Notes under the pieces: model-generated | Database searches by the model: none | What the model was told of the DNA's origin: nothing | Seen by the model: only the letters and a program-made list of their open reading frames with translations | Program-made: the position numbers and the translations under genes | DNA from: Candidatus Aminicenantes bacterium UBA2190 | GTDB lineage: Bacteria; Acidobacteriota; Aminicenantia; UBA2199 | Assembly (NCBI GenBank): GCA_002335385.1 | Contig: DCVK01000021.1 | Span: 137,635-201,634 of the forward strand | DNA length: 64,000 nucleotides | Direction of reading: 5' to 3' | In this document: positions 1 through 64,000 of the stretch, piece after piece | Layout of the letters: every line of letters starts with the position of its first letter | Position numbering within the stretch: position 1 is the stretch's first letter

Positions 1-1
1 G

Positions 2-343
2 AACGCCCGGCAGCTGATCGAGGAAGAAAAACTACAGAACATCCTCAACCCCCGCAAGTCCAACCGCGAGTTCAAGGTCACCATCCGCTTCCAAAAAAAC
101 CTCGCGAAGAACTTTGAAAAGGCGCTGGCCTTGGCCCGCAAAAACCCGTTTTTCATGGAGGAGGGCGAGGGCGATCTTTACAGGGCCTACGCCAGTTTCC
201 ACCCCGCCGACGTCGAGGGACTGCACGAGCTTTTCGAACTGGTCAAAGACCGGGAGACCACGAAGATCTTCCTCAACAACAAGGCCATCCCTTACGCCCA
301 GGACCTGTGGCTGTTCCTGCTTTGGTTCTACCGGATCAAATAA
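2..343 (+). CDS. 3' end of a hypothetical protein; the 5' end lies outside the window
   Basis: Open frame runs from the window edge to TAA at 341-343. No recognisable motifs. Confidence 0.4.
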   Translation, partial: NARQLIEEEKLQNILNPRKSNREFKVTIRFQKNLAKNFEKALALARKNPFFMEEGEGDLYRAYASFHPADVEGLHELFELVKDRETTKIFLNNKAIPYAQDLWLFLLWFYRIK

Positions 344-369
344 AAAGCGGCAAAAAAGAGGGCGACAAC

Positions 370-398
370 TTGACTTTTCCCCAATATTAAATTATAAA
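370..398 (+). promoter_or_regulatory. sigma70-like promoter, TTGACT-N17-TATAAA, upstream of the TPR lipoprotein gene
   Basis: Near-consensus -35/-10 with 17-nt spacer. AGGAGG RBS at 412-417 precedes ATG 423. Confidence 0.4.
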
Positions 399-422
399 GT
401 TATCTTGCTTTAGGAGGTCTTC

Positions 423-1418
423 ATGAAAAAGTTTAGCACGGTATTGCTCATCCTTTTCCTGTCCACCTTGATCCTCGCCAGCTTCACCGCCTGCGATAAG
501 CTGAAAATAGCCAATCTGAGAGCCAACAAGCATTTCAAGACGGGCAACAAGTTCTATACCGAGGAAAAGTACAAGCGGGCGATCACGGAGTACGAGGCCG
601 CCCTGGAGCTCAATCCCGAACTCAAGTCCGCCTTCTATTATCTCGGCTCCAGCTACATCATGGTCTATAAGCCCGGCGACGACAGCGACAAGAACAAGGA
701 GTACGGAGTCAAGGCCGTCGAGTACCTGCAGAAGGCCTTGGAACTGTACCCGGAGAACAAGGACATCATCCAGGCCCTCGGCGACATCAACGACAAGCTG
801 CGCAACTTCGACGAGGCCGAGAAATATTACCTGCAGGTGCAGAAATTCACTCCCGACGATCCCGCTTCCTATTACAACCTGGCCGGCTTCTACAACAACA
901 ACGGCAAGTATGACAAGGCCATCGAGATGTTCGAGGAGAGGATCAGGCTGGATCCGGCCAACCCGGAAGGCTACCTGTACCTGGCCGACTTTTTCCAGAA
1001 CAAGCGCAAGTGGGACGATGCCATCAAGAACCACGAGCTGCGCATCGCCAGGATCGCCGATATCGACATGGACGAGAAGGAGAAGAACGAGGTCCTGGCC
1101 GAGGCCTATTACCGGCTGGGCGTCGTCTGCTGGAACAAGAGCTACCAGACCCCGCCCGACGTCATGGGCTCGGTCGAGCGGCTCCAGGTCGTCGAGCAGG
1201 GTTTCAACGCCCTGAACAAGGCCACCGAGCTCTCTCCCAATTTCCCCGATCCCTGGGCTTACATGGGCTTGCTCTATAAGCAGAAGCAGATCGCCGAGCC
1301 TCTGAAGGCGGCCGAGTATGAGAAGCAATACAAGACCATGATCGATAAGTTCCAGGAGCTCCGCAAGCGCAAGCTGGCCACCGAGCAGTTCATCCAGGAA
1401 CTGGCCAAGGAAAAGTAA
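423..1418 (+). CDS. tetratricopeptide-repeat lipoprotein
   Basis: N-terminal signal peptide ending in a Cys (LASFTAC). Several TPR-like repeats with the Y-rich signature (YYLGSSY, YYNLAGFY, YYRLG). Strong RBS. Confidence 0.8.
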   Translation: MKKFSTVLLILFLSTLILASFTACDKLKIANLRANKHFKTGNKFYTEEKYKRAITEYEAALELNPELKSAFYYLGSSYIMVYKPGDDSDKNKEYGVKAVEYLQKALELYPENKDIIQALGDINDKLRNFDEAEKYYLQVQKFTPDDPASYYNLAGFYNNNGKYDKAIEMFEERIRLDPANPEGYLYLADFFQNKRKWDDAIKNHELRIARIADIDMDEKEKNEVLAEAYYRLGVVCWNKSYQTPPDVMGSVERLQVVEQGFNALNKATELSPNFPDPWAYMGLLYKQKQIAEPLKAAEYEKQYKTMIDKFQELRKRKLATEQFIQELAKEK

Positions 1419-1443
1419 GCGCCCGCGCCGCAACCAGCGAAAC

Positions 1444-1479
1444 CCCTTGTTCTCCGACGGGGACAAGGGGTTTTTTTTT
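1444..1479 (+). terminator. rho-independent terminator after the TPR gene
   Basis: 9-bp GC stem CCCCTTGTC...GACAAGGGG followed by T9. Confidence 0.8.
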
Positions 1480-1517
1480 GGCAGCGGCCGGGGCGGCGAC
1501 GGCCGCCTGGTGAGGAT

Positions 1518-1546
1518 TTGACAATTTGTACTGAAAAAGTTATATA
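1518..1546 (+). promoter_or_regulatory. sigma70-like promoter, TTGACA-N17-TATATA, 6 nt upstream of the Rrf2 gene; probably a leaderless mRNA
   Basis: Consensus -35 and near-consensus -10. No SD before ATG 1553. Confidence 0.45.
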
Positions 1547-1552
1547 TCGAGC

Positions 1553-1960
1553 ATGAAAATCAACACCAAGATCCGTTATGGACTGCGCATGCTGATCGCC
1601 ATCGCCCAGGAGGGAAAACTGGTGAACACCACCGAGCTGGGCGAGATCATGCACGTCTCCCCGAAGTACCTGCGCAAGCTGGCCGGGCCGTTGGAAAAGG
1701 GCGGCTTGATCCAGAGCGTCCAGGGGATCTATGGCGGTTATCGGCTGGCCAAGGACCCCGAAGAGATCACCCTGCTGGCGTTGATGGATGCCTTCGGAGA
1801 GAAAGTCTCGCTCGCCAACTGCCTCCTGGGCAAGAAGTGCGAGCTGAAAGACTCCTGCCTGGCCAGGCAGGTCTGGGAAATGCTGGAAAAAACGATGCAG
1901 AAGCATTTTCTGCCCATTTCTCTCGGCGATATCCTGGGCAGCAGGGTGCAGATGCCGTGA
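1553..1960 (+). CDS. Rrf2-family transcriptional regulator (IscR/NsrR-like) with an Fe-S ligand Cys triad
   Basis: N-terminal wHTH typical of Rrf2 (MKINTKIRYGLRML). CLLGKKCELKDSC gives C-x6-C-x5-C spacing like the IscR cluster ligands. Confidence 0.85.
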   Translation: MKINTKIRYGLRMLIAIAQEGKLVNTTELGEIMHVSPKYLRKLAGPLEKGGLIQSVQGIYGGYRLAKDPEEITLLALMDAFGEKVSLANCLLGKKCELKDSCLARQVWEMLEKTMQKHFLPISLGDILGSRVQMP

Positions 1961-2000
1961 CCCCTCGCAAACGCGACGGGCGCCTCCCGGATGGGTGCGG

Positions 2001-2029
2001 TTGACTACTCCCCCGAAATATAGTATATT
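2001..2029 (+). promoter_or_regulatory. sigma70-like promoter, TTGACT-N17-TATATT
   Basis: Spacing is consensus. Short, SD-less leader to ATG 2046. Confidence 0.35.
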
Positions 2030-2045
2030 TGCTGGTAATTACAAC

Positions 2046-2522
2046 ATGACCAAGCGCGGATTTTTGCTTATTTGCTGCCTGATCTTCTTCTGCCTCAACG
2101 CGTTACCCCAGGACGAATTCCTTGGGATCGAGTGCGCGGTCGTGCCGCGCCATATCCTGCAGGGCAACGAGGGGATGCTCAAGATCAAGATCAATTTGCG
2201 CAACGGCGTCAGGATATCGGCCAATCCCGAGTTCCTCATCCGCCTCGACGAGAACGAAAGCCTGTCGTTCGCCAAGATATTCTTCGCCGGCTCGGAGTTG
2301 AACCTGCCCACCACCCAGGAAGGAGAAGCCGTGTTCCTGGACCCGCAGAAAGAGATCGAGGTCCCTTTCACGCTCAGCGAAGAGGCCTTGCTGGGCAATC
2401 TCACCGTCAGCGGCGAGGTCGTTTTCACCATGCTGTTCCCGGACAACTGGTCGGTGAAGACCACGCAGAAGTTCTCGGCCGGCTTCGTTTCGCGCCGGAA
2501 CTACCAGATCAAGAAAAAATGA
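2046..2522 (+). CDS. hypothetical secreted protein
   Basis: Internal Met followed by a hydrophobic signal-like segment (MTKRGFLLICCLIFFCLNA). No recognisable domain. Confidence 0.55.
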   Translation: MTKRGFLLICCLIFFCLNALPQDEFLGIECAVVPRHILQGNEGMLKIKINLRNGVRISANPEFLIRLDENESLSFAKIFFAGSELNLPTTQEGEAVFLDPQKEIEVPFTLSEEALLGNLTVSGEVVFTMLFPDNWSVKTTQKFSAGFVSRRNYQIKKK

Positions 2523-2529
2523 CGCCCGA

Positions 2530-3501
2530 TCACAGGAAGCCCTGCTCGCGGTACCAGGTGATCGTTTCTGCAAGGGCGGCCGGCAGCGGCACGCGGGGTT
2601 GAAAGTGCAGCATGGCATCGATCTTGGCGGCCGAGCACACCCAGGCCGGAAATTTCATCTCGTTGAACTTGTCGCGGTTGAAGATCGCCTTGTTCCCGAA
2701 GAAACGGATGCGCAGCTCGGAGAACTCGGCCAGGACGCGACCCATGGCCTCCGGCACCACGATCGTCCGCGCCTTTTTCTTTCCCAGCAGCAGGGCGGCC
2801 TGCTTCATGAGGGCGTGCCATTCGACGGCTTCCGGATTGGCCACGTAGAAGATCTCGCTCCCGCAGGAGCTGAAGGCAGCGGCGATCATGCCGCGGACCA
2901 GGTCCTTGACATATATCAGCGAATACCAGCGCTGCGTGCGTCCCAACAGGGGGATGATCCCGCGGTTGACGATGCGAAAGGCGTCGAGCATGTCCATGTC
3001 CCAGGGCCCGAAGACGATGGGGGCGCGGATGACGATGCGCGGAACCGCGCACTGCGCCGCGACGGCTTCCTCCTGGGCCAGCTTGCTCCTGCCGTAGAGC
3101 GATATCGGTGCGGCGGGGACCTCCTCGCTCAGCATGGCGCGGCCGAGACTGGGGCCGGCTGCAGCCAGCGACGACAGCAGGATGACGCGCTCCAGGTTTT
3201 TCAAGGGCCGCAGCCGCTCCATGAGCGCGCGCGTGCCCTCGACGTTTACCCGCGCAAAATCGCCGGGAGCCAGCGTCTTGGTGGCGGCCGCCAGGTGGAA
3301 GACCATTTCGATGTCTGCGGGGAAAGGCTCGGACGCGAACAGGTCTCCGCGTACCACCGCCGGCGGCCTCTTGAAGGCGCAGGCTTCCAGCCTGCCGTTG
3401 TCCCGGACCAGGAGATGCACCCGGTGGCGGCCTTCCGCCAGCAGCGCTGCGACCAGGTGGCGGCCGACGAACCCCGTCCCTCCGGTCACCAGTATGTTCA
3501 T
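2530..3501 (-). CDS. NAD(P)-dependent epimerase/dehydratase-family protein (extended SDR)
   Basis: N-terminal Rossmann motif VTGGTGFVG. About 320 aa, typical of GalE / epimerase-like reductases. Confidence 0.85.
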   Translation of the reverse strand: MNILVTGGTGFVGRHLVAALLAEGRHRVHLLVRDNGRLEACAFKRPPAVVRGDLFASEPFPADIEMVFHLAAATKTLAPGDFARVNVEGTRALMERLRPLKNLERVILLSSLAAAGPSLGRAMLSEEVPAAPISLYGRSKLAQEEAVAAQCAVPRIVIRAPIVFGPWDMDMLDAFRIVNRGIIPLLGRTQRWYSLIYVKDLVRGMIAAAFSSCGSEIFYVANPEAVEWHALMKQAALLLGKKKARTIVVPEAMGRVLAEFSELRIRFFGNKAIFNRDKFNEMKFPAWVCSAAKIDAMLHFQPRVPLPAALAETITWYREQGFL

Positions 3502-3550
3502 GGGGCCATTCTATAGAATCCATCCGCATTATGCAAACGAGGAGTGAAAC

Positions 3551-4732
3551 ATGGACGTGTTCAAAAAATGCTTTGAGTTCACCCAGGCCGAAGATTACAA
3601 AAATTCCGGCCTATACCCCTATTTCACCGAGATCGAGAAGGTGGAAGGCAACCACGTGTGGGTCGGCGGCAAGAAGATTCTCATGGTCGGCTCCAACAAC
3701 TACCTGGGGCTGTTCGATGACCCGAGCGTCAAGGCCTCGGCCATCGCTGCCGTCGAGAAGTACGGCACGTCCACCTGCGGCTCCCGCTTCCTGAACGGAA
3801 CGTATTCGCTTCACGTCGAGCTGGAAAAGAAGCTGGCCCAGTTCATGGGCAAAGAAGAGGCGCTGACATTTTCCACCGGCATGCAGACCAATCTGGGGAC
3901 CATCTCGGCCCTGGCCGGCCGCGACGACGTCATTGTCCTGGACCGCATGGTCCATGCCTCGATCATGGACGCCGTGCGCCTTTCCTATGCCCACGTCGCC
4001 AAGTTCAAGCACAACGACATGAAGGACCTGGAGGACAAGCTGGCGCACCAGCCGGCGGAAAAAGGCAAGCTGATCATCGTCGACGGCGTCTTCAGCATGG
4101 AGGGCGACCTCTCCAACCTGCCGCAGATCGTCAAGCTGGCCAAGAAGTACCATGCCCGGGTGATGGTCGACGACGCCCACGGCATCGGAGTCATGGGCGA
4201 GAGGGGACGGGGAACGGCGGAGCATTTCGGCCTGCTCGACGAGGTCGACCTGATCATGACCACCTTCTCCAAGTCGTTCGCCTCGCTGGGCGGCTTCGTC
4301 GTCGGCGACCGCACGATCATCCAGTACATCAAGCACCATGCCCGGTCGCTGATCTTTTCCGCTTCCATTACCCCGGCCGCCCTGGGCGCCGCGCACAGGG
4401 CACTGGAGATCATCCGGAACGAGCCGCAGCGCCGCCAGCGCCTGTGGGAGATCACCCGCATCATGAACAAGGAGCTGACGGCCATGGGCTACCATACGGG
4501 AAATACCGAAACGCCCATCATCCCGGTCTTCATCCACGACATGGAAAAGACCTTCATGATGTGGAAGTTCCTGCGCGATTTCGGCATTTTCACCAACCCG
4601 GTGATCGCTCCGGCCGTGCCGCCGGAGGACTCCCTGATCCGCACCTCGTTCACGGCCACCCACACCGACGAGGACCTGGAATTGATCCTCAAGGGGTTCC
4701 GGCAGGGCGGCAAGCTCCTGGGGCTGATCTGA
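3551..4732 (+). CDS. alpha-oxoamine synthase family PLP acyltransferase (serine palmitoyltransferase / Kbl-like)
   Basis: NNYLGL motif, DDAHG, and the PLP-lysine region TTFSKSFASLGGF. N-terminal YPYF...E as in Spt/Kbl enzymes. RBS GAGGAG. Confidence 0.85.
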   Translation: MDVFKKCFEFTQAEDYKNSGLYPYFTEIEKVEGNHVWVGGKKILMVGSNNYLGLFDDPSVKASAIAAVEKYGTSTCGSRFLNGTYSLHVELEKKLAQFMGKEEALTFSTGMQTNLGTISALAGRDDVIVLDRMVHASIMDAVRLSYAHVAKFKHNDMKDLEDKLAHQPAEKGKLIIVDGVFSMEGDLSNLPQIVKLAKKYHARVMVDDAHGIGVMGERGRGTAEHFGLLDEVDLIMTTFSKSFASLGGFVVGDRTIIQYIKHHARSLIFSASITPAALGAAHRALEIIRNEPQRRQRLWEITRIMNKELTAMGYHTGNTETPIIPVFIHDMEKTFMMWKFLRDFGIFTNPVIAPAVPPEDSLIRTSFTATHTDEDLELILKGFRQGGKLLGLI

Positions 4733-4763
4733 GTTCTGCCCCCGGAGGCAGGCCCGGCGGGCA

Positions 4764-5693
4764 GTGAATATCAGCGCGGTCGTCGTCAGCTTCGACTCCG
4801 CAAGGTTCCTGGAACGGAATTTCCGTTCCCTGGCCGGCCAGACCGTCCCCTTCCGCAAGATCGTCGTCGTCGACAACGCCTCCCGGGACGGTTCGCAGGC
4901 GATCATCGCGGCGTTCGCCGGATCGGACCCGTTGCTGCTGGAAAAGAATGTCGGCTACGCGGCCGCGGCCAATTTGGGCATCGGCCGCAGCGAATCCGAC
5001 CTGGTGCTGGTGGCCAACGCCGACGTCTTTCTCCATGAGGAATTCAATCGCCGCGCCCTGGAGTTCTTCGCCCGCCGCCCGCAGGCCGGGCTGCTCTCCC
5101 CACTCATCCTGCGCTTCGACGGCGCGACCATCGACTCGGCGGGCCAGGAGCGCTCGCTGGCGCTGTACCCCCGCGAGTCGGGCTACGGCCGCCCCCTGGC
5201 GCGCCAGGCGCTGGTGGAGAGGGAGGTCTTCTCCGTCTGCGGGGCGGCGACCGTCTTCCAGCGGGCGGCCCTGGAGAAGCTGAAGATCGGCGACGAGTAC
5301 TACGACGAGGATTTTTTCATGTTCTGGGAGGATTTCGATATCGGCTGGCGGGCCAACCTGCTGGGACTCAGGGCCTATTTCTCCCCCGACGTCGTCGCCC
5401 ACCATTTCCGCAGCGCCACGCTGCCGCGTTCGCGCTGCTCGCGATTCTCGCTGGCGCTGGCCCGGCCCGCCTCCCTGCGCTTTCACCTGGTGAAGAACCG
5501 CTACCTGACCCTGGTCAAGAACTTCCGCCTGCGGCGCGACGCCTGCTCCCTGCCGCTGGCCGCGGCGCGGGACCTGCTGTGGGTGGGAGCATTGACAATC
5601 CGTTCCCCCAAAATTATAATCGCCCTGGCCCGCTCGCGACATGTCTTCAGAAAAGCATGGGGAAAGAGGAAGTGGATAAAAGCTCATGAATGA
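4764..5693 (+). CDS. family 2 glycosyltransferase
   Basis: N-terminal SVVVVSFDSA...VVDNASRDGS is a GT-A fold DxD-type signature. GTG start 32 nt after the previous gene. Confidence 0.8.
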   Translation: MNISAVVVSFDSARFLERNFRSLAGQTVPFRKIVVVDNASRDGSQAIIAAFAGSDPLLLEKNVGYAAAANLGIGRSESDLVLVANADVFLHEEFNRRALEFFARRPQAGLLSPLILRFDGATIDSAGQERSLALYPRESGYGRPLARQALVEREVFSVCGAATVFQRAALEKLKIGDEYYDEDFFMFWEDFDIGWRANLLGLRAYFSPDVVAHHFRSATLPRSRCSRFSLALARPASLRFHLVKNRYLTLVKNFRLRRDACSLPLAAARDLLWVGALTIRSPKIIIALARSRHVFRKAWGKRKWIKAHE

Positions 5694-6687
5694 GATCGTC
5701 CTGGTTTTCTCATTCGTCCTCTCTTTCCTGCTAACGCTGTACGGCACGCCCCTGGCGCAGAAGGCCGCCTTTCGCTATGGGATCCTCGACCAGCCCGACG
5801 GCAAGCTGAAAAAGCACTCCCGGCCGGTGCCGTACATGGGAGGGGTGATCGTCTATTTCGCCTTCATCTCGCCGATCAGCCTGGTGTTCGACTTCAACGA
5901 ACGCCTGCTGGGCATCCTGTTCGCCAGCTCCATCCTGCTGCTGGTGGGGCTTCTCGACGACCTCAAGGCCCTGACCCCGGTGATCAAGTTCCTGTTCCAG
6001 GTGGTGGCCACCTATATCCTGCTCAAGAGCGGCATCGTCATCGATCTGATTTTTTTCCCCCAGTGGCTGGACATCGCCCTCTCCTGCCTGTGGATCCTCA
6101 CCGTGATCAATGCCTTCAACATCATCGACATCATGGACGGGCTGGCCGCAGCGGTGGGCGCCCTGAGTTCCCTGACCATATTCATCATCTCCCTGTATAC
6201 CGGGGACTTCCTGATCTCCATCCTTTCCGTCAGCCTGGCCGCCGCCCTGCTGGCCTTTCTCAAATTCAACTGGGAACCGGCCCGCATCTACCTGGGCGAC
6301 GCCGGCAGCATGGTCCTGGGCCTGATCATCGGCTCCCTGGCCATGATGGTGAGCTATACCCGCTTCAACCGCATGGCGTTCCTCTCGGGGCTTTTCGTCG
6401 TGGGCATCCCGCTCTTCGACCTGGCCTACGTGATCGTGCTGCGCATCCTGAAAGGCCGTTCTCCGTTCCTGGGCAGTCCGGACCATTTCGCCCTGCGCCT
6501 GCGCAAGAAGATGAACTGGTCGGCGCAGCGGACCGTCGGCGCCATCCTCTATGCGCAGCTGGCCCTCTCCGGTCTGGTCATCGCCAGTTTCTTTTCCACG
6601 CCCCGCTTCACCCTGGTTTCCGGCACCGCGGCCGCCGGCTTGTTCATCATCCTGGGGTGGGTCCTGGCGGGGGTGGAAATGGAATGA
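5686..6687 (+). CDS. polyprenyl-phosphate sugar-1-phosphate transferase (WecA/MraY family)
   Basis: Multi-TM protein with NAFNIIDIMDGLAA (N-x2-N-x2-D-G-x-D-G-L) and DxxK motifs. Overlaps the GT2 gene by 8 nt. Confidence 0.85.
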   Translation: MNEIVLVFSFVLSFLLTLYGTPLAQKAAFRYGILDQPDGKLKKHSRPVPYMGGVIVYFAFISPISLVFDFNERLLGILFASSILLLVGLLDDLKALTPVIKFLFQVVATYILLKSGIVIDLIFFPQWLDIALSCLWILTVINAFNIIDIMDGLAAAVGALSSLTIFIISLYTGDFLISILSVSLAAALLAFLKFNWEPARIYLGDAGSMVLGLIIGSLAMMVSYTRFNRMAFLSGLFVVGIPLFDLAYVIVLRILKGRSPFLGSPDHFALRLRKKMNWSAQRTVGAILYAQLALSGLVIASFFSTPRFTLVSGTAAAGLFIILGWVLAGVEME

Positions 6688-7925
6688 ACGTCATCATCGG
6701 GGCCGGCATATCGGGCCTGAGTGCCGGGCAGGAGCTGCGAAGCGATTTCTTGATCCTGGAGAAGAGTTCCGCCCTCGGCGGCCTTGCGGGACAGTACCGC
6801 GCCGGCGGCTTCGCCTTCGATCACGGGGGCCACTATTTCCATTTCCAGGACAAACCGGAGATCCAGAGGCACGTGGAAATGTTCCATGCCTTTCGCCGCT
6901 ACCGGCGCAACAGCAAGGTGTTCCTGCAGGGGCGCTTCATCCCCTATTCCCTGCAGTACCATCTGGCCGGTCTGCCGGCGCGGCAGCGCAACCCCATCCT
7001 GGCCGAGGTCCTGGCCGGCCCGGGCGGTCCGGCGGGCGGGCCGGCGCAGGACCTGGAGCGGTTCCTGCTGGCCCACTTCGGGCCGAGCCTGGTGCGCCTG
7101 TTCTTCGCGCCGTACCTGGAGAAATTCTACGGCCGGCCGCTGGCGGCCATGATCGCCGGCATGGACAAGGGGAGCATCCCGGTCCCAAGGAAAGAGGACG
7201 TTGTGGCCGGTGCCCTTTGCCGACGGCCGTGCGCCGAGGGTTACAACCCCGTTTTCTATTACCCGTCGGGATCGCTCCAGGCTTTCATCGACGATTACGG
7301 GCGTCCCCTGGCGGCAAGGATCCGCTGCCGGGAAGAGGTCGTCGCCATCGAACCGGCGCGGAAGCTGGTGGTCACCAACGGCGGCAGCTATCGCTACGAC
7401 AGCCTGATCAGCACCATGCCCTTGAACCGTTTGCTGGGGATCATGACGCCGCCTCAGCCCTTTCCCCGGAAGCAGTTTCACCACCTGTCGACCCTGGTGG
7501 TCAACGCCGTGCTGGCGCGGCGTCGGCGCCGCTTTCACTGGCTGTATCTGCCGGAAACGCAATTTCCCTTCTATCGCGTCGGCTACTATCCGGCGGCGGG
7601 GACGGTCGCCGTGTACCTGGAGAAGACGATCGCTGCGGATTCCCCCCTCGATGCCCGTCAGGTCCGCCGTGAAGCGGTCTTCACCCTGAAGCGAACGGGG
7701 ATGATCGCCGGCGCCGAAGAGATTCTTTTCCATGACCTGAAGAGGATCCCCGTTTCCTACGTGGTTTTCGATCGCGGGTGGCCGCGACTGGTGCCGGCCG
7801 CACTGGCGCACCTGCGCCGCCAGAGCATCCACTCCATCGGCCGCTACGGCAGCTGGAATTACACGTCCATGGCCGACGATATCCGCCTGGCGCGGGAAAC
7901 GGCCGGCCGCCTCAACAAGGCATGA
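6684..7925 (+). CDS. FAD/NAD(P)-binding oxidoreductase (amine-oxidase / UDP-galactopyranose-mutase-like)
   Basis: N-terminal dinucleotide-binding motif VIIGAGISGLSAG. ATGA overlap with the upstream gene. The ORF track runs this frame on from 6063; the real start is the internal ATG 6684. Confidence 0.65.
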   Translation: MNVIIGAGISGLSAGQELRSDFLILEKSSALGGLAGQYRAGGFAFDHGGHYFHFQDKPEIQRHVEMFHAFRRYRRNSKVFLQGRFIPYSLQYHLAGLPARQRNPILAEVLAGPGGPAGGPAQDLERFLLAHFGPSLVRLFFAPYLEKFYGRPLAAMIAGMDKGSIPVPRKEDVVAGALCRRPCAEGYNPVFYYPSGSLQAFIDDYGRPLAARIRCREEVVAIEPARKLVVTNGGSYRYDSLISTMPLNRLLGIMTPPQPFPRKQFHHLSTLVVNAVLARRRRRFHWLYLPETQFPFYRVGYYPAAGTVAVYLEKTIAADSPLDARQVRREAVFTLKRTGMIAGAEEILFHDLKRIPVSYVVFDRGWPRLVPAALAHLRRQSIHSIGRYGSWNYTSMADDIRLARETAGRLNKA

Positions 7926-9097
7926 GCGGCAGGATCGTCGTCGCCCACGTGATCACCAAGCTGGAGCTTGGCGGCGCCCAGCTCAACACGCTGCACACGG
8001 TCGAGCACCTCGATCCCTTGCGCTTCGACGCCTGCCTGCTCTGCGGCCCCGGGGGGGTGCTGAAGAGCCGGCTGGCCGAAGCGGACCGCCTTTTCATCGT
8101 CCCCGCCCTGGGAAGGGAGATCCGGCCCGTCCGGGACATCCAGGCATTGCTGCAGCTGCTGCGGCTGTTCAAGCGGTTCCGGCCGCAGATCGTCCACACC
8201 CATTCGGCGAAAGCCGGCATTTTGGGACGGGCGGCCGCCCGCCTGGCGGGCGTCCCGGTCGTCGTCCACACAATCCACGGTTTTTCCTTCTCCCCTTTGC
8301 AGCCGTTTTTACAGCGCCGTTTCTATCGCCTGGCCGAAAGAGCCTGCCGGCCGCTGACGGACCATTTCGTCTTTGTCTCCCGCAGCGACATGGACCAGGC
8401 GCGCCGGCTGAAGCTGATGATACCGCCGCGCATCGACTCGGATGGCGACAGCTTCTCCCTCATCCGCAGCGGCTTCCCCCTGGGAAAATTCCTCGCCAGA
8501 GGGGACGCGGCGGCGGCCAGGGCGAAATACGACCTGCCGCCGGGATGTATCGTGTGCGGCACCATCGCCCCTTTCAAGCCGCAGAAGGGGCTGCTGGGCC
8601 TGGTGGAGGTCGCCGCCCGGGTCATCGCCAGGAACCCGGAGGTCATTTTCTTCATCGCCGGAGACGGCGAGCAGCGGCCGCTGCTGGAGGCCGAGCTGCG
8701 GCGTCGCGGCATTGCGGCGAACTTCCGCCTGCCGGGATTCATCCGTGACGTGGAGAACGTCATGGACGCTTTTGACATCGGACTTTCCACCGCCCGGTGG
8801 GAAGGGCTGCCGCAGAGCCTGGTGCAGCTGCGCCTGAAGAAAAAGGCGATCGTGGCCAGCGACATTCCGGGCAACCGTGAGGTCGTCCGGGACAGGGAGA
8901 ACGGACTCCTGGTGCCCTGGAACGACGCGGAGCGCTTTGCCGCGGCCATCCTCGAACTCGCCGGGAATGCCGGGCTGCGGCGCCGGATGGGAAACTTCAG
9001 CGCCGAGGATTTCAGCGAGTGGTCGGCCGACGTGCTGGTGGCGCGCCAGGAGGAGCTGTACCAGCGCCTCGTGGTCCGCAGCTGGACGCGGAACTGA
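7922..9097 (+). CDS. family 4 (GT-B) glycosyltransferase
   Basis: N-terminal VAHVITKLELGGAQ, and a C-terminal E-x7-E-like region typical of GT4. ATGA overlap with the previous gene. Confidence 0.8.
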   Translation: MSGRIVVAHVITKLELGGAQLNTLHTVEHLDPLRFDACLLCGPGGVLKSRLAEADRLFIVPALGREIRPVRDIQALLQLLRLFKRFRPQIVHTHSAKAGILGRAAARLAGVPVVVHTIHGFSFSPLQPFLQRRFYRLAERACRPLTDHFVFVSRSDMDQARRLKLMIPPRIDSDGDSFSLIRSGFPLGKFLARGDAAAARAKYDLPPGCIVCGTIAPFKPQKGLLGLVEVAARVIARNPEVIFFIAGDGEQRPLLEAELRRRGIAANFRLPGFIRDVENVMDAFDIGLSTARWEGLPQSLVQLRLKKKAIVASDIPGNREVVRDRENGLLVPWNDAERFAAAILELAGNAGLRRRMGNFSAEDFSEWSADVLVARQEELYQRLVVRSWTRN

Positions 9098-9127
9098 GGG
9101 CGTCCGCACCGGCGGCAAAGCGACGTC

Positions 9128-9156
9128 TTTACTTATCATCTCCCGGGGGGTACAAT
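9128..9156 (+). promoter_or_regulatory. sigma70-like promoter, TTTACT-N17-TACAAT, upstream of bfr
   Basis: Followed by a 5'-UTR hairpin GCGGGAGAATTCCCCGC, then AAGGAGG RBS. Confidence 0.35.
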
Positions 9157-9213
9157 GAAGCGAAGCGCGGGAGAATTCCCCGCCCGGCGGCCTGGCCGCC
9201 CAAGGAGGTCGGA

Positions 9214-9678
9214 ATGAAAGGCAACAAGAAGCTGATCCAAACCCTGAATGCGCTCCTGGCCGATGAATTGACGGCGGTCAACCAATACATGGTGCATTCG
9301 GAGATGAATGCCGACTGGGGCTATGAAAAGCTGCACCAGCATTTTGAAAAGCGGGCCATCGACGAAATGAAGCATGCCGAGAAGCTGATCGGCCGCATCC
9401 TTTTCCTGGAAGGACTGCCGGTCGTCACCACCCTGAAGAAGATCACCATCGGTGCGGATATCGCCAAACAGCTGGCCGCCGACCATGCCGCCGAGGCCGA
9501 GGCGATCGTGGCCTACAACCAGGCCATCAAGCTGGCCGGGGATCTGGCCGACTTCGCCACCCGCGAGATCCTGGAAAGGATTCTGAGCGAGGAGGACGGC
9601 CATATCGACAAGATCGAGGAGCTGCAGGATCAGATGGGGCACATGGGGGCGGCGATCTTCCTCACCACCCAGGTCTGA
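9214..9678 (+). CDS. bfr: bacterioferritin
   Basis: MKGNKKLIQTLNALLADELTAVNQY matches the Bfr N-terminus, including the heme-Met region. Ferritin-like diiron ligands are present. Strong RBS. Confidence 0.85.
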   Translation: MKGNKKLIQTLNALLADELTAVNQYMVHSEMNADWGYEKLHQHFEKRAIDEMKHAEKLIGRILFLEGLPVVTTLKKITIGADIAKQLAADHAAEAEAIVAYNQAIKLAGDLADFATREILERILSEEDGHIDKIEELQDQMGHMGAAIFLTTQV

Positions 9679-9695
9679 ACGCCGCGGCGCCCGGA

Positions 9696-10538
9696 TCAGG
9701 CTGGGCGCATGGCCCGCAGGCGGGCGACCCGCTCCTCAATGGGGGGATGGGTCGAGAACAGCGCCAGCAGGCTCTTGCCGCTCAGCGGCGAGACGATGAA
9801 CAGGTGGGCGGTCTGCCGCGTCGCCCGCAACGGCAGCCGCTTGGAGTATGCGGTCAGTTTTTCCAGGGCCGAGGCCAGTCCCTCGGGATCGCGGGTCAGC
9901 CGGGCGGCACCCTCGTCGGCCTTGTATTCCCGCGTGCGTGAAATGGCCATTTGGATGAGGCTGGCGGCCAGCGGCGCCAGGATGGCCATGGCCAGCAAGC
10001 CCAGGACGCCGCCGCGGTTGTCGTCGTCGCGGCCTCCGAAGAAGACGCCGAACCAGCGTGCCTGATAGGCCAGGAACATGATAGCGCCGGCCAAAGTGGC
10101 GGCCACGGTCTGCAGCAGCGTGTCGCGGTTGATCACGTGAGTCAGTTCATGGGCGATCACTCCCTTCAGCTCCGGTTCGTTCATCAGCTGCGTGATCCCG
10201 CGCGAGAGAGCGATGACCGCCTTGCTGGGATCGCGGCCGGTGGCGAAGGCGTTGGGGGAATCCTGCTCGAAGACATGGAGGGCAGGCATGGGCACCTGCG
10301 CCTGCTGGCAGAGCTCGCGCACCATGGCGTAGATGCGCGGAGATTCGCTCTCGCTCAGCTCGCCTGCCCGGTAGGCCTTGAGGACGATCTTGTCGGAGAA
10401 CCAGTAGGAGACGAAATTCATCACGCCGGCCAGGACCAGGGCGATCAGCATGCCCTGCTGGCCGCCGGCCATGCCGCCGATGAAAAGAAAAATGCCGGTC
10501 AAGGCTCCGAGCAGCGTCACGGTCTTCAATTTACTCAT
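9696..10538 (-). CDS. htpX: zinc metalloprotease HtpX (peptidase M48)
   Basis: HELTH zinc motif within HEXXH. N-terminal TM helices. Conserved ALSRG / FSTHPP segments. Confidence 0.9.
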   Translation of the reverse strand: MSKLKTVTLLGALTGIFLFIGGMAGGQQGMLIALVLAGVMNFVSYWFSDKIVLKAYRAGELSESESPRIYAMVRELCQQAQVPMPALHVFEQDSPNAFATGRDPSKAVIALSRGITQLMNEPELKGVIAHELTHVINRDTLLQTVAATLAGAIMFLAYQARWFGVFFGGRDDDNRGGVLGLLAMAILAPLAASLIQMAISRTREYKADEGAARLTRDPEGLASALEKLTAYSKRLPLRATRQTAHLFIVSPLSGKSLLALFSTHPPIEERVARLRAMRPA

Positions 10539-10896
10539 GCTTCGCCTCCTGTGGCTCCTGCACCAGCACGACCACCTTTTCGTTCTTCTTCATCAGCCAC
10601 AGGTCCTTCCGGGCCTTTTTCTCCAGGGCCAGGGGGTTTGCGCGCAGCTGCTCGATCTCGCGGACCAGCTGCGCTTTTTCCTTTTCCAGGGTGAAGATGG
10701 TCTGCCGCAGGGCCCTGATCTGCTGTTTCGTTTTGATGATTTCCACGATGCCGCGGTCGCCGAAAACGAACGCCAGCACCAGGATGAACAGGAAGAAGGC
10801 CAGCAGCAGGGGGAGGCCGCGGGACTGCAGCAGCGAGCTCTCCTTTTTCTTGCTGGCGCCGTCCTCTCGTTGTCGGAGCTGGCGGGTTGCGGGCAT
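10531..10896 (-). CDS. septum-formation initiator (FtsB/DivIC-like) coiled-coil membrane protein
   Basis: Single TM helix followed by a leucine-zipper-like coiled coil. Overlaps htpX by 8 nt. Confidence 0.55.
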   Translation of the reverse strand: MPATRQLRQREDGASKKKESSLLQSRGLPLLLAFFLFILVLAFVFGDRGIVEIIKTKQQIRALRQTIFTLEKEKAQLVREIEQLRANPLALEKKARKDLWLMKKNEKVVVLVQEPQEAKHE

Positions 10897-11020
10897 GGGG
10901 ACAAAATATCACAAATCATCCCGGGGCGCAATCGCCTGCCGCCGCCTGGGAGCCGGCGACGGGCGGCCCCCAGGCGCGAACGGAGGTCGCAAGCGGATCG
11001 GGATGCAACCCCAGTGGAAA

Positions 11021-11049
11021 TTGACAACCAGACAATATTGGGTTAAAAT
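11021..11049 (+). promoter_or_regulatory. sigma70 consensus promoter, TTGACA-N17-TAAAAT, upstream of grpE-dnaK-dnaJ
   Basis: Perfect -35 with 17-nt spacer. No CIRCE inverted repeat seen. Confidence 0.4.
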
Positions 11050-11147
11050 TTTTTTATGCAGGCAATCACCCGGGATCGGGTGCTCCCCGGGGTCGCGGCC
11101 CATTTTCGCGCGCGGCGGCCAGGCCCGGAGGGAACAGCGAGGAGCAA

Positions 11148-11792
11148 ATGACTTCGGACGAGGACAAGGAAGGCGTCGGCTACGTTCCGGACGAGAGCGA
11201 TCTGGACGAGGAAGAAGCGAAGGTCCCGGAGAAAAACCTCCAGGAAGAAGCCGGCCATAAGAAAAAAAGCATGTCCAGGCGTGCCCACCACCGGGCCGTT
11301 GATCCGGAAGCGCTGCTGCGCAGCACCGCCGCCGAACGTGATGAATTCAAGGACAAGTACCTGCGCGGCCTTGCCGAAATGGACAACTTCCGCAAGCGGA
11401 TGAAAAAGGAGCGGGATGAGTTCCAGAAATACGTCCTGTCGGAGGTCCTGCTCGACCTGCTGCAGATCTACGACAACCTGGAGCGGGCGCTGAGAGCCAA
11501 AACCGCGGAGCAGGACAAGGGGATCGTTTCCGGCGTGGAGATCATCCGCAAGCAGTTCCTGGAGCTGCTGAAGAAATACCAGGTGCTCGAGATCGATGCC
11601 CTGGGTCAGCATTTCGACCCCGCTTTTCACGAAGCCCTGAGCAAGGAGGAGCGGGAGGGCATCAGCCGGGCGGTGGTGGTGGAGGTGTACCAGAAAGGGT
11701 TCACTTATCACGACAAGCTGCTGCGCCCGGCCTTGACCAAGGTGGCCATCCCCGTCGCCGCCCCGGCAGTGGAAAACGAGCCTGAACCCTGA
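11148..11792 (+). CDS. grpE: nucleotide exchange factor GrpE
   Basis: GrpE signature region LRGLAEMDNFRKR...ILDLL...VVEVYQKGF. Confidence 0.9.
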   Translation: MTSDEDKEGVGYVPDESDLDEEEAKVPEKNLQEEAGHKKKSMSRRAHHRAVDPEALLRSTAAERDEFKDKYLRGLAEMDNFRKRMKKERDEFQKYVLSEVLLDLLQIYDNLERALRAKTAEQDKGIVSGVEIIRKQFLELLKKYQVLEIDALGQHFDPAFHEALSKEEREGISRAVVVEVYQKGFTYHDKLLRPALTKVAIPVAAPAVENEPEP

Positions 11793-13606
11793 TGGCCAAG
11801 AACATCGGCATCGACCTGGGCACGACCAACTCCTGCATCAGCTACCTGGAGGGGCGGGATGCCCTGATCGTCCCCAACCCGGAGGGGGCCAGGGTCATCC
11901 CGACCGTCATCGCCCAGACGCCGGAAAAGAAACGCATCTTCGGCAACGCCGCCAAGCGGCAGATGATTACCAACAGCAAGAACACCATCTGGGGGATCAA
12001 GCGCCTCATCGGCCGCAAGTTCGACAGCCCGGAGGTCAAGGAAATCTCCCGCCGCGTGGGCTATGAGATCGTACAGGCGGCCAACGGCGACATCAAGGTC
12101 AAGCTGGCCGACCAGATGTACTCCAGCGAAGAGATCTCCGGCATGTACCTGGGCTACCTGAAGGGCATCGCCGAGAACTACCTCGGCGAGCCCGTCTCCG
12201 ACACCGTCATCACTGTGCCCGCCTTCTTCAACGACGCCCAGCGCCAGGCCACCAAGGTGGCCGGTGAGATCGCCGGTCTGAACGTCACGCGCATCATCAA
12301 CGAGCCGACGGCGGCTTTGATCGCCTACCGGCAGAAGATCAAAAAGAACGGCCTGTACGCGGTCTATGACCTCGGGGGCGGGACGTTCGACATCTCCATC
12401 GTCGAGGTCAACGGCGACATCTACAAGGTCGTCTCCAGCCTGGGCGACACCTTCCTGGGCGGCAGCGATTTCGACGCCCAGATCTGCGACTGGATCTTCC
12501 ACGAGGTCGAACGCGAAACCACGGTCGACCTGCGGGACAGGAAGGATGTCGTGCAGCGGGTGATCCAGGTGGCGGAAAAGGCCAAGATCGAGCTCTCTTT
12601 CGACCAGGAGACCCTGATATCGATCCCCTACCTGCATCATTTCAGCGACGGCTCCAATTACCATTTCCAGAAGAAGCTGACCCGCTCCCACCTGGAGTCC
12701 AGCACCGTGGATTTCATCGACCGCACGCTGGAGCTGATCCGGAAGTCGCTGGACGACATCCATATCCAGCCCGATAAAATCGAGCGTGTCGTCCTGGTCG
12801 GCGGACAAAGCCGCATGCCGCTCATTTTCCGGAAACTGAACGATTTCTTCGGCCAGCCGCCCGATATCCAGATCAACCCCGAGGAGGCGGTGGCCCAGGG
12901 AGCGGCGCTGCAGGCCGAGATCATCAAGGGCAAGGTGCGCGACCTGCTGCTGCTGGACGTCACCCCCCTCTCGCTGGGCGTGGAGACCAAGGGCGACAGC
13001 TTCACCAGGGTCATCGAGCGCAACTCCACCATTCCCACGAAAAAATCGATGATCTTCACCACCATCAGCGACAACCAGACGACGGTCAAGATCCATGTGT
13101 TGCAAGGGGAGCGCTCGACGGCCTCGGGCAACAAGTCGCTCGGCTTTTTCAACCTGGTCGGCATCCCCCAATCCCTGAAGGGCATCCCGCAGATCGACGT
13201 CACGTTCGAGATCGACGCCAACGGCATCGTCCGCGTCTCGGCCCAGGATAAGACGACCGGCCTCAGCCAGAGCATGAAGATCCAGCCGTCGAGCGGCCTG
13301 TCCCCCGAGGAGATCGAGCACGTCATCCAGGACGCCAAGAAGTATGAGGAGCAGGACAAGACGGAGCTGCGTCTGGCCAAGGCCAAGCTGCAGCTGCAGG
13401 AGGAACTGGAGACCGTCAAGTTCTATTACCAGCGCTACATAGAAAAGCTGAACGCCCATGACGGAGCCGAGATCGATTCGCTGATCGGCCGTTGCGAAAA
13501 AGCCCTGGAGGGCCATGACGTGGACCTGCTGGAGGGACTGCTGAAAAAAATGAAGAATTACCGAACAATGATCAACACCATACTGACCGCCGAATTCTCC
13601 AAATAA
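11792..13606 (+). CDS. dnaK: Hsp70 chaperone DnaK (short C-terminus)
   Basis: [19 protein letters not shown], and EPTAA motifs. Sits between grpE and dnaJ. Confidence 0.9.
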
Positions 13607-13611
13607 CCGCC

Positions 13612-14715
13612 ATGGCCAAGAAGGACTATTATCAAGTACTGGGCGTCGCCCGCGGCGCCGGCGCCGAGGAGATCAAGAAGGCCTACCGCAAGCTGGCCCT
13701 GCAGCACCACCCCGACCGCAACGGCAACAACCCCGAGGCCGAGGAAAAGTTCAAGGAAGCCTCCGAAGCCTATTCGGTCCTGGGCAACAGCGAGAAAAGG
13801 CAAATCTACGACCAGTACGGCGCCGAAGGCCTGCGCGCCGGCGGCGGTTCCGATTTCGGCTTCTTCGCCGATTCCATCTTCTCCGATTTCGGCGATATCC
13901 TCGGCGACATGTTCGGCTTCGGCGGCTCAGTCTCCGGCAGCCGGCAGCGCCGGGGCCCGCGCAAGGGGAGCGACCTGGGGCTGGAGGTGGCGCTGACCCT
14001 GGAGGAGTCCTTTCTCGGCGTCGAGAAGGAGATCGAGGTGGAGAGCGAACGCAATTGCGACGCCTGCGACGGCTCGGGTAGCGAGGCGGGACATGATCCC
14101 GAGACCTGCCGCAAGTGCGGCGGCGGCGGCAGCGTCCGCGTCAGCCAGGGTTTCTTCTCCATGGCCACCACCTGTTCCAGCTGCCGGGGCAGCGGCAAGG
14201 TCGTGACCCATCCCTGCCGCAAGTGCCACGGCCACGGGCGGCGGCGCGAGAGCAAGAAGATCAAGGTCACCTTCCCGGCCGGGATCGACGAGGGCAACCG
14301 CCTGCGCGTCACCGGCGAGGGCGAGGGCGGCCGTCAGGGAGGCTCTCCCGGCGACCTGTACGTCATGGTGCGCATCAAGCCCGACAAGCGCTTCCAGCGC
14401 CACGGGCAGGACCTGATGCTGGCGCTGCCCATCAGCTTTTCCCAGGCGGCGCTCGGCGACCAGGTCGCCATCCAGACTTTCGAGGGCACGGAGAAGATCA
14501 AGATCCCGCCGGCGACCCAGAACGGCCAGATCCTGAAGATCAAGAACAAGGGGTTCCACCCGGTCAATCGCTGGAACCGCGGCGACCTGCTGGTGCAGGT
14601 TCAGGTGCAGACGCCCCGCCAGCTTACCCGCCAGGAAACCGAGCTGTTCAAAAAACTGCGCGAGATCGAAGTCGGGAAAGGGCAGGCCCTGCTCGAGAAC
14701 GACCTGGTCAATTGA
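13612..14715 (+). CDS. dnaJ: co-chaperone DnaJ
   Basis: J-domain HPD, G/F-rich region, and four CxxCxGxG zinc-finger repeats. Confidence 0.9.
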
Positions 14716-15410
14716 TGGCGGAACGGCGCTTTTTTTCCCCTCACGAGACCGTCCAGGGCCAGGTCTGCATCGACGGCGACGAGTTCCATCATATCGTCCA
14801 TGTCATGCGCTGCCGCGCGGGCGACGAGCTGGAGATCGTCAACGGGCGCGGGCGCCTGGCGCGCGGCCGCATCGCCGTTGTCACGGGCCGCGCGCTGCGC
14901 GTCGATATCCAGCATGCCGAGGAGTTTCCCCGTCCGGCGCCGCGGGTATTCATCGCCCCGTCGCTGACCAAGGGGCATGCCATGAACTGGCTGATCGAGA
15001 AGCTGTGCGAGATGGGGGTCGATGAAGTGCGGCCGCTGCTGTGCCAGCGCACCGATGTCGCCTGGAGCCCGTCGCAGCTGCGGCGCTGGGAAAAGATGGC
15101 CTCCCAGGCCCTGAAAGTCAACCGCCGCTACTGGCTGACGCGCATCCTGCCGCCCGTCTCCCCGGCGGCTCTCATCGCTGACTGCGCGGGGCTGCCGGCG
15201 AAGATACTGCTCGACATCGCCGGCACGCACCGGCTGGAGCGCCCCGCCGCCTATCCGGTCCTGGCCGCCGTCGGTCCGCCCGGCGACTTCAGCGAAGCCG
15301 AGAAGGAATTGTTCCTTGCCGGCGGTTTCCTGCCGGTCCTGGTCAACGATGCCATACTGAAGACCGAGACCGCGGCGCTCGCGGTCGCCGCCATCTTGAA
15401 AAATGATTGA
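14715..15410 (+). CDS. rsmE: 16S rRNA (uracil1498-N3)-methyltransferase RsmE family
   Basis: Overlaps the dnaJ stop (ATTGATGG). PUA-like N-terminus and SPOUT C-terminus (ALAVAAIL). The ORF track's 431-aa frame runs on from 14115 through dnaJ; the real start is the internal ATG 14715. Confidence 0.75.
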   Translation: MAERRFFSPHETVQGQVCIDGDEFHHIVHVMRCRAGDELEIVNGRGRLARGRIAVVTGRALRVDIQHAEEFPRPAPRVFIAPSLTKGHAMNWLIEKLCEMGVDEVRPLLCQRTDVAWSPSQLRRWEKMASQALKVNRRYWLTRILPPVSPAALIADCAGLPAKILLDIAGTHRLERPAAYPVLAAVGPPGDFSEAEKELFLAGGFLPVLVNDAILKTETAALAVAAILKND

Positions 15411-16347
15411 GCTGAAGGGGCAGATCGGCAAATACCGGATCCTAAGAAAGCTGGGCAGCGGCGGCTTCGGCACCGTCTACCTGGCCGAGGACACCATCCT
15501 CAAGTGCCAGCGGGCGCTGAAGATCCCCCATCGCACCAGCGCCCAGGCCGACAAGATGCTGCAGGAGTCGGTGCTGCAGACAAGGCTCCTCGACCACCCG
15601 CACATCGTCAAGCTGCTGACCGTCGATATCATCGACAACATCCTGATCATGGTCATGGAATACATCGAAGGCACCGACCTGGAGAAGATCCTGGACCAGT
15701 CCAGCTCCCTGCAGATCAAGTCGGCGCTGAAGTACTTCAAGCAGATCCTCTCGGCGCTGGCCTTTGCCCACCAGAAATCGGTGATCCACCGCGACATCCG
15801 CCCCTCCAATATCCTGATCAACCTGGACGACGACGTCAAGATCGCCGATTTCGGCACGTCGACGCTGCTGCAGGAAAAGCAGTTTGCCACCACCAAGATC
15901 GGTTCGCCGCCCTACATGGCCCCGGAGCAGTTCGAGGGCAAGGCTGTCTTCGCTTCGGACATCTATTCGGCGGGCAGCCTTTTCTACGAGATGGCGACGG
16001 GTTTCCCGCCCATCGTCCTGGCCAATCCCATGGAGATATACAAACGGGCCAAGGTCGGGCAGTTCACGCCGCTTTCCCAGAAGAACTCGCTGGTGGCCCC
16101 GGAGCTGAACCGGGTGATCATGAAGACCATGGCCCCCGACCTCAAGGATCGCTATGCCCATGCGCTCGACGTGCTGAACGACCTGGAGCACATGTCCGAC
16201 CGCAACCGGGATTATTCCAGCGAGATGAAGGACATCCAGAAGCGCATCCAGGCGCGCGAGAGCCGCACCGACTTTGTCTGCTGGAATTGCCGCAAGGCCA
16301 TGGGCCGGCGCGTCAAGACCTGCCCCTACTGCGGCGAGGAGCAATAG
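15403..16347 (+). CDS. Hanks-type Ser/Thr protein kinase with C-terminal zinc ribbon
   Basis: GSGGFGTVY...K (ATP site), HRDIRPSNIL, DFG, and APE motifs. C-terminal CWNC...CPYC. Confidence 0.85.
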   Translation: MIELKGQIGKYRILRKLGSGGFGTVYLAEDTILKCQRALKIPHRTSAQADKMLQESVLQTRLLDHPHIVKLLTVDIIDNILIMVMEYIEGTDLEKILDQSSSLQIKSALKYFKQILSALAFAHQKSVIHRDIRPSNILINLDDDVKIADFGTSTLLQEKQFATTKIGSPPYMAPEQFEGKAVFASDIYSAGSLFYEMATGFPPIVLANPMEIYKRAKVGQFTPLSQKNSLVAPELNRVIMKTMAPDLKDRYAHALDVLNDLEHMSDRNRDYSSEMKDIQKRIQARESRTDFVCWNCRKAMGRRVKTCPYCGEEQ

Positions 16348-16419
16348 CCGCTTTTTCTTCCCGCTGCGCGCTCTTGATTTATCGGATTGTTGCGGGGATA
16401 ATGTGGAGAGGAGCCCCCC

Positions 16420-17712
16420 ATGAAACGAGAAGAATTGTTCAAAAAGATCAGCATCGAGAACGACAGAAAAATGCTGCTGCTGGTGCTCGACGGCCTGGGC
16501 GGCCTGCCACGCGACGGCCGCACCGAGCTGGAGACGGCCCGCACGCCGAACCTCGACCTGCTGGCCGCCGAGAGCGAACTCGGGCTCAGCCACCCCATCG
16601 CCCCGGGCATCACTCCGGGAAGCGGACCGGCCCATCTGTCGCTCTTCGGCTACGACCCGCTGAAGTACGAGATCGGCCGCGGCATCCTTGAGGCGCTGGG
16701 GGTGGGCATCGAGGTCAACGCCCGCTCCGTCGCCGTGCGCGGCAATTTCGCCACCCTGGAGAACGGGCGCATCAGCGACCGCCGCGCCGGCCGCATCCCC
16801 ACGGAAAAGAACCGCGAGCTCGTCGCCTTCCTGGGCGAACGCATCCAGAAGATCGAGGATGTCGAGGTCCGGCTCTACTCGGGAGAGGAGCATCGCTTCG
16901 TCCTGGTGCTGACCGGCGACGGCCTGGACGACCGGCTGACCGATGCCGATCCCGAAGCCGTCGGACTGCCGGTCAGGTATGCCGAGGCCAAGGATGACGC
17001 GGCCGTCCGGACGGCGCGCATCGTCAACCGGTTCATCGACCGCCTGGGCGCAGAACTGGCCGGTCAGCTCCCGGCCAATACCTGCCTGCTGCGCGGCTTC
17101 GCCAGGTATCCGGTCATCCCGTCCATGAACGACCTGTTCAGGCTGAAGGCGGCGGCCATCGCCGTCTATCCGATGTACAAGGGGCTGGCCCGGCTGGTGG
17201 GCATGGACGTGCTCGCGACCGGCCGTTCCATCCAGGACCAGGTGGCGACGCTCCAGCAGCAGTACGCCGACTACGATTTCTTTTTCGTGCACGTCAAAAA
17301 GACCGACTCCTGGGGCGAGGACGGCGACTTCGCCCGCAAGGTCGAGGTGATCGAGGAGTTCGACCGCTGGCTTCCCGCGATCCTCGAGCTCACCCCCGAC
17401 GTCCTGGTCGTCACCGGCGACCACTCCACCCCGGCCCTGATGAAGGGCCACTCCTGGCATCCCAGCCCGGTGCTGCTCAAGTCGCCTTTCCAGCGGCGGA
17501 TGCCCGCCCGCGCCGAAATGGTGGATGCTTTCGCCTGCGGCACGCCCGACGGCGCGGACGGACAGGCTTGCGGCAAGGTCACCGTGAATGCGCTGGCGGA
17601 CAAGTTCGGCGAAACGGCCTGCGCCCGGGGCGTCCTGGGCAACTTCAACGCCATGGACGTTCTGCCGCTGATGATGGCCAACGCCCTGAAATTCAAGAAA
17701 TTCGGAGCCTGA
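16420..17712 (+). CDS. cofactor-independent phosphoglycerate mutase, archaeal-type (ApgM-like metalloenzyme)
   Basis: LLLVLDGLGG phosphopentomutase / alkaline-phosphatase-superfamily N-terminus. About 430 aa. Confidence 0.7.
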   Translation: MKREELFKKISIENDRKMLLLVLDGLGGLPRDGRTELETARTPNLDLLAAESELGLSHPIAPGITPGSGPAHLSLFGYDPLKYEIGRGILEALGVGIEVNARSVAVRGNFATLENGRISDRRAGRIPTEKNRELVAFLGERIQKIEDVEVRLYSGEEHRFVLVLTGDGLDDRLTDADPEAVGLPVRYAEAKDDAAVRTARIVNRFIDRLGAELAGQLPANTCLLRGFARYPVIPSMNDLFRLKAAAIAVYPMYKGLARLVGMDVLATGRSIQDQVATLQQQYADYDFFFVHVKKTDSWGEDGDFARKVEVIEEFDRWLPAILELTPDVLVVTGDHSTPALMKGHSWHPSPVLLKSPFQRRMPARAEMVDAFACGTPDGADGQACGKVTVNALADKFGETACARGVLGNFNAMDVLPLMMANALKFKKFGA

Positions 17713-17716
17713 CGCC

Positions 17717-18331
17717 ATGCCCTACCTGAGCCTTGATGTCGGCGCACTGGAGACCAACTGCTACCTGTTCTACGATGAGGCCGGCCGGGATTGCCTGGTC
17801 ATCGATCCCGGCGCCGAGGCGGACAGGATCATGGCGCTGATCGATCAGAACAAACTCCTGCCGCGGGCGATCGTCCTGACCCACGGCCATCCCGACCATG
17901 CCGGCGCCGTTGCGTCCCTGATGGCCCGTTACCGCATCCCGCTCTGGCTGCACGCCGCCGATGAGGAGGCGATGCGTTCCGCGGCCGGTCTCGGCCTGGC
18001 CGCCATGTTCGGCGTCGGACCGCTCCCCGCTGTGGAGCGCCTGCTGCGGGACGGCGACACCCTGGTCTGTGGGAGACTGGAGCTGAAGGTCATCCACAGC
18101 CCGGGCCATTCCCCCGGGTCCGTCCTGCTTCATGGACAGGGGCTGCTTTTTTCCGGCGACACGCTTTTCCGCGGCGATGTGGGGCGCAGCGATCTTCCCG
18201 GCGGCGACGAGGAGGAACTGCGGCGTTCCCTGGCCATGATCAGGGAACTGCCGCCGGAAACGATCGTTTTGCCAGGCCATGGCCCGGCCAGCGTCCTGGA
18301 GCTGGAACTGAAGGACAACCCCTACCTGTGA
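17717..18331 (+). CDS. MBL-fold metallo-hydrolase
   Basis: THGHPDHAG metal-binding motif plus downstream His/Asp ligands. Confidence 0.8.
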   Translation: MPYLSLDVGALETNCYLFYDEAGRDCLVIDPGAEADRIMALIDQNKLLPRAIVLTHGHPDHAGAVASLMARYRIPLWLHAADEEAMRSAAGLGLAAMFGVGPLPAVERLLRDGDTLVCGRLELKVIHSPGHSPGSVLLHGQGLLFSGDTLFRGDVGRSDLPGGDEEELRRSLAMIRELPPETIVLPGHGPASVLELELKDNPYL

Positions 18332-19254
18332 ACATGGCCGGCCCGTCTTCCCCGCGATCGCCACTTGAGCAGTTCCTGCAGTACGCCGAGTTCGAAAAAG
18401 GGTTCGCGACCAACACCATCCTTTCCTATCGCCGCCAGCTTGAGAAGTTCTTCGCCTTCCTGAAGGGGCGGCGGCAGGATTGCCTGCTCCTGGACGAGAT
18501 GGATATCCTCGATTTCATCCGTAGCGCGGGGGGCAAGGGCGGCAGCGCCTCCTCGCAGGCCCACCTGATCTCGGTGCTGAAGAGCTTCTACCGCTTCCTG
18601 CTGCACGACGACCTGATCGCAGCGAGCCCGGTGGCCGCCGTCGCCCTGCCCAAAAAATGGGCCCGGCTGCCAAAGTACCTGTCGCTGGAGGAGGTGACGC
18701 GCCTGCTGGAGTCGCCCGACGCCGCCACGGTCCTCGGTTGCCGGGACAAGGCCGTCCTGGAGCTGATGTATGCCACCGGCCTGCGCGTATCCGAGGTGGC
18801 CCATCTGAAAGCGGCCGATGTCTACCTCGGCGAAGGTTTTCTGCGCGTGCGCGGCAAGGGCGGGAAGGAACGGGTCGTGCCTTTCAGCGATGTTTCCCGC
18901 GATTGCCTGAAGGCCTACCTCGACTCCAGCCGGCCCGCCCTGGCCGGCGCCGGCGATCCTGGAACGCTTTTCGTCAATTACGGCGGCGGGGCGTTCAGCC
19001 GCCAGGGCCTGTGGAAGATGATCAAGGGCTACGGGGAAAAGGTCGGCCTCGCCGCCCGTCTGACCCCGCACGTGCTGCGCCACTCGTTCGCCACCCACCT
19101 GGTGGAAAAGGGGGCCGACCTGCGCTCGGTGCAGATGCTGCTCGGCCACTCGTCGATCACCACCACCGAGATCTACACCCACCTGGCCAAGGACCAGTTG
19201 AAGCGTATCTACGACCAGTTCCATCCGCGCGGGAAAAAAGGCAAGGGGGAGTAG
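18328..19254 (+). CDS. xerD: tyrosine site-specific recombinase XerD/XerC
   Basis: N-terminal SAM-like domain. C-terminal catalytic RHSFATHL...LLGHSSITTTEIYTH with the R-H-R-Y residues. Confidence 0.85.
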   Translation: MNMAGPSSPRSPLEQFLQYAEFEKGFATNTILSYRRQLEKFFAFLKGRRQDCLLLDEMDILDFIRSAGGKGGSASSQAHLISVLKSFYRFLLHDDLIAASPVAAVALPKKWARLPKYLSLEEVTRLLESPDAATVLGCRDKAVLELMYATGLRVSEVAHLKAADVYLGEGFLRVRGKGGKERVVPFSDVSRDCLKAYLDSSRPALAGAGDPGTLFVNYGGGAFSRQGLWKMIKGYGEKVGLAARLTPHVLRHSFATHLVEKGADLRSVQMLLGHSSITTTEIYTHLAKDQLKRIYDQFHPRGKKGKGE

Positions 19255-19289
19255 GGGAAAAGGGGAGCCGGGCTCCCCTGCGGGTAACG

Positions 19290-20309
19290 TCAGAACTTGA
19301 AGTACAGCGTGAGATAAGCGTAGATATCGGCCGCGGGCGTTGCGCCGTTCTTCGGCGCGTCATAAAAGATATACTTAAGGCTGGGAATGACCTTCACATT
19401 GTCGCCGAGGGTCCAGCCGAGGCCGGCCAGCACCACGTTGGCCCTGGCATTGTCGGCCATGGGGATGTAGTCGATCTTGCTGCCGCTGGGATTGGGGTCG
19501 AGCAGGCGGTCGTAGCGGCCGATCAGGTCCAGCTTGGCGCCGACCTTGAGGACGCCGAACAGCGAGACGAATTTCATGTCGCTGGTGACCCCTGCCGTAC
19601 TGGAATTGCGTATGCCGAAATTGAGGCCGCTGCGGCCCCAGCCCCCCCTGACGCCGGCGAAGGCCTGGAAAATGTTGACCGAGCTGTCGTTGCCCATGTT
19701 GGTATAATCGGCATACAGCTCAAGGAACAAGGATGGCGTGGGCTGGAAGTTAAGGCGGCCGTAGACCGCCTTGCCGCGGTTGGTCTCGGACTTGATGCCG
19801 GCGCCATTGCCGAAGACGACCGTGTAGGTGAGCTTGTTCTTGGCATCCAGCGCCCCCTTCAGCCCCACGCCGAACTCGCGGGAATTGCCGAACTTGAAAA
19901 GGTCGATGGGCGTCTTCTCCATGGGCCGGTAGCCCCAGAACTCTTCGATGGTGTCGTACAGGGGGGTGCCGATCAGTCCCAGCAGCAGCGTCTGCCTGCC
20001 GAGCCTGGCGGTGAGATAGGCGTCCTTGACGAAGGGGACCAGGGTCGACGATGTCTTGAAGTCGCCCGGGCTGTTCATCTCCAGGCGGAAGCGCATGGCG
20101 AATTTGTCGCTCAGGGCATTGTCATAGGTGAAGTAGACGCGCCGCAGCCAGAAGCCGTTGTTGCTTTCGACGGTCTCGTCGTGATGGGCGACCGCAAAGT
20201 AGTAATCGCCGAACACCAGGCCGGAAAACTTGCCCTCGCCCTTCAGCAGGGAGGCGGGCACGAGCAGCAGGCACAGGGCCAGCACCGCGAAGAGGTTTTT
20301 GCTTTTCAT
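19290..20309 (-). CDS. outer-membrane porin, possibly phosphate-selective
   Basis: Signal peptide, alternating amphipathic beta-strands, and a C-terminal aromatic residue (YFKF). Immediately downstream of pstS. Confidence 0.55.
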   Translation of the reverse strand: MKSKNLFAVLALCLLLVPASLLKGEGKFSGLVFGDYYFAVAHHDETVESNNGFWLRRVYFTYDNALSDKFAMRFRLEMNSPGDFKTSSTLVPFVKDAYLTARLGRQTLLLGLIGTPLYDTIEEFWGYRPMEKTPIDLFKFGNSREFGVGLKGALDAKNKLTYTVVFGNGAGIKSETNRGKAVYGRLNFQPTPSLFLELYADYTNMGNDSSVNIFQAFAGVRGGWGRSGLNFGIRNSSTAGVTSDMKFVSLFGVLKVGAKLDLIGRYDRLLDPNPSGSKIDYIPMADNARANVVLAGLGWTLGDNVKVIPSLKYIFYDAPKNGATPAADIYAYLTLYFKF

Positions 20310-20336
20310 GTCTTGCTCCTCGATCGTCCGCTGGCG

Positions 20337-21299
20337 CTACTGGCCGATCCGGGCCAGGGCCTGGGTGACCTTGCCGGCGGCCAGGCCGATGTATCCGGCT
20401 TCCGGCACGAACTTTTGCCCCTCCTTGAGGATCCAGCGCAGGAAGGCCTTGACCAGCGGTTTCTTGGGCTGGCCCTTGCAGACGAGGTACAGGTCGCGGG
20501 CCGGCGGGCTGGGATACTTGTCCCCGGCGATGGCCCTGGTGATCGCATCGCGGTTGCCGTAAAAGCTCTCGTCCGCATCGATCTTGCCGTTGCCGTTCAG
20601 GTCGATGGGCAGGATCGCCGTCCCGGCCATGGGCTTGAGCGAGGTGGCGTCATAGGCGTAGTTGATGTTGTTGAAGCCGATGCCCAGGGCGTCCTTGCGC
20701 ACGGCTTCGTTCAGTCCCGGGTCGCCGAAGACGCCAATGCCCAGGAGGTCCTCCTGTTTTTTCCCCATGAAGGCGGCCCAGGTCTCGGCCGCGCCGCAGG
20801 AATCCGAGCGGGTATAAACATTGACCTGCACGCTGCCCGTGCCGCCGAGCAGCGCGTTCCAAGTCGGCGTCTCCTCCTGGAGCCAGATGCGCGCGAAGTC
20901 GGATTTCTTGACCCCTTTTTTCATGATCTCCTTGAGCAGCGGGTTGGCCTGGTTGATGACCGGGATCACGGCGTCCTTGGTGACCGGAACGAACCAGGCC
21001 CCTTTCTGCACCTCGGCCGGGTAGATCTCCCGCGATACCATGCCGATGTCGACCATGTCGGACAGCGCGTCGGCGATGCCCTTGCCGGCTCCCCCCGCCG
21101 AGATGTCGAAGCGCACGTCGGGGTGGAGCTTGCGGAATTCCTCGGACCATTTCATGACCATGGGGTAGAGCGCCCAGGCGCCGGAGATGGTGATCGTTCC
21201 CTGCAGTTTCGGGGCAACGGTCTTCTGAGCCGAGAGGGCGGGAATGAAGACAAGGCCCAGAAGGGCCAGCGCGGTGAGGATCGTGATCGCTCTTTTCAT
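20337..21299 (-). CDS. pstS: phosphate ABC transporter substrate-binding protein PstS family
   Basis: Signal peptide from the internal Met with GGAGG RBS. PBP-like SAGGAGKG, characteristic of the PstS phosphate-binding site. The ORF track's upstream 20 aa have no RBS. Confidence 0.85.
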   Translation of the reverse strand: MKRAITILTALALLGLVFIPALSAQKTVAPKLQGTITISGAWALYPMVMKWSEEFRKLHPDVRFDISAGGAGKGIADALSDMVDIGMVSREIYPAEVQKGAWFVPVTKDAVIPVINQANPLLKEIMKKGVKKSDFARIWLQEETPTWNALLGGTGSVQVNVYTRSDSCGAAETWAAFMGKKQEDLLGIGVFGDPGLNEAVRKDALGIGFNNINYAYDATSLKPMAGTAILPIDLNGNGKIDADESFYGNRDAITRAIAGDKYPSPPARDLYLVCKGQPKKPLVKAFLRWILKEGQKFVPEAGYIGLAAGKVTQALARIGQ

Positions 21300-21476
21300 C
21301 GGAAATGCCTCCAGTGTGTTGATTTGCCTGCCCATAAATGGGCTACAAGCATAGTACAATTATAATACAATTAATTCGTTTGTCAATACCTGGGCCGAAA
21401 ATCGTCAACGGTCTGACAGCAGAAGCCGCGATTGTATTTCCTGGCGATTTGATCTACAATGGCGGCGAGGTGATTC

Positions 21477-21884
21477 ATGGAGCAAACCCTGGCCATCATC
21501 AAGCCCGACGCTGTCCAGCGCCAGCTGGTCGGGGTGATCATCTCCGAGATCGAAATGAACCGCTTCGCCATCGGCGCCATCCGCGTCCTGCGCCTGTCCG
21601 CCGACCAGGCCGCCCGCTTCTACCGGGAGCACCAGGGGAAGCCTTTCTACGAGAGTCTCGTGGCCTACATGTCTTCGGGGCAGCTTTTTTCGTTGGTTTT
21701 GGAAAGGGATCAGGCCGTCGACGAATGGCGGCGGCTGATGGGGCCGACCGATCCCGCCAAGGCGGGGCCGCTCACCCTGCGCCGGCGCTTTGCCATCGAC
21801 ATGCAGCGCAACAGCGTCCACGGGGCCGACTCGCCGGCGACAGCGGCCCGGGAGATCGACTTTTTCTTTGGAGAGGGGGCATGA
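21477..21884 (+). CDS. ndk: nucleoside diphosphate kinase
   Basis: LAIIKPDAV and the NSVHGADS active-site His motif. Confidence 0.9.
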   Translation: MEQTLAIIKPDAVQRQLVGVIISEIEMNRFAIGAIRVLRLSADQAARFYREHQGKPFYESLVAYMSSGQLFSLVLERDQAVDEWRRLMGPTDPAKAGPLTLRRRFAIDMQRNSVHGADSPATAAREIDFFFGEGA

Positions 21885-22243
21885 AAAGTTTTCAGATCCG
21901 CAGCAAGATGGTCAACGGCGTGGCGGTCCTCTACCTGAAAGGCCATTTGGACGCCCATCAGGTGGGCCGTTTCGAGAAGGAGCTCGTGCGCATGATCCGC
22001 GAGAGCAATTTCAATATCCTGATCAACGGCCAGGACCTGAACTACATCACGTCGGCCGGCATGGGCATCATCATGGGTTACATCGACGAGGTCCGCGAGA
22101 AGGGCGGGGATATCAAGCTGTGTTCGCTGAGCGAACGGGTGCATGAGACCTTCGACCTGGTGGGCTTCACCGAGATTTACGATTTCGTCGCCGACGAGCA
22201 GGCCGCCATTGAAAAATTCAGCCGCATTCCCCCCCAAGCCTGA
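21881..22243 (+). CDS. STAS-domain anti-sigma-factor antagonist (SpoIIAA/RsbV-like)
   Basis: About 120 aa. Conserved phosphorylatable Ser in DLNYITSAG. ATGA overlap with ndk. Confidence 0.8.
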   Translation: MKSFQIRSKMVNGVAVLYLKGHLDAHQVGRFEKELVRMIRESNFNILINGQDLNYITSAGMGIIMGYIDEVREKGGDIKLCSLSERVHETFDLVGFTEIYDFVADEQAAIEKFSRIPPQA

Positions 22244-22652
22244 CTTTTCGATCACCATCCTGTCGCAGACCCAGTTGTTGAAGATGGTGGTCGAGCTGAC
22301 CCGTCATATCGCCACCCTGTCCCAGTTCCCCCTCCAGGAGGCGCAGAAGATCTCGCTGGCCATCGATGAGGCCGTGACCAACGTCATCAAGCACTCCTAC
22401 CGCAACGAGGCGGATCGCGAGATCCGCATCGAGTTTTTCCTGGCTCCCGCCGGCTTGCGCATCCGCATATTCTACCGTGGCCTGGCGCCCGACATCTCCG
22501 GCGAGGAGGTGAACATCGGCCGCATGATCAAGAAAAAAAGGAAGGGCGGCCTGGGCGTCAAGCTGATGAAGACCATCATGGATTCGGTCGTTTATACGAG
22601 CGTCGACGGCGAGAACTGCTGCGAGATGATCAAGTGGCGGACGGCGAAGTAA
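22143..22652 (+). CDS. anti-sigma regulatory factor Ser kinase (RsbW/SpoIIAB-like HATPase); start uncertain
   Basis: GHKL N-box EAVTNVIKHSY and G-box GGLGVKLM. The true start is probably near 22240-22285, overlapping the STAS stop, but no canonical start codon is resolved. Confidence 0.65.
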   Translation: MRPSTWWASPRFTISSPTSRPPLKNSAAFPPKPDFSITILSQTQLLKMVVELTRHIATLSQFPLQEAQKISLAIDEAVTNVIKHSYRNEADREIRIEFFLAPAGLRIRIFYRGLAPDISGEEVNIGRMIKKKRKGGLGVKLMKTIMDSVVYTSVDGENCCEMIKWRTAK

Positions 22653-23884
22653 AGCGGCTGCAGAAAGAGCTGCAATTCAAGAAGCTGCAGCTGAATTCCA
22701 TCCACGAGCTCTCAGCGGCCATCCAGACGCAGTACGACGTCGACCATGTCATGAGGATCTTCTTTTCCTCGCTCATGGCGCCGCTGGGTCTTTTGCGCAC
22801 CTTTATTTTCGACCGCCGCCATGACCTGTTCCGCAAGCGCGGCTTCGCCCTGAGCGAGGGCGAGTCGCTGCTGCTGAAGAAGAAGCTGACCCGCGCCCTG
22901 GCCGGCAAGGACTGCGTGAACGTGGATGCCCTGCCCCCGGCACTGGACGACCTGAAAAAGCTGCTGCAGGCGCGGCGCATCGCCTACCTGCTCAACATCG
23001 CTGAAGGCAAAAAGGGGCCCATCATCCTGGGGCTGGGGCGCAAATTCAACCGGAGCGAGCTGCAGGCGGAGGACTTCGAGTTCGCCTGCATCCTGTCGCG
23101 CTTCATGCTGATCGAGCTGGACAACATCCGCTACCTGGCGCAGATCGTCGAGAAGCGGAAGCTGGAGCACGAGATGCAGATCGCCCGCCGCATCCAGCTT
23201 TCGCTGCTGCCCCAGTCGCTGCCGTTGCTGCGTCACTACGACCTGGCGGTCATCTACGAGCCGATCCAGGAGGTTGGCGGCGACTATTACGACATCCTGA
23301 AGAAAAGGAAGCATGTCCAGCCGCTGGTGCTGGCCGACGTCGAGGGCAAGGGCCTGGCCGCCGCCCTGCTGGCCGCCTCCTGCCAGGCGGTTTTTCATTC
23401 CATGAACGAGCTGTACCTGTACAAGCCGGCCATTTTCATTGCCAAGGCCAATGCCTTCATCCACGAGATCACCCGCGGCAGCCGCTTCATTACCCTGTTC
23501 TGGATGCTGCTCAACGACGATGCCCCGGCGCTGACCTATGTCAATGCCGGTCACAGCGCCCCTTTCCTGGTCGGCGCCGGCGGCGCGCGCAAGCTGGACG
23601 CCGGGGGGCTGCTGCTCGGGTTCAGCGGCGTCAGCGCCTACCAGGAGCAGACCGTGGCGTTGGACAGCGGCGACGTGATCTGTGCCTTCACCGACGGCGT
23701 GTTCGAGGCGCAGAACCCGGCGGGCGATGAGTTCGGCGAGCAGGCCATCGCCGCCTTCCTCCAGGCCCATCGCCGCCTCGGGGCCCGGGAGCTGGGCGAC
23801 GCGCTGTACCGGCGGATAAGAAGTTTCGTCGGCAAAGCCAAGTTCCGTGATGACTTCACCATACTGATCGTCAAGGTGCGTTGA
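22634..23884 (+). CDS. PP2C-type Ser phosphatase (RsbU/SpoIIE family) with N-terminal sensor (GAF-like) domain
   Basis: C-terminal GDYYD...DVEGKG...DGV PPM motifs. N-terminal ~170-aa sensory region. Confidence 0.8.
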   Translation: MADGEVKRLQKELQFKKLQLNSIHELSAAIQTQYDVDHVMRIFFSSLMAPLGLLRTFIFDRRHDLFRKRGFALSEGESLLLKKKLTRALAGKDCVNVDALPPALDDLKKLLQARRIAYLLNIAEGKKGPIILGLGRKFNRSELQAEDFEFACILSRFMLIELDNIRYLAQIVEKRKLEHEMQIARRIQLSLLPQSLPLLRHYDLAVIYEPIQEVGGDYYDILKKRKHVQPLVLADVEGKGLAAALLAASCQAVFHSMNELYLYKPAIFIAKANAFIHEITRGSRFITLFWMLLNDDAPALTYVNAGHSAPFLVGAGGARKLDAGGLLLGFSGVSAYQEQTVALDSGDVICAFTDGVFEAQNPAGDEFGEQAIAAFLQAHRRLGARELGDALYRRIRSFVGKAKFRDDFTILIVKVR

Positions 23885-23896
23885 AAAGGGGAGATC

Positions 23897-25165
23897 ATGA
23901 ACACTGTCGTGCTGGGGCTGCAATGGGGTGACGAAGGCAAGGGCAAGGCCATCGATTATCTGGCCGGGGGCTTCGACGTGGTCACGCGTTTTCAGGGCGG
24001 CCATAATGCCGGGCATACCGTTTATTACCGGGGGCAGAAGGTCGTCCTGCACGTGCTGCCGTCGGGGATCTTCTACCCGGACTGCCTGGCGGTGATCGCC
24101 AGCGGCGTGGTGGTGCAGCCGCTGCAGCTGGTCGATGAGATCCGCAACGCTCGTGCCCTGGGCCTGACCCTGCAGAACCTGGCGCTGAGCGAGAATGCGC
24201 CGCTGATCCTCCCCTTCCACCAGCAGCTGGACGTCATCTTCGAGGACTCCCGCTACCAGCGTATCGGCACCACCCGGCGCGGCATCGGGCCGGCCTACGA
24301 GGACGTCGTCGGCCGCCGTGCCCTTTTCGTCGGCGACCTGCTGCACGCCAGCGCGTTCCGTGGCAAGATCGCCCGCCTGGCGGAATACTACAACCGCCTC
24401 TTCGCCGCCTATGGCCACCCGGCCGAGGACCTGGAATATGCCGTCCAGCGCTACCTGGAGGCCGGGGAGTTCCTCCGGCCCCACGTGACCGACACCACCC
24501 GGCTGCTGCAGGAGTCCTGGCAGGAGAAGAAGAAGATCCTGTTCGAGGGGGCCCAGGGGAGCCTGCTGGACATCAACCTGGGCACCTATCCCTTCGTCAC
24601 CTCCTCCAACACCACCATCGCCGGGGTTTTTTCCGGGACCGGGCTCTCGCCCAAGGCGGTCGATCGTGTGGTGGGCATCTCCAAGGCCTACGCCACCCGT
24701 GTCGGCGAGGGGCCCTTTCCCAGCGAGCTGAAAGACGATTTTGGCGCCCTGCTGCGCGCGCGCGGCAATGAATTCGGGGCGACCACCGGCCGTCCGCGAC
24801 GCGTCGGCTGGCTCGATCTGGTGGCCCTGAAGCACGCGGTGCAGATCAACGGCGTCGACGATATTTTCCTCACCAAGCTCGACGTGCTCGACGACCTGGC
24901 CGAGATCCGCGTGGCCACCGCCTATGAGGTCGACGGCGAGCGCCGCGCTGCGTTCCCCTGCCACGCCGAGGCACTGGATCGGGTCACGCCGGTCTACCAG
25001 GCGCTGCCGGGCTGGCAATGTTCCCTGGGCGCCATCGAGCGCGCCCAAGACCTGCCGAGGGCGGTTCGCTCCTATATCGATTTTATCGAGACATTCGTCG
25101 GGGCGCGCATCCGCTACCTGGGGGTCGGCGGCGAGCGCCGGCAGACGATCGAGATCACAGACTGA
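23897..25165 (+). CDS. purA: adenylosuccinate synthetase
   Basis: QWGDEGKGK P-loop, GGHNAGHT, and conserved TTGRPRR. Confidence 0.9.
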   Translation: MNTVVLGLQWGDEGKGKAIDYLAGGFDVVTRFQGGHNAGHTVYYRGQKVVLHVLPSGIFYPDCLAVIASGVVVQPLQLVDEIRNARALGLTLQNLALSENAPLILPFHQQLDVIFEDSRYQRIGTTRRGIGPAYEDVVGRRALFVGDLLHASAFRGKIARLAEYYNRLFAAYGHPAEDLEYAVQRYLEAGEFLRPHVTDTTRLLQESWQEKKKILFEGAQGSLLDINLGTYPFVTSSNTTIAGVFSGTGLSPKAVDRVVGISKAYATRVGEGPFPSELKDDFGALLRARGNEFGATTGRPRRVGWLDLVALKHAVQINGVDDIFLTKLDVLDDLAEIRVATAYEVDGERRAAFPCHAEALDRVTPVYQALPGWQCSLGAIERAQDLPRAVRSYIDFIETFVGARIRYLGVGGERRQTIEITD

Positions 25166-25290
25166 AAAAAAGATATTAAAAAGTTCGAGGTTGAAGAGAA
25201 AAAAGGCATAAGGCAAAAGTGAAGGGACATCACTAGACAGACGGCATCAGGCGCCGGCCGCCGCGGAACTGGGCGGAGTTCAGGACCCGG

Positions 25291-25488
25291 TTACTTTTTT
25301 TTGGCCTTGGCTTTGGCCTTGGGCTTTGCCTTTGCGGCCTTGGCCAGCTCGGCCTTGCTCTTGCGCTTCATGTCCATGGCGTGGGATTTCTTGTAGCTCT
25401 GGATGTCCTTGAAGCGCCCCTTGGCGTCGCGAACGGCGTAGAGCTTCTTTCCCTTCGAGCTTCTCATGACGGTTCTTTTAACTGGCAT
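25291..25488 (-). CDS. small lysine-rich basic protein with KAKPKAKAKAKKK tail
   Basis: Internal Met with GAGGTG SD. 65 aa, pI very high. AKP/KAK C-terminal repeats resemble histone-H1-like tails. Confidence 0.5.
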   Translation of the reverse strand: MPVKRTVMRSSKGKKLYAVRDAKGRFKDIQSYKKSHAMDMKRKSKAELAKAAKAKPKAKAKAKKK

Positions 25489-25600
25489 GGGCTCACCTCT
25501 GCCCATCGTATAGCACGCGGAAACGCCAATGTCAATTTTTCGCGCCCGCATAGAAGTGAGTGCAGTTATTATCGCGGCAAGCGTTTAAAATATTTCGTTC

Positions 25601-26788
25601 TTACCCCTTGAACTGGTCGAGGGCCAGCAGCAGCAGCCTGGCGGCGCGCTCGAGCTTGGGCGTCTCGATCACGTAGGCCAGGCGCACCTCGTCCTTGCCC
25701 CGGCCCGGGGTCTTGTAGAAACCCTCACCCGGAGCGATCATCACCGTCTCGTTGTTGTCGCTGAACTCGTTGAGCAGCCAGCGGGCAAAGATCTCACCGT
25801 CGGCGATCGGCAGCTTGGCCATGATGTAGAAGGCGCCCTCCGGTTTCTGCAGAATGATCTCCTGGCGCGAGGTCAGGATGGAATAGAGGATGTCGCGGCG
25901 CTTCTGGTATTCGGCCATGACCTCCTTGAAATAGTCGTGGGGCAGCTCGTAGGCGCCGATGGCCCCTACCTGCTCGAGGGTGGGCGGGCAGAGACGGGCC
26001 TGGGCGAACTTGGTAATGCCCTTCATCACGGACTCGTTGCGCGATATCACGGCGCCGATACGGGCGCCGCAGGCCGAATAGCGCTTGGAGATCGAGTCGA
26101 CGACGATGACACGGTCCTCCAGTCCCGACAGCTGCAGCACGCTGAAATGGACCTTGCCATCGTAGGTAAACTCCTTGTAGACCTCGTCGGCGATGAGGAA
26201 CAGGTCGTGCTTCCTGGCGAAATCGCCGATGGCCCTCAGTTCGTCGGGGGTGTAGACGGTGCCGGTGGGGTTGTTCGGCGAGCAGAGGAGGACGGCGCGG
26301 GTGCGCGGGCTGAGTTTCTGCTCGAACTCGCTGATGGCGGGCAGGTGAAATCCGTTCTCGGCCTTGGCCGTCACGGGCACGATCTTGAGGCCGCACTGCG
26401 AGGCGTAACCGCTGTAGTTGGTGTAGAAGGGCTCGGAGACGATGACCTCGTCGCCGGGATCGCCCACGGCGTTGAAGGCGAAGGAAATGGCCTCGCTGCC
26501 GCCGGTGGCGATGACGATGTTCTTGGGTTCCAGAATGATCTCGAAAAAAGCGAAATAATTGACCATGGCGACCTTGAGGGCCTCCAGGCCGTCGGAGGGG
26601 CCGTAGGAGAGGACCTTCTCCTCATAGTCGTAGATCTTCTGATAGAAAACCTCCGGGGTGTGGATGTCGGGCTGGCCGATGTTCAGGTGATAGACGGTCG
26701 TGCCCCGCTTCTTGGCGGCGTTGGCAATGGCGGTCAGCTTGCGGATCGGGGATTCCTGTATGTTCTGGGCGCGCTGCGAGATGTTCAT
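25601..26788 (-). CDS. class I/II (aspartate/aromatic-like) PLP aminotransferase
   Basis: N-terminal MNISQRAQNIQESPIRKL. PLP-lysine SKRYSACGARIG. GGAGG RBS before the internal Met. Confidence 0.85.
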   Translation of the reverse strand: MNISQRAQNIQESPIRKLTAIANAAKKRGTTVYHLNIGQPDIHTPEVFYQKIYDYEEKVLSYGPSDGLEALKVAMVNYFAFFEIILEPKNIVIATGGSEAISFAFNAVGDPGDEVIVSEPFYTNYSGYASQCGLKIVPVTAKAENGFHLPAISEFEQKLSPRTRAVLLCSPNNPTGTVYTPDELRAIGDFARKHDLFLIADEVYKEFTYDGKVHFSVLQLSGLEDRVIVVDSISKRYSACGARIGAVISRNESVMKGITKFAQARLCPPTLEQVGAIGAYELPHDYFKEVMAEYQKRRDILYSILTSRQEIILQKPEGAFYIMAKLPIADGEIFARWLLNEFSDNNETVMIAPGEGFYKTPGRGKDEVRLAYVIETPKLERAARLLLLALDQFKG

Positions 26789-26860
26789 GATGCCTCCTCG
26801 AATGTCAGAAGCAAAATTATAAGCCCAAACAGGGGGAGAAATCAATGACTGTCAGTACTT

Positions 26861-27099
26861 GGTTTACGGTCGACGGTTTACGGTTTACGGGAAGAAAAGA
26901 GACGATAGGGAGACTTGAATCCAGTTTTCAATTTCCAAAAACAAACAATATCCAAAGCCAAAATTCCAATTTCCAAAAAGAAATCCCTGTTTATTTAGTC
27001 TGTCTTTTTCCTAGCGCCTTGTTCTTCAACGTCGAACTTCGAACATCGAACTTCGAACCTTGTCCAGGGATTTCACATTACTTGTCACTCGTCACTGAT
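26861..27099. repeat. composite intergenic element of four different short-tandem-repeat modules: GGTTTAC x4, CCAAAWT-type, TCGAACW x4, GTCACTC x3
   Basis: Divergent region between the aminotransferase and rlmN. The same module families recur elsewhere in the window. A 97-aa ORF here is low-complexity and spurious. Confidence 0.6.
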
Positions 27100-27109
27100 T
27101 TGCGATACT

Positions 27110-28162
27110 ATGGGACTTGTGAAGGAAGCAATAACTAAACCCTGGGTCCTGGAGCGGCAGCTGGGCGAACTGCGCTCCGAGCTTCTGGCCGAGGGATTTC
27201 GCGACTACGTCGCCCGCCAGGTGTTCCAGTGGGTCTACCGCAAGAACAGCCAGGAACCTTCCTCGTGGAGCAATATCGCCAAGGCCGGCCGCGAGAAGCT
27301 GGCCGGCCTCTATGACTGGAGTCCGCGGCCCGTGCTGCAGGTTCAGGGTGGAGCCCGGGAAGCCCGCAAGTTCCTCTTCCTTCTTGGGGACGGTCAGAAG
27401 ATCGAGGCCGTCCTGATCCGGGAGAAGGACCATTATACTTTTTGCCTTTCGAGCCAGGCGGGATGCCCGCTGGCTTGCGCCTTCTGCGCCACCGGCGCCA
27501 TGGGCTTCCGCCGCGACCTGACCGCCGGGGAGATCGTCAGCCAGGTGCTCGCCCTGAAGAAGGAGCTCGGCGAATATTCCGGCAGGTTGAACCTGGTCTT
27601 CATGGGCATGGGCGAGCCCTTGCTCAACTACAACAACCTGGCCCGGGCCCTGCGCGTCATCACCGAGCCCGACGGGCTGAACATCTCGCCGCGCCATGTC
27701 ACTGTTTCCACCGCGGGCATCCTGGAGAACCTCGCGGAACTGGAGCGTGATTTCCCGCAGGTGAAGATCGCCTTCTCGCTCAATGCCCCCGACCCGCAGC
27801 TGCGCGCCGAGCTGATGCCGGTCTCGCGGAAGCACAGCCTGGATGACCTCCTGGCTTATTTCCGCGGGCACAAGCGCCGCCAGCGGATTACCTTCGAGTA
27901 CGTGCTGCTGGCCGGAATCAACGATTCGCCGGCACAGGCCCGGCAGGTGGCGCGGCTGCTGCACGGCATCCCGGCAAAAATCAACCTCATCCCCTACAAC
28001 GCCAACCCGGGGATGCCGTTCAAGCGCCCCGACGAGGGCGCGGTGGAAAGATTCCGCTCCATCCTGCTGGAAAGGGGCCTGACCGCGGTCACGCGCTGGT
28101 CCAAGGGGCAGGAGACCCGCTCGGCCTGCGGCCAGCTGGCCGTTGGCGGTTTTTCTTGTTGA
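27110..28162 (+). CDS. rlmN: 23S rRNA m2A2503 / tRNA methyltransferase RlmN (radical SAM)
   Basis: Radical-SAM CPLACAFCATG and a C-terminal Cys. Conserved GMGEPL. Confidence 0.9.
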   Translation: MGLVKEAITKPWVLERQLGELRSELLAEGFRDYVARQVFQWVYRKNSQEPSSWSNIAKAGREKLAGLYDWSPRPVLQVQGGAREARKFLFLLGDGQKIEAVLIREKDHYTFCLSSQAGCPLACAFCATGAMGFRRDLTAGEIVSQVLALKKELGEYSGRLNLVFMGMGEPLLNYNNLARALRVITEPDGLNISPRHVTVSTAGILENLAELERDFPQVKIAFSLNAPDPQLRAELMPVSRKHSLDDLLAYFRGHKRRQRITFEYVLLAGINDSPAQARQVARLLHGIPAKINLIPYNANPGMPFKRPDEGAVERFRSILLERGLTAVTRWSKGQETRSACGQLAVGGFSC

Positions 28163-28204
28163 TTTCTACCGGATTCGGTTATATAATATAGTCTCTGGGA
28201 TAGG

Positions 28205-28816
28205 ATGAAATCAAAACTTCAAAAACTCAAGGGTACCTGTATCGGCATCGCCGGCTGCGGCGGGCTGGGCTCCAACTGCGCCGTGGCCCTGGCTCGCGCC
28301 GGCGTCGGCCGCCTGGTCATCGCCGATTTCGACAGCGTGACCCGTGAAAACCTCGACCGCCAGTACTATTTCCTGGACCAGGTCGGGCAGAAGAAGGTCC
28401 GGGCCCTGTACGAAACCCTGCTGCGCATCAACCCCGACATCGTCGTGGAGGCTTATGACCTGCGCCTGGGTCCCGGGGAGATCGCCCACGTTTTCAAGGA
28501 CTGCCAGGTGATCATCGAGGCCTTCGACCGCGCCGACATGAAGCGGATGATCATCGAGGCGGTCGTGGAGCATTTCCCCGACAAGTTCATCATCGCCGGC
28601 TCGGGACTGGCGGGGTACGGCGGCAACAACGAGCTGCGCACGCGCCGGCTCGGCAACCTGTTCATCTGCGGCGATGAGGTCAGCGAGGTTTCCGACGAGC
28701 TGCCGCCCCTGGCGCCGCGCGTGGCCGCGGTGGCGGCGCTGCAGGCCAACCAGGCGCTGGAGATCGTTCTGGACGACATGGAGCCGGCCCGTGGCGGCGA
28801 CGTGTGGGACGAGTGA
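28205..28816 (+). CDS. thiF: ThiF/MoeB-family E1-like sulfur-carrier adenylyltransferase (short form, no rhodanese domain)
   Basis: GIAGCGGLGSN nucleotide-binding loop and the DFD motif. Confidence 0.75.
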   Translation: MKSKLQKLKGTCIGIAGCGGLGSNCAVALARAGVGRLVIADFDSVTRENLDRQYYFLDQVGQKKVRALYETLLRINPDIVVEAYDLRLGPGEIAHVFKDCQVIIEAFDRADMKRMIIEAVVEHFPDKFIIAGSGLAGYGGNNELRTRRLGNLFICGDEVSEVSDELPPLAPRVAAVAALQANQALEIVLDDMEPARGGDVWDE

Positions 28817-28829
28817 ACGAGGAACGAGG

Positions 28830-29033
28830 ATGAAGATCACCTTGAACAACAGCGAGGTCAGCATGGCGGGCGAGTCGTTCAGCGTCCGCGAGCTGCTGGC
28901 CCTGATGAAATTCACCTTCCCGATGATCGTGGTCAAGATCAACGGCCGCCTGGTCAGGAAAGAGGACTACGAGAGGGTCTTCGTCGGCGACGGCGACAAC
29001 GTCGAGGCCATCCACCTGATCTCAGGGGGCTGA
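28830..29033 (+). CDS. thiS: ThiS-like sulfur-carrier protein
   Basis: 67 aa, beta-grasp, ending in ...ISGG (C-terminal Gly-Gly). AGGAACGAGGA RBS. Confidence 0.75.
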   Translation: MKITLNNSEVSMAGESFSVRELLALMKFTFPMIVVKINGRLVRKEDYERVFVGDGDNVEAIHLISGG

Positions 29034-29054
29034 TCAGGACTCAAGCGGACCTTC

Positions 29055-29243
29055 GTGACGCGTAACACGTGACGCGTAACGCGGAAGAAATCAAATTCCA
29101 AATCACAAGCACCAAATTCCAAATAAATCTCAATTTCCAAATTCCAATGACCCAAACGAAGGCCCCTTTGGATTCATTTCTTTGTTTTGGTCATTGGTGC
29201 TTGGAGCTTGTTTGTTATTTGGTGCTTGGAATTTGGTGCTTTA
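29055..29243. repeat. heptamer module CGTGACG/CGTAACA plus a ~155-bp imperfect hairpin built from ACCAAAT/TCCAAAT tandem units (B-type, copy 1)
   Basis: Left arm ...CAATTTCCAAATTCCAATGACCCAAACGAAGGCCCCTTTGG, loop, right arm TTTCTTTGTTTTGGTCATTGGTGCTTGG...TTGGAATTTGGTG. Lies at the convergent junction of thiS and the YkgJ gene. Confidence 0.65.
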
Positions 29244-29275
29244 GTCCAACCTGACTGTCGAGTTTAGTGACTCCT

Positions 29276-29707
29276 TCAACGGAACTGGTCCTGGGCTTTT
29301 CTCCAGCGCGAAATAAAAAAAGCCTCGACATCCTTTTCTTTATAGGGCCGGCCGAGGAATGTGTGCCGGCAGCCCATGTAGGCGGCGCACTCGAAAGGCT
29401 TGACTTCGTGGATGAGGCATTGCCCCTGCGCGGAGAGGAAGACACAGCGGCCTGCCTCATCGGCATAGTAATCGGGGACGACGGAGCCTGGCGCGGCCAG
29501 GAAGTGCGCTGCCTTGATCTTGGCCGGGGCCAGGAATTGGACATGGCTGTCCCTGCCCTTGGCCGGGATGCGCACCAGGAAGCGCCGGCAGAGCTCCGCT
29601 TCGCCGATTTTCTTGAAGGCGGCGATCTTCCTCACGTCGGCGGGGACCAGCCGGCCGGGATCGCGGCGGCAGGCGCTGACGCATTGTTCGCAGGCGCAGG
29701 CCTCCAT
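29276..29707 (-). CDS. Cys-rich YkgJ/UPF0153-family putative Fe-S/zinc-binding protein
   Basis: N-terminal CACEQCVSAC cluster plus C...C...C in the C-terminal half (CVFL...CLIHEVKPFEC). Confidence 0.55.
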   Translation of the reverse strand: MEACACEQCVSACRRDPGRLVPADVRKIAAFKKIGEAELCRRFLVRIPAKGRDSHVQFLAPAKIKAAHFLAAPGSVVPDYYADEAGRCVFLSAQGQCLIHEVKPFECAAYMGCRHTFLGRPYKEKDVEAFFISRWRKAQDQFR

Positions 29708-29708
29708 G

Positions 29709-30605
29709 TCAGCCCCGCCTTGCCGTTTCGGGGTCCAATTGGCGCCGCAACCCCAGGATCGTGTCCAGCTGGCGGCTTGCCGCCTGCTCGCCGCGGCGGA
29801 TGATCTCGGCCGGGCGATAGAACTCGAACATTCTGAAATCCGCGGTATCGACGTGGATGGTCACGTCGGGAGCGTCACTGCGCAGGCGCGACATGACCAG
29901 CTTCTCCTGCATGACCTCGATGGTGGCCAGGATGGTCTCGACCAGATTGGGCTCCTTGCCGGCGCCGCCGCTGAGCAATTTGCGGCTGAAGAAGTCGTCG
30001 AGGCGGGCGATCAGCGGTTTTTCCTTTCCCGGGCGCTCGGGAGACCGGGTCCGCTCCAGCAGCGGCGAAATGACGTTGACGGCGATGGTGAAGGCGGCGC
30101 CGTTCTTTTTCAGCGTGTCGACCGGCACGGGATTGACCAGGCCGCCGTCGACCAGGAAGCGGCCCTCCCAGGAGACGGGCTTGAAGATGACCGGCACGGA
30201 AATGGAGGCGCGCACGGCCCGCGCCAGGCTGCCGTGATCGAGCACGACCTCGATGCCGCGGCGGATATCGGTGGCGATGCAGAAGTACGGTACGTCCAGG
30301 CTCTCAATGGCGGCAGTTCCCAGCGTGTCGTCCAGGAATCCCCGGATGCGCTTCTCCGAAACCAGCCCCGAGCTGCTGGGACGCGCCGCCAGGTATCGGG
30401 AGAGGTTGGCGTCCTCGAACCCCAGTGCGAACTCCTCCACGGTGTGGATATCGCCCTTCAGGCAATACAGGGCGCCGACCAGGGCGCCGATGCTGGTGCC
30501 GGCGACCACCTCCGGGACGATGCCGTGCTGCAGCAGCACTTTGAGCACGCCGATATGGGCCAGCCCCTTGGCACCTCCGCCGCCCAGCGCGATGCCCGTC
30601 GTCAT
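29709..30605 (-). CDS. patatin-like phospholipase
   Basis: GGGAKG oxyanion motif, GTSIG nucleophile elbow, and DGG catalytic Asp. ATGA-type overlap with the upstream dipeptidase gene. The ORF track's extension to 30893 lies in the dipeptidase region and is spurious. Confidence 0.85.
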   Translation of the reverse strand: MTTGIALGGGGAKGLAHIGVLKVLLQHGIVPEVVAGTSIGALVGALYCLKGDIHTVEEFALGFEDANLSRYLAARPSSSGLVSEKRIRGFLDDTLGTAAIESLDVPYFCIATDIRRGIEVVLDHGSLARAVRASISVPVIFKPVSWEGRFLVDGGLVNPVPVDTLKKNGAAFTIAVNVISPLLERTRSPERPGKEKPLIARLDDFFSRKLLSGGAGKEPNLVETILATIEVMQEKLVMSRLRSDAPDVTIHVDTADFRMFEFYRPAEIIRRGEQAASRQLDTILGLRRQLDPETARRG

Positions 30606-31723
30606 CGCCCGTTTCCCGCCCGCGCCACCCGACGCAGGAAGTGCCTCAGGTTCAGGCCGCAGACCCGGCGCACTTCGCCGGCGCGGAACCCCCGCCGGCG
30701 CAGTCCCGCCGCCAGGGCGGGATAATGGGCGGCGTTCCTCAAGTCGGCGGGGGTGGAGGCGATGCCGTCGAAGTCGCTGCCCAGGCCGACGCAGCCGATG
30801 CCGCCGAGCGCGGCGATATGCACGACATGGTCGATCAGGTCGTCCAGGAATACCCGGTTGTTGCCCTGCACCGCCTTCTGGAAGTACTCCCACTCGAGGT
30901 CACTGAGGAGTTTCGGGTCGTCCTCCTTCCCGCGGGAACGGGCCTTGATCTCCCTGGCGTGCCGGGCGAAATTCTCCTCGATCTGCTCGTAGACGCGGCG
31001 GCGAATGAAGGCCGGGTGGAAATTGACGCCGATGAAGCCGCCGCCGGCAGCGATGGCGCGGACCAGGTCGTCGGGCAGGTTGCGCGGCACGTCGCACAGG
31101 CTGCGGGCATTGGAGTGCGAGGCCAGCAGGGGAGCGTTTACCGACCGCAGCACGGCGCGCGTTGTGGCGTCGGAGACGTGCGAAACGTCGATGGCCATCC
31201 CCGTTCGCTCCATCTCCCGGACGATGCGCTTGCCCAGGGCGCTTAATCCCCGCAGGCGCGGGACGTCGGTGGAGGAATCGGCCCAATCGTTGTTCCGACC
31301 GTGGGTTAGGGTCATGCCGCGCACGCCGAGGGAACGGAACACGGCGAGGACCTCCAGGGAGTTCTCGAGCGCATGCCCCCCTTCCAGGAAGACCCAGGCG
31401 GCCAGGCGCCCGGCCGCGACCGCCTGGTCCATCCCGGCCACCGATACGACCTTGACGGCAAGTCCCGGTGCGAAAACCTTCGTTTCGAGCGCCTGCAGCA
31501 CCTCCAGGCCGCGCTTCAGGGCGCGGTGCGGGGCGAAGAGCGGATCGACCCAGACGGCGAAGACCTGCGCCTTGAGCCCTCCCTTCCGGGCCTTGCCCAG
31601 GTCGATGTGGGCGGGGCTGCGGCGGAATCCCCAGGCCTTGTCGGCCAAAACGGTGGCCGTGTCGCAATGGGCGTCAAAGACGAACAGGTCCTGCGCTTCG
31701 CCGGCATTTGCCTTGTTTCTCAT
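30602..31723 (-). CDS. membrane (renal-type) dipeptidase, peptidase M19
   Basis: FDAHCDT, SHSNARSL, and GLGSDFDG metal-ligand motifs. Confidence 0.85.
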   Translation of the reverse strand: MRNKANAGEAQDLFVFDAHCDTATVLADKAWGFRRSPAHIDLGKARKGGLKAQVFAVWVDPLFAPHRALKRGLEVLQALETKVFAPGLAVKVVSVAGMDQAVAAGRLAAWVFLEGGHALENSLEVLAVFRSLGVRGMTLTHGRNNDWADSSTDVPRLRGLSALGKRIVREMERTGMAIDVSHVSDATTRAVLRSVNAPLLASHSNARSLCDVPRNLPDDLVRAIAAGGGFIGVNFHPAFIRRRVYEQIEENFARHAREIKARSRGKEDDPKLLSDLEWEYFQKAVQGNNRVFLDDLIDHVVHIAALGGIGCVGLGSDFDGIASTPADLRNAAHYPALAAGLRRRGFRAGEVRRVCGLNLRHFLRRVARAGNGR

Positions 31724-31876
31724 GCCGGGATTCTATACCAATTCGCCGCCGCGCGAAAGGAGGGATGCTGTCTCCGCCTGGAAGCGGGTCGGGAAAAGCG
31801 CGCTCGCAGGCGAAAAACGCTGCGGTTCATTGACAAACTTTCGCTTTTACATATAATACCTAATGGTGAGGGAATA

Positions 31877-32245
31877 ATGAGCACAACGGTCCTGATCGTC
31901 ATTTTCGTGGTCGCACTGATCGTTTCCCTGGGATTCCTGCTGCTGGTCATCACCCTGGTGCCGGCCATCCAGCAGCTCAAATCGCTGCTGCTGGACCTTG
32001 AAAAAACGTCGGTTGAGGTGCGCGACCTGGCCCGCGAGGCCAAGCGCCTCGGCGCCCTCGCCGAGGACCGTCTGGAAAAGGTCGACACGGTGCTCTCGCA
32101 GTCGCGGCGGATGGTGGATAACGCCGGCGACGCCCTGCATTTCATCAACCGCAGCGTATTGCGGCGCTCGGCCGGACTGCTGGCGTTCCTGCCCGCCGTC
32201 CGCCTGGGCTGGAACCTGGTCAAGAAGATCAAAGGAGGAAAATAA
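31877..32245 (+). CDS. DUF948-family membrane protein
   Basis: N-terminal TM helix followed by a coiled-coil-like region. Immediately followed by a YtxH-like gene, a typical pairing. Confidence 0.55.
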   Translation: MSTTVLIVIFVVALIVSLGFLLLVITLVPAIQQLKSLLLDLEKTSVEVRDLAREAKRLGALAEDRLEKVDTVLSQSRRMVDNAGDALHFINRSVLRRSAGLLAFLPAVRLGWNLVKKIKGGK

Positions 32246-32515
32246 ATGAGCGAAAATACTGGCAGCAAGATGTTCTTCAGTTTCCTGACCGGAGCCGCCC
32301 TGGGCGCCGGCTTGGCCCTGTTGTTCGCCCCCCAGTCCGGCAAGGAGACGCGCAAGCAGATCAAGGATTTTTCCGACAAGCTCGGCAATGATGTCAAGGA
32401 CGAGGCCGAAAAGATCAGCAGCAGGGTCAAGTACGAGGTCGACAAGCTCGGCGACAAGGCCAAGAGCATCATCGGCGAAGCCAAGGAAACGTTCGGAAAA
32501 AAATCAAGGATCTAA
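32246..32515 (+). CDS. YtxH-domain protein
   Basis: GAALGAGLALLFAPQSGKETRK is a YtxH signature. 89 aa. Confidence 0.6.
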   Translation: MSENTGSKMFFSFLTGAALGAGLALLFAPQSGKETRKQIKDFSDKLGNDVKDEAEKISSRVKYEVDKLGDKAKSIIGEAKETFGKKSRI

Positions 32516-32645
32516 GCCGGCGGGCATTTCCCGTTTCGGGAACGGTGGATGAAGAATGGACTCGCCATGCGCAGGGATCATGCTGCCTGCGCGGGCGGTA
32601 AGCCGGAAATAGATTTTTAGCAGCCTTTCAGAGAGGTTTTTCAAC

Positions 32646-34289
<1,644 letters not shown>

Positions 34290-34311
34290 GAACAAACGGG
34301 AAAGCGGGGAC

Positions 34312-35400
34312 ATGACCTTCTGGATCATGGTCGCGGGCGCGGCCCAGGGATTCTTTCTTGCCGCCCTGCTGGCCGGCAGGGCCAGGCATGGGGCGGCGGC
34401 GAATCGCATCCTCTCCCTCCTGGTTGGGCTGATCTCGATCCGTCTGGCTGAGGCCGCGGTTGCGACACGCCTGGGCTATGGCTTCATCCCCGGCGCCATC
34501 CAGGTGACATTCCCCATTATCTTTGCTTTTGCGCCCCTTCTCTACTTCTATGTCGAGGCTCGCGGGCGGCCCGATTTTGGATTTCGCCGATGGGACTGCC
34601 TCCACTTCCTTCCCTGCGCCATGGCCACGATCTGGGTCATTGCCGCACTGTGGACCCGGGCGCCACTCGGACTGGATTCGGAGCTTGAAGCCTGGGCCGT
34701 CGACCTGCCCTGGTTCATCCAGGCCGTCGTCTATTCGACGCTGATCCTGTTGCGGCATCCCGATGCCATGAACCGCGTCCTGGATACAGACGCTTCTCCC
34801 GAGCGGGCCAATATCCGCTGGATCGGCTTCTTGACGCTGACCTTTCTGGGCATTGCCGCTCTCGTCGCCTTTCGCTTGCTGGCCCTGCTGGCCGGGATGC
34901 ATTATGCCCCAGGCCTGCGGGGCATTCTATATGCGGCCGTCGCCCTGCTGATCTATCTGTGGGGGTATCGTGGGCTGAGTCAGGCGGAGATCTTCTTCCC
35001 GACCGATGCTTCCCGTTTGCCCGGGCGAGAGGCTGGTCCTGATGAAGATGCCGGCCGCATTTCTGTCCTGCAGGTCAAGATCCTCGGCTTCATGGAAGCG
35101 GAGAAGCCCTTTCTCGATCCCGAGCTTTCCCTGCACGGCCTGGCCGCCCGGCTGCATGAGCCGCCTCATCTCATCTCGCAGATGATCAACCGCGAGTTCA
35201 ACAGCAACTTCTTCACTTTCGTCAATGGCTACCGGGTCGAGGAAGCCAAGCGCCGCCTGGCCGAGCCGGAAAGCCGGCGCATAAAGCTCCTGGCCCTCGC
35301 TCTGGACTGCGGTTTTGCCTCCAAGTCCTCGTTCAACCGGGTTTTCAAGGAGATGGCTGGAATGACGCCTTCGGAGTTCCAGCGCTTGCCGCGAAAATAA
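34312..35400 (+). CDS. AraC-family transcriptional regulator with N-terminal multi-TM sensor domain
   Basis: About 6 TM helices, then C-terminal HTH_AraC (GFASKSSFNRVFKEMAGMTPSEFQ). Confidence 0.75.
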   Translation: MTFWIMVAGAAQGFFLAALLAGRARHGAAANRILSLLVGLISIRLAEAAVATRLGYGFIPGAIQVTFPIIFAFAPLLYFYVEARGRPDFGFRRWDCLHFLPCAMATIWVIAALWTRAPLGLDSELEAWAVDLPWFIQAVVYSTLILLRHPDAMNRVLDTDASPERANIRWIGFLTLTFLGIAALVAFRLLALLAGMHYAPGLRGILYAAVALLIYLWGYRGLSQAEIFFPTDASRLPGREAGPDEDAGRISVLQVKILGFMEAEKPFLDPELSLHGLAARLHEPPHLISQMINREFNSNFFTFVNGYRVEEAKRRLAEPESRRIKLLALALDCGFASKSSFNRVFKEMAGMTPSEFQRLPRK

Positions 35401-35614
35401 CCGTAACCGACTGAGCGCATCGACCTGCCGTTCTCTGGATTTGTGACGGGGCTCATTCAGCGCAAAAGGTCCCAAAACTCATAAAGATGTCCCGGTTCGT
35501 TGATTTGGGGCGACGAATGCCGGTCCCCCGGTTATCCTGGAACCTCATCAGGAGGTTCTCCATGAACGACATTAAAAAACGCGGTGGCTCCGGGCTCTCA
35601 GCCTGGATCCAGAA

Positions 35615-36706
35615 GTGAAAGCGGTGCGCAAACTCACCCGCCGATTTTTCCTGTTCTGCAGCGTTGTCTTTGTTCTTTTGCTTGGATTGCTGGCCGTTGA
35701 TTTTGCCTTTTTACGCGGCCGAACCCCGAAAATTGCGGGATCGTCCACCAGCATCGCCTCCCTGGAACGCATCACCCTTGGTGGAGTCGAGCAATGGATT
35801 CTGATTCGCGGCTGGAGGGTTTCGGACCCGGTCGTTCTGTTCCTTCACGGCGGCCCCGGCATGCCGGCAATGTACCTGGCCCACGATTTTCAAAGGGAGC
35901 TGGAAAGGAATTTTGTCATTGTCCATTGGGATCGGCGCGGTGCCGGCAAATCGTATCGTTCGGGGGTCGACGGCGATATCAGCGTCCGCCAGACCATCGA
36001 TGATACATTTGAACTCACCCGTCTTCTCTGCCGGCGCTTGAACAAGGACCGCATTTATCTGGTCGGCCACTCCTTTGGCTCCTATTTTGGCATGCTGGCC
36101 GCCTGGGAGCACCCTGAACATTATTTGGCCTACATCGGCATGGGACAAATGACCGATGGTGCGAACGGAGCGCGTGCAATTCAAGCCCAAAGGCGATTCT
36201 TGCTGCAGAAGGGGCGTGAAGCGGGCGACGATGAACTGGTCAAAAGACTGGCGGCCCCGGGAACAAAGGCCGCCGAAAAAGACCTTTTCCGATATCGCGC
36301 TGAGCTGTTCCGCTCAACCAATTGGTGGCCGATCGCCTACTCGGGCTTGACAGCCCCCGAGTACACCCTTGCGGATATTTTGAATCTGCAGAAGGGAGTG
36401 GACATGGTGGCACGCAAGATCAAAATGCGCATGAACGCGATTCCCGGCCCTCTGGCCGAGTGCGTGAGCCAGGTACGGATCCCCGTTTACTTTTTTTTGG
36501 GCCGCCACGATTACAATACGCCCTCGCTCCTGGCCGAGGAATACTTCCATTTGCTTCAGGCGCCCTTGAAAAAGCTTGTCTGGTTCGAGAATTCGGCGCA
36601 CATGCCCTTTTTTGAAGAGCCCGAATTCTTCCGCAGGCAAATGATCGCCATGGACAGAGGAACGATGCGTTTTTGGACAGCCCAGAAAAAAAAGGCGCAC
36701 GATTGA
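35615..36706 (+). CDS. alpha/beta hydrolase (proline iminopeptidase-like), secreted or membrane-anchored
   Basis: HGGPG oxyanion motif and GHSFGS nucleophile elbow. N-terminal hydrophobic segment. GTG start. Confidence 0.75.
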   Translation: MKAVRKLTRRFFLFCSVVFVLLLGLLAVDFAFLRGRTPKIAGSSTSIASLERITLGGVEQWILIRGWRVSDPVVLFLHGGPGMPAMYLAHDFQRELERNFVIVHWDRRGAGKSYRSGVDGDISVRQTIDDTFELTRLLCRRLNKDRIYLVGHSFGSYFGMLAAWEHPEHYLAYIGMGQMTDGANGARAIQAQRRFLLQKGREAGDDELVKRLAAPGTKAAEKDLFRYRAELFRSTNWWPIAYSGLTAPEYTLADILNLQKGVDMVARKIKMRMNAIPGPLAECVSQVRIPVYFFLGRHDYNTPSLLAEEYFHLLQAPLKKLVWFENSAHMPFFEEPEFFRRQMIAMDRGTMRFWTAQKKKAHD

Positions 36707-36825
36707 TCCCGGCGCGCGCAAGAAGCATGCCCTGCGCACGTGCACCCTGGACGCCGGCCGCCTCTTCGCCGCCGCTTTTCCTGCGGCCAGCGGAAACCCG
36801 CAAAAACCCGGAGCATGACGACATC

Positions 36826-36875
36826 AAGCTTGACAATCAAAGAAAGGCCTGGTAATATGACTTTTAAGTCATATG
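36826..36875 (+). promoter_or_regulatory. promoter TTGACA-N-TAATAT with an overlapping perfect 20-bp palindromic operator, ATATGACTTTTAAGTCATAT
   Basis: The palindrome overlaps the -10 and TSS, directly upstream of the TetR gene (autoregulation typical of TetR). A half-site repeat GTCATAT follows. Confidence 0.55.
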
Positions 36876-36901
36876 ACCAACAAGTCATATTAGGGAGGAC
36901 C

Positions 36902-37516
36902 ATGCCCAAAAAGACATTTCTCAACCTCAGTGCCGCAAAAAGGCAACGGTTCGTCAAGGCAGCCCGTGCTGAATTCGCGGCCCGAAACTACGCCGCCGCC
37001 AACCTGGATGAGATCTGTCGGAAGGCGGGCATTCCCAAGGGGTCCCTGTACCAATATTTTGAAAACAAGCGGGACCTTTATGATTTCATCTCCCATCAGG
37101 CGCTGGATGAAGCCTGGCACTTGCTGGGGGCTTTCCTGGAAAAGGATCCGCCCCGAGATTGTTTTGACATGCTGGGGAAAACCTGGATGTTTTTAGAAAA
37201 AATGAAGCGCGAGGAGCCCCAGCTGCTCAACATTTACTATCGCGCAGGTTATGAGCATAAACAGGTGAATCGGCCCATCGGGGAGCATAACGATGCCTTT
37301 CTCGATCGCTTTTTATCCTGGGGAATCGGCGAAGGGATGATCGATCCCAAGCTGGACCGGGTTGCGGTCGCCTTCATGATCGACGCCGTTTCCAACCGTT
37401 TTCAGGAAGAGGTGCTCTTTCCCAGGAGGAAAAAGATGCGGGAAAAGACCCCCCCGAACGATCTGGCGATGAAACTGCTGGAATTGTTGCGCCGCGCGCT
37501 GGGCCCGTTGAAATAA
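36902..37516 (+). CDS. TetR/AcrR-family transcriptional regulator
   Basis: N-terminal HTH (ICRKAGIPKGSLYQYFENKRDLY). GGGAGG RBS. Confidence 0.85.
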   Translation: MPKKTFLNLSAAKRQRFVKAARAEFAARNYAAANLDEICRKAGIPKGSLYQYFENKRDLYDFISHQALDEAWHLLGAFLEKDPPRDCFDMLGKTWMFLEKMKREEPQLLNIYYRAGYEHKQVNRPIGEHNDAFLDRFLSWGIGEGMIDPKLDRVAVAFMIDAVSNRFQEEVLFPRRKKMREKTPPNDLAMKLLELLRRALGPLK

Positions 37517-37530
37517 AATAAGGAGGAAAA

Positions 37531-38703
37531 ATGATCCGAAAATCGATTCTTGTCTACTTGCTGTGTTTGCTCACCGTCTGCTGGATGCCTGCCGCAGAGA
37601 ACTCTTATGATTCACTGGTCAAAGCTGTCGCCGGGAATGACGCGCTGGAAGGAGAAACATTGGAATACTTTTTGCGGCTGACCCCGCCGCTGCTCCAATA
37701 CCTGGACCATGCCAGTGGAAGAAAGTTGAATAAATCACTTGCCAACGTTCATTCTGTATCCGATTTAAAGCGGGCGCTGGATCGGGAAATCGGCCCGGAT
37801 TGGATCGATTTCGGAGAAGAGCTGTTCGATTTTTTCACCCCCTGCGATTCCCTGGAAAAAAACGGTGAAGCGCGCAGCATGGAAACGGCTCATTTTATTT
37901 TATCATTTCTCACCGGCACCAGGGCGGAGCAGGACATCGATTTTCTCGCCGCCAATGCCGAGAAATCCTTTGCGGCGATCGCCGCCACGATCGGCGGTAG
38001 CCTGGAAGCACCGATGCGGTTCCTGAAAAACAGCGGGGAAGCCGGCCAGGACAAGCGAAAGATCGCTGTTTTTTTCCATGGCAACAAGCAGGCGATGCAG
38101 CAAAGGACAAAAAGCAATGGCTTGGGGATTACCAATTTTGGGGCGACCATCGACGATGAGCAGTCGGTGCGCCTCACCTGCGAGATCAACGTGGTGTACA
38201 CTAATCCCTTCGCGCTGGCGATCGTTGCTCACGAAGTGGCCCATGCCGCCCTGCTTTTGGGCAGTTTCAAGCTTGAGGCCATCCAGGGCAATAAAATTGA
38301 AGGCCAGAAGGGTTTGGCCAAGGCCTTCTTCGCCGGTTATCGCCGGATCCCGGCATTCCTCCAGGAGGGAATCGGCGACCATGCCGCGTACTACCAGGGA
38401 TTTCTGGGGAAATGGCCCCTGCTCCCCGACATCGGGCAACTGCTGCGGCCGGTCCTTGGCAGCGGTTCGTACATCCCGTTGGAACAACTGATCGACGCCC
38501 ACCCCGCGATTGTCGTGAAGAAGCACAAGTATTTTTCACTTCTGGCGGCTTCGTTCATCGATTTTCTTATTCAGGAATATGGCGTGGGGAAAATGAGGGC
38601 CTGGCTGCTGGCAGGAAATGAAAAGGGGAGGGAAACCTTTGCCTCCATTTATGGCGAAGATGTAAGGGCCGTAGAAAAAAAGTGGCTGGCGTCACTGACC
38701 TAG
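37531..38703 (+). CDS. secreted hypothetical protein with HExxH motif (putative metallopeptidase)
   Basis: Signal peptide. IVAHEVAHAALLL gives a single HEXXH. AGGAGG RBS. Likely co-transcribed with the tetR-like gene. Confidence 0.5.
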   Translation: MIRKSILVYLLCLLTVCWMPAAENSYDSLVKAVAGNDALEGETLEYFLRLTPPLLQYLDHASGRKLNKSLANVHSVSDLKRALDREIGPDWIDFGEELFDFFTPCDSLEKNGEARSMETAHFILSFLTGTRAEQDIDFLAANAEKSFAAIAATIGGSLEAPMRFLKNSGEAGQDKRKIAVFFHGNKQAMQQRTKSNGLGITNFGATIDDEQSVRLTCEINVVYTNPFALAIVAHEVAHAALLLGSFKLEAIQGNKIEGQKGLAKAFFAGYRRIPAFLQEGIGDHAAYYQGFLGKWPLLPDIGQLLRPVLGSGSYIPLEQLIDAHPAIVVKKHKYFSLLAASFIDFLIQEYGVGKMRAWLLAGNEKGRETFASIYGEDVRAVEKKWLASLT

Positions 38704-38841
38704 CATCCACGTACAATCGAGTCAGTGCAAACCAAAAGAAGGTTTTCAGGCAAGGAGGTTTCAGTGCAATAAATAGTTCCCCAAGCCGGCAGCGGTTGGT
38801 TTTTTGAGTATGAAAAACGTCTGACCTACAAGGAGGTCGCA

Positions 38842-39618
38842 GTGAAGAAATTGTTTATGGTGCTGCTGTTCATGATGGCCTGTGCGGCAAATGCAGCGGA
38901 AAGCCCTTTTAAGAAAGGTACTGCCTATTTGAATTTCAATTTCCATGTCAGCGGTAAATCCTGGACCGAAATCGGGAATCCCTCCTCTTCGGTCTTTGGG
39001 GTAACCGGGCCAAACTTGCTGCCGGGCGATTCCTTGGGAGTGGACAAGCTCGCTGTCCACAACAATCAAAGCTTTGGCAACATGGCGACGGGGGTTGCCC
39101 TGGAATACGCACTCACCAATAACCTGGGACTGGAATTTCAATATTCCAATCGCTCCAACGATTATGAGGGGGTTGCCATTGAACTGGCAAAACCCGAAGA
39201 ATCCGAATCCGGCAATGGAGTAAAACATATAGTCCTCAACCACTACTATGATGCGGGGAGATTCTCGGATCGGGTCCTTTCATTGGGGTGCAACTACCAT
39301 TTGAATTTCATCGGGATCCGCCGTCTGGATGTTTACACCGGCTTCCAGCTTGGGATCGAGGAGAAGAAATTTTCCGTCCATTCACGCTTGAAGGAAAGCG
39401 TTAAACTCGAGTTCCCGGCCATGGAGAAGGAATTTTGGATCACCCCCGTCGATTATGCGGGCAATCGGGGCCTACTGGTCTATTCTCATGTCGCCGCCGG
39501 CTTGAATTTTTTCTTCACCAAGAGGATCGCAATCAACTTACGCTCGGGCTTGAAAATCGGTTCCCAGGGATATGAATCGGAGTTTTTTGGCGGCGCCGGA
39601 TTGACTGTGAAGCTTTGA
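38842..39618 (+). CDS. hypothetical outer-membrane beta-barrel protein
   Basis: Signal peptide (cleavage ~AANA-AE) and alternating hydrophobic beta-strand pattern. Confidence 0.5.
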   Translation: MKKLFMVLLFMMACAANAAESPFKKGTAYLNFNFHVSGKSWTEIGNPSSSVFGVTGPNLLPGDSLGVDKLAVHNNQSFGNMATGVALEYALTNNLGLEFQYSNRSNDYEGVAIELAKPEESESGNGVKHIVLNHYYDAGRFSDRVLSLGCNYHLNFIGIRRLDVYTGFQLGIEEKKFSVHSRLKESVKLEFPAMEKEFWITPVDYAGNRGLLVYSHVAAGLNFFFTKRIAINLRSGLKIGSQGYESEFFGGAGLTVKL

Positions 39619-39740
39619 TCATCCAACCATGGCCGCACACCTCGTCCCCAGGCTTTAGAGTTCCTGCCGGTCAGCTAACCTGTGGATGGCAGTGATGAAT
39701 TGAGGATAGACATTCTTATGAAAACAAGAAGGAGGCTCTC

Positions 39741-40412
39741 ATGAATTTCAAAAAAATGCTTTTCATCTGGTTATTGCTGTTCCCGCTGGCACTGAGCGCG
39801 GATATTTTATCGGGCGCGCGCCTGGGCTTTCAGCAGGGGCATCTGCTTTCGCGGCTGGATTTTTCCTGGAACCTGTCGCCATACAGCATCGCCGACATGC
39901 AGCGTGCCCAGGGCGGCATTTTCCTGTCGCTCCGGCTGGGAGATCATTTCGCCATCCGACCGGAATTGAACTTCACGCAAAAAGGGGTGCACGTCCGCTC
40001 TGGGGGGGCGCAGATCCCTCCGTCCGAGGAAACGCGGCGCTTTGAATTTGTCGAATTTCCGGTCAATGTTCATTTCTACCCCTTGGGAAAAAGGGGCGTT
40101 GTGACCCCGTCGTTCTTCGCCGGTCCCTACGCTGCCGCCCGGATTGGCTGGCGAATGACCGTCAACGGCAGAGAAGTTGACGTGCCCTCTTTTCTGGCCC
40201 ATTCTTTCGATCTGGGCATGATGGCGGGCATCGCCTTGGCCGCGAAAACCGGAGCCGGACGTCTCCATTGCGAGTTGCGGTATTCTCATGGGCTTAGCAA
40301 TTTTTTGGAGGACCCATGGTACGGCAGTCATCCCGAATCGACGACCATTAAAACGCGTTCCCTGGCCCTGCTGTTCGGCTTCAGCCTGCCGCTGGGCAAG
40401 AATTGGCAATAA
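39741..40412 (+). CDS. outer-membrane beta-barrel protein (OmpA-like 8-strand / porin family)
   Basis: Signal peptide, amphipathic strands, and aromatic-rich C-terminus. Confidence 0.55.
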   Translation: MNFKKMLFIWLLLFPLALSADILSGARLGFQQGHLLSRLDFSWNLSPYSIADMQRAQGGIFLSLRLGDHFAIRPELNFTQKGVHVRSGGAQIPPSEETRRFEFVEFPVNVHFYPLGKRGVVTPSFFAGPYAAARIGWRMTVNGREVDVPSFLAHSFDLGMMAGIALAAKTGAGRLHCELRYSHGLSNFLEDPWYGSHPESTTIKTRSLALLFGFSLPLGKNWQ

Positions 40413-40786
40413 AGAAAGAGTATGCGGGGGCGATTCCCGGGAATCGCCCCGTTTCCTGACGAGGATTACCTTGAAGATCAAACAGTTCGCGGCGCTTGCG
40501 TTTTGGCTGGTCTTTTTTACAGCGACTAGGTTGAAAACGAGGTATAGATTTCTGGCAACGCATCGATGGGCTTTTCAGCCAGTGGTCGGTTAAAAAAACA
40601 GTAAAAGTTCGCTGTGAGTGCAATTGCCCCATCAACTCATCTGTCCAGCAAGGAATGCGCGCTCTCCTGGATTGGGTCATTTGGCCATGGCGGCTTGGGG
40701 TTTGCTGCTTCCTTCCCACTGTCCACTGTAAACCGTCCCTGAGGACCTGTTTGCCATTTCCCGAAATTGCTGGTAAAATCGACCTT

Positions 40787-41599
40787 ATGAAGACGTTTTT
40801 CAAGGTCGACGATCTGGAAATCAGCGATGAGAAGCTTTTCCTGATCGCCGGGCCCTGCGTTATCGAGGACGAGGGGCTGACCCGCGAGATCGCCGCCGAG
40901 GCCCGGAAGATCACCGCTGAATTGGGCATCCCCTACATCTTCAAGGCCTCTTTCGACAAGGCCAACCGTTCCTCCGCCGGCTCGGCCCGCGGTCCGGGCA
41001 TCGAAAAGGGGCTGCCGGTGCTGGAGCGCATCAAGGCCGATTACGCTCTCCCCGTCCTCTCCGACATCCACGAGCCCTGGCAGGCCGCCGAAGTCGCCCA
41101 TGTCCTCTCTGTCATCCAGATCCCGGCCTTCCTCAGCCGCCAGACCGACCTGCTGCTGGCCGCCGCGCGCACCGGCCTGCCGCTGAACATCAAGAAGAGC
41201 CAGATGATGAGCCCGGCCGACATCCGCCTGGCGGTCGACAAGGTCGCCGGCGCCGACAATTCCCGCGTCATGCTCACCGAGCGCGGCACCTTTTTCGGCT
41301 ACAACAGCCTGGTGGTCGACTTCCGCTCCATCCCGCTGATGAAGGAGAGCGGCTGCCCGGTGGTCATGGACGCCACCCACGCGGTGCAGCGCCCCAGCGC
41401 CGCCGCCGGCGTCTCGGGCGGCGATCCGCGCTTCATCCCGCTGCTGGCTGCCGCCGGCGTCACCTCCGGCGCCAACGGCGTTTTTCTCGAGGTGCATCCC
41501 CGTCCCGAGCAGGCCCTCTCGGATGGCCGGAATTCCCTGCCCCTGGGCGATCTCCGCCCCCTTTTAATCCGCCTGCAGAAGTTGTATAATCTCGCTTGA
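40787..41599 (+). CDS. kdsA: 3-deoxy-8-phosphooctulonate (KDO-8-P) synthase
   Basis: LIAGPCVIE and the KASFDKANRSS motif. About 270 aa. The ORF-track N-terminal extension lacks an RBS and conservation. Confidence 0.9.
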   Translation: MKTFFKVDDLEISDEKLFLIAGPCVIEDEGLTREIAAEARKITAELGIPYIFKASFDKANRSSAGSARGPGIEKGLPVLERIKADYALPVLSDIHEPWQAAEVAHVLSVIQIPAFLSRQTDLLLAAARTGLPLNIKKSQMMSPADIRLAVDKVAGADNSRVMLTERGTFFGYNSLVVDFRSIPLMKESGCPVVMDATHAVQRPSAAAGVSGGDPRFIPLLAAAGVTSGANGVFLEVHPRPEQALSDGRNSLPLGDLRPLLIRLQKLYNLA

Positions 41600-42558
41600 T
41601 GGGCAGTATTGAGACGGGAAAAAAGGTTCTGCAGACCGAAGCCAATGCCATTTTAAAAGCCCTCAACCGCATCGACCGGCAGTTCGAAACCGCCGTCGAC
41701 ATCCTCTTCCGCTGCCGCGGCCAGATCGTCGTCACCGGCATGGGCAAGTCGGGCCTGGTCGGGCGCAAGATCGCCGCCACTCTGACCTCGACCGGCAGCC
41801 CGGCCGTCTTCCTGCACCCGGCCGAGGCCATCCACGGCGACATCGGCATCATCCACCCCGAGGACGCGGTCCTCGTCCTCTCCACCTCCGGGGAGACCGG
41901 CGAGGTCACCCGCATGCTCGACTACATCAAGCGCCTGGGCATCAAGCTGATCGCCCTGGTCGGCAACCCGCGCTCGACCCTGGCGCGCCAGAGCGACGTC
42001 TTCATTGACTGCAGCGTCGAGAAAGAGGCCTGCCCGATCGGGCTTGTGCCCTCGGCCTCCTCCACGCTGGCCCTGGCCGTGGGCGACGCCCTCTCCATCG
42101 CGTTGATGGAGAAGCGCGGCTTCAGCGAGGAGGATTTCCGCTACTTCCACCCCGGGGGCCAGATCGGCAAGAAGCTGCTCAAGGTCAAGCATCTGATGCA
42201 CAGGGGCCGGCAGCTGCCCATCGCCGACGTCGCCGCGCGCATGAAGGGCGTGATCGGCACCATCAACGAAAAGAAATTCGGCGTGGCCATCGTGGTCCGC
42301 GATCGCGACCGCGTGGCCGGCATCATCACTGACGGCGACCTGCGCCGCCTTTTTTTAAAGGGAACGGACTTTTCCAAGGCCCGGGCCTCGTCCTGCATGA
42401 CCGCCGGGCCGCTGTGCATCAGCGAGGAAAAGATGGCCGTCGAGGCCCTGAAGATCATGGAAGACCGGGCGGTGACCTCGCTGATCGTCGTCGACGACAG
42501 GAACCGGCTGCGCGGACTGCTGCACCTGCACGACCTATGGAGAACGGAGATGATATGA
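41596..42558 (+). CDS. kdsD: arabinose-5-phosphate isomerase (KdsD/KpsF), SIS + tandem CBS
   Basis: VVTGMGKSG SIS motif and C-terminal CBS pair. Overlaps kdsA. Confidence 0.85.
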   Translation: MMGSIETGKKVLQTEANAILKALNRIDRQFETAVDILFRCRGQIVVTGMGKSGLVGRKIAATLTSTGSPAVFLHPAEAIHGDIGIIHPEDAVLVLSTSGETGEVTRMLDYIKRLGIKLIALVGNPRSTLARQSDVFIDCSVEKEACPIGLVPSASSTLALAVGDALSIALMEKRGFSEEDFRYFHPGGQIGKKLLKVKHLMHRGRQLPIADVAARMKGVIGTINEKKFGVAIVVRDRDRVAGIITDGDLRRLFLKGTDFSKARASSCMTAGPLCISEEKMAVEALKIMEDRAVTSLIVVDDRNRLRGLLHLHDLWRTEMI

Positions 42559-43118
42559 TGGACCAGAAAGAGTTGGCCAAGAAGATCAAGCTGATCATCA
42601 TGGACGTGGATGGGACCCTGTCGGACGGGCGCTTTTTCATGATGCCCAACGGCCAGTCGATCAAGTCCTTCGACGTCAAGGACGGCACCGGGGTCATTTT
42701 CGCCCGCCTGGCCGGCATCAAGACGGCGATCATCACCGGCAAGACCTCCAAGCAGGTCAAGAAGCGGGCCGAGGAGCTGCAGGTCGACGAGTACTACGAA
42801 GGGGTCTACAACAAGACCATCCCGTTCTTCGAGCTGCTGAAAAAATACAATCTGGAAAAAGAGGAAGTGGCCTATATCGGCGACGACATCGGCGACGCGG
42901 AAGTGATGGGCATGGTCGGCTTTGCCGCCGCCGTCGGCGACGCCCATCCCCTGATCAAGCGCGTCTCCCATTACATTGCCAAGCGCTACGGCGGCCGCGG
43001 CGCCGTGCGCGAGGTCATCGACTTCATCCTCGACGTCCAGGAGCAGTGGACGTCCATCTTCGCCGAGCTGAAGAAATCGAACGATTGGGAGGAGATCTTC
43101 AAGGAGATCAATTCTTAA
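42555..43118 (+). CDS. kdsC: KDO-8-phosphate phosphatase (HAD superfamily, KdsC)
   Basis: IIMDVDGTLSDG HAD motif I, GDDIGD motif. Overlaps the kdsD stop. Confidence 0.8.
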   Translation: MMDQKELAKKIKLIIMDVDGTLSDGRFFMMPNGQSIKSFDVKDGTGVIFARLAGIKTAIITGKTSKQVKKRAEELQVDEYYEGVYNKTIPFFELLKKYNLEKEEVAYIGDDIGDAEVMGMVGFAAAVGDAHPLIKRVSHYIAKRYGGRGAVREVIDFILDVQEQWTSIFAELKKSNDWEEIFKEINS

Positions 43119-43147
43119 GACGGTATCCGGTGCACGGTTGACGGTGA

Positions 43148-43336
43148 ATAAGGCAAAAGGTAAAAGTAAGAGACGAAGCACCAAATTCCAAGCACCAAAC
43201 AACAAATAATTTCCAAATCCCAAATTCCAATGTCCAAAACGAGAGCCCTTTCAGTTTCTTTTCTTTGTTTGGGTCATTGAATCATTGGCATTTGGTGCTT
43301 ATTTGGGATTTGGTGCTTGTGATTTGGAATTTTAAT
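43148..43336. repeat. B-type tandem-repeat hairpin element (copy 2), preceded by an AAGGCAAAAGGTAAAAG module
   Basis: Same architecture as 29090-29243: ACCAAAT/TCCAAAT units, core CCAATGTCCAAAACGAGAGCCCTTT, loop, TTTCTTTGTTTGGGTCATTG, and inverted units. Again at a convergent gene junction. Confidence 0.65.
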
Positions 43337-43370
43337 TCTTACAATATCTTCCTCTATCGTAGACCGTGAC

Positions 43371-44270
43371 TTACTTCTTTTGCTTCTCCATAAGGTTTGT
43401 TCCCAAATCCTTGATTAGCGCCGCCATCTCCTCGCCCTGGCCCAAGCCGCCCCAAACAAGCTCTCCCTGCATGGATACCCGGACCGGGCCGTTGTAGGGG
43501 TCGTTGATCACCAGGTTCCCCGGCCGGATTTCCGTGGCGGCGCCTTCCTTGTCCAGCCGGGCCCAGCGCTGCAGCCTGGCGCGGGCTTTGTCCGCGCCCG
43601 CGCTGTTCATGATGAACAGTTTGAAGCGCCTGCCGTTCACTTCGTAGTCGGCGCTGAAAGCCGCGCCCAGGAAATCGTGGCCCAGGAAGTTGTCCAGGAA
43701 GTAGCGCTCGGAATGGGCGATCTTGCCGCGGACGGGGAAGGCGGCCAATGCCGCCGGCAGGGCGTTGCCGCCGTTGACGGCCTGGGCGATCCTCTCGCCA
43801 AGATGGCGCAGCGCGTCCGCCCCCGCCTCGCCGAGGTCGAAGCCGTTCAGCTTGACGTAATAGGCGTCGCTGATGAAGTTCAGTACGCCCTCCTCGATGT
43901 AGCCCTCGCTGCCCAGGGCCAGGTAATCGCCCTGCAGCGGCTTCTCCGAGCTGTAGATGGCGAAGGCGTTTTCCGGCGTGCCGTGGAAGTAGATCTCGGC
44001 CGTCAGCGCCTGCCGGCTCTCATTGACGTAGTTCTGCACGGCCAGGAGCTCGAAGCCGCAGGCCAGGAAGCTCTCGGCGGCGCCGTTGATGTGCTCGTAC
44101 AGGTTGTCGGGCCGGAACGTCCGCACGTCACCGTCCCGTGTCCAGCCCTTCAGCTCCGGGAACAAGGCGGCCATGTCCGGAGCCGCAGCCGCCAGGGGCA
44201 GCGCCGCCGCCAGCAGCGCGGCCAGCAGGATGTTCTTGCTTCTTGCTTTCATGAATCCTCTCCTTCTCAA
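43371..44270 (-). CDS. hypothetical secreted protein
   Basis: Signal peptide (LLAALLAAALPLAAAAP). No recognisable domain. Confidence 0.5.
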   Translation of the reverse strand: MRRRGFMKARSKNILLAALLAAALPLAAAAPDMAALFPELKGWTRDGDVRTFRPDNLYEHINGAAESFLACGFELLAVQNYVNESRQALTAEIYFHGTPENAFAIYSSEKPLQGDYLALGSEGYIEEGVLNFISDAYYVKLNGFDLGEAGADALRHLGERIAQAVNGGNALPAALAAFPVRGKIAHSERYFLDNFLGHDFLGAAFSADYEVNGRRFKLFIMNSAGADKARARLQRWARLDKEGAATEIRPGNLVINDPYNGPVRVSMQGELVWGGLGQGEEMAALIKDLGTNLMEKQKK

Positions 44271-44281
44271 GGGGTGCGTTC

Positions 44282-45115
44282 CTATTCCGTCAGGCTGTGC
44301 CAGACCTTCAGCGCCTTGACCGTGGCGTCCACGTCGTGGACGCGCAGGATGGCGGCGCCGTTGCGCGCGGCGACCAGGTTGGCGGCGATGGTCTCGGCCT
44401 CGCGCCTTTCCGGGGTCTTCTCGCCGCCCAGCAGGCCGAGGAACGACTTGCGCGACACCCCGACCAGCAGGGGCAGCTCGAACTCGGCGAAGCGCTTCAG
44501 GTGGCGGATGAGGGCGATGTTGTCCTCCAGGCGCTTGCCGAAGCCGATGCCCGGGTCGAGGATGATCTTTTCCTTCTTGATGCCGCGGCCCAGGGCGTAG
44601 TCGATGCGTTCCTGGAAATAGTCGGCGACCTCGGCCACGACGTCTGCATAGGAGGGGTCGCGCTGCATGGTCTCCGGCGTGCCCAGGATGTGCATCAGCA
44701 CCACCGGCACGTCCAGCTCGGCCACCACCGTGGCCATGCGCTCGCTGAAGCGCAGGGCCGAGATGTCGTTGATCATGTCGGCGCCGCCCTCCTCCACCGC
44801 CCGCTGCGCCACCTCCTCCTTGCTGGTGTCGATTGAAACCAGCACGCCCGTCTCCTCCTTGATGCGGCTGATCACGGGCAGGACGCGGTCGATCTCCTCG
44901 TCCAGGCCGATGGCGGCAGCGCCCGGGCGCGAGCTTTCGCCGCCGACGTCGATGATATCGGCCCCGGCCGCCGCCATCGCGCGCGCGTGCGCCATGGCCG
45001 CCTCGGGCTCGAAGAAGCGGCCGGCATCGGAGAACGAGTCGGGGGTGACATTGAGGATGCCCATGACCAGCGGGCCGGCCTTTTCCAGGAAGCCGTTGCG
45101 CAGGTAGAGCTTCAT
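44282..45115 (-). CDS. folP: dihydropteroate synthase
   Basis: GILNVTPDSFSDGG, DIIDVGGESSRPG, and the GVSRKS motif. The ORF track fuses this with cca through a frame artefact. Confidence 0.9.
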   Translation of the reverse strand: MKLYLRNGFLEKAGPLVMGILNVTPDSFSDAGRFFEPEAAMAHARAMAAAGADIIDVGGESSRPGAAAIGLDEEIDRVLPVISRIKEETGVLVSIDTSKEEVAQRAVEEGGADMINDISALRFSERMATVVAELDVPVVLMHILGTPETMQRDPSYADVVAEVADYFQERIDYALGRGIKKEKIILDPGIGFGKRLEDNIALIRHLKRFAEFELPLLVGVSRKSFLGLLGGEKTPERREAETIAANLVAARNGAAILRVHDVDATVKALKVWHSLTE

Positions 45116-46581
45116 TTGTTTTCGCCTCCCTTCCTTTTGCGCTCGGCGCGGAAGAGGGCCAGCCCCTGCTCGCGGGTGCGGAATGCGCCGTCCAGCTGCA
45201 GGTCGTACAGCCGTTTCAGCTGCACGCCCATCTGGCGGCCGGCGGGTACGCCCAGGGCCAGCAGGTCGCGGCCGAGGATCAGCGGCCGGATGGTCTCCTG
45301 GCTGATGCGGTATTCGTCCTTGCGGTCGGCGAACCAGCGGGCGATGGCGTCTAGTTTGCGGAAGGCGAGCGGGCGGTCCGCGCGCGAGCGGCGGTCGGCG
45401 AAATCGAGCAGCAGCAGGAGCAGGTCCTCGCCGTCCATGTCCTTGACGGCCCGGGCGACGGCCTTGAAGGTGATCTCGCCGCGGTTGCGGTAGAGCTCGA
45501 AGATGCGGTGGTGCTGCTGGATCAGCTTCAGCACGATGCGGCGCAGCGGAAAGCCCTGGCGGGTCTCGATGCGCAGCCTCTCCAGCAGGCCGTCGGCCAG
45601 CCTGACGCCGCGCGAGTCGTGGAAGGGGGAGGTGACGGTCATGCGCCCGCGCTTGAACTCCCAGGCGGTGGTGACGGCCTTGCCGCAGTCGTGCAGCAGC
45701 GCCGCCAGCAGCAGCGCCAGCGCCCGCGGCTCGTCCAGGCGCTGCTGGCGCGCCAGCTTGGCGGCGATGTCGACGGTGATCAGCGTATGCGCCCAGACCG
45801 AGTGATGGCCCTGCTCGTCGCTCTCGGGGTGAAAATGGGCGTCCTGGATGGTCAGGGCCAGGACGGCGAGTTCGGGGAAGAGCTGGTCCAGCACGGTCAG
45901 CCGGAAGTACTCCTGCAGGCCCAGCGACGGGCGCGGCGATTCCAGCAGCAGGCGCAGCAGCTCGTCGGCGACGCGCTCGGCGCTCAGCTCGCCCAGCGGC
46001 ACCTTGCGCGCCTTGGCATAGATGGCCTTGTCGACGGCGAAGGCGTGGCGGGAGGCGAAGCGGGCGGCGCGCAAGACGCGCAGCGGGTCGTCGCTGAAAC
46101 TGGCCGGCGAGGTCATGGCGATGCGCCGTCCGGCGATGGCCTGCAGCCCGCGATGGGGATCGGCGACCGCCCCGTCGGCCAGGCGCACGGCGATGGAGTT
46201 GCAGGTGAAGTCGCGCCGCCCCAGGTCCTCCTCCAGGGTGACCTCGGGGCCGGACTGCACCTCGATGTCCCTGTGGCCGTGGGCGCTGCCTTCCTTTTTC
46301 CGGTCGCGGCGCGGCAGGGCGATATCGAAGGTCCGGCCCCGGCGGCTGAACTTGATCACCGCGAAGCTCTTGCCCACGGTGTCGGTCTTGCCGTGCCCGC
46401 GCAGGCGCGACTCGACCTCGTCGTAGCCCAGCCCGGTCACCAGCAGGTCGACGTCCTGCTCGGCAACGGCCTTGCCGTAAAGGACGCGGTCGCGCACCGT
46501 GCCGCCGACGACGTAGGCGTCCCGGCCGAACACTGAGACGAAAAAATCCTTCTGGGGGAAGTCGATGCGCAGCCGCTTCAT
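45112..46581 (-). CDS. cca: CCA tRNA nucleotidyltransferase / poly(A)-polymerase family with HD domain
   Basis: GGxVRD head-domain motif (VVGGTVRD), DxD, and the HD region (LLHDCGK). ATGA-type overlap with folP. Confidence 0.8.
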   Translation of the reverse strand: MKRLRIDFPQKDFFVSVFGRDAYVVGGTVRDRVLYGKAVAEQDVDLLVTGLGYDEVESRLRGHGKTDTVGKSFAVIKFSRRGRTFDIALPRRDRKKEGSAHGHRDIEVQSGPEVTLEEDLGRRDFTCNSIAVRLADGAVADPHRGLQAIAGRRIAMTSPASFSDDPLRVLRAARFASRHAFAVDKAIYAKARKVPLGELSAERVADELLRLLLESPRPSLGLQEYFRLTVLDQLFPELAVLALTIQDAHFHPESDEQGHHSVWAHTLITVDIAAKLARQQRLDEPRALALLLAALLHDCGKAVTTAWEFKRGRMTVTSPFHDSRGVRLADGLLERLRIETRQGFPLRRIVLKLIQQHHRIFELYRNRGEITFKAVARAVKDMDGEDLLLLLLDFADRRSRADRPLAFRKLDAIARWFADRKDEYRISQETIRPLILGRDLLALGVPAGRQMGVQLKRLYDLQLDGAFRTREQGLALFRAERKRKGGENK

Positions 46582-46621
46582 TATGGCCAGATTTTAGCGG
46601 TTCCAACCGCGGAAGTCAATT

Positions 46622-46797
46622 CAGTGAAAAGTAAAAAGTGAAAGGTGAAAAGTGAGAAAAAACAGCACTTGTATGAGTTCTTGCCGCTGCATTTCATTTT
46701 TAACTTCCAATGGATTGGGCACGGCCTTCGCGAGGGGACCGCGACGCTCACCACTCCGGGGAAAAGTAAAAAGTGAAAAGTGAAAAGTGAAGAGAAA
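46622..46797. repeat. two direct copies of a GTGAAAA-heptamer array, AGTGAAAAGTAAAAAGTGAAAGGTGAAAAGTGAG
   Basis: Copies at 46622-46658 and 46760-46797 in the cca/mfd divergent region. Related modules occur at 25200-25225, 43148-43172, and 55205-55240. Confidence 0.6.
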
Positions 46798-47061
46798 ATG
46801 CAATAGTCCGGGATGACGCGGTTATTTTTACAGCCATGATGTGTCCCGCATTAGCGAACGAAACGGAGGGATCGGGTCCCGACCCGGGGAGCGCCGATGG
46901 CCGAAGGTAAAATGGCCACTGTTTGAGTCCCGCGCCAGCGGGACGAGTCGGCCATTTTAATCGGCGCGAAACGCGGTCGGTCGGTCCCGGAGTGGTGAGC
47001 GTTGCGGGACCATCAGGGCGCATTCACTGTGTCGTGCACCGGCGATCGGCTTGGTGATATA

Positions 47062-50000
47062 ATGAAGCTCATGGTGGAAACGCTTTTCAGCCCGGTTTTT
47101 TGGCAGAAACTCGACTCGCGCCGGCGCCGCATCGAGGTGGCGTCAATCGACCGCGAGGCGCGCGAGCTCGCCGTGGCCGCTGTCTTTGTCCATTTCAACG
47201 AAAGCGTCGTCTGGCTCGTCGGCGAGAACGAGCCGCTGGAGGAGAAAAAGGAGAAGCTCGCCCAGTGGCTGAAGCTCCTGGGCAACGAAGGGGCGCCGAT
47301 CCATTCCCACCTGCTCCCCTTCGAAGATCCCTACATCAACGCCGTGGCCGACCCGCGGCGCATCGCCGACAAGCAGCGCCTGCAGGTTGACATGGCCGCC
47401 GGCAGCAAGATGATCGTGCTGTCGACGCCGGCCGCCCTGTCCATCCGCCTGGAGCGGCCGGGGGGCCGGGACAAGGCGCTGCAACTGGGCGCCGGCGACC
47501 TTTGGGAGCGGGGCGAGCTGATCGAAAAGCTGACCGCCCTGGGCTACCAGGCGCGCGCCGCCGTGGAGATCGCCGGCGACCTGGCCTGGCGCGGCAACGT
47601 CCTCGACGTCTTCCCGGTCGCCGGCGAGCAGCCGGTGCGCCTGGAGTTCGAGGGGCGGCGCCTGGCCTCGCTGCGCACGTTCGACCTGGAGAGCCAGCGC
47701 TCCACCGGCACGATCGCCGCCGTGCTCGTCGGCGAGAACCGCTATGCCTCCGGGTCCGCCGGCGCGGACGCCGCCTTCCTGACCGACCTGCTCCCGGGCT
47801 GCCGGCTGCTGGCCTCCAACTGGCGGCGGCTCGAGGACGAGTACGGCAAGCTGCTGGACAATTTCCGCCGCATCCGCGAGGCGGTCGCCGGCCGCCGCGG
47901 CAAGGTGCCCGAAGTCGGCGAGCTCTTCCCGTTCCCCGTTGCCGCCCAGCGGCTGATCGACCTGGCCGACTTCGCCGCTGACCCGCGGGCTTTGCCGGAG
48001 GTCCGCGTCCTGCCCAAGGCGCTCGCCGGCCTGAACGACGACGACATCGGGGACCTGCAACGGCGTTCGGAGCATGGCTGGCGGCTGCTGGCCTTTGCCG
48101 CCGACGCGCGGCTGCTGGAGAACCTGCGCGTCCGCCTGCCGCGCCTGGAGTGCCACTTCTTCAACATCCCCTGCTCCTTCGAGAACCCGCTCCTGCGCCT
48201 GGCCTGCCTGACCGGGCGCAATTTCCTTTTGCCTGCGCGCGAGGAGCCGGCGCGCCGGGTCCCGGCGGAGGAGGAACTGCGCGAGATGGCCGAGGGCGAT
48301 TGGGTGGTCCACCGCCGCCACGGCATCGGCCGCTTCGCCGGCTTCACGCGGTTGCGCCTTGAGGGGGCGGCGGGCGAGTTCCTCAAGATCGAGTACCTGG
48401 ACCGCGAGTACCTCTATGTGCCGCTGCATGAGCTGGAGGTGCTGAAGCGCTACAGCGGCAGCGAGGGGGCGGCGCCGGCACTCGACCGCCTGGGCGGCAG
48501 GACCTGGCAGGCCAAGACCGCGCGCGCCCGCAAGGCCATCGTGCAGTACACCCGCGAACTGCTCGACCTTTACGCCATGCGCAAGTCGGTACGCAAGACC
48601 GCCCTGGCCGCGGTCCCCGAGCTGGAGGAGAAGCTGCAACAGGACTTCCGCTTCGTCGAGACCGAGGACCAGAAGCAGGCCATCGCCCGCGTGCTGGCCG
48701 ACATGGAGGCCGATTTCCCCATGGACCGCCTGGTCTGCGGCGACGTCAGCTTCGGCAAGACCGAGGTGGCGCTGCGCGCCGCCCTGCGCGCCATGGCCAA
48801 CGGCCGCCAGGCGGCCTTCCTGTGCCCGACGACCATCCTGGCCCTGCAGCACTTCCGCAACTTCGAGCGCCGCCTGGCCGCCTTCCCCCTGCGCCTGGGC
48901 ATGCTGTCGCGCCTGGTGTCGGGCGCCGGGAAGAAGCGCGTCCTGGCCGGCCTTAAAAGCGGCGCCATCGACCTGGTGGTGGGCACGCATTCCCTGCTGG
49001 CCTCCGGCGTGGAGTTCAAGCGCCTGGGGCTGTTCATCGTCGACGAGGAGCAGCGTTTCGGCGTCTTCCAGAAGGAGAAGCTCAAGAAGGGGCGCGAGAA
49101 CATCGACGTGCTGACGCTGTCGGCCACCCCCATCCCGCGCACCCTCTCCATGGCCATGTCGGGGCTGCAGGACATCTCGCTCATCCAGTCGCCGCCGCTG
49201 GGGCGCCTGGCCATCCGCAACTACGTGGGGCTGTTCTCCCGTCAGGTGGTGGTCTCGGCCGTGCTCAACGAGGTCGAGCGCGACGGCGCCGTCTTCGTCG
49301 TCCACAACAACATCGAGCACATCTTCCGCTTCCGCGACCAGCTGGCCTCCTGGCTTCCCGACGTGCCCATCGTCGTCATCCATGCCCAAATGCCGACGGC
49401 GGCGATCGAGAAGAACCTGATGGATTTCATCGCCGGCAAGTTCCGTGTCCTGCTCTCGACCACCATCATCGAGAACGGCATCGACATCCCGCGCGTCAAC
49501 ACCATGATCGTGCTGAACGCCGACCGCCTGGGGCTGACGCAGATGTACCAGCTGCGCGGCCGCATCGGCCGCAGCACCCGCCAGGCCTACGCCTACTTCC
49601 TGGTCGACGACCGCAAGGGCGGGGTGAGCGAGCTGGCCAAGAAGCGGCTCGCCGGCATCCGCGAGTTCTCCGAGCTGGGCGCCGGCTACAAGCTGGCCGA
49701 GTTCGACCTGCACCTGCGCGGCGCCGGGGCGCTGCTGGGCAACCGCCAGCACGGCCATGTCGAGGCCCTGGGCTACGACTACTTCCTGGAGCTGTTGCGC
49801 CAGACCATCCGCGGCCTCAAGGGCGACACGAGCGAGGAGCGCGAGCTCGCCTTGCGCGTCCACTTCCCCTACGCCGTCGGCGAGGACTACATCGCCGGCA
49901 CGGCCGAGCGCATCGCCGCCTACCGCCGTGTGCTGGAGGCCGGGGACGCCTTCGAGCTGCGCGCCCTGCGCGACGAGCTCGGCGACCGCTACGGCCAGAT

Positions 50001-50253
50001 GCCCCGGGAGATGGAAAAGATCTTCTACGTGGGCGCGGTGAAGCTGTTCGCCCGCCAATGCGGCTGGCGCAAGGCCGAGGTTTTCGCCGACCGCGTGCAG
50101 TTCGACGCCGGCCGCGAGACGGCGCTGCCGGCGGGCAGGGCCTTCGTCGTGCCGGGGCTGAAGCATCTGGAGGGCGGCAACTTCGAGCTGGAGTTCTCCG
50201 GGCTGGACGGGTTTCTGGCGCTCGAGAAAGGGCTCAAGAGGCTATTCCAATAA
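47062..50253 (+). CDS. mfd: transcription-repair coupling factor Mfd
   Basis: RNAP-interacting, UvrB-homology, and superfamily-2 helicase motifs (Walker A GDVSFGKTEV, DEEQRFG, TRG-like C-terminus). Start could be 47071 if the mRNA is leaderless (see findings). Confidence 0.9.
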   Translation: MKLMVETLFSPVFWQKLDSRRRRIEVASIDREARELAVAAVFVHFNESVVWLVGENEPLEEKKEKLAQWLKLLGNEGAPIHSHLLPFEDPYINAVADPRRIADKQRLQVDMAAGSKMIVLSTPAALSIRLERPGGRDKALQLGAGDLWERGELIEKLTALGYQARAAVEIAGDLAWRGNVLDVFPVAGEQPVRLEFEGRRLASLRTFDLESQRSTGTIAAVLVGENRYASGSAGADAAFLTDLLPGCRLLASNWRRLEDEYGKLLDNFRRIREAVAGRRGKVPEVGELFPFPVAAQRLIDLADFAADPRALPEVRVLPKALAGLNDDDIGDLQRRSEHGWRLLAFAADARLLENLRVRLPRLECHFFNIPCSFENPLLRLACLTGRNFLLPAREEPARRVPAEEELREMAEGDWVVHRRHGIGRFAGFTRLRLEGAAGEFLKIEYLDREYLYVPLHELEVLKRYSGSEGAAPALDRLGGRTWQAKTARARKAIVQYTRELLDLYAMRKSVRKTALAAVPELEEKLQQDFRFVETEDQKQAIARVLADMEADFPMDRLVCGDVSFGKTEVALRAALRAMANGRQAAFLCPTTILALQHFRNFERRLAAFPLRLGMLSRLVSGAGKKRVLAGLKSGAIDLVVGTHSLLASGVEFKRLGLFIVDEEQRFGVFQKEKLKKGRENIDVLTLSATPIPRTLSMAMSGLQDISLIQSPPLGRLAIRNYVGLFSRQVVVSAVLNEVERDGAVFVVHNNIEHIFRFRDQLASWLPDVPIVVIHAQMPTAAIEKNLMDFIAGKFRVLLSTTIIENGIDIPRVNTMIVLNADRLGLTQMYQLRGRIGRSTRQAYAYFLVDDRKGGVSELAKKRLAGIREFSELGAGYKLAEFDLHLRGAGALLGNRQHGHVEALGYDYFLELLRQTIRGLKGDTSEERELALRVHFPYAVGEDYIAGTAERIAAYRRVLEAGDAFELRALRDELGDRYGQMPREMEKIFYVGAVKLFARQCGWRKAEVFADRVQFDAGRETALPAGRAFVVPGLKHLEGGNFELEFSGLDGFLALEKGLKRLFQ

Positions 50254-50257
50254 TTAA

Positions 50258-50430
50258 GTGACAGTGTCAGTGTCAGCAGGAAGCATTCAGGGCAATCAAT
50301 GACAGGGAAAGTTTAAGTGTTTGCAGGAGGTTCAAGAAGTCAAAAATAAAGCGAAAGTCAGCGGAAATTATTGGCCTTAAAGGATTTCGGTTATTTCTCT
50401 TGCTGACACTGTCACTGACACTGACACTGT
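50258..50430. repeat. inverted pair of E-type (CTGACA)n hexamer arrays flanking a ~115-bp spacer
   Basis: 50258-50280 GTGACAGTGTCAGTGTCAGCAGG in reverse orientation. 50397-50430 CTTGCTGACACTGTCACTGACACTGACACTGTTA forward. Lies between convergent mfd and a small minus-strand gene. Confidence 0.65.
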
Positions 50431-50447
50431 TACCGGAACTGGAAGAG

Positions 50448-50810
50448 CTAAGGCTTGGTGATCTCCAGGGTCTCCTTCTGCAGTCCGTGCTTCGGGCACT
50501 TCCTGAGGACGCGGATCTCCCCCTTGTCCTTTCCGGTCAAGGAGACGACCAGGTCGAGCCGGTAGACGCCTTCCTCCGTCAGTTCCCACTGGCCCCGCTT
50601 TTCGATCTTCAGCCCTTCCGTTTCCAGGATCGTCTCCGCGATGGCTACCGGGCAGCGCCGGTGTATGCACTCGACGAACAATTTCACCTGGAACTGGTCC
50701 GCTTTGCCCTTGACCAGCGGTCCGGTCTCGCTGTAGACGTAGCAGGGAAGCAGTTGCGACATGCTCCCCATGACCAGCAGCGTCATTATCAATAATATGG
50801 GTCGTTTCAT
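50448..50810 (-). CDS. small secreted/lipoprotein-like Cys-containing hypothetical protein
   Basis: Signal peptide MKRPILLIMTLLVMGSMSQLLPC. 120 aa with 4 Cys. Confidence 0.5.
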   Translation of the reverse strand: MKRPILLIMTLLVMGSMSQLLPCYVYSETGPLVKGKADQFQVKLFVECIHRRCPVAIAETILETEGLKIEKRGQWELTEEGVYRLDLVVSLTGKDKGEIRVLRKCPKHGLQKETLEITKP

Positions 50811-50861
50811 GTTATTCCTTATACGTTAGACAATTGCGTCCGATTTTTCTTGCGTTCCAGA

Positions 50862-50980
50862 GAGTGTCAGTGACAGTGTCAGTGCCAGCAAGAGAAGCGA
50901 ACGAAATCGGAAAATATAGCAACCAATTCATTTTTTTCTTGCTGTCACTGCCACTGACACTGTCACTGTCAGTGGCAATA
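50862..50980. repeat. E-type palindromic element: reversed (CTGACA)n arm, ~45-bp spacer, forward arm
   Basis: AGTGTCAGTGACAGTGTCAGTGCCAGCAAGAG...TTTCTTGCTGTCACTGCCACTGACACTGTCACTGTCAGTGGC. Imperfect ~30-bp arms. Confidence 0.65.
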
Positions 50981-50990
50981 CGTTGAATTG

Positions 50991-51797
50991 CTATTCCTTC
51001 AGCCTGACCCATATCCCGGCCGCGGCGTCCTCTTCGTCGCGGCGCACCTCGAAGTCGGGGAGCGACTTGATCAGCGACGACAGCTGGCGCTGGCCGAAGC
51101 TGCGCGGGTCGAAGCCGGGGTCGAGCTGCTGCAGCGCCTTGCCCATCGGCCCCAGGTTGGCCCAGCCGTTCTCCTGCACCGCCATCTCGAAGGCTTCGCG
51201 CAGCAGCGGCATGGGATCGGTGCCGGCGTAGAGCGCCTGCGGCGGCGGTGGCGGTTGCGGCGGCTGCTCCTGCGGCCCCGTCTTGCGGCTGCCGCCGCGG
51301 CCGCGGTCGCGCCCGCGCTCCTGGCGCTGCTGGCTTTCGCGGCGCGGCGCCAGGTTCTCGGTGTAGATGAAGATATCGCAGGCGTTGACGAACGACTTGG
51401 GGGTCTTTTTCTGGCCGATGCCCATGACGAAGAAGCCCTCCTCGCGGATGCGCGTCGCCAGGCGCGTGTAGTCGCTGTCCGAGGAGATGATGCAGAAGCC
51501 CTCGACGAAGCGGCGGTGCATGATGTCCATGGCGTCGATGATCAGGGCGCTGTCGGTGGCGTTCTTGCCCACGGTGTAGCGGAACTGCTGGATGGGCTGC
51601 ACGGCGTGCATGTGCAGCGCCTCCTTCCAGGAGTGCATGCTGGACGTGGTCCAGTCGCCGTAGATGCGGCGGATGGTCACCGATCCGTGCTTGCCCACTT
51701 CGGCCAGCATCTTGGGCAGCAGCGAGGCCTGGGCGTTGTCGCCGTCGATGAGGACGGCCATCTTGGTGTCCTTGTTTTCTATGTTGGGTTGAGCCAT
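50991..51797 (-). CDS. NYN-domain (PIN-like nuclease) protein with C-terminal OST-HTH/LOTUS domain
   Basis: VLIDGDNA...RIYGDW NYN signature with Asp cluster. Gln/Pro-rich linker, then a LOTUS-like helical C-terminus (LLREAFEMAV...LIKSLPDFEV). Confidence 0.75.
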   Translation of the reverse strand: MAQPNIENKDTKMAVLIDGDNAQASLLPKMLAEVGKHGSVTIRRIYGDWTTSSMHSWKEALHMHAVQPIQQFRYTVGKNATDSALIIDAMDIMHRRFVEGFCIISSDSDYTRLATRIREEGFFVMGIGQKKTPKSFVNACDIFIYTENLAPRRESQQRQERGRDRGRGGSRKTGPQEQPPQPPPPPQALYAGTDPMPLLREAFEMAVQENGWANLGPMGKALQQLDPGFDPRSFGQRQLSSLIKSLPDFEVRRDEEDAAAGIWVRLKE

Positions 51798-51885
51798 TTT
51801 CTCTCCACTAGGTCATTGGCTAATGATTTACTGTAACAGAGATGGGGAGTTTAGTCAAGCTGGGGGGCGGCGTAAGGCGAAGCTC

Positions 51886-51998
51886 AGGGAAAGGCAGAGG
51901 GAAGAGAGAGGGAAGAGAGAGTGGAAAGGCCCTTTCAGGACATCTTTCCCACTTCGTCTTCCCTCTGTCTTTCCCTCACTCTTCCCTCATTCTTCCCT
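51886..51998. repeat. D-type 11-mer (GGGAAGGCAGA / GGGAAGAGAGA) tandem-repeat hairpin
   Basis: Forward arm of ~4 units. Loop CCCTTTCAGGACAT. Reverse-complement arm CTTTCCCACTTCGTCTTCCCTCTGTCTTTCCCTCACTCTTCCC. Lies between the 3' end of the DUF5916 gene and the start of the NYN gene. Confidence 0.65.
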
Positions 51999-52004
51999 GC
52001 ATTT

Positions 52005-54626
52005 CTATAGATTGAAATTGTAGGTGAACTTCACCAGGAACACGTTTGTCGACGGCAGGCGCATCAGGTCGCTGAAGCCGCCGGCCACGTCGAACTCGCC
52101 GCGGCCCAGGTCGCCGGAGCGGCCCTGGCTCCAGACCGCGTACAGGGCGGCTCCCGGGCGGTACTCCCAGCGCAGCACCAGGTTGGAGCGCAGCTCGAGA
52201 ACGCGGAAGTCGGGGTTGGCGAAGGAGTAGACAGCGCCGCCCGCCTCGTTCACCAGGTAGTTGCCGCCCTCGGGGTCGAGGCTGATTTCGCCGGCGGCGA
52301 AGGGGCGCAGCTGGTCGTGGATCGAGCCGGCGCGGGGATCGACGACGCGGCGGAAGCCGGCGTAGCGGCCGTTGCTCAGGAAGGGCTGGCCGTAAAACTG
52401 GATGGAGAGGTCGGGGGTGAGGCAGTAGTTCAGGCGCAGGGTCACGTAGTAGGTGTCCTGCTCGATCGTGCCCAGGATATAGCGGCTCTCGCCGCCGATC
52501 TCGGGGGCGGCCACGTACTGCCTGAGGTTGCGGTTGTAGGAGTAGCCGGGAGTGACGCGCAGCGACAGGCGGCTGCCCGGGCGGTAGGCCAGGGCCAGGC
52601 TGGCCCCGCCGCTCTCGCGCGTGTCGTGATCGGCCCGGTAGATCGAGCCGCTCAGCGAGGCCACGAAGGGGCGGCGCGAGTCGCTGCCCAGGCCGTACCA
52701 GACGTTCCAGCCGGGATCAAAGCGCAGCGCCGGGCCGCCGCGCAGGGCGCCGGGCGAGAGGTTGGGCCCCTGGCGGTTGATGCCGGCGTTGACGCTCCAG
52801 TAGTTCTTCAGCTCGCCCCAGAAATTGACGTTGCCGCCGACGAAGATCGGCTCCATGCCGAAGTCGTATCCCTTCCAGCCGTTGAGGTTGATGCCCAGTT
52901 GGTTGAAGATCCAGGTCGGCTTGCGGATGCGGTAGCCGGCCCAGCCCCAGGCCATGGCGGCGTCGCTCCTCCCCAGGTAGCCCATGTCGTTGAGCTCCAG
53001 GCCAGGCGAGCGCCAGGTCAGGCCTCCGGCCCAGTTGATCCCGGTCCCGGCGCTGCGCCCCAGCTCCAGGTTGCCGCCCCAGCCGCCAAGCGAGGTGCGC
53101 GTCGGGTCGAATTCCAGGTAGTCGGCGTCAGGACGCTGAAAGTAGCGGACCGGGGACTTCTGCGTGCGCTCGATCGCCTCGGCGTTTCCTCGCACCAGGC
53201 TGAAGACGGTCTTGGCCGAGACGTGGAAGCGGCGGTTCTTCCAGCTGTGGTAGATGTCGACGCCGCCGCTGTAGGCCTGGCGGTGGAGGAAGTCGAGCTG
53301 CGGGTCGCTGATGTCGCGGTGGACCGCGGTGACCATGGCGCCGAGCACGGTCTTGCCCTCGTTGAGATCCTGCTGGGCGCGCAGCATGAAGTAGTTGGTC
53401 AGCGGTTCCACCGTCTCGTTGCGGTTCCCGCCCGAAAAGGCGATGGCTGCGCTCTCGCGGGCGGTCAGCGCGTCCAGCACGCCGAGCGACAGGCCGCGGC
53501 GCGTCTTGCCGGTGACCTTGAAGGCGCCCAGGATCGAGGTCGCCGTGGGCATGTCGAGGTACTCGCCGGGGCCGGTCTCTGGCCAATGGCGCGGGGCGCG
53601 GCCGACGCGGCGCGAGTAGAAGAGGTTGTCCATGCTGAAGTCGCCGTCGCCGCCCATGATCTGGAAATTCAGGATGCTCTTGCCTTCGGTGAAGAAGGGG
53701 CGCTTCTCCTGGAAGAAGGTCTCGTAGGCCGTCAGGTTGACCACCGAGGGGTCGGCCTCGACCTGGCCGAAATCGGGGTTGAGGGTGAAGTCGAGGGTCA
53801 GGTCGCTGCTCAGACCGACCTTGCCGTCGAGACCGCCGAGCAGGGCGCCGCTGCGGCCGTCGGCGAACGGGTTGCCCGCCTGGCGCGGCGACAGCGTTGC
53901 CTGTGCCACGGTGTAGGGGACGATCTCCACCTGGTGCTGGGCGCGGATGCCCTTCAGCCCCTCGAGAACGCCGAAACTGCTGACGAACCCCGGCGCCTCC
54001 TTGGGGATGTACTGCCAGGAGGAGATCTCCTGCCGGCGGTGGAGCAGGCGCCGCACCTGGAAGCCGAAGGCGACGTTTTCGCCCGCGGCGAAGCGCAGCT
54101 GGCTGAAGGGGATGGCCATCTCGGCCGTCCAGCCGCGGTCGTCCATGGCGGCGGCCGCGTCCCAGACCGGGTCCCAGGTGGAGTCCTGGTTGTTGCTGTC
54201 GCCCGAGAGGGTGACGTCGGCCTTGACGCCGGCGGCGTTGACCTTGAAGCCCAGGGCGGTGCGCTTGTCGAAGTAGCTGTCGATCAGGACCGCCACGTAG
54301 TCGCCGTCGATCTCGTCGCGGCGCGAGATGCGGCGCCCGATCTTTCCCGACTCGTTGTCGTGGCAGCGGACCAGCACGTACAGGTGCTTGTCGTCGAACA
54401 TCACCTTGAACTCGGTGGGCTCGCCCGGGGCGGCGCCGCAGTCGGGCTCGCTCTGGGTGAAGCCGCCGCTCCACTCTGCCTTCTGCCAGCAAGGGTCGTC
54501 GCCGCGGCCGTCGATCGCCGGCGCGTGGGGATTGATATGCTTGCAGGTGTAGACTTTCTTTTCCGCGGCGTCGAGCGCCGCCAGGCCCAGCAGGGCCATC
54601 AACAACGCGAACAGCGCTTTCTTCAT
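52005..54626 (-). CDS. large secreted outer-membrane-associated protein, DUF5916 / carbohydrate-binding (CBM9-like) family
   Basis: Signal peptide MKKALFALLMALLGLAALDA with GGAGG RBS. About 870 aa with a C-terminal beta-barrel-like region ending in aromatic-rich ...VKFTYNFNL. The ORF-track N-terminal extension beyond 54626 is repeat-derived and spurious. Confidence 0.7.
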   Translation of the reverse strand: MKKALFALLMALLGLAALDAAEKKVYTCKHINPHAPAIDGRGDDPCWQKAEWSGGFTQSEPDCGAAPGEPTEFKVMFDDKHLYVLVRCHDNESGKIGRRISRRDEIDGDYVAVLIDSYFDKRTALGFKVNAAGVKADVTLSGDSNNQDSTWDPVWDAAAAMDDRGWTAEMAIPFSQLRFAAGENVAFGFQVRRLLHRRQEISSWQYIPKEAPGFVSSFGVLEGLKGIRAQHQVEIVPYTVAQATLSPRQAGNPFADGRSGALLGGLDGKVGLSSDLTLDFTLNPDFGQVEADPSVVNLTAYETFFQEKRPFFTEGKSILNFQIMGGDGDFSMDNLFYSRRVGRAPRHWPETGPGEYLDMPTATSILGAFKVTGKTRRGLSLGVLDALTARESAAIAFSGGNRNETVEPLTNYFMLRAQQDLNEGKTVLGAMVTAVHRDISDPQLDFLHRQAYSGGVDIYHSWKNRRFHVSAKTVFSLVRGNAEAIERTQKSPVRYFQRPDADYLEFDPTRTSLGGWGGNLELGRSAGTGINWAGGLTWRSPGLELNDMGYLGRSDAAMAWGWAGYRIRKPTWIFNQLGINLNGWKGYDFGMEPIFVGGNVNFWGELKNYWSVNAGINRQGPNLSPGALRGGPALRFDPGWNVWYGLGSDSRRPFVASLSGSIYRADHDTRESGGASLALAYRPGSRLSLRVTPGYSYNRNLRQYVAAPEIGGESRYILGTIEQDTYYVTLRLNYCLTPDLSIQFYGQPFLSNGRYAGFRRVVDPRAGSIHDQLRPFAAGEISLDPEGGNYLVNEAGGAVYSFANPDFRVLELRSNLVLRWEYRPGAALYAVWSQGRSGDLGRGEFDVAGGFSDLMRLPSTNVFLVKFTYNFNL

Positions 54627-54708
54627 CGTCGTCCTCCTCGGGATCGGGATCGTACCTGCCTGGTAATACTTGGGATTGGGGGGAGAGGTAACAGGAAAGC
54701 CAGTCCAG

Positions 54709-54845
54709 TCACAGTGACGAGTGACAAGTGACGAGTGACGAGGAGCGGGCAAAGAAGAGAGACTCAAGGGAAGGCAGAGGGAAGGCAGAGGGAAGAAGGA
54801 GGGAAGAGAGAGTGGGAAAAGCGGGAAGCGGAGGGAAAAGAGGAT
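54709..54845. repeat. AGTGACG heptamer x4 (I-type) followed by D-type GGGAAGGCAGA 11-mer x4
   Basis: CACAGTGACGAGTGACAAGTGACGAGTGACGAGG...AAGGGAAGGCAGAGGGAAGGCAGAGGGAAGAAGGAGGGAAGAGAGAG. Single arms upstream of gene 54921. Confidence 0.6.
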
Positions 54846-54920
54846 GTCGGGAGGCCCGGGATCAGGACTTTCATTATTTCCGGTTCGGGAGTACCATCTT
54901 GCCGGCAAGGAGGAACACGA

Positions 54921-55193
54921 ATGGCTTATGAAGCGGAAGGAAGAAAGATCGCCGCCGACCTGCGTGCGCAGTGCGGCAAGCTGCTGGAGGCGCGCCTGGA
55001 GTCGAAGAGCCCCAGCCGCATCGTCCTGGCCTTCGAGAAACAGACCATCACCCTGCCGGGCAATTTCATTTTCCAGTTCGGCTATGCGGGATCCGGGCCC
55101 GATTGCTTTCACGCGTTCCTCCAGGAGTCGGGTTTCAGCGTGACCAAGGAGCAGGTCACCGGGGCCAAAGAGGGCGATATTCTGAAGCCCTGA
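54921..55193 (+). CDS. small hypothetical protein (90 aa)
   Basis: AAGGAGG RBS 7 nt upstream. No recognisable motif. Confidence 0.5.
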   Translation: MAYEAEGRKIAADLRAQCGKLLEARLESKSPSRIVLAFEKQTITLPGNFIFQFGYAGSGPDCFHAFLQESGFSVTKEQVTGAKEGDILKP

Positions 55194-55204
55194 AAGAAAA
55201 GATC

Positions 55205-55337
55205 TTCTAAAGGCAAAAGGCCAAAGGAAAAAGGCAAAAGTGAAGAAAGATATCTATCGAGTGCTCTCTGCAACCACTATCACTACCGCTCAAGTCTCGT
55301 TTGCTTTCTTGCTGACACTGACACTGTCACTGACACT
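55205..55337. repeat. A-type AAGGCAAAAG module, F-type CCACTA hexamer x4 module, and E-type (CTGACA)4 module in series
   Basis: AGGCAAAAGGCCAAAGGAAAAAGGCAAAAGTGAAG ... CAACCACTATCACTACCGCT ... CTTGCTGACACTGACACTGTCACTGACACT. The E module ends 21 nt before the RBS of gene 55359. Confidence 0.65.
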
Positions 55338-55358
55338 TAGAATAAATAAGGAGGAATC

Positions 55359-56072
55359 ATGGATCCGCTGGTCAGCCAGGTACGCCGGGAGCTGAGGGAG
55401 AATACCGACGAGAAGAAGCGCCGGGGGGCCCAGGCCTATTTCAAGGAGGGGGTGACCTGCCTGGGCGTGGGCACGGCGACCGTTCACCGCATCGCCCGGG
55501 AGAGGATCGCCGATCTCAAGGGCATGACCAAGGGGGAGGTCTTCGGGCTGTGCGAGGAGCTGTGGCGCGCGGGGAGCCTCGAGGAGACGATCGTGGCCTG
55601 CGACTGGTCGTACTTCATCCGCCGGCAATACGTCCCCGGGGACATCACGGTGTTTGCCGGGTGGGTCGGCAAATACGTGAACAATTGGGCGTCATGCGAC
55701 ACGCTGTGCAATCACTCGGTCGGGGAACTCCTGGAGATGTACCCGGAGCGCGTGGCCGATCTGAAGCAATGGGCCCGGTCGAGGAACCGCTGGCTGCGGC
55801 GCGGGGCCGCCGTGTCGCTGATCATCCCGGCCAAGAAGGGAAAGTTCCCGGACGACGTCATGCAGATCGCCGACATCCTGCTCGAAGATCCGGACGACCT
55901 GGTGCAGAAGGGCTACGGCTGGATGCTGAAGGTGGCCAGCCAGGCGCGGCAGAAGGAGATCTATGCCTACGTGATGCGCAACAAAGCGGCCATGCCGCGA
56001 ACGGCCCTGCGCTATGCCATCGAGAAGATGCCGGCCGAATTGAAACGGCGGGCGATGAAGAAGCAGGCATGA
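55359..56072 (+). CDS. DNA alkylation repair enzyme (AlkD/AlkC-like HEAT-repeat glycosylase family)
   Basis: N-terminal ...RGAQAYFKEG...GVGTATVHRIARE typical of PF08713. HEAT-like helical repeats throughout. Confidence 0.75.
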   Translation: MDPLVSQVRRELRENTDEKKRRGAQAYFKEGVTCLGVGTATVHRIARERIADLKGMTKGEVFGLCEELWRAGSLEETIVACDWSYFIRRQYVPGDITVFAGWVGKYVNNWASCDTLCNHSVGELLEMYPERVADLKQWARSRNRWLRRGAAVSLIIPAKKGKFPDDVMQIADILLEDPDDLVQKGYGWMLKVASQARQKEIYAYVMRNKAAMPRTALRYAIEKMPAELKRRAMKKQA

Positions 56073-56083
56073 AGGGAAGTTCT

Positions 56084-56225
56084 CAAGGGAAGGCAGAGGA
56101 AAGAAACAGATGAGGTTCGAAGTTCGACGTTCGACGTTTAAGAATAAAGCGAGAGGAGAAAGGCTATAACACTTGGATCTCGCTTATGTTCTTGCTGACA
56201 CGGACACTGCCACTGACACTGTCCT
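56084..56225. repeat. D-type unit, C-type GTTCGAA/GTTCGAC heptamer x4, and E-type (CTGACA)n module
   Basis: CTCAAGGGAAGGCAGAGG ... GAGGTTCGAAGTTCGACGTTCGACGTTT ... CTTGCTGACACGGACACTGCCACTGACACTGTCC. A TATAAT box (56248-56253) lies between the E module and the RBS of gene 56297. Confidence 0.65.
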
Positions 56226-56296
56226 GAAATAAAATCCATTTCCGCATATAATGCTGGCGTGCTCCGCTCCCGGGGGCGGGGAACAAGGAGGAGCAA

Positions 56297-56857
56297 ATGG
56301 TGACATTGTTTTCATTGTGGCTGCCGATCGTCGTGGCGGCCGTTGTCGTGTTCATCGCCAGCTCGGTCATCCACATGGCGCTGCCCTGGCACAAGAAGGA
56401 CATGATCAAGGTGCCCGGGGAGGACGAGGTGCGCGAGGCGCTGCGCAAGTTCGCCATCCCGCCCGGGGACTACGGCGTCCCCCACGCCGGCTCGATGAAG
56501 GAGGGGAGCTCGCCGGAGTTCACCGCCAAGCTGAACGAGGGGCCGGTGCTGTTCATGTCGGTGGCCAGGAACGGCCCGCCCAACATGGCGCTCAGCTTCG
56601 TCTTCTGGTTCCTCTACTTGCTGGTCGTCGGCAAGCTCACGGCCTACGTCGCCTGCCTGGCGCTGCCCGCCGGCGCCGCCTTCCTGCCTGTCTTCCGTCT
56701 CACCGGCGCTGTGGCCTTCGCCGGTTACTCCCTGGCCCTGCTGCAGCGGCCCATCTGGTACGGCGGCAGCTGGTGCGCGACCCTCAAGTCGGTGTTCGAC
56801 GGCCTGGTCTACGCTTTGCTGACCGCCGCCGTCTTCGGCTGGCTGTGGCCGCGCTGA
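56297..56857 (+). CDS. hypothetical integral membrane protein
   Basis: About 5 predicted TM segments. GGAGG RBS. Confidence 0.5.
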
Positions 56858-56906
56858 GGTGCTTCGGGCATATCTTGTAAACGATACCGGACAATAATCA
56901 GATAAC

Positions 56907-57028
56907 GGGAGGGTTTGAAACCCTCCCCTACGTGAAGATGTTTCTTTTCCTCCTGCAACCACTACCACTATCACTACCACTGATACCTGTAATGCCTCTT
57001 GCTGACACTGACACTGTCACTGACACTG
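56907..57028. repeat. J-type hairpin GGGAGGGTTTGAAACCCTCCC+CTACGTGAAGA, F-type (CCACTA)4, and E-type (CTGACA)4 modules
   Basis: Stem-7/loop-7 hairpin followed by the CTACGTGAAGA tail, as at 57850-57881. The F and E modules are near-identical to those at 55268-55337. Followed by TTGACG...TATATAAT promoter-like boxes before gene 57100. Confidence 0.65.
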
Positions 57029-57099
57029 TTTAGTTGACGCGGTCATACAATGATGCTATATAATAATAACGATGAATTAACGCATCGGGGAGGTGTATC

Positions 57100-57327
57100 A
57101 TGGTCAAGACGCTCAGCAAGCACGGCAACAGCCTGGCCCTGGTCATCGAGAAGCCGGTGCTCGAGCTGCTGGGCGCCGACGCCGCCACTCCCTTCGAAGT
57201 GACCACCGACGGCCGGGCGCTGGTGCTGACGCCGGTGCTCGACCCGCAACGGCAAAAGCGCTTTGCCGCGGCCCTGGACAAGGCGAACAAGAAATATCCC
57301 CGGGCGTTGAAGAAGCTGGCCGAATAG
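57100..57327 (+). CDS. AbrB/MazE/SpoVT-family antitoxin (Phd-like partner of Doc)
   Basis: 75 aa. Swapped-hairpin motif region KHGNSLALVIEKPVLELLG. Stop overlaps the Doc start (TAGATG). Confidence 0.75.
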   Translation: MVKTLSKHGNSLALVIEKPVLELLGADAATPFEVTTDGRALVLTPVLDPQRQKRFAAALDKANKKYPRALKKLAE

Positions 57328-57735
57328 ATGGCCGGCCCCGTTTTCCTGACTTTGGCCGAGGTGTTGGAGATCCATCGCGACCAGATCGGTCGTTACGGGG
57401 GCAGGGAGGGAATCCGCGACCTGGAGCTGCTGCAATCGGCGCTGGCCGTTCCCGCGGCTTCCTTCGCCGGCGGATTCCTGCATGAGGGCCTGCCGGAGAT
57501 GGCCGTCGCATACCTGTTCCACATCGTCCGCGACCATCCCTTCATCGACGGCAACAAGCGCACGGGGGCGGTGGCGGCGCTGGTTTTCCTGCTGCTCAAC
57601 GGCCATGAGCTCCGCGCCCCGGAAGACAAGCTGTTCGAGGCTGTCCTCGCCGTGGCCTCCGGGAAGATGTCCAAGGCCGAGCTGACCCTGTTCTTCCGCC
57701 GCTGGACGAAAAAAGGGCAGGGAAAGAAGAGATAG
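57328..57735 (+). CDS. doc: Doc (death-on-curing) toxin, Fic-fold kinase
   Basis: Fic/Doc motif HPFIDGNKRTG. About 135 aa. Confidence 0.9.
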   Translation: MAGPVFLTLAEVLEIHRDQIGRYGGREGIRDLELLQSALAVPAASFAGGFLHEGLPEMAVAYLFHIVRDHPFIDGNKRTGAVAALVFLLLNGHELRAPEDKLFEAVLAVASGKMSKAELTLFFRRWTKKGQGKKR

Positions 57736-57762
57736 GACGGGATTAGAACCTGTTTCCGCATC

Positions 57763-57945
57763 GGGCGGGCACGGGGGCCCGCCCCTACGGAAATATTGCG
57801 GCAGGCTTACACCCCAAGGAGGTTAAACCCTCCTTACATGGAAAAATGCGGGAGGGTCACAGACCCTCCCCTACGTGAAGAGACAATGGGAACCTGCCGG
57901 TGTAGTCCTCCAGCTCTTGCTGACACTGACACTGTCACTGACACT
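57763..57945. repeat. three consecutive GC-stem hairpins each followed by CTACG (J-type), then an E-type (CTGACA)4 module
   Basis: GGGCGGGCACGGGGGCCCGCCC-CTACGG. AAGGAGGTTAAACCCTCCTT. GGGAGGGTCACAGACCCTCCC-CTACGTGAAGA. CTTGCTGACACTGACACTGTCACTGACACT at 57915-57945. Confidence 0.65.
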
Positions 57946-58213
57946 TTCTTCAATATTTTGAATTTTTTATAACAAAATAAAATATCACATTTTTCCCTAT
58001 TGTCTCCTTGTCCGCCAAAAACTATAATTTTCTCTTGATCACCCGATGGACGCTAAAGGAATTCATCCTCCCCTGCGAAGCTTCCCCAGGCCACCGGCGG
58101 GAGCTTGGGAAAATATTAAGGAAAGCACCTTTAAATAAATCATATAAGCGGGGCGGCAGATGGATAGCGGATCAGCGGTCCGCCCCGAAAATTATTAGGA
58201 AGGAGGACAGGAA

Positions 58214-58627
58214 ATGTCTGAACAAATCAGGGTTCGTTGGGGCTGGCTCAAGGGAATGTATGTGTACACGATTGCTGTGGCGGGGTTTCTTGGCTTGGGA
58301 ATCATCGTCATGCCCGAAATGATCAGAACGAAGTTGCCATGGCCGGTTGCAGAACCAACGGCTTTCGGGGTTGTCGGCAGCATTTATGTGGCATGCGGAC
58401 TGCTGGCCATATTGGGACTGCGCTCTCCTCTCAAATTTGTGCCGCTTCTTTTGCTGCAGCTTTTCTACAAGTCCGTATGGTTCATCGGCGTCGCCTTGCC
58501 TCTCTGTGTCAGCGGCCATTTCCCGACTTATGCGCTGCCCATGGCGATCATCTTTGTAACGTTCATCATCGGAGATCTGATTGCAATACCTTTTTCATAT
58601 GTCTTTGCTAAAGAACCAAGTCAGTAA
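58214..58627 (+). CDS. hypothetical small membrane protein (4 TM)
   Basis: Hydrophobic helices. GGAAGGAGG RBS. Confidence 0.5.
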   Translation: MSEQIRVRWGWLKGMYVYTIAVAGFLGLGIIVMPEMIRTKLPWPVAEPTAFGVVGSIYVACGLLAILGLRSPLKFVPLLLLQLFYKSVWFIGVALPLCVSGHFPTYALPMAIIFVTFIIGDLIAIPFSYVFAKEPSQ

Positions 58628-58693
58628 AGGGCTGTTGGGGACGGAACGTTCCCCGGTTCTGTTCGTAGTAATGAGAACCAGATCAAGGATAAG

Positions 58694-59623
58694 GTGAACA
58701 TGAAAAGAGAATTCCGCATCGTTCTGCTGGCCGTGGTGATGGCGTCTGTCTTCTGGTTTGTCGGAGCGGAGGAAGAGCTCGTCGCTCCGCCTGCGCCCTA
58801 TTTCGGGCTGAAGGCGCCGGGAATGGTCCCGGAGGTGTTCGCCCCGGGAATCGTCTCGACCGGGCAGTTCGAGTTCGGGATTGCGTTTTCCCGGGATGGC
58901 AGGGAGTGCTTCTTCACCCGGCGCGCCACGTACGAGGGCGCGGACAACCGGATCTTGCGGACGCAAATGAGCGATAAAGGGTGGAGCCGCCCGGAGCCCG
59001 CCTCCTTCTCCCGCGACGTCTTCGAATTCCTCCCGGTCGTCTCGCCTGACGGCCGCCGGCTCTATTTCTATTCCGAGCGCCCCGAACCACCTGCGGATGC
59101 GGCGCTGGACGGAGATCTCTGGGTGACGGAGAAAGGGGAAACGGGCTGGGGCGATCCGCAGCGCCTGCGGGCGCCCGCCAACCGCAGGTATTGCATGATG
59201 GTCTCGGAGGCGAAGAGCGGGACGATCTATTTTTCAGGGATGTTCGCCGGGAAGAGGGGCATGTTCCGTGCCGCCTGCCAGGCGGGCGAGTATGGGGAAA
59301 TGGAACGCCTGCCCGAGGAGATCAATGCCATCCGGCCCGCCCACCCCTTCATCGCCCCCGATGAAAGCTACCTGATCATGGACGCCCAGGTAACGGGCAT
59401 GGGCCAGCCGGAACTCTTCATCAGTTTCCGCAAGGCGGACGGGAATTGGACTCGCGCGCTGAACATGGGGCAAGCGATCAACGCCACGAAGACCGAATTC
59501 GCCGCCAGCGTCTCACCCGACGGAAGATTCCTGTTCTTCCACCGTCGCGTGAACGGCAACGGGGATATCTACTGGGTCGATGCCGGGATCCTTGATGAAC
59601 TACGGGAAAAGATCAGGGACTAA
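58694..59623 (+). CDS. secreted TolB-like / WD40-like beta-propeller (PD40) repeat protein
   Basis: Signal peptide. Repeated ...SPDG(R)...F...FFxR/S... blades (SRDGRECFFT, SPDGRRLYFYS, SPDGRFLFFH). Confidence 0.6.
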   Translation: MNMKREFRIVLLAVVMASVFWFVGAEEELVAPPAPYFGLKAPGMVPEVFAPGIVSTGQFEFGIAFSRDGRECFFTRRATYEGADNRILRTQMSDKGWSRPEPASFSRDVFEFLPVVSPDGRRLYFYSERPEPPADAALDGDLWVTEKGETGWGDPQRLRAPANRRYCMMVSEAKSGTIYFSGMFAGKRGMFRAACQAGEYGEMERLPEEINAIRPAHPFIAPDESYLIMDAQVTGMGQPELFISFRKADGNWTRALNMGQAINATKTEFAASVSPDGRFLFFHRRVNGNGDIYWVDAGILDELREKIRD

Positions 59624-59815
59624 AGGGATGGACTGTTGATCCGATTATTCAAGGAAAGGATTAGGGACGGACGGCAACAAGGTAAGAACTAGAATGGAAC
59701 TCCGGGGCATGATCCGTAATCAGAGGGCATTTGGTGTAAGCATTATCGTATTCCTGCCATGAGAAAAAGTAATCATGCAAGACCTGTATTTCTTAATCCA
59801 AAGGGAGGCATCAAG

Positions 59816-60814
59816 ATGCGATTGATCTTCCTCGGCATTTTTTGCCTGGCGATCATCTTCTGTCCGGGCTTCGGGCAGAAAGACAAACCCGAAACGGAAG
59901 TGGGCTTTGCCGACGGCCACGTTCATGCCGGCTTTGCAAAAAAGGACGGCATCCTCGCCACGCGTTTCGCTTATTTCCAGCTCCAGGGCGTCAAGACCAT
60001 CTGCCTTTCCCTGCCGCTGGACAGTTCCAGGACCGCTGACCTGCGGGCGCGGATCAGCGGGGAGATCGCCGCGCTGCGCGAGCTCGCGAACAGGGAAAGG
60101 ACTTTCCGCCTGCTCCCGGGCGACGGCGGAACGCCGGGGCCGCCGGGGGAATTGGATGTGTTCCTGAGCGTGGAATATTTTCACGGCGCCTTCAACGGCG
60201 ACGCCGGCCTGGTGAACGCTTACAGGGACCTGGGCATCAGGGCTGTCACCCTCATCGACAATGACCGCGACCCGTTCTTTGCCGGGGGAGCGCTGACCCC
60301 GTTCGGGAAAAAGGTGATCGCCCTGATGGACGAATCGGGATTGCGGATCGACGTTTCACACCTGGACTCGGCCCAGAAGCTCGCGGTCATCGCGGCCGCC
60401 AAGTCGCCGGTCCTCGTTTCGCACACCAATGCGCGGAGCGTGGCCGATCTCGATTACAACATTCCGGATGAGGTCCTGGCGGCCTTGAAGAAGAACCGGG
60501 GCTCGGTCCTGGTCTCCTTCAACCGCAACGGCGTTTTCGCCGAAAACGGAGGGAGAAGCGGCGGCATCGCCCAACTGGCGGACCATATCGATCATTTCGT
60601 TGAATGGCTCGGCGTCGACCATGTCGGCATCGGCTCGGACTACCAGGCCGACGGCAGGTATGTGGCCGCGCCGCTGAACGAGCCCGACGCCTTCGGAAGG
60701 ATCGCCCGCGAGCTGGCCGGGCGCGGCCATGACGCGGCCGCGATCCATCAGATCATGTCCGCCAATGTCCGGCGATTATTTGGGGCTGGGGAAAAAGCGT
60801 ATAATTCGGAATAG
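59816..60814 (+). CDS. secreted membrane-dipeptidase (M19) family protein; second paralogue in window
   Basis: Signal peptide from the internal Met with AAGGGAGG RBS. HxH-type ligands (GHVHAGF), SHTNARSV, and GIGSDY motifs. Confidence 0.8.
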   Translation: MRLIFLGIFCLAIIFCPGFGQKDKPETEVGFADGHVHAGFAKKDGILATRFAYFQLQGVKTICLSLPLDSSRTADLRARISGEIAALRELANRERTFRLLPGDGGTPGPPGELDVFLSVEYFHGAFNGDAGLVNAYRDLGIRAVTLIDNDRDPFFAGGALTPFGKKVIALMDESGLRIDVSHLDSAQKLAVIAAAKSPVLVSHTNARSVADLDYNIPDEVLAALKKNRGSVLVSFNRNGVFAENGGRSGGIAQLADHIDHFVEWLGVDHVGIGSDYQADGRYVAAPLNEPDAFGRIARELAGRGHDAAAIHQIMSANVRRLFGAGEKAYNSE

Positions 60815-60862
60815 GCTGCACCTTCTCGAAGCAGCGCTGAAATAAAACCAGAGGAGACCGGA

Positions 60863-61516
60863 ATGGATTTTTATGAAGCGGTGAGGAAGCGGCGGACGGT
60901 CAGGGAGTTCGCGGACAGGGCGGTGCCCGAGGAAGCCCTGCGGCGGGCGCTGGCCGCGGGGCTGCGGGCGCCATGCAACGCCCACTTGAAGAGCTGGCAG
61001 TTCATCCTGCTCCGCGACCTGGAAAAGCGGGACAAGGCGGTCTTCGACGGACTGAAGGCCAGGGATATGAAGGATCCCGACGAGATCGAGCGCTTCGTCG
61101 CCCGCTTCGAGGAGCCGGAACTTAAAAAGGTCTACCGCCGCTCGCTGCCCCGGCAGCTGAGCATGATGCTGGAGGCGCCCGAGCTGCTGCTGGTGTGCTA
61201 CCGCATGAAGCCCCAGGACGAATGCCGCACCCTGTTCGAGCTGAACCCCCTGGCGTCGGCCTGGATGTGCATCGAGAACATCATGCTGGCACTGGCCGCC
61301 GAGGGGCTCTACGGCTGCACCTATACTCCCTACGAATCCAGGGGGCTGAAAAAGATGCTGGGCGTACCCGCGGGCTACGAGATCGCCGCGGTCATTCCTC
61401 TCGGCTATGCCGAGGAAGATCCCGGCGAGAACGAAACGGAGGACCTGGACGCGCGGCTGCACATTGACGGCTGGGAGCAGAAGACAGGGAGGAATGAGGG
61501 AAGCAGAAGCAAGTAA
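60863..61516 (+). CDS. nitroreductase-family (NADH-flavin oxidoreductase fold) protein
   Basis: RRTVREF N-terminal FMN-binding signature. Conserved ...IPLGYA... C-terminus. Confidence 0.85.
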   Translation: MDFYEAVRKRRTVREFADRAVPEEALRRALAAGLRAPCNAHLKSWQFILLRDLEKRDKAVFDGLKARDMKDPDEIERFVARFEEPELKKVYRRSLPRQLSMMLEAPELLLVCYRMKPQDECRTLFELNPLASAWMCIENIMLALAAEGLYGCTYTPYESRGLKKMLGVPAGYEIAAVIPLGYAEEDPGENETEDLDARLHIDGWEQKTGRNEGSRSK

Positions 61517-61548
61517 AAAGAACTTCCGCTCTTTCCCGAGGAGGAAAC

Positions 61549-62484
61549 ACGAAAAAAAAATTCGCATGGCCGCTGATCGCCGGGGCGCTTGTTCTCGCCG
61601 CCGCGGCAGGTTTTGCCCTAAGCGCGGGGAATGTCCCCGGCCGGGAAACGCTGCGCCTTGAAGTGGAGGCCGTCGCGCGGTCGATCGACGGCAAGCTGGG
61701 AGTGGCCATGTTGGGGCTGGAAACGCGGGAGAGCTTCCCGTTCAACGGAGACCACCGTTTCCCGATGCAGAGCGTCTACAAGTTTCCCCTGGCCATGGCC
61801 GTGCTCGAGTTGGTGGACAAGGGCCGGCTCTCCCTGGGCCAGGCCGTTCGCGTGGCCCCTGCCGACCTCCTGCCCGATACCTGGAGCCCGCTGCGCGACG
61901 CGAACCCAAGGGGCGATTTCGATCTCGCCCTGAGCGAGCTGCTGCGAGTCACCGTGTCCGAGAGCGACAACAACGGCTGCGATATCCTTTTCCGCATGCT
62001 GGGCGGCCCGGCGGCGGTCGACGCCTACGTCCGCGGTCTCGGCGTAGAAGGCATGGCCATCGCCGCCACCGAGGAGGAAATGCACCGCGTCCGCGATTCG
62101 CAGTTCAGCAACTGGTGCGAGCCGGCCGCCATGGCGCGGCTGCTCGACCTCTTTTTCCAGGGCGGGACCCATGCCGTTGCCAGCCGCGATTTCCTGATGC
62201 GGCTGATGATGGAGACCGCCACCGGACCCAAGCGCATCAAGGGCTTGCTGCCCTTGGGGACGCCGGTGGCCCACAAGACCGGTACGTCGTTCACCGATGA
62301 AAAAGGGTTGACGGCGGCCACCAACGACGTCGGCATCGTCACCCTGCCCGACGGGAGCCATGTCGCCATGGTCATTTTCCTGGCCGACTCCTCCGCCTCG
62401 CCGGAGGCCCGGGAAAACGCGATCGCCCGCGTCGCCCGGGCCGGGTTTGATTACTTCGCGGCGGCGAAACCCGGGAAAGAGTAG
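61549..62484 (+). CDS. bla: class A beta-lactamase; no canonical start codon in frame with its signal peptide
   Basis: S-x-x-K (SVYKF), SDN (SESDNN), E166-like EEEM, and KTG (HKTGTS) all present. The signal peptide KKKFAWPLIAGALVLAAAAGFALSA is in frame but preceded only by ACG at 61549, 4 nt after GAGGAGG. The first canonical start is GTG 61663, after the signal peptide. Confidence 0.75.
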   Translation, partial: TKKKFAWPLIAGALVLAAAAGFALSAGNVPGRETLRLEVEAVARSIDGKLGVAMLGLETRESFPFNGDHRFPMQSVYKFPLAMAVLELVDKGRLSLGQAVRVAPADLLPDTWSPLRDANPRGDFDLALSELLRVTVSESDNNGCDILFRMLGGPAAVDAYVRGLGVEGMAIAATEEEMHRVRDSQFSNWCEPAAMARLLDLFFQGGTHAVASRDFLMRLMMETATGPKRIKGLLPLGTPVAHKTGTSFTDEKGLTAATNDVGIVTLPDGSHVAMVIFLADSSASPEARENAIARVARAGFDYFAAAKPGKE

Positions 62485-62581
62485 GAGATTTTTGTCCGTT
62501 TCCGGGGTTTCGATTATGGATATTCGGATAATTTTGAAGTGAAGACGAAGATCGGCCCATGGCCGTTCAGGAAGGAGAACG

Positions 62582-62854
62582 ATGCTATACATGGCATATG
62601 AGAAATTCAAGGCGGCCGGGGCCAAAGAGGTCTATCGCCGATCGCGGGAAAAAGGCAGGATGCTGCCCCAAGGGCTGAATTATGTCTCAAGCTGGGTGGA
62701 CCTGGAGTTCAGCAGATGCTTTCAACTTATGGAGACCGAGGACTTTTCGCTGTTTTCAAAATGGACCAGCCAATGGCGGGACCTGGTGGAATTCGAGATC
62801 ATTCCGGTCAGGACATCGGCTGAAGCGATGACTTTGATGGAGCCGACCTTATGA
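62582..62854 (+). CDS. small hypothetical protein (DUF3303-like)
   Basis: 90 aa. N-terminal MLYMAYEKFK resembles the DUF3303 start. Weak support. Confidence 0.4.
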   Translation: MLYMAYEKFKAAGAKEVYRRSREKGRMLPQGLNYVSSWVDLEFSRCFQLMETEDFSLFSKWTSQWRDLVEFEIIPVRTSAEAMTLMEPTL

Positions 62855-62965
62855 ACGTGATAAAGTTTTCAGACACGTCTTGCTTTATGACCTTTCAAAA
62901 TTTGTAAAGTAAGGGACAGGAGGAGACGAATCCCTCCGCCCGGCAGCCCAGTGAAGGAGGTTCTC

Positions 62966-64000
62966 ATGGCCATCTCAACAATGTCTTTCCTCAGCAAGGC
63001 CAAGCGGCCGTTTTTCCTGGTCACAATCCTTTTCCTTCTGGCCGCAGCCCCGGCCTGGCCGGCCGCTGAAAACGAGTTCCTTACCCGCGAGGCCAGGGAG
63101 GCCATCGTGAAGCGCGTCGCTTCCGAATTCCGGGCCAAATATTTTCCCGCGCAGCTGGCCGAGGCCATGGCGGCGAACCTCGAGCGCAGCTTTGCCGCCG
63201 GGGCCTACGACGGGTTCGGGGATATCCCGGCGTTGGCGGCCCGCCTGCAGGAGGATTTGCGTTCGGTGTCGCGCGATCTGCACGTAAAGGTACTGCCCGG
63301 CGTGATCCCGGATTTCGACTCCGATGCCGAAATGCTGCGGCGGGAGAACTACGGCTTCACCGCCGTCGAGGTGCTGTCGGGAAACATCGGCTATGTCGAC
63401 TTCTTCCAGTTCTACGCGGTCAGGGATGCCGGGGCGACGGCCATCGCCGCCATGAACTTCGTGGCCAACTGCGACGCGCTCATCGTTGACCTGCGCAGCA
63501 ACGGCGGCGGCTACCCCGAGCTGCGTTCGCTGATCTGTAGCTATTTTTTCGACGAGCCCAAGCGCCTGATCGACTTCCACGGCCGCGACGGCGTCACCCA
63601 GAACTGGACCCTGCCTCACGTGCCCGGCCGACGCCTGCCCGCTGTCCCTCTCTTTGTGCTGATTTCCCGCAACACCTTTTCCTGCGCCGAGGATTTTGCC
63701 TTCTGCCTGCAGGGCCTGGGCCGGGCGACGGTCATTGGCGAGAACACTCGCGGAGGGGCCCATGACGCGAAATTGTGGGCCTTCCCTGCGGAAGGGATCT
63801 CTCTGCAGATCCCGTTCAACGAAGCGGCCGATCCCAGAACCGGGAAAAACTGGGAAGGAGAAGGGATCAAGCCCGACGTGCCGATGCCGGCCCGCAAGGC
63901 GCTGCCGGCAGCATGGCGCCTGGCCGCGCAGGCCCTGCTGAAGGAGGAGAAGGACCAAGGGCGGCGCTTCCTGCTCGAATGGATCGTCCAGGATTGCGGC
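62966..64000 (+). CDS. S41-family (tail-specific / C-terminal processing-like) peptidase, 3' end truncated by the window
   Basis: Signal peptide. Peptidase_S41 core (...IVDLRSNGGG...) with a catalytic Ser/Lys context. GAAGGAGG RBS. Open to the window end. Confidence 0.7.
   Translation, partial: MAISTMSFLSKAKRPFFLVTILFLLAAAPAWPAAENEFLTREAREAIVKRVASEFRAKYFPAQLAEAMAANLERSFAAGAYDGFGDIPALAARLQEDLRSVSRDLHVKVLPGVIPDFDSDAEMLRRENYGFTAVEVLSGNIGYVDFFQFYAVRDAGATAIAAMNFVANCDALIVDLRSNGGGYPELRSLICSYFFDEPKRLIDFHGRDGVTQNWTLPHVPGRRLPAVPLFVLISRNTFSCAEDFAFCLQGLGRATVIGENTRGGAHDAKLWAFPAEGISLQIPFNEAADPRTGKNWEGEGIKPDVPMPARKALPAAWRLAAQALLKEEKDQGRRFLLEWIVQDCG

Follow-up and report, generated by a model that had tools for sequence, protein, structure and literature searches.

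A serine palmitoyltransferase-like gene kept with sugar-handling genes in Candidatus Aminicenantes, and a possible glycosphingolipid-type product

Introduction

In bacteria, Spt, bCerS and CerR genes frequently lie in one cluster (PMC11334938). The Caulobacter-type ceramide pathway, as Stankeviciute et al. (2022) is relayed in PMC11087976 and PMC11334938, pairs Spt with an extended NDUFA9/epimerase-type SDR. In the inositol-lipid cluster of Bacteroides, a variable polar-head module lies beside a conserved Spt gene (Heaver et al. 2022, PMC9246714). The locus described here shares the first pairing and the second arrangement, and its sugar-handling genes recall a further group of pathways.

Polyprenyl-linked galactofuranose glycans are products of WecA/Glf/galactofuranosyltransferase pathways, such as those for E. 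coli O16, Klebsiella galactan and mycobacterial galactan. Their trio of a WecA/MraY-family initiator (PNPT), a flavoenzyme of the UDP-galactopyranose mutase (UGM) type and GT2/GT4 transferases is also found here. In contrast to those pathways, the block is headed by Spt, is without flippase, polymerase and ligase, and encodes a mutase that is long and eukaryote-like rather than of the bacterial Glf type.

We analyzed a window of 64,000 nt from the genome of an uncultured bacterium, Candidatus Aminicenantes (Acidobacteriota; Aminicenantia). Spt and a probable 3-keto reductase, which would be the first two enzymes of sphingolipid synthesis, are retained with four sugar-handling genes, and this suggests an envelope lipid, as yet undescribed, that carries sugars. 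We assign a probability of roughly 0.5 to a joint, glycosphingolipid-type product; the main rival is a pair of co-located pathways.

Results and discussion

On the plus strand, the gene order is (o175)-Spt-GT2-PNPT-mutase-GT4, with the SDR gene divergent on the minus strand. The features are:

1553–1960, plus strand: Rrf2-family transcription regulator (Pfam Rrf2, 103 bits)
1995–2522, plus strand: o175, small secreted protein of uncharacterised type (likely start ATG 2046, giving 158 aa)
2530–3501, minus strand: extended (epimerase/dehydratase-type) SDR (Pfam Epimerase, 99.5 bits)
3502–3550, no strand assigned: divergent control region, 49 nt (promoter-like match, conserved spacing)
3551–4732, plus strand: Spt-like alpha-oxoamine synthase (AOS), 393 aa (profile scores, tree, active-site residues)
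4764–5693, plus strand: GT2-family glycosyltransferase, GTG start, 309 aa (PF00535, 63.7 bits)
5592–5620, plus strand: putative internal sigma-70-type promoter, TTGACA-17-TATAAT (12/12 matches)
5686–6687, plus strand: PNPT, WecA/MraY family (polyprenyl-phosphate N-acetylhexosamine-1-phosphate transferase family; PF00953, 113.5 bits)
6684–7925, plus strand: FAD protein, eukaryote-type UGM-like (UGM structure matches)
7922–9097, plus strand: GT4-family glycosyltransferase (PF13692 and PF00534, 87 and 83 bits)

The start codons of the SDR and AOS genes are 49 nt apart. An untranslated gap of 31 nt (4733–4763) separates AOS from GT2; an earlier note on this DNA gave the succession correctly but reported 32 nt, which is the coordinate difference. 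GT2 and PNPT share an 8-nt overlap, ATGAATGA, and the PNPT/FAD and FAD/GT4 junctions are both ATGA overlaps. The AOS gene, these four genes, their overlaps and the divergent SDR of the epimerase/dehydratase family lie where that note had placed them. The overlaps are conserved in related loci, that of ATGAATGA in 25 of 28. A conserved promoter sequence inside GT2 speaks against reading the run as a simple single-promoter operon. The o175 gene lay outside the coordinates considered at that time, yet belongs to the same conserved block.

The AOS is soluble, with no TM segments, and its translation contains both motifs noticed earlier, the N-terminal YPYF (residues 22–25) and the lysine-region motif TFSKSFASLGGF (residues 238–249). 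It scores 553 bits on NF047600 (CFB Spt), below the NCBIfam equivalog cut-off of 640 bits, and 373 to 397 bits on the beta-proteobacterial Spt, Kbl and BioF models. The best solved-structure match is the Sphingobacterium multivorum SPT (PDB 3A2B/8GUH; NF047600) at 440 bits, with any other chain at 293 bits or less; the two align collinearly over approximately 381 residues, interrupted only by a 4-residue gap close to the C-terminus. All active-site and serine-contact side chains of that enzyme are conserved; the AOS has the PLP-lysine motif TFSKS, with His135, Asp207 and His210, and the serine-contact residues Asn49, Gly77 and Ser78. The acyl-pocket residues Tyr27, Phe28 and Phe83 of the S. 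multivorum enzyme correspond to Y24, F25 and F80. Phylogenetic placement, proposed earlier as a check, puts the AOS inside the clade of characterised SPTs in an NJ tree, with E. coli Kbl, E. coli BioF and the Thermus AOS outside. Judged from profiles, best structure match, tree and residues, the AOS is of the serine palmitoyltransferase type and not Kbl or BioF. It differs from Bacteroidota-type SPTs in lying outside the Bacteroidota clade of the tree, in belonging to an Acidobacteriota (Aminicenantia) genome and in being followed by glycan genes instead of a KdsR-type classical SDR; in Bacteroidota loci, a KdsR-like reductase adjoins Spt.

These results bear on two other assignments. A role in threonine catabolism or biotin synthesis, with the AOS as Kbl or BioF and the SDR as an epimerase-like L-threonine 3-dehydrogenase, draws on general family membership only (PF00155; bioF and Kbl models at 373–395 bits, all under their cut-offs) and is highly improbable: tree, profile scores, best structure match and active-site residues all disfavor it for the AOS, and the gene contexts of relatives are lipid-related. 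The SDR was rejected as a threonine dehydrogenase because solved SDR-type enzymes of that activity (3a1n, 3wmw) match it at 22 to 24 bits, at the level of the N-terminal Rossmann region only. The earlier preference for a glycosylated amino- or sphingoid lipid over threonine catabolism is thus upheld in its dismissal of Kbl and Tdh; action of the sugar genes on a sphingoid lipid is not established. We also regard as unlikely a non-serine, sphingoid-like amino lipid that is subsequently glycosylated, such as a cysteate-derived capnine/sulfonolipid base, an alanine-derived 1-deoxy base or a base made from some other amino acid. Substrates other than serine are known for AOS enzymes of this clade: the SPT of S. 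multivorum also binds Ala, Gly, Hse and Thr (PMC10196870), and Ala and Lys are brought up for such enzymes by Ding et al. (PMC11334938). In addition, the window AOS is under the curated Spt cut-off. Against this, the solved cysteate-C-fatty acyltransferase matches at 257 bits only, compared with 440 bits for SPT, every side-chain serine contact is conserved, and the annotated neighbors showed no cysteate synthase gene.

The SDR carries the motifs GGTGFVG and YGRSK on direct reading. Its Rossmann motif lies right at the N-terminus, without a signal peptide, whereas a periplasmic location is reported for the Caulobacter CerR. Full-length alignments (1e-41 to 1e-68) relate it to Spt-adjacent SDRs of Nitrospirota, Deltaproteobacteria, Ignavibacteria, Terriglobales and Reichenbachiella; the value for E. 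coli RfaD is 2e-7. Because members of its family adjoin Spt-like genes in 41 of 80 related loci, spread over several phyla, the SDR is probably a 3-keto reductase of the sphingoid pathway, either CerR-like or KDS-reductase-like. The control region between SDR and AOS contains a 12-bp palindrome, ATTCTATAGAAT, a possible −10 element in both directions, as well as GAGGAG, the putative ribosome-binding site for AOS. On the minus strand, a promoter-like match (TTTGCA-18-TAGAAT) has its putative −10 ending 7 nt ahead of the SDR start codon, ATG, which would probably leave this gene's transcript without a leader. In group A loci, the spacing and the elements TGCAAACGAGGAGTGAAAC and ATTCTATA(G/T/A)AAT are conserved; we infer a control function for this region from its sequence.

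Relatives in other phyla show what accompanies Spt elsewhere. The gene order is SDR-AOS-c52-PAP2_3 in Nitrospirota and Deltaproteobacteria and c52-Spt-SDR in Reichenbachiella, where Spt is above the NCBIfam cut-off. Family c52 (~370 aa, no Pfam match), a ceramide-synthase candidate, occupies the place expected for bCerS in the Caulobacter-type pathway. The window departs from that pathway here: tblastn with c52 found no bCerS-like gene in the window, as the earlier note had stated, and none of the group A, B or C loci has c52 within 10 kb. No dedicated ACP or acyl-ACP synthetase was noted close to the genes either. Head-group modules also vary by Spt locus. Group D loci carry a PAP2_3 protein, of the PAP2/IPC-synthase-like head-group kind, next to Spt. 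In L029, with an AOS 85% identical to that of the window, the AOS is two genes from MIPS, an NTP-transferase, an LPG-synthase-like gene and a CDP-alcohol phosphatidyltransferase, a set corresponding to the “alternative” cluster for inositol lipids that Heaver et al. describe (PMC9246714). The module in the window consists of GT2, PNPT, UGM-like mutase and GT4, a combination with Spt that was not found in the literature searched.

The GT2 is soluble, with no TM segment. Among the 80 fetched loci, 27 have it after AOS (28 counting the window), as do L083–L085 and L088/L089. It is confined to the Spt-linked block: L090, a locus without Spt, has a GT2 that is 26% identical over 110 aa and not orthologous. 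GT2 is the prime candidate for a transferase that acts on the lipid or adds the furanose sugar.

PNPT has approximately 10 to 12 TM segments in the TM profile, and scores 98 bits on TIGR02380 (wecA), under the cut-off, and 44 bits with MraY structures. Direct reading finds LLDDLK, NAFNIIDIMDGL and YLGDAGS, and the protein has the catalytic motifs canonical for enzymes that use polyprenyl phosphate. To our knowledge, the acceptor of all characterised PNPT enzymes is polyprenyl phosphate, not a sphingolipid. The next gene indeed encodes an FAD protein, but the earlier label “FAD-oxidoreductase” is too generic, as structure-match scores make it UGM-like: T. cruzi UGM (4dsg) matches residues 3–394 at 70 bits and A. 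fumigatus UGM scores 65 bits, compared with only 19.8 bits for bacterial Glf (1i8t). The GGH loop, the PFYR Arg, WLY, the GSWNY Tyr and a Tyr at the aligned position of the A. fumigatus GYP Tyr are conserved; no Arg aligns with the UGM flap Arg, and a Pfam search gave no GLF match. The protein is a probable nucleotide-sugar pyranose/furanose mutase, and its resemblance to UGM implies a furanose sugar. GT4 is soluble and present in most, not all, related blocks, being absent or replaced in L018, L023, L025 and L088.

The order AOS-GT2-PNPT-mutase(-GT4) occurs in 27 of 80 fetched loci, and the block, including the preceding secreted protein, persists from genomes of 62% GC to genomes of 28% GC. 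In L088/L089, at 28% GC, identities are 77% for AOS, 51% for PNPT, 42% for GT2 and 33% for the mutase. The flanks are unrelated housekeeping genes that differ in each lineage. This conservation over deep divergence suggests a functional link between the Spt and sugar genes. The coupling was seen in only one monophyletic AOS clade of the tree, and so may represent just one event in evolution.

The same gene set could also serve two separate products, a serious possibility that we place short of even odds. Spt and SDR, perhaps with GT2, would then make an ordinary sphingolipid, and PNPT-mutase-GT4 would be a standard cassette for a polyprenyl-diphosphate-linked furanose oligosaccharide, destined for an LPS/O-antigen-like glycan, an S-layer, protein glycosylation or a cell-wall polymer; the halves would be merely co-located, perhaps co-regulated as envelope functions. 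Consistent with this, L090 has PNPT-mutase-GT4 in the same order (44%, 32% and 37% identity) without AOS, in a glycan locus beside a Wzx-type flippase and a GT; the PNPT-mutase pair recurs in another polysaccharide locus, L095; mutase homologues elsewhere adjoin LPS-core-type or GT2 genes; and the PNPT motifs are those noted above. The putative sigma-70 promoter, in the 3′ end of GT2 and 66 nt upstream of the PNPT start, points the same way. Neither hexamer varies in any of the 28 loci, even at synonymous positions, whereas third positions of the spacer do vary, and this stretch has the lowest third-position entropy among 10-codon windows of GT2 (0.64, mean 1.35). If active, the promoter would let PNPT-mutase-GT4 be expressed independently of Spt-GT2.

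This promoter, L090 and L095 weaken the link and bear on the earlier suggestion that the glycosyltransferases might belong to an unrelated pathway with its own promoter; deep conservation of the block weighs for the link. The joint reading is further burdened by the lack in the block of a ligase or flippase to join a polyprenyl-linked glycan to lipid, by the lack of c52 nearby, by the sub-threshold AOS score and by a mutase without the aligned flap Arg or GLF match. Two separate products, for their part, fit poorly with a block that stays intact, GT2/PNPT stop-start overlap included, from 62% to 28% GC while all flanks change, and with head-group modules at the equivalent place in other Spt loci. 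Furthermore, no Wzx, Wzy, polymerase, ligase, flippase or export gene was found in any Spt-linked block, unlike in L090. The best explanation is that one clade within Aminicenantes has long kept two biosynthetic halves together.

For the joint product, we infer the substrates, the order of steps and the union of glycan and sphingolipid in one molecule as follows. The first half would comprise o175, the divergent SDR, Spt and GT2. Spt would condense L-serine with a long-chain acyl thioester to 3-ketodihydrosphingosine, and the SDR would reduce the 3-keto group on the free base or after N-acylation, the enzyme for which, if any, would be encoded elsewhere. In the second half, PNPT, the UGM-like mutase and GT4 with their own embedded promoter, the mutase would supply a UDP-furanose, most simply UDP-Galf, PNPT would prime a lipid phosphate with HexNAc-1-P, and GT4 would extend the short glycan. 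GT2 may extend the glycan too, or glycosylate the sphingoid lipid directly. The joint output would be a furanose-containing outer-membrane glycolipid, built on or finally attached to a sphingoid lipid.

The o175 gene keeps its place immediately ahead of the Spt gene, or of the SDR gene where that is inserted; loci in which it adjoins AOS are those of groups A and B, L027/L028 and L088 (38% identity). Its product, read from ATG 2046, has a signal-like N-terminal helix as its one hydrophobic segment, and Pfam and NCBIfam profile searches gave no match. None of the 135 homologues found has a family name, and the few with organism labels are Aminicenantes or Acidobacteria. The AF2 model is a beta-sandwich (pLDDT 67), for which a fold search gave generic Ig-like matches only. 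Directly upstream of o175 lies the Rrf2 gene, a context gene that may encode a regulator of the locus and that occupies the same position in group A loci.

Gene organization of the locus

Gene order is nearly identical in Candidatus Aminicenantes MAG contigs, the closest being UBA6072, whose alpha-oxoamine synthase (AOS) is 96% identical. The window has a GC content of 62%, and the locus comprises the following genes.

Genes of the Spt-linked locus and its flanks (window position; strand where assigned; product)
1553-1960; +; Rrf2 regulator
1995/2046-2522; +; o175, signal-peptide protein with no family match
2530-3501; -; extended SDR
3551-4732; +; alpha-oxoamine synthase (AOS)
4764-5693; GT2
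5686-6687; PNPT, WecA/MraY-family phospho-sugar transferase
6684-7925; FAD protein (mutase-like)
7922-9097; GT4
about 9214-9678; +; bacterioferritin
9696-10538; -; HtpX
further downstream of HtpX; GrpE-DnaK-DnaJ

Read directly, the junctions are as the earlier note described them: a 31-nt gap (32 nt there, as the coordinate difference) separates AOS and GT2, followed by the overlaps ATGAATGA, ATGA, and ATGA. A terminator scan reported none between AOS and GT2, where there is only a 5-bp stem without a T-run. Neither structured RNAs nor tRNAs were found in the window. A class I/II aminotransferase at 25601-26845, considered as a second AOS, is unrelated to the first.

The Rrf2-family (iron-sulfur-type) regulator (1553-1960) and bacterioferritin (9214-9678) bracket the lipid/glycan block, an arrangement that recurs in the closest loci, and a promoter-like site lies at 9128-9156, upstream of the bacterioferritin start. 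From this layout, iron status might conceivably be linked to the envelope locus.

The AOS is an Spt-type enzyme

The AOS matches PF00155 at 185.5 bits and carries both the YPYF and the TFSKSFASLGGF motif singled out previously. The Schiff-base lysine, K241, lies within TFSKSFASLGGF (T-F-S-K-S context), and H135, D207, and H210 align with the PLP contacts His138, Asp210, and His213 of Sphingobacterium multivorum SPT. Among profile models, NF047600 (Bacteroidota Spt) was the top match by >150 bits (553.1 bits), ahead of beta-proteobacterial Spt (397 bits), the BioF/Kbl subfamily (395 bits), BioF (385 bits), and Kbl (373 bits); the AOS scores below cut-off in every one of these models, including NF047600 with its curated cut-off of 640 bits. 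The same model gave 565 bits with a Syntrophorhabdus and 548 bits with a Saccharicenans Spt-like protein, and 675 to 682 bits with Bacteroidota proteins. Because the non-Bacteroidota proteins fall below the cut-off and those of Bacteroidota pass, we regard NF047600 as a clade-specific model.

Against solved structures, the AOS scored 440 bits with S. multivorum SPT, about 292 bits with the Thermus AOS and the Sphingomonas SPTs, and 239 bits with E. coli Kbl. An NJ tree (200 bootstraps) was built from 39 relatives, S. multivorum SPT, two Sphingomonas SPTs, the Thermus AOS, and E. coli Kbl and BioF. The window AOS groups with S. multivorum SPT in one clade (79% bootstrap), and that clade together with the Sphingomonas SPTs (87.5%) excludes the Thermus AOS, E. 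coli Kbl, and E. coli BioF; the tree is distance-based with few references, and its support is moderate.

We compared the active site with the residue list for S. multivorum SPT of Ikushiro et al. (PMC10196870). In a near-gapless alignment (query position equals paper number minus 3), all side chains that contact PLP or L-serine, or that line the acyl pocket, are identical. Residues identical in the AOS are Tyr25, Tyr27, Phe28, Asn52, Gly80, Ser81, Phe83, Leu84, Ser185, Thr241, Ser243, Phe272, and Ala274, and the sole two differences, Phe114 to Met and Met271 to Ile, affect main-chain contacts only. Profile scores, solved structures, the NJ tree, and active-site residues thus place the AOS with Spt and not with Kbl or BioF, as the earlier note had favored. 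By sequence, the AOS is an Spt-type enzyme, predicted to convert serine and a long-chain acyl thioester to 3-ketodihydrosphingosine.

A cysteate acyltransferase (sulfonolipid) reading is kept only as a low-probability rival, since the solved enzyme scores 257 bits versus 440 bits for SPT. When the AOS was searched by tblastn against plasmids, only distant AOS genes were retrieved, the Thioclava and Methylocystis matches lying in ACP/PKS natural-product clusters.

The divergent SDR is a candidate Spt-partner reductase

The SDR (Pfam Epimerase, 99.5 bits) carries the NAD(P)-binding GxxGxxG as GGTGFVG at residues 6-12 and the catalytic YxxxK as YGRSK, both read in alignments. Of the 80 related loci fetched, 41 have a member of this SDR family beside the AOS, divergent in Aminicenantes and co-directional in Nitrospirota, Syntrophorhabdus, and other Deltaproteobacteria; the pairing also occurs in Ignavibacteria, Terriglobales, and Reichenbachiella. 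These Spt-adjacent SDRs align with the window SDR over its full length at 1e-41 to 1e-68 (E. coli RfaD, 2e-7) and share with it GGTGFVG, SSLAAAGP, YGxSK, and a C-terminal W-Y...W-L motif. Matches to NDUFA9 chains are weak (23-24 bits, plus 34 bits to 9g83_P). The protein starts with MNILVTGGTGFVG and is predicted to have neither a hydrophobic N-terminal segment nor a signal peptide; a periplasmic location is reported for Caulobacter CerR (PMC11087976).

A pairing of Kbl with an SDR-type threonine dehydrogenase (Tdh) had been put forward as the alternative to sphingoid synthesis. The SDR matches solved enzymes of that type at 23.7 bits (3a1n) and 22.2 bits (3wmw), over residues 2-143, the Rossmann N-terminus, only, and is not threonine-dehydrogenase-like; Kbl falls outside the SPT clade, and Kbl models and structures score 239-373 bits on the AOS versus 440-553 bits for SPT. 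On scores, tree, and SDR comparison, we rejected the Kbl/Tdh and BioF readings. The SDR is well supported, from sequence and gene neighborhood, as the putative 3-keto reductase partner of Spt. We estimate a probability of roughly 0.85 that the product of Spt and the SDR is a sphingoid base or a precursor of ceramide.

The downstream genes encode a mutase-like FAD protein and a PNPT

The FAD protein matches NAD_binding_8 at 47 bits and does not match Pfam GLF. Its 16 PDB matches comprise 14 eukaryote-type UDP-galactopyranose mutases (UGMs), which take the top 14 places and are led by Trypanosoma cruzi UGM (4dsg, 70 bits, E 1.8e-18, residues 3-394) and with Aspergillus fumigatus UGM at 65 bits; the other two, protoporphyrinogen oxidase and bacterial UGM 1i8t, score about 20 bits each. 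We take the catalytic and substrate residues of eukaryote-type UGMs to be the GGH loop, Arg327 in PFYR, Trp315/Tyr317, Tyr419, Tyr453, and the flap Arg182. Conserved in the FAD protein are GGH (48-50), HWLYLPE...PFYR, the Tyr aligned to A. fumigatus GYP, and the Tyr of GSWNY (GSWxY). At the position of the flap Arg (R182 in A. fumigatus, R176 in T. cruzi), the FAD protein has Ser or Gly, and a Lys stands one to two residues away. The earlier label of FAD oxidoreductase is too generic; we read the protein as a putative nucleotide-sugar pyranose/furanose mutase, most simply one making UDP-Galf.

PNPT matches PF00953 at 113.5 bits (cut-off 27) and has about 10-12 hydrophobic or membrane segments. 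Its Mg-binding motifs read LLDDLK (DD) and NAFNIIDIMDGL (NxxNxxDxxDGL type), and it also has YLGDAGS (GDAGS). With TIGR02380, the WecA equivalog model, it scores 98 bits against a cut-off of 326. HIHH, which we take to be the WecA-type sugar-recognition motif, is absent, the corresponding stretch being SPDHFALRL. On these motifs, PNPT is assigned to the PNPT (WecA/MraY) family.

Control regions of the locus

The 49-nt SDR/AOS spacer (3502-3550) contains a 12-bp palindrome, ATTCTATAGAAT, and is conserved in the closest loci, those whose AOS is at least 85% identical. Its minus strand carries TTTGCA-18-TAGAAT, ending 7 nt before the SDR ATG, an arrangement suggesting that the SDR mRNA is leaderless and that the divergent -10 elements overlap.

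A perfect sigma-70 consensus, TTGACA-17-TATAAT, lies at 5592-5620 (+) within the coding sequence of GT2, 66 nt ahead of the start of PNPT. In 28 of 28 loci (the window and the 27 related loci with the gene block described below), neither hexamer varies, even at synonymous sites, while third positions in the spacer vary freely. The invariant codons include TTG, ACA, AAA, ATT, and ATA, unusual choices for a GC-rich genome, and this stretch has the lowest third-position entropy in GT2 (0.64 versus a mean of 1.35). We take 5592-5620 to be a real embedded promoter, predicted to serve PNPT-mutase-GT4.

The glyco genes are retained with Spt

The run AOS-GT2-PNPT-mutase(-GT4) is present in 27 of the 80 AOS-related loci, with o175 ahead of it in most, and occurs also in contigs labelled KSB1 and Kapabacteria. 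Long Aminicenantes contigs that contain the block include CAVXTN010000006.1 (1.7 Mb) and CAVYQZ010000010.1 (1.0 Mb). In the NJ tree, these loci form one AOS clade (100% bootstrap), sister to Aminicenantes that have SDR-AOS only. The mutase was also searched against cluster representatives, and the contexts of distant matches were inspected. A contig of 28% GC (L088/L089) keeps o175-like-AOS-GT2-PNPT-mutase at identities to the window of 77% (AOS), 51% (PNPT), 42% (GT2), 38% (o175), and 33% (mutase), flanked by YggS, YggT, DivIVA, and RecA. With its partners so dissimilar and its flanks so different, the block has outlived a very deep divergence in which the surroundings all changed. Stop/start overlaps are also conserved in related loci.

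The Spt-like protein itself is 77% identical between a contig of 28% GC and the window of 62% GC, with operon partners at only 33-51%; judged by these identities, the constraint on this enzyme is unusually strong.

The PNPT-mutase-GT4 order also exists without any AOS. In L090 (6997-10416), the three proteins are 44%, 32%, and 37% identical to those of the window, and the locus encodes a PF01943 Wzx-type flippase and three more glycosyltransferases; L095 (5977-8317) has the PNPT-mutase pair in another polysaccharide locus, and mutase homologues elsewhere adjoin LPS-core-type or GT2 genes. This recurrence in unrelated polysaccharide loci of other organisms points to a conserved functional pairing of the PNPT subfamily with the long eukaryote-like mutase. 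Since PNPT-mutase-GT4 stands in Spt-free loci, it is a portable lipid-linked-glycan cassette, and the clade-specific feature is its fusion to o175-Spt-GT2.

Its occurrence without Spt, the polysaccharide neighbors of its mutase homologues, and the conserved embedded promoter would all suit a cassette that makes an independent polyprenyl-linked glycan and is merely co-located with Spt. Against such independence, the block was kept over very deep divergence while flanking genes changed, the stop/start overlaps between its genes are conserved, and flippase, polymerase, ligase, and export genes are missing from every Spt-linked block. We consider an independent glycan the main rival to a joint product, possible but somewhat doubtful.

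Genes for a flippase, a polymerase, a ligase, chain-length regulation, or export are absent from all Spt-linked loci examined and from the window flanks (Rrf2, bacterioferritin, HtpX, GrpE-DnaK-DnaJ). In this the locus differs from a Wzx/Wzy- or ABC-dependent O-antigen/EPS locus.

Relatives set different modules beside Spt

In Nitrospirota and Deltaproteobacteria, the gene order is SDR-AOS-c52-PAP2_3, in which c52, about 370 aa long and matched by neither Pfam nor NCBIfam, occupies the position where a ceramide synthase is expected. PAP2_3 proteins are the type of enzyme used in phospho-head-group transfer. Reichenbachiella has c52-Spt-SDR, with an Spt above the NCBIfam cut-off, and in Bacteroidota loci a KdsR-like classical SDR adjoins Spt (322 bits, NF049977). 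By tblastn, the window contains no homologues of c52, PAP2, or KdsR, and the search with c52 bears out the earlier statement that no bCerS-like gene is present there. A c52-type gene is absent from the window and from within 10 kb in any Aminicenantes locus, which counts against a link between the glyco genes and Spt.

The c52 family lies directly beside Spt-like genes in L053 (8120-9244) and also in L036, L043-L045, L047, L052, L072, L076, and L080; its hosts are Nitrospirota, Deltaproteobacteria, WOR-3, Kryptoniota, Flavobacteriaceae, and Reichenbachiella, and a PAP2_3 protein is often next. By position, c52 is a candidate bacterial ceramide synthase (N-acyltransferase) family not captured by current profile libraries.

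A further context is seen in L029, a related locus whose AOS is 85% identical to that of the window and nested in the window's own AOS clade. This AOS lies two genes downstream of MIPS (myo-inositol-1-phosphate synthase), NTP transferase, LPG-synthase-like, and CDP-alcohol phosphatidyltransferase genes, a set matching the 'alternative' inositol-lipid cluster described by Heaver et al. (PMC9246714). The PAP2_3 and inositol contexts imply that lineages set different head-group modules beside this Spt; by analogy, it is plausible that the glyco genes too have a head-group role. No glycosyltransferases were found beside Spt in WOR-3, Ignavibacteria, Chloroflexia, Marinimicrobia, Kryptoniota, or one variant of the sister Aminicenantes group.

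This stretch of L029 (848-8285), on a contig labelled Pelobacter sp. UBA5610, has neither the SDR nor the glyco genes. The AOS follows the inositol-lipid-type cluster, two TetR genes, and a patatin fragment, and a resolvase is nearby; this looks like either a mis-binned contig or an Spt gene laterally transferred to a different head-group setting. In the sister group (Saccharicenans and relatives; for example L031, 7803-8801), SDR-Spt lies between genes for a FabH-type 3-oxoacyl-ACP synthase III and an S55 (SpoIVB-like) peptidase, which stand in place of the glyco genes. This FabH may supply a special acyl primer.

A possible glycosylated sphingolipid

We give even odds to the view that Spt, the SDR, and the four glyco genes all work towards one final envelope glycolipid, which would contain a furanose sugar. 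Two routes can be envisaged. In one, PNPT would use a sphingolipid (phosphate) as the direct acceptor of HexNAc-1-phosphate, and this, if true, would be a first for the PNPT family. In the other, polyprenyl diphosphate would carry a short glycan during its assembly, and the glycan would then be ligated en bloc to the sphingolipid, which would amount to LPS-like assembly logic on ceramide in place of lipid A. A new envelope-lipid class by either route, with a sphingoid or ceramide anchor and a furanose-containing glycan assembled by PNPT chemistry, is an improbable outcome. If the two halves are independent, this is an ordinary Spt locus beside an ordinary glycan cassette.

Spt-like genes have been reported in about 40 phyla and are described in many uncultured ones, often with CerR and bCerS nearby (PMC11334938), and head-group chemistry and most glycosyltransferases are uncharacterised outside a few cultured models (PMC13028669). 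Our literature search found no paper linking Spt with PNPT or UGM or describing Spt in Aminicenantes, and nothing relevant on Aminicenantes LPS. Sphingolipids are now considered widespread in bacteria, and this compact gene set, conserved over deep divergence in an uncultured phylum, bears on whether Aminicenantes have sphingolipids, whether these carry a furanose sugar, and whether a WecA-family enzyme acts in head-group assembly. Further leads are the SDRs, as a cross-phylum candidate reductase family, and c52, as a candidate N-acyltransferase family without a Pfam or NCBIfam model.

o175 and other features of the window

The small secreted protein o175 is encoded directly upstream of Spt in most glyco-coupled loci and in some others (L088 copy, 4398-4886). 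It has no Pfam or NCBIfam match; none of its 135 homologues carries a family name, and the few labelled by organism are from Aminicenantes or Acidobacteria. Its AF2 model is a beta-sandwich of modest confidence (pLDDT 67), for which Foldseek against the PDB returned only generic beta-sandwich matches (TM at most 0.44). If the locus makes the new envelope-lipid class considered above, o175 would act in periplasmic handling.

A XerC/XerD-type tyrosine recombinase gene (18328-19254, +; Phage_integrase and SAM-like N-terminal domain) follows a metallo-beta-lactamase-fold gene. The stretch 35615-40412 stands out by a much lower GC content (52-54%) and GC3 (0.62-0.68 versus 0.85-0.9 elsewhere), and lateral acquisition as an island is possible. 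Its genes are for an alpha/beta hydrolase, a TetR regulator, one protein without matches, and two outer-membrane beta-barrel proteins, the last of which confirm a diderm envelope.

Follow-up and report, generated by a model that had tools for sequence, protein, structure and literature searches.

The best-known mosaic intergenic repeats of bacteria are the REP sequences and BIMEs of enterobacteria and pseudomonads. Units of ~35 nt occur in hundreds of extragenic copies and are joined by defined linkers into mosaics, often just after stop codons; they can act as hairpins, and they show conservation at the family level with turnover at the locus level. Each REP forms an imperfect palindrome that carries a 5' GTAG; in BIMEs, orientation alternates. 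The STRR heptamer repeats of cyanobacteria are tandem, intergenic and lineage-restricted. Heptamers are the commonest long simple repeats in many bacteria, according to the summary of Mrazek 2007 in PMC4679880. The TAACTGA repeats, described from Beggiatoaceae, cyanobacteria and Bacteroidetes, have a single unit sequence and cluster a few nucleotides before start codons, suggesting translation control (MacGregor 2015, PMC4679880). Intergenic elements of Geobacter metallireducens include Gmet_H4, described as "four tandem heptanucleotide repeats", and the class 1-3 "global regulator sites", with units GGACCGG x4 in 49 copies, GTTGCTYN x4, TCTCCGTS(Y) x3 and MTYCTGA x5; their function is conjecture (Aklujkar et al. 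2009, PMC2700814).

The window, a 64,000-nt stretch of a contig from an uncultured Candidatus Aminicenantes (OP8) bacterium, holds short tandem-repeat modules of which no account for Aminicenantes was found in the literature searched. A basic module measures ~30-40 nt and has a leader rich in pyrimidines (TCTTGC, CCTGC or TTTCTTC), after which come about four units of 6-7 nt each; on the leader strand, itself C-rich and G-poor, these units are rich in A+C. Across ~100 related Aminicenantes loci, chosen for holding a CTGACA module, unselected heptamer arrays are commonest at 4.0-4.5 copies and drop steeply at 5. Perfect four-copy arrays are rare (7 of 276); most have 90-94% matches, equivalent to one variant unit. 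That unit is nearly always an inner one and rarely terminal (59 interior versus 4 terminal in the CTGACA family, where it can be read directly from the sequence to create a short dyad, TGACA-C-TGTCA). At least ten families with unrelated units have this one build of leader, about four units and inner variant, often a change to T. These counts bear out the original prediction of about four tandem units with one variant, and its view that the build is a real regularity needing explanation. The features of the window are as follows.

25199..25225, minus strand: AAAGGCA/AAAAGTG-type module between two convergent genes; family in 20 other Aminicenantes loci.
26861..26901, minus strand: (GGTTTAC)x4.3, variant unit GGTCGAC; its purine trailer GGAAGAAAAGAG is the pyrimidine leader in reverse; CCGTAAA family, with the same leader in other species.
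26929..26980, plus strand: single CCAAAT-type arm, making with 26861-26901 a composite found in other species in conserved order ([GGTTTAC]4, GAAGAAAAGAG, GCAATACGAAGACTT, AAATTCC...).
27022..27059, plus strand: leader TTCTTC and (AACGTCG/AACTTCG/AACATCG)x4.4; array also scored as CTTCGAA x5 from 27024.
27081..27097, plus strand: short (CTYGTCA)x2.4 remnant.
29054..29090, minus strand: (CGTGACG/CGTAACA)x4 and trailer GGAAGAAA; CGCGTCA family, 28 arrays.
29091..29241, unstranded: CCAAAT/ATTTGG arm-loop-arm hairpin between convergent genes; MFE -74.8 kcal/mol, z -7.6.
43150..43178, minus strand: AAGGCAAAAGGTAAAAG module.
43179..43332, unstranded: second CCAAAT/ATTTGG hairpin element between convergent genes; MFE -66.5 kcal/mol, z -4.3.
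46623..46662, minus strand: (AGTGAAA)x4.7 and trailer GAGAAAAAA; no folding alone, z -0.4.
46761..46798, minus strand: (GAAAAGT)x4.4 (AGTGAAA array) and trailer GAAGAGAAAA.
50256..50283, minus strand: (AGTGWC)x3.3 and GCAGGAAG, directly after the mfd stop codon; inverted partner of 50397-50429.
50397..50429, plus strand: CTCTTGCT leader and (GACACT/GTCACT)x4.
50863..50974, unstranded: inverted CTGACA pair (50863-50894 minus, 50936-50974 plus), a long hairpin; MFE -49.2 kcal/mol, z -5.7.
51887..51999, unstranded: inverted 11-mer module pair, GGGAAGRGAGA and TCTTCCCTC (arrays at 51896 and 51957); MFE -60.1 kcal/mol, z -4.3.
54712..54745, minus strand: (AGTGACG)x4.3 with variant AGTGACA, in a divergent gap; ACGAGTG family.
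54768..54844, minus strand: 77-nt polypurine tract of GGGAAGGCAGA-type 11-mers (x5.6); folding at chance, z -1.0.
55209..55250, minus strand: (AAAGGCA)x4.6 and trailer GTGAAGAAAGA; nearly identical copies in loci L086 and L048.
55268..55337, plus strand: same-strand chained pair, CTGCA(ACCACT-type)x3, spacer and TTCTTGCT(GACACT)x4, ending 21 nt before a start codon.
56074..56149, minus strand: GGGAAGGCAGA remnant, (GTTCGAM)x3.4 (array at 56115) and trailer.
56189..56221, plus strand: degenerate CTGACA module.
56950..57027, plus strand: chained pair, CTCCTGCA(ACCACT ACCACT ATCACT ACCACT) with the ACCACT x4 array at 56958, spacer GATACCTGTAATGC and CTCTTGCT(GACACT GACACT GTCACT GACACT).
57914..57945, plus strand: CTCTTGCT(GACACT GACACT GTCACT GACACT), identical to 56996-57027.

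Eight CTGACA arrays lie in the window (50257, 50403, 50863, 50942, 55312, 56195, 57002 and 57920). Most positions first proposed do hold modules, although 25181, 27079 (2.4 units), 55271 (3 units) and 56084 are weak; the AGTGAAA assignment holds at 46622 and 46760, whereas 55205, 43148 and 25200 belong to the AAAGGCA/AAAAGTG family rather than to AGTGAAA proper.

Non-coding gaps of 100 nt or more number 27 in the window (5.7 kb in all) and contain 19 strict modules, against a mean of 0.08 and a maximum of 1 in 100 dinucleotide-preserving shuffles. Ten of these gaps have a strict module, two more (29.0 and 43.1 kb) have looser forms (period-14, CCAAAT arms), and a shorter gap at ~25.2 kb also holds one. 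The claim that almost every non-coding stretch above 100 bp carries modules was nonetheless overstated, as none occurs in true gaps at 1.4, 10.9, 21.3, 32.5, 35.4, 38.7, 39.6 and 40.4 kb. The modules are non-coding: they lie outside ORFs with coding statistics, and their indels are not multiples of 3. Among the ~100 loci, density is 3.35/kb in intergenic and 0.053/kb in coding DNA, a 63-fold enrichment, with CTGACA-family densities biased upward because the loci were selected on that module. A dependence on gene-boundary type appears only as a mild depletion in divergent gaps (16% versus 23% expected by length); orientation in tandem-gene gaps is unbiased (77 versus 75 modules), and no distance or position relative to genes is preferred across the ~100 loci. 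Modules often lie within ~24 nt of the stop codon of an opposite-strand gene, and many are sited immediately 5' of sigma-70-like promoters. The same genome also has, apart from the modules, a REP-like family proper (GTAGGGG with a GC-rich palindrome).

Neighbouring modules are ~85% co-oriented, mostly in head-to-tail chains with spacers of roughly 14-20 nt. The composite of an ACCACT-type and a GACACT module seen at 55268..55337 occurs 31 times; the gap between its two regex matches centres on 26 nt and lies at 20-32 nt in 29 of these. Inverted partners were found for ~20% of modules, and such pairs fold as strong long hairpins far beyond shuffles (z -4.3 to -7.6). The single modules tested are not palindromes and form no hairpin (z about -0.5). 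Modules also nest in the loops of others, and 110-144-nt higher-order tandem repeats are formed. A mosaic system of varied orders, single arms and arm-loop-arm hairpins is thus confirmed by neighbour orientation, composites and folding, while the label "BIME-like" fits only loosely: the repeats are mosaic, dispersed and intergenic, but single modules are non-palindromic and neighbours are co-oriented rather than alternating.

The same families, built alike, are present in the genomes of at least 14 Aminicenantes species, where they occupy non-orthologous positions. Every family originally described as genome-specific recurs in other Aminicenantes species, and across these genomes the family consensus is nearly invariant. 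Individual copies turn over quickly. In alignments of related species, 27.7% of module bases lie opposite gaps, compared with 18.8% for other intergenic and 1.9% for coding DNA; aligned module identity is 73%, equal to that of other intergenic DNA. Species 86-93% identical differ by unit-multiple indels of 18 nt (3 units) and 7 nt. Whole-module indels between related species span 34-60 nt, as with a 34-nt CTTCTTGCT(GACACT)4 (L057 versus L111) and a 40-nt leader plus (CATCACG)4 (L072 versus L046), and further indels comprise multi-module blocks of 220-256 nt, including modules nested in a CCAAAT-hairpin loop. No target-site duplication is visible at clean module indels. Units inside a module vary in concert (GACACT, ACCACT and AACACT families). 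High turnover of single copies, combined with a near-invariant family consensus, marks out repeats whose copying is ongoing.

Each known system resembles the modules in part. REP/BIMEs share their unit size, extragenic copies, mosaic linkers, siting after stop codons, hairpins and family conservation with locus turnover; unlike them, the modules are co-oriented direct tandem repeats without self-complementarity. STRR and TAACTGA repeats are also tandem heptamers, at 2-6 copies per site and very many intergenic sites, lineage-restricted and with slippage proposed as generator, whereas Aminicenantes has at least ten unit families, no position or strand rule, ~4 copies, a leader and chained composites. 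Long simple sequence repeats, as summarised from Mrazek 2007, are defined by unusually long arrays; those of Aminicenantes are short. Like MITEs, Correia elements and cyanobacterial small dispersed repeats, the modules form dispersed composites with conserved internal order, and MITE-like features include inverted termini in CCAAAT/GGTTTAC composites, nesting of one element in the loop of another, and presence/absence polymorphism between related genomes. The modules differ from MITEs in showing no target-site duplication, in having no known partner transposase, and in that indels involve, at the smallest, one non-palindromic module of 34-40 nt. The Geobacter metallireducens elements share dozens of dispersed copies (three to five tandem 7-9-nt units there), several unrelated families of the same build in one genome, and many opposite-strand pairs at variable distance in arm-loop-arm form (PMC2700814). 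They belong to another phylum and have other unit sequences. The Geobacter families are reported from one species and are absent from G. sulfurreducens, whereas the modules are class-wide; GGACCGG elements also lie inside genes, from which the modules are 63-fold excluded; and no leader, interior-variant rule or head-to-tail chaining is described for them (PMC2700814).

Assembly error or chimerism in short-read metagenome data can be practically dismissed. In its favour, the window comes from a k141 contig of MEGAHIT style, and assemblers can go wrong on low-complexity repeats. However, five other assemblies carry the region (Logan SRR5323328; JGI 3300035454 and 3300035312; ENA ERZ27315071 and ERZ27315067), four of which span module-bearing intergenic stretches, and in assemblies made from other samples by other pipelines the stretch with the modules matches at 99.7-100% identity. 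Moreover, modules occur in at least 14 other MAGs, some in contigs of 0.3-0.6 Mb, and one is kept in the same place as 50256..50283, after mfd, in another species (syntenic locus L076). The modules are therefore neither unique to the window nor an artefact, the two outcomes under which the original prediction was to fall. Local slippage or template switching in AT-richer intergenic DNA, making arrays on the spot without function or copying between sites, is improbable as a full account. Unit-multiple indels and concerted variation of units within a module are consistent with it, as is the attribution of bacterial heptamer repeats to polymerase slippage (Mrazek 2007, as cited in PMC4679880), but slippage predicts decaying copy numbers rather than a sharp mode at 4 and a cut-off at 5. 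Nor does it account for clean whole-module indels, or for 30-75-nt sequences that recur identically, down to leader, spacer and the place of the variant, at hundreds of unrelated sites across many species.

It is a little less improbable, though still doubtful, that the modules act in RNA, as terminators, 3'-end stabilising hairpins, Rho-loading tracts or sites for an RNA-binding protein, an analogous multimer having been suggested for the Beggiatoaceae TAACTGA repeats. The folding of inverted pairs, frequent siting near opposite-strand stop codons (after mfd in two species), a C-rich, G-poor leader strand and depletion in divergent gaps all point this way. Yet most modules have no inverted partner and single arms are unfolded, the paired hairpins read in the window have no intrinsic-terminator U-tail, terminator-like sites in the region are at chance (9 versus 7.3), no Rfam family matches, and random orientation to transcription is incompatible with a strand-specific RNA signal. 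Binding-site arrays for one or several abundant DNA-binding proteins, such as nucleoid-associated proteins or global regulators multimerising on four phased direct repeats, are unlikely but deserve more weight. Near-identical consensuses in at least 14 species, a copy number of ~4 with the variant at a fixed inner position, the CTGACA dyad and copies just upstream of promoters would fit such a role, and the four-repeat elements of Geobacter metallireducens were proposed as IHF/HU sites (PMC2700814). Against it, at least ten unrelated unit sequences would need many different readers, units of 6, 7 and 11 nt share no common helical phase, no distance or orientation to genes is favoured, single sites come and go more quickly than the rest of the intergenic DNA, and loop nesting with higher-order tandem repeats is satellite-like behaviour.

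On balance, the modules are somewhat better read as a superfamily of small modular dispersed repeats, non-coding and shared across the Candidatus Aminicenantes class, that are copied by a sequence-recognising process. Simple copying leaves one build across at least ten families of unrelated units unaccounted for, single modules have no hairpin of the kind handled by REP-associated tyrosine transposases (RAYTs), and the near-invariant consensus could instead reflect selection for protein binding; no transposase or other mobilising gene has been identified for the modules. The copying mechanism and the stabilising role of the variant unit are inferred. Through a transposition-like or gene-conversion-like process, intergenic DNA would gain and lose whole modules and composites, and replication slippage would add or remove whole units and keep those within one module alike. 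A variant inner unit may damp slippage, so that interrupted arrays persist. That orthologous sites turn over fast, and that no rule of orientation or position holds, speaks against locus-specific regulatory sites. Effects on genes would be secondary and site-dependent, as where hairpins follow stop codons or -35-like CTGACA hexamers adjoin promoters.

The non-coding gaps between 25.2 and 57.9 kb hold tandem arrays whose period is 6, 7 or 11 and whose copy number ranges from 3.3 to 5.6, detected by sequence reading and by Tandem Repeats Finder. The basic module measures roughly 30-40 nt and consists of a pyrimidine-rich leader followed by about four short units, one inner unit being altered. 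All of the arrays below lie outside genes on a map derived from codon statistics, which agrees with the database gene calls for the contig and was used instead of a crude GC3-based map with shadow-ORF errors.

Arrays in the window (start or span, unit)
26861, GGTTTAC array
26929, 29091-29241 and 43179-43332, CCAAAT/ATTTGG long arms
27024, CTTCGAA/CATCGAA array
29054, CGTGACG/CGTAACA array
46623 and 46761, AGTGAAA arrays
51896, 51957 and 54767, GGGAAGRSAGA 11-mer arrays
54713, AGTGACG array
55209, AAAGGCA array
56115, GTTCGAM array
56958, ACCACT array
Eight sites in the window, CTGACA arrays

In all, 19 strict modules fall within the 27 gaps that are 100 nt or longer (5.7 kb), whereas 100 dinucleotide-preserving shuffles yield a mean of 0.08 and a maximum of 1, so this regularity is far beyond chance. 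The four-copy modules of the original prediction are therefore real, but its statement that they occupy almost every gap was too broad: a strict module occurs in 10 of the 27 long gaps and looser forms in two more, and a shorter gap near 25.2 kb also has one. Genuine gaps at 1.4, 10.9, 21.3, 32.5, 35.4, 38.7, 39.6 and 40.4 kb contain no module. The flanking genes are ordinary chromosomal ones, encoding an rlmN-like radical SAM protein, methylmalonyl-CoA mutase, Mfd, a CCA-adding enzyme, an NYN-domain protein, a DNA alkylation repair protein and Fic/Doc. The window has no tRNA genes, and Rfam covariance models give no match at the gathering threshold over its whole length and none at E<=1 over 46560-47060.

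One divergent promoter gap contains an almost pure polypurine tract of 77 nt (54768-54844) built of GGGAAGGCAGA-type 11-mers. Tracts with such a polypurine-polypyrimidine composition are capable of forming triplex (H-) DNA.

The grammar of a module was examined in 724 kb, comprising the window and about 100 loci of related species. Modules are largely restricted to intergenic DNA, with a density of 3.35 per kb against 0.053 per kb in coding sequence. Heptamers, on which the search pattern placed no selection, most often number 4.0-4.5 copies when binned to the nearest half copy (37 arrays at 4.0, 85 at 4.5 and 7 at 5.0), and hexamers other than CTGACA peak at 4.5. Exactly four units are present in 113 of the 127 CTGNCA arrays that have at least four. 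Perfect four-copy arrays are rare (7/276); the modal match of 90-94% corresponds to one variant unit. In CTGNCA arrays this variant is an inner one, as evidenced by the counts of AATA (41), ATAA (18), TAAA (2) and AAAT (2), and an inner variant likewise appears in ACC-ACC-ATC-ACC, AAC-ATC-AAC-AAC and CGTCACG-CGTCACG-CGTTACG-CGTCACG. A pyrimidine-rich leader such as tcTTGC, ccTGC, tttCTTC or tctTTCT stands before each module on the A+C-rich strand, and pyrimidines make up 68% of the last 10 nt upstream of modules versus 54% downstream.

Modules are also chained and paired. Neighbors are co-oriented in about 85% of cases, with semi-conserved spacers of roughly 14-20 nt. A composite of about 75 nt, CCTGC(ACCACT)4-aatgcccgtaaggcct-CTTGCT(GACACT)4, recurs 31 times at near-constant spacing; its linker is defined, the regex-to-regex gap from ACCACT to CTGACA being centered on 26 nt. 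Higher-order tandem repeats of 110-144 nt each comprise three modules. An inverted partner in the same gap is present for about 20% of modules, and four such pairs in the window fold far better than shuffled sequence.

Inverted pairs in the window (span, fold against shuffles)
29050-29260, z -7.6
43125-43350, z -4.3
50855-50978, z -5.7
51882-52000, z -4.3

Single modules show no excess folding against shuffles (z -0.4 to -1.0). As for a conserved mini-hairpin in the spacers, a stem of at least 4 bp is present in only 76 of the 139 spacers upstream of CTGACA modules, at varying positions.

A separate GC-rich segment of 182 nt (46837-47018) is predicted to form a single long rod-like hairpin (-97 kcal/mol, z -6.2), and 17-nt inverted repeats flank it at 46746-46762 and 46988-47004. 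The segment is 86% identical to positions 4688-4869 of L076, a locus of Aminicenantes MFD01872.bin.2.146, where its orientation with respect to the adjacent cca and mfd genes is reversed. Among the loci compared this is its one orthologous copy, and Rfam gives no match to it even at E<=1. The segment may be invertible, or it may be an unrecognized non-coding RNA with a 6S-like rod shape.

The RlmN of the window is encoded in six assemblies (ENA ERZ27315072, ERZ27315071 and ERZ27315067; Logan SRR5323328; JGI 3300035454 and 3300035312). Window positions 17110-38162 are identical to contig k141_951137 (194 kb) of ERZ27315072, and in the other assemblies the region is reproduced at 98.9-100% identity, the sole cluster of differences falling outside modules. 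Because other assemblies reproduce the region in this way, the modules are neither peculiar to the window nor lost from independent assemblies, and the chance that they are an assembly artefact is negligible. No copy-number variation between strains was seen among the six same-species assemblies. One of them, L002 (ERZ27315071), matches the window at 99.9% identity apart from a strongly diverged stretch of about 700 nt at its left end; L002 1-700 aligns to 21064-22022, around the ndk gene and its upstream gap, and its differences lie outside modules. This end may be a recombination tract or an assembly chimera.

The modules extend well beyond this species. A scan for CTTGCTGNCACTGNCACTGNCACTGNCAC in one genome per species found at least 105 stretches; among the matches listed, nearly all are in Candidatus Aminicenantes or Acidobacteriota MAGs, representing at least 14 species, and some of the contigs are 0.3-0.6 Mb long. 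The L076 locus is syntenic with 43.5-51.8 kb of the window at about 80% identity, which places the source of the window among the Aminicenantes. All ten families named in the original prediction recur in loci of other species, so that the repeat system, which had been proposed to be genome-specific, is instead lineage-wide. Phage carriage was considered and set aside, the CTGACA pattern having been found in only 2 viral contigs.

Several MAGs recorded as "uncultured Clostridia bacterium" also have Aminicenantes modules (L010, L033, L040, L043, L046, L054, L060, L079 (CAZLSH01) and L041 (CAZVPI01)). The Clostridia label of these records is probably wrong, because their loci match those of Aminicenantes UBA6072: L033 is 91% identical to L084 over 6.3 kb.

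Modules follow no strand rule with respect to genes. When orientation is assigned by the leader strand, gaps between tandem genes contain 77 antisense and 75 sense modules. Convergent gaps hold 31% of modules against 24% expected by gap length, and divergent gaps 16% against 23%; no marked bias was found in any single family. The stop codon of a gene on the other strand is often found no more than about 24 nt from a module; co-oriented starts downstream lie at a median distance of 78-110 nt. The random orientation and these distances make both a strand-specific RNA signal and position-specific operator sites less likely. They are consistent with elements tolerated wherever promoters stay undisrupted.

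Two specific roles were considered and dropped. As terminators specific to convergent genes, CCAAAT hairpins show only a mild skew, the observed and length-expected shares being 27% and 24% in convergent gaps, 59% and 53% in tandem gaps, and 14% and 23% in divergent gaps. For CTGACA as repeated -35 hexamers, the spacing to -10-like hexamers is not fixed and half of the copies abut gene 3' ends; in a consensus scan of 50.2-58.3 kb, a module hexamer serves as the -35 in only 2 of 6 promoter-like sites.

At 54922-58213 there is a row of small same-strand genes, each with a CTGACA module upstream: a 90-aa ORF, the DNA alkylation repair protein, a 186-aa ORF of unknown function, and a 76-aa ORF plus Fic/Doc, with a 137-aa ORF next at 58214. 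The row has a cassette-like look, but integron-like cassettes are probably not the explanation, since genes at 54.9-58.2 kb have their own promoter-like and ribosome-binding sites (for example, TTGACG-17-TATATAAT before 57100), and modules flank housekeeping genes such as mfd, rlmN and purA as well.

Turnover was measured in orthologous gaps of species pairs that are 86-93% identical, and occurs at the level of the unit, the module and the block. Between loci L044 and L058, one module differs by 18 nt (three AGTGTC units) and another by 7 nt (one unit). Whole modules are gained or lost as 34 nt (CTTCTTGCTGACACTGACACTGTCACTGTCACCT, L057 versus L111) or 40 nt (leader plus (CATCACG)4, L072 versus L046), indels of 51-62 nt comprise a module with its spacer or trailer, and blocks of 220-256 nt include a CCAAAT hairpin with GTTGAAGC and CTGACA modules nested in its loop. 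A module-free gap in the L063/L088 pair (about 92% identical overall) has scattered mismatches only. The share of bases opposite gaps is 27.7% in modules, 18.8% in other intergenic DNA and 1.9% in coding DNA, and aligned identity in modules is 73%, equal to that of other intergenic DNA, against 91% in coding DNA. Single copies are thus not protected, and the family consensus is near-invariant across species. This combination is expected for sequences that are repeatedly copied and unexpected for locus-specific regulatory sites.

A 120-aa ORF without a Pfam match (50448-50810, minus strand) is bracketed by two CTGACA inverted pairs (50283-50988). It is missing from the syntenic L076 locus, which has only about 176 nt there and retains, like the window, an (AGTGTC)4-GCAAGAAAA module directly after the mfd stop codon. 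The ORF has the appearance of a small gene that was acquired or lost between pairs of modules.

The modules belong to a familiar category of bacterial intergenic repeats. A REP/BIME unit is an imperfect palindrome of 20-40 nt with a conserved 5' GTAG, and units alternate in orientation within clusters, with defined linkers between them. The modules resemble these in their many extragenic copies, exclusion from coding DNA, defined linkers and mosaic habit, and this part of the original BIME-like interpretation stands. The alternating orientation of BIMEs does not apply, given the predominance of co-oriented neighbors; in addition, modules are not palindromic (z -0.4 to -0.6) and the copies read have no GTAG. 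Module chains also differ from CRISPRs, which have identical repeats and unique spacers of similar length, as the low-complexity cores of 24-30 nt differ between neighbors and the short spacers are semi-conserved.

Typical REP-like elements, with GTAGGGG followed by a GC-rich imperfect palindrome, occur separately at 56905-56931, 57762-57788, 57849-57874 (minus strand) and possibly 57813-57843; examples are GTAGGGGAGGGTTTCAAACCCTCCC and GTAGGGGCGGGCCCCCGTGCCCGCCC. The same type, with different but still pairing stems, is present in many other Aminicenantes loci (for example, GTAGGGGCGGTTCGCGAACCGCCCTTAC). These sequence features suggest that, alongside the tandem-unit modules, there is a putative system based on a REP-associated tyrosine transposase (RAYT).

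Among tandem heptamers, the cyanobacterial STRR are one known type. Heptamers dominate long simple repeats in many bacteria according to Mrazek, as summarized in PMC4679880. TAACTGA heptamers (2-6 copies, 169 sets) lie immediately upstream of start codons (PMC4679880), a sense-strand 5'-UTR placement that the randomly oriented modules do not share. The closest description among the systems compared is that of Geobacter metallireducens (PMC2700814), to which genome papers on Geobacter and Pelobacter are related. There, 49 elements each comprise four tandem heptanucleotides, and "class 1-3" sites are built of three to five tandem 7-9-nt units, for the most part as opposite-strand pairs. Like these, the modules have three to five tandem units, several families per genome and frequent opposite-strand pairs. 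The likeness is descriptive and not one of homology, as the unit sequences are unrelated, and the modules are a more rule-bound and phylogenetically broader case. By this analogy, elements of "four short tandem units" may constitute a recurrent, unstudied class of bacterial repeats. No paper in the literature searched joins Aminicenantes, intergenic and repeats.

Taken together, the modules are somewhat more plausibly than otherwise a class-wide superfamily of small modular dispersed repeats. A sequence-recognizing copying process would spread modules and composites, slippage would homogenize and resize arrays, and interrupted arrays might persist because the interruption damps slippage. Slippage in place would fit the whole-unit changes between relatives, as in microsatellites. 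However, microsatellites have broad or decaying length distributions and no shared flanks, whereas the modules peak sharply at four copies and have leader, spacer and variant position in common at unrelated sites; pure slippage is very unlikely. Arrays bound by a protein would suit phased short units with a near-invariant consensus, and the unprotected single copies and variable distances to genes speak against them; this explanation is unlikely, though it merits more weight than the remaining ones. Hairpin, terminator or Rho-type signals acting in RNA would make use of the folded inverted pairs, and single modules neither fold in excess nor keep to one strand, which leaves such signals a rather poor prospect.

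The dispersed-repeat reading, with its copying and slippage, leaves unexplained why unrelated unit families have a leader, four units and an inner variant in common. Such families number at least ten; their phased units, about four of 6-7 nt each, and their defined inner variant are conserved across a bacterial class. It is conceivable, if a long shot, that this build is the footprint of a dedicated lineage-specific machine. This could be a recombinase or transposase that recognizes non-palindromic modules by their four phased short repeats and inserts them between genes, or a polymerase that produces about 28 nt by copying a 6-7-nt template reiteratively. In either case, the way in which these small elements propagate would be new for bacteria.

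The non-coding DNA of Aminicenantes (OP8), a widespread and uncultured group, is undescribed in the literature searched. A robust, rule-bound and class-wide repeat grammar fills a large share of it between genes, implying a copying mechanism or a binding protein, and the uniform build hints at an underlying mechanism. In practice, binning and strain typing can draw on the modules as lineage markers, and short-read assemblies are likely to break at them. Modules also provide natural sites for genome rearrangement, as is shown by the gene at 50.3-51.0 kb, which module pairs bracket and which a related species lacks.

Follow-up and report, generated by a model that had tools for sequence, protein, structure and literature searches.

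On balance, two long imperfect palindromes, c1 and c2, are probably copies of a dispersed, non-autonomous, multi-copy family of non-coding palindromic repeats, which is tolerated mainly downstream of genes. Both lie in the window, the whole 64-kb stretch of DNA that was analysed. Whole units of the family are copied to new intergenic sites. The copies then decay individually, and nothing maintains the pairing of a copy's own two arms. They persist chiefly where they do least harm, just past stop codons and often at convergent junctions, where they can take up nearly the whole spacer.

Two full copies and a half-copy in the window

The elements and their neighbours are as follows.

26928–26982, plus strand: half-copy that has decayed, consisting of a left arm, in the divergent aminotransferase/RlmN spacer
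28205–28816, plus strand: thiF (Pfam ThiF), preceding thiS
28830–29033, plus strand: thiS (Pfam ThiS; a called gene in L243); its stop lies 56 nt before c1
29054–29080, plus strand: two copies of the 14-nt unit CGTGACGCGTAACA directly upstream of c1 (Tandem Repeats Finder)
29090–29243, no strand: c1, full heptad-built imperfect palindrome (sequence, inverted repeats I2/I3, folds, arm HMM); left arm about 29090–29160, apex about 29161–29176, right arm about 29177–29243; arm HMM matches 29091–29168 (+) and 29244–29186 (−)
29276–29707, minus strand: CxxCxxCC-domain gene (Pfam PF03692), converging on c1, with its stop 32 nt past c1
42555–43118, plus strand: kdsC-like HAD hydrolase gene (Pfam; start from translation), ending 58 nt before c2
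43119–43370, no strand: the whole kdsC-DUF6599 spacer, 252 nt, in which c2 is enclosed by outer palindromic layers
43177–43336, no strand: c2, full heptad-built imperfect palindrome (sequence, inverted repeat I1, folds, arm HMM); left arm about 43177–43243, apex about 43244–43265, right arm about 43266–43336; arm HMM matches 43173–43251 (+) and 43333–43268 (−)
43371–44252, minus strand: DUF6599 gene (Pfam PF20244), converging on c2, with its stop 34 nt past c2

An earlier note on this DNA had described the architecture of the two elements and placed them at 29090–29243 and 43177–43336. The sequence, the inverted repeats and the folds all agree with that description. c1 and c2 are the top two inverted repeats of the window, with arms of 58 nt and 50 nt that are 72% complementary. 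The heptamer motif has 9 matches, where 0.22 were expected by chance. A profile HMM of the arm, trained solely on copies from other contigs and then run on the window, found exactly four arms (E 5e-15 to 1.5e-11) and, in addition, a weak match at 26941–26982 (E 0.089), which coincides with the truncated single arm that the note had reported at 26928–26982. In its 64 kb the window thus has two full copies plus a half-copy; the 12-kb contig L146 holds two full copies. The note had also called the elements AT-rich, at about 35% GC in a 64% GC genome. They are indeed strongly AT-rich, but the measured values are 36–37% for c1 and c2 and 61.9% for the window.

Both full copies fill convergent junctions, thiS/CxxCxxCC for c1 and kdsC/DUF6599 for c2, and the Pfam assignments bear out that at each site a plus-strand operon end meets the 3′ end of a minus-strand gene. 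The kdsC gene is the last of kdsA-kdsD-kdsC on the plus strand and is called as a 187-aa gene in L245 and L247; the 293-aa DUF6599 product has exact matches in 10 contigs. The outer layers around c2 consist of ACGGTNN-type heptamers and GTAAGA...TCTTAC, and layers of this type also surround the related copies L209, L211, L035 and L134. The CGTGACGCGTAACA unit is a separate short-repeat module that shares the spacer of c1.

Architecture of the family

The family unit is about 130–170 nt long and AT-rich regardless of host GC. Its arms are 7-nt periodic arrays. The tandem heptamers of the earlier note were recovered, but the unit written there as ACCAAAT or TCCAAAT is better given as AAATYCC (that is, CCAAAT+N), and it is accompanied by a recurrent signature unit, AAGCACC. 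From its outer boundary inward, the unit continues with further heptads and then a CCAATGACC-AAAAC inner stem, and its apex is variable. Alignment of 410 arms on AAGCACCAAAT revealed strict 7-nt periodicity: a CCAAA core is 75–97% conserved and two positions of each heptad are free. The free positions follow host GC, so that the heptad reads AAATCCC where contigs are GC-rich and AAATAAC or AAATTAC where they are AT-rich. In a frequency matrix anchored on the arms the outer boundary is sharp, with two heptads outside AAGCACC and random composition beyond.

For about 44 of the 54 arms that were ascertained by a single arm, an inverted partner was present on the inward side (median score 32, against 14 on the outward side), which indicates that the palindrome is intrinsic to the element and not an artefact of the search. 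About 17% of the arms found by one arm alone are solo arms. The Aminicenantes-type subfamily comprises 20 copies with 70% column identity and conserved polarity, and the differences between its left and right arms recur at different loci. Tandem duplications of an arm occur in L199 and L218, and the apex of some copies hosts nested unrelated repeats.

A reading of the elements as small ORFs was rejected, since neither the 7-nt periodicity nor the indels fit a coding sequence. Readings as IHF, CsrA or Hfq/Sm sites, as telomere-like sequence or as integron attC were dropped as loose resemblances only.

Turnover and copying of whole units

Orthologous junctions were compared in relatives with 73–96% protein identity. 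In L146 the thiS/CxxCxxCC spacer, the site of c1, contains other heptamer modules and no CCAAAT element; in L049 the site of c2, downstream of kdsC, likewise has no CCAAAT element. Upstream of kdsA both L146 and L049 carry a copy, which is absent there in the window. In L035 and in L146 the divergent aminotransferase/RlmN spacer contains full copies, which have opposite polarity and belong to different sub-subfamilies. c1 is 84–85% identical over 157 nt to the kdsA-upstream copies of L131, L146 and L049 (69% in reverse orientation). c2 and the copy that L035 has at the aminotransferase/RlmN junction share 87% identity. These identities to copies located elsewhere mean that whole units are shared between non-orthologous sites. 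Arms are more similar between elements on one contig (0.55) than between contigs (0.42), as in host-specific subfamilies, and many contigs carry 2–4 arms.

In the population, c1 is identical in a second assembly (L243) and c2 in five independent assemblies. In one population variant, L249, 18 nt are missing between two CCAAAT units, and three contigs stop within an arm. Together with the duplicated arms and the repeats nested in the apex, these changes resemble the dynamics of satellite DNA. L244 matches the window at 100% as far as the 14-nt repeat at 29076, beyond which its sequence becomes that of a relative with 79% identity; the contig is a chimera or else a recombinant.

The spread of the family might be driven by a trans-acting enzyme that recognizes the heptads or the hairpin, in the way that REPINs are acted on by RAYT. 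Heptad arrays could instead recombine or undergo gene conversion with one another, and slippage of heptads would add length variation. It counts against the reading as a mobile repeat that no mobilising enzyme stands out among the frequent Pfam families of 148 flanking proteins and that target-site duplications do not exceed control.

Folding and base pairing

The earlier note had looked to RNA folding of both strands and to covariation across copies as checks on a structural role. The first of these yielded long hairpins on either strand. RNA of 29055–29260 (c1) folds with −71.7 kcal/mol (z −6.1) and that of 43150–43350 (c2) with −62.7 kcal/mol (z −5.6), the z scores being relative to dinucleotide shuffles, none of which (0/200) folded as well. 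On the opposite strand the values were −71.4 kcal/mol for c1 and −78.2 kcal/mol (z −4.8) for the whole kdsC-DUF6599 spacer. This 252-nt spacer pairs end to end, its first bases with its last. As single-stranded DNA, c1 folds with −32.8 kcal/mol (z −5.2). Across the whole window Rfam gave no match at gathering thresholds, and with E up to 10 it returned just plant and animal miRNA-precursor models far below threshold.

Covariation, whose absence the earlier note had named as a finding against its reading, was not found. The arms are about 80% complementary, and the mismatches comprise 325 G·T, 310 A·C and 856 others. When copies in tandem contexts were oriented by transcription, G·T and A·C mismatches numbered 145 and 130, so there is no strand-specific G·U bias. 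RNAalifold proposed 25 consensus pairs, with 0 compensatory changes. In a shuffle test, a 62-pair hairpin model was used and the 3′ partners were re-dealt among the copies 500 times. The observed fraction of paired cells was 87.9%, compared with 89.4% in the shuffles, and 500 of the 500 shuffles did at least equally well; compensatory pairs numbered 4, compared with 9.0, and the covariation score was 0.074, compared with 0.100. The pairing register itself is genuine, since slid registers pair at no more than 51%. A copy's own arms match each other no better than arms of different copies do (complementarity 30.0 for own arms and 34.1 between copies, own higher in 4 of 20). Family-wide there is a small own-arm excess (56.2 versus 48.9), for which the host-specific subfamilies can account.

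In summary, no test detected selection on hairpin pairing. The tests of covariation, wobble bias and arm co-evolution being all negative, we conclude that pairing is inherited from the family consensus and erodes in each copy. Judged from the aligned copies, pairing itself appears not to be the conserved property.

Placement at gene junctions and the question of termination

Gene contexts were obtained with a home-made caller (composition and amino-acid log-odds) that was checked on the Pfam-supported genes of the window. Among 75 classifiable copies, 49 were at tandem, 18 at convergent and 8 at divergent junctions, counts that are approximate because the caller is crude and overlooks genes as short as thiS. 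The background, spacers of 150 nt or more, comprised 204 tandem, 53 convergent and 98 divergent. Convergent junctions are thus modestly enriched family-wide (24%, 18/75, versus about 15%) and divergent ones depleted (11% versus 28%). The link to convergent junctions drawn in the earlier note holds well for the window's own subfamily, in which 8 of 16 copies are convergent, and only modestly for the family as a whole. At least one gene 3′ end is touched by 67 of the 75 copies (89%). At tandem junctions the copies start, in the median, 27 nt past the stop codon and end 51 nt before the next start.

This placement speaks for dedicated bidirectional terminators or 3′-end mRNA-stabilising hairpins, a family selected for stopping RNA polymerase or blocking 3′-exonucleases. 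We regard that explanation as unlikely, although it stands up better than the other alternatives. Canonical intrinsic terminators have a short GC-rich stem directly before a U-tract and are not conserved across loci or taxa. A scan with the canonical consensus detected none in either the c1 or the c2 junction, and in 20 kb such sites were not enriched (25 found, 23.3 expected), which also speaks for the explanation. The equal folding of both strands, the symmetric hairpins between convergent genes and flanks that are mildly A-rich upstream and T-rich downstream are likewise what such terminators would show. The heptamer hairpins of the cyanobacterial STRRs have, moreover, been proposed as transcript stabilisers (PMC2670836).

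Against these points stand the structure of the stems and the behaviour of the copies. The stems of c1 and c2 are imperfect, about 60 bp long, AU-rich (36–37% GC) and lack a GC-rich base; they end in GGAAUUU(U), so that only AAUUU(U) follows in place of a proper U-tract. Covariation, co-evolution of the arms and G·U bias on the transcribed strand are all absent. Some full copies are flanked by divergent genes (L035 and L146, aminotransferase/RlmN) and others lie within tandem junctions, close relatives lack the element at the junctions orthologous to those of c1 and c2, and about 17% of arms are solo. The bidirectional terminator function suggested in the earlier note was not established.

A role as bidirectional 3′-end hairpins at convergent junctions is nevertheless possible on the predicted folds. 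Transcription from either side would produce the same imperfect AU-rich hairpin of about 60 bp, and this hairpin could secondarily act as a barrier or stabiliser at the 3′ end of the transcript. Within the reading that we prefer, a dispersed repeat family tolerated downstream of genes, such an effect would be a by-product or an exaptation and not the reason for conservation.

Conservation of the heptads and other alternatives

That CCAAA is conserved in phase with the heptads suggests that the sequence is under constraint, and it speaks against neutral decay alone. The sequence would matter either to whatever copies the unit or to a factor that binds it. One could accordingly imagine protein-binding arrays, in which a candidate trans-acting protein reads CCAAA/TTTGG every 7 nt and the palindrome is simply two converging arrays. 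Such a protein might resemble a transposase, belong to the ribbon-helix-helix or nucleoid proteins, or contain a cold-shock domain. In its favour, arrays of WATCACW heptads are bound by omega, a repressor of inc18 plasmids; a cold-shock domain spans about 7 nt, and domains of this type have been connected with ATTGG/CCAAT. Sequence is conserved in the family and pairing is not, the two variable positions of each heptad drift with host GC, and direct (non-hairpin) arrays and solo arms occur in L064, in L122 ahead of phage genes, and in L199 and L218; these points too favour binding arrays. However, no candidate protein or recurrent neighbour was found among 148 flanking proteins, and copies are dispensable at given loci. 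We consider binding arrays improbable as the principal explanation.

Very unlikely, in our estimate, are Rho-dependent terminator modules, in which the C-rich, G-poor 5′ arm of 65–70 nt would be a rut-like tract and the hairpin a pause site. A rut site is a C-rich, G-poor, unstructured tract on which Rho loads. The 5′ arms of c1 and c2 contain 28–30% C and 4–7% G (the c1 left arm has 46% A, 28% C and 4% G), and family-wide the G content of the arms is about 5–10%. CC dinucleotides are regularly spaced, the copies lie past stop codons, and the same tract is met in both directions. The argument is one of composition, and any CCAAA array is C-rich and G-poor. The tract would be sequestered in a stable hairpin once the 3′ arm was transcribed, Rho sites normally show no sequence conservation, and some copies are at divergent junctions.

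Least probable of all is a MITE of the classical cut-and-paste type, descended from an insertion sequence whose terminal inverted repeats measured about 40 bp. Bacterial MITEs, for example Correia, ERIC, RUP and Nezha, resemble the c1/c2 family in being 100–200 nt long, intergenic and multi-copy, with inverted termini, hairpin transcripts and presence/absence polymorphism between relatives. The family is in addition small and AT-rich, its inverted termini of about 40 nt are conserved around a variable interior, and its apex carries nested insertions. The hallmarks of transposition were not seen, however. The best direct repeat at the boundaries of 124 elements was equal to that of shuffled flank pairs, which means no target-site duplication above control, and the boundaries share no target motif. 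Transposases are absent from the 25 most frequent Pfam families of the 148 element-flanking proteins; these proteins belong to 232 ordinary families with no recurrent neighbour gene. No autonomous IS with matching termini was seen in 1.56 Mb of fetched loci and no transposase lies between arms. The one far-apart pair examined, a candidate autonomous parent in L122 with arms 2.2 kb apart, proved to have arisen from a chance match within a structural gene of a phage. Nor does alignment of filled with empty orthologous spacers show a clean insertion, and the termini are tandem heptads. To our knowledge, the distribution of the c1/c2 family is also far wider than that of any single MITE family.

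Comparison with known repeats

The known systems most similar in kind to the c1/c2 family are cyanobacterial STRRs, REP/REPIN elements and bacterial MITEs. STRRs are intergenic tandem 7-nt repeats of filamentous cyanobacteria, capable of forming hairpins and with a proposed role in transcript stability (PMC2670836). The c1/c2 family is like them in consisting of heptad tandem repeats with strict 7-nt period that are intergenic and form hairpins. One STRR unit, TTGGTCA, also resembles the GGTCATTGG inner stem of the c1/c2 family. STRRs, however, are simple arrays of one unit, whereas the c1/c2 family is a composite of about 150 nt with ordered heptads that is copied whole, and it differs further by its conserved polarity, its defined outer boundary and its occurrence in many non-cyanobacterial phyla. 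STRR hosts are cyanobacteria; among the matches listed, the closest relatives of the window are Aminicenantes and Acidobacteria MAGs. Among the long simple repeats of prokaryotes in general, heptanucleotide units are reported to be the most frequent (Mrazek 2007, cited in PMC4679880).

A second heptamer with a wide distribution is TAACTGA, which forms intergenic direct repeats in Beggiatoaceae, Cyanobacteria and Bacteroidetes and is suspected of horizontal spread (PMC4679880). As a precedent, it shares with the c1/c2 family the occurrence of a specific heptamer in distant phyla, with no mechanism known (PMC4679880). TAACTGA repeats are short direct repeats just upstream of gene starts, whereas the c1/c2 arrays differ in sequence, are inverted and are found mainly downstream of genes.

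The earlier note had called the elements REP/BIME-like. As an analogy this is apt, the copies being dispersed intergenic palindromes of variable presence; as a classification it fails, for they are not members of the REP family. As described in PMC3733652, a REP is a palindromic unit of 20–40 bp with a GTAG or CGTC tetranucleotide at one end. Roles of REP/REPIN in termination, mRNA stability or DNA topology have been suggested (PMC3733652 and PMC3337134). Measured against these accounts, the c1/c2 family resembles REPs and REPINs in being dispersed extragenic palindromes with many copies, mostly downstream of genes, without target-site duplications and with lineage-specific subfamilies; like a REPIN, it has two inverted units that form a long hairpin. 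REPs are GC-rich and 20–40 bp long, and REPINs are reported to be vertically inherited and lineage-specific, whereas the c1/c2 family is AT-rich, has heptad-array arms of 60–70 nt, and c1/c2-like sequence spans phyla. The GTAG/CGTC tag is absent from the family consensus and from its outer boundary (AAATTCCAAAT...); c1 contains neither GTAG nor CGTC and c2 has a single GACG, in the left border only. REPs and REPINs further go with a cognate single-copy RAYT gene, which encodes a Y1/HUH transposase and usually has the repeats on both sides. The missing tag, together with the lack of RAYT among the frequent flanking Pfam families, places c1 and c2 outside the REP family. With the defining features of REPs, MITEs and terminators contradicted or not seen, we file the elements as a 'dispersed intergenic palindromic repeat' of no named family. 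A full-text literature search with the element sequence matched unrelated primers only, and none of the papers searched describes the element.

Distribution across genomes and metagenomes

Genomes, one per species, were scanned for the 15-mer AGCACCAAATNCCAA. The scan gave at least 119 loci with many chance matches among them, from which true copies were sorted by blastn, by reading of the loci and with the arm HMM. Among the matches listed, 57 of 119 loci have real arms. Their record titles span at least 12 phyla, although these labels are the titles of MAG records, some of them possibly mis-binned (L016, titled 'Clostridia', looks Aminicenantes-like). The titles include Aminicenantes, Acidobacteria, Planctomycetota, Bacteroidota, several classes of Patescibacteria, Desulfobacterota, Myxococcota, Omnitrophota, Verrucomicrobiota, Chloroflexota and Proteobacteria. 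Long-read MAGs are among the carriers (L030, L034, L037). The isolate genomes of Gracilimonas and Aequorivita have short versions only. Three scan matches in the cyanobacteria Nostoc, Scytonema and Calothrix were discarded as chance matches inside genes.

By protein identity the closest relatives of the window, among the matches listed, are 'Aminicenantes QR_Bin.23' and 'Acidobacteria Prado013'; identities to the closest relatives are 96% for KdsC, 85% for KdsD and 91% for the aminotransferase.

A scan of metagenome contigs with a two-arm pattern found at least 120 carriers with GC contents of 27–68%. For abundance as for taxonomic range, these figures are minimum values and do not amount to a census. 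Since both large scans demanded AAGCACCAAAT, the apparent identity across phyla is in part a matter of ascertainment; 5 of 39 CCAAANN arrays in the fetched DNA are without AAGCACCAAAT. With this in mind, we advance only tentatively, as an idea that may or may not hold, that the copies form one homologous family present in more than 10 phyla, in hosts of about 27–68% GC, and AT-rich against host composition.

Among 2.9 million viral contigs there were just 3 matches, and BLAST against reference plasmids and phages gave no match, to which the low-complexity filter may contribute. As the element is nearly absent from viral contigs, plasmids and phages, no vector between phyla is evident.

Implications

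The repeats have practical consequences. They mark contig breaks and chimeras (L244, L248, L251, L252), and they can be mistaken for structured RNAs or miRNA-like hairpins. If the copies are homologous across phyla, they would be an abundant, so far unnoticed class of bacterial non-coding DNA, probably overlooked because its hosts are mostly uncultured and short-read assemblies are broken by repeats. Homology would imply either repeated inter-phylum spread of a non-autonomous element or a conserved trans-acting partner that reads CCAAA every 7 nt, and with either of these alternatives the family would represent a kind of non-coding DNA that is pan-bacterial and has not been described before. 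The finding raises the questions of what copies a 150-nt palindrome without target duplications, why a 7-nt CCAAA lattice withstands host GC pressure, and whether such elements may provide 3′-end structures to genomes that apparently have no canonical terminators.

Variation of the CCAAAT element outside the window

In some copies of the CCAAAT element, the dispersed palindromic repeat with two inverted heptad-array arms, a single arm has grown to 4-7 tandem higher-order repeats. This is the case in two fetched loci, L199 (7009-7277) and L218 (1134-1453), the latter with a period of about 56 nt. The expansion is satellite-like growth, and it leaves the hairpin strongly asymmetric.

In other loci further widespread short repeats (for example GTCATTGCGAGCGAAGCGTGGCAATC..., GTCATCCTGAGCGAAGCGAAGGATC..., GGGGAGAGGGTAAGGGTGAGGGG and GTCATCCCCGCGAAGGCGGGGA) sit inside or beside the hairpin apex:

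L121, 10700-11400
L120, 12050-12290
L152, L219, L223 and L235

The viral contig L121 carries three consecutive copies of the element. A second viral contig, L122, contains direct AAGCACCAAATTCC units without a hairpin (2040-2250 and 5930-6060) in phage intergenic regions 5′ of genes, and these units are followed by further short arrays of AGTGATG, GATTAC, GAGCAC and GACGCAC. This virus thus draws on the repeat vocabulary of the element without arranging it as a palindrome.

The contig L244 (Logan, SRR636569) is identical (100%) to the window over 3872 nt, and the two sequences part exactly within a CGTGACGCG repeat; L244 3872-4165 corresponds to the window from 29076 onward. Past this switch point L244 includes arrays of the units GTTCGAC and GGTAAAC as well as a CCAAAT right arm standing alone, and its downstream gene is just 79% identical to that of the window. 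Either assembly produced a chimera at a short repeat, or the switch point is a joint left by recombination.

Lower-GC stretch preceding kdsA

Between about 35600 and 40450 the GC content of the window, taken in 200-nt bins, is about 46-60%, with most bins at 50-55%, as against 62%. The stretch, flanked by an AraC-type regulator on one side and kdsA on the other, codes for an alpha/beta hydrolase, a TetR regulator, an unknown protein and two outer-membrane beta-barrel proteins. In the relative L146 thiS and kdsA lie far closer together, so the stretch may be an accessory island.

Other hairpins and repeats of the window

Two AGGGAAG(AG) arrays in inverted orientation make up a hairpin of about 110 nt, whose apex, GGAAAGGCCCTTTCAGG, resembles that of the full CCAAAT copy at 43177-43336, GAGAGCCCTTTCAG. 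Judged from this sequence likeness, the apex motif may be shared across different arm types. There are also small GC-rich hairpins (e.g. GGGAGGGTTTGAAACCCTCCCCTACGTGAAGA) followed by CCTACG(TGAAGA), with three copies inside 1 kb (CCCTCCCCTACG, exact or with one mismatch). The classical REP signature is a GTAG-tagged palindrome, and the CCTACG hairpins show the same on the opposite strand.

51886-51998, AGGGAAG(AG) hairpin
56907-56938, 57770-57800 and 57843-57875, CCTACG hairpins

A second repeat family, CTTGCTGACACTG(A/T)CACTGACAC, consists of the hexamer CTGACA repeated 4-5 times and has eight copies in the window against none expected:

50262, 50399, 50874, 50938, 55308, 56191, 56998 and 57916

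Half of them (4/8) are singles directly 5′ of plus-strand genes, where promoters, operators or leaders are typically found. The remaining four form two inverted pairs bracketing a small minus-strand ORF (50448-50810), which had no match in Pfam.

Short tandem arrays with units of 6-14 nt make up nearly every longer spacer of the window, and mirror symmetry about a centre is frequent among them:

25201, 25301, 26861, 27024, 29054 and 46623, units AAAAGGC, TTGGCC, GGTTTAC, CTTCGAA, CGTGACGCGTAACA and AGTGAAA
46761, 54713, 54767, 55209, 56115 and 56958, units GAAAAGT, AGTGACG, AGGGAAGGCAG, AAAGGCA, GTTCGAC and ACCACT

The CCAAAT element is one type of module within a genome-wide habit of building arrays.
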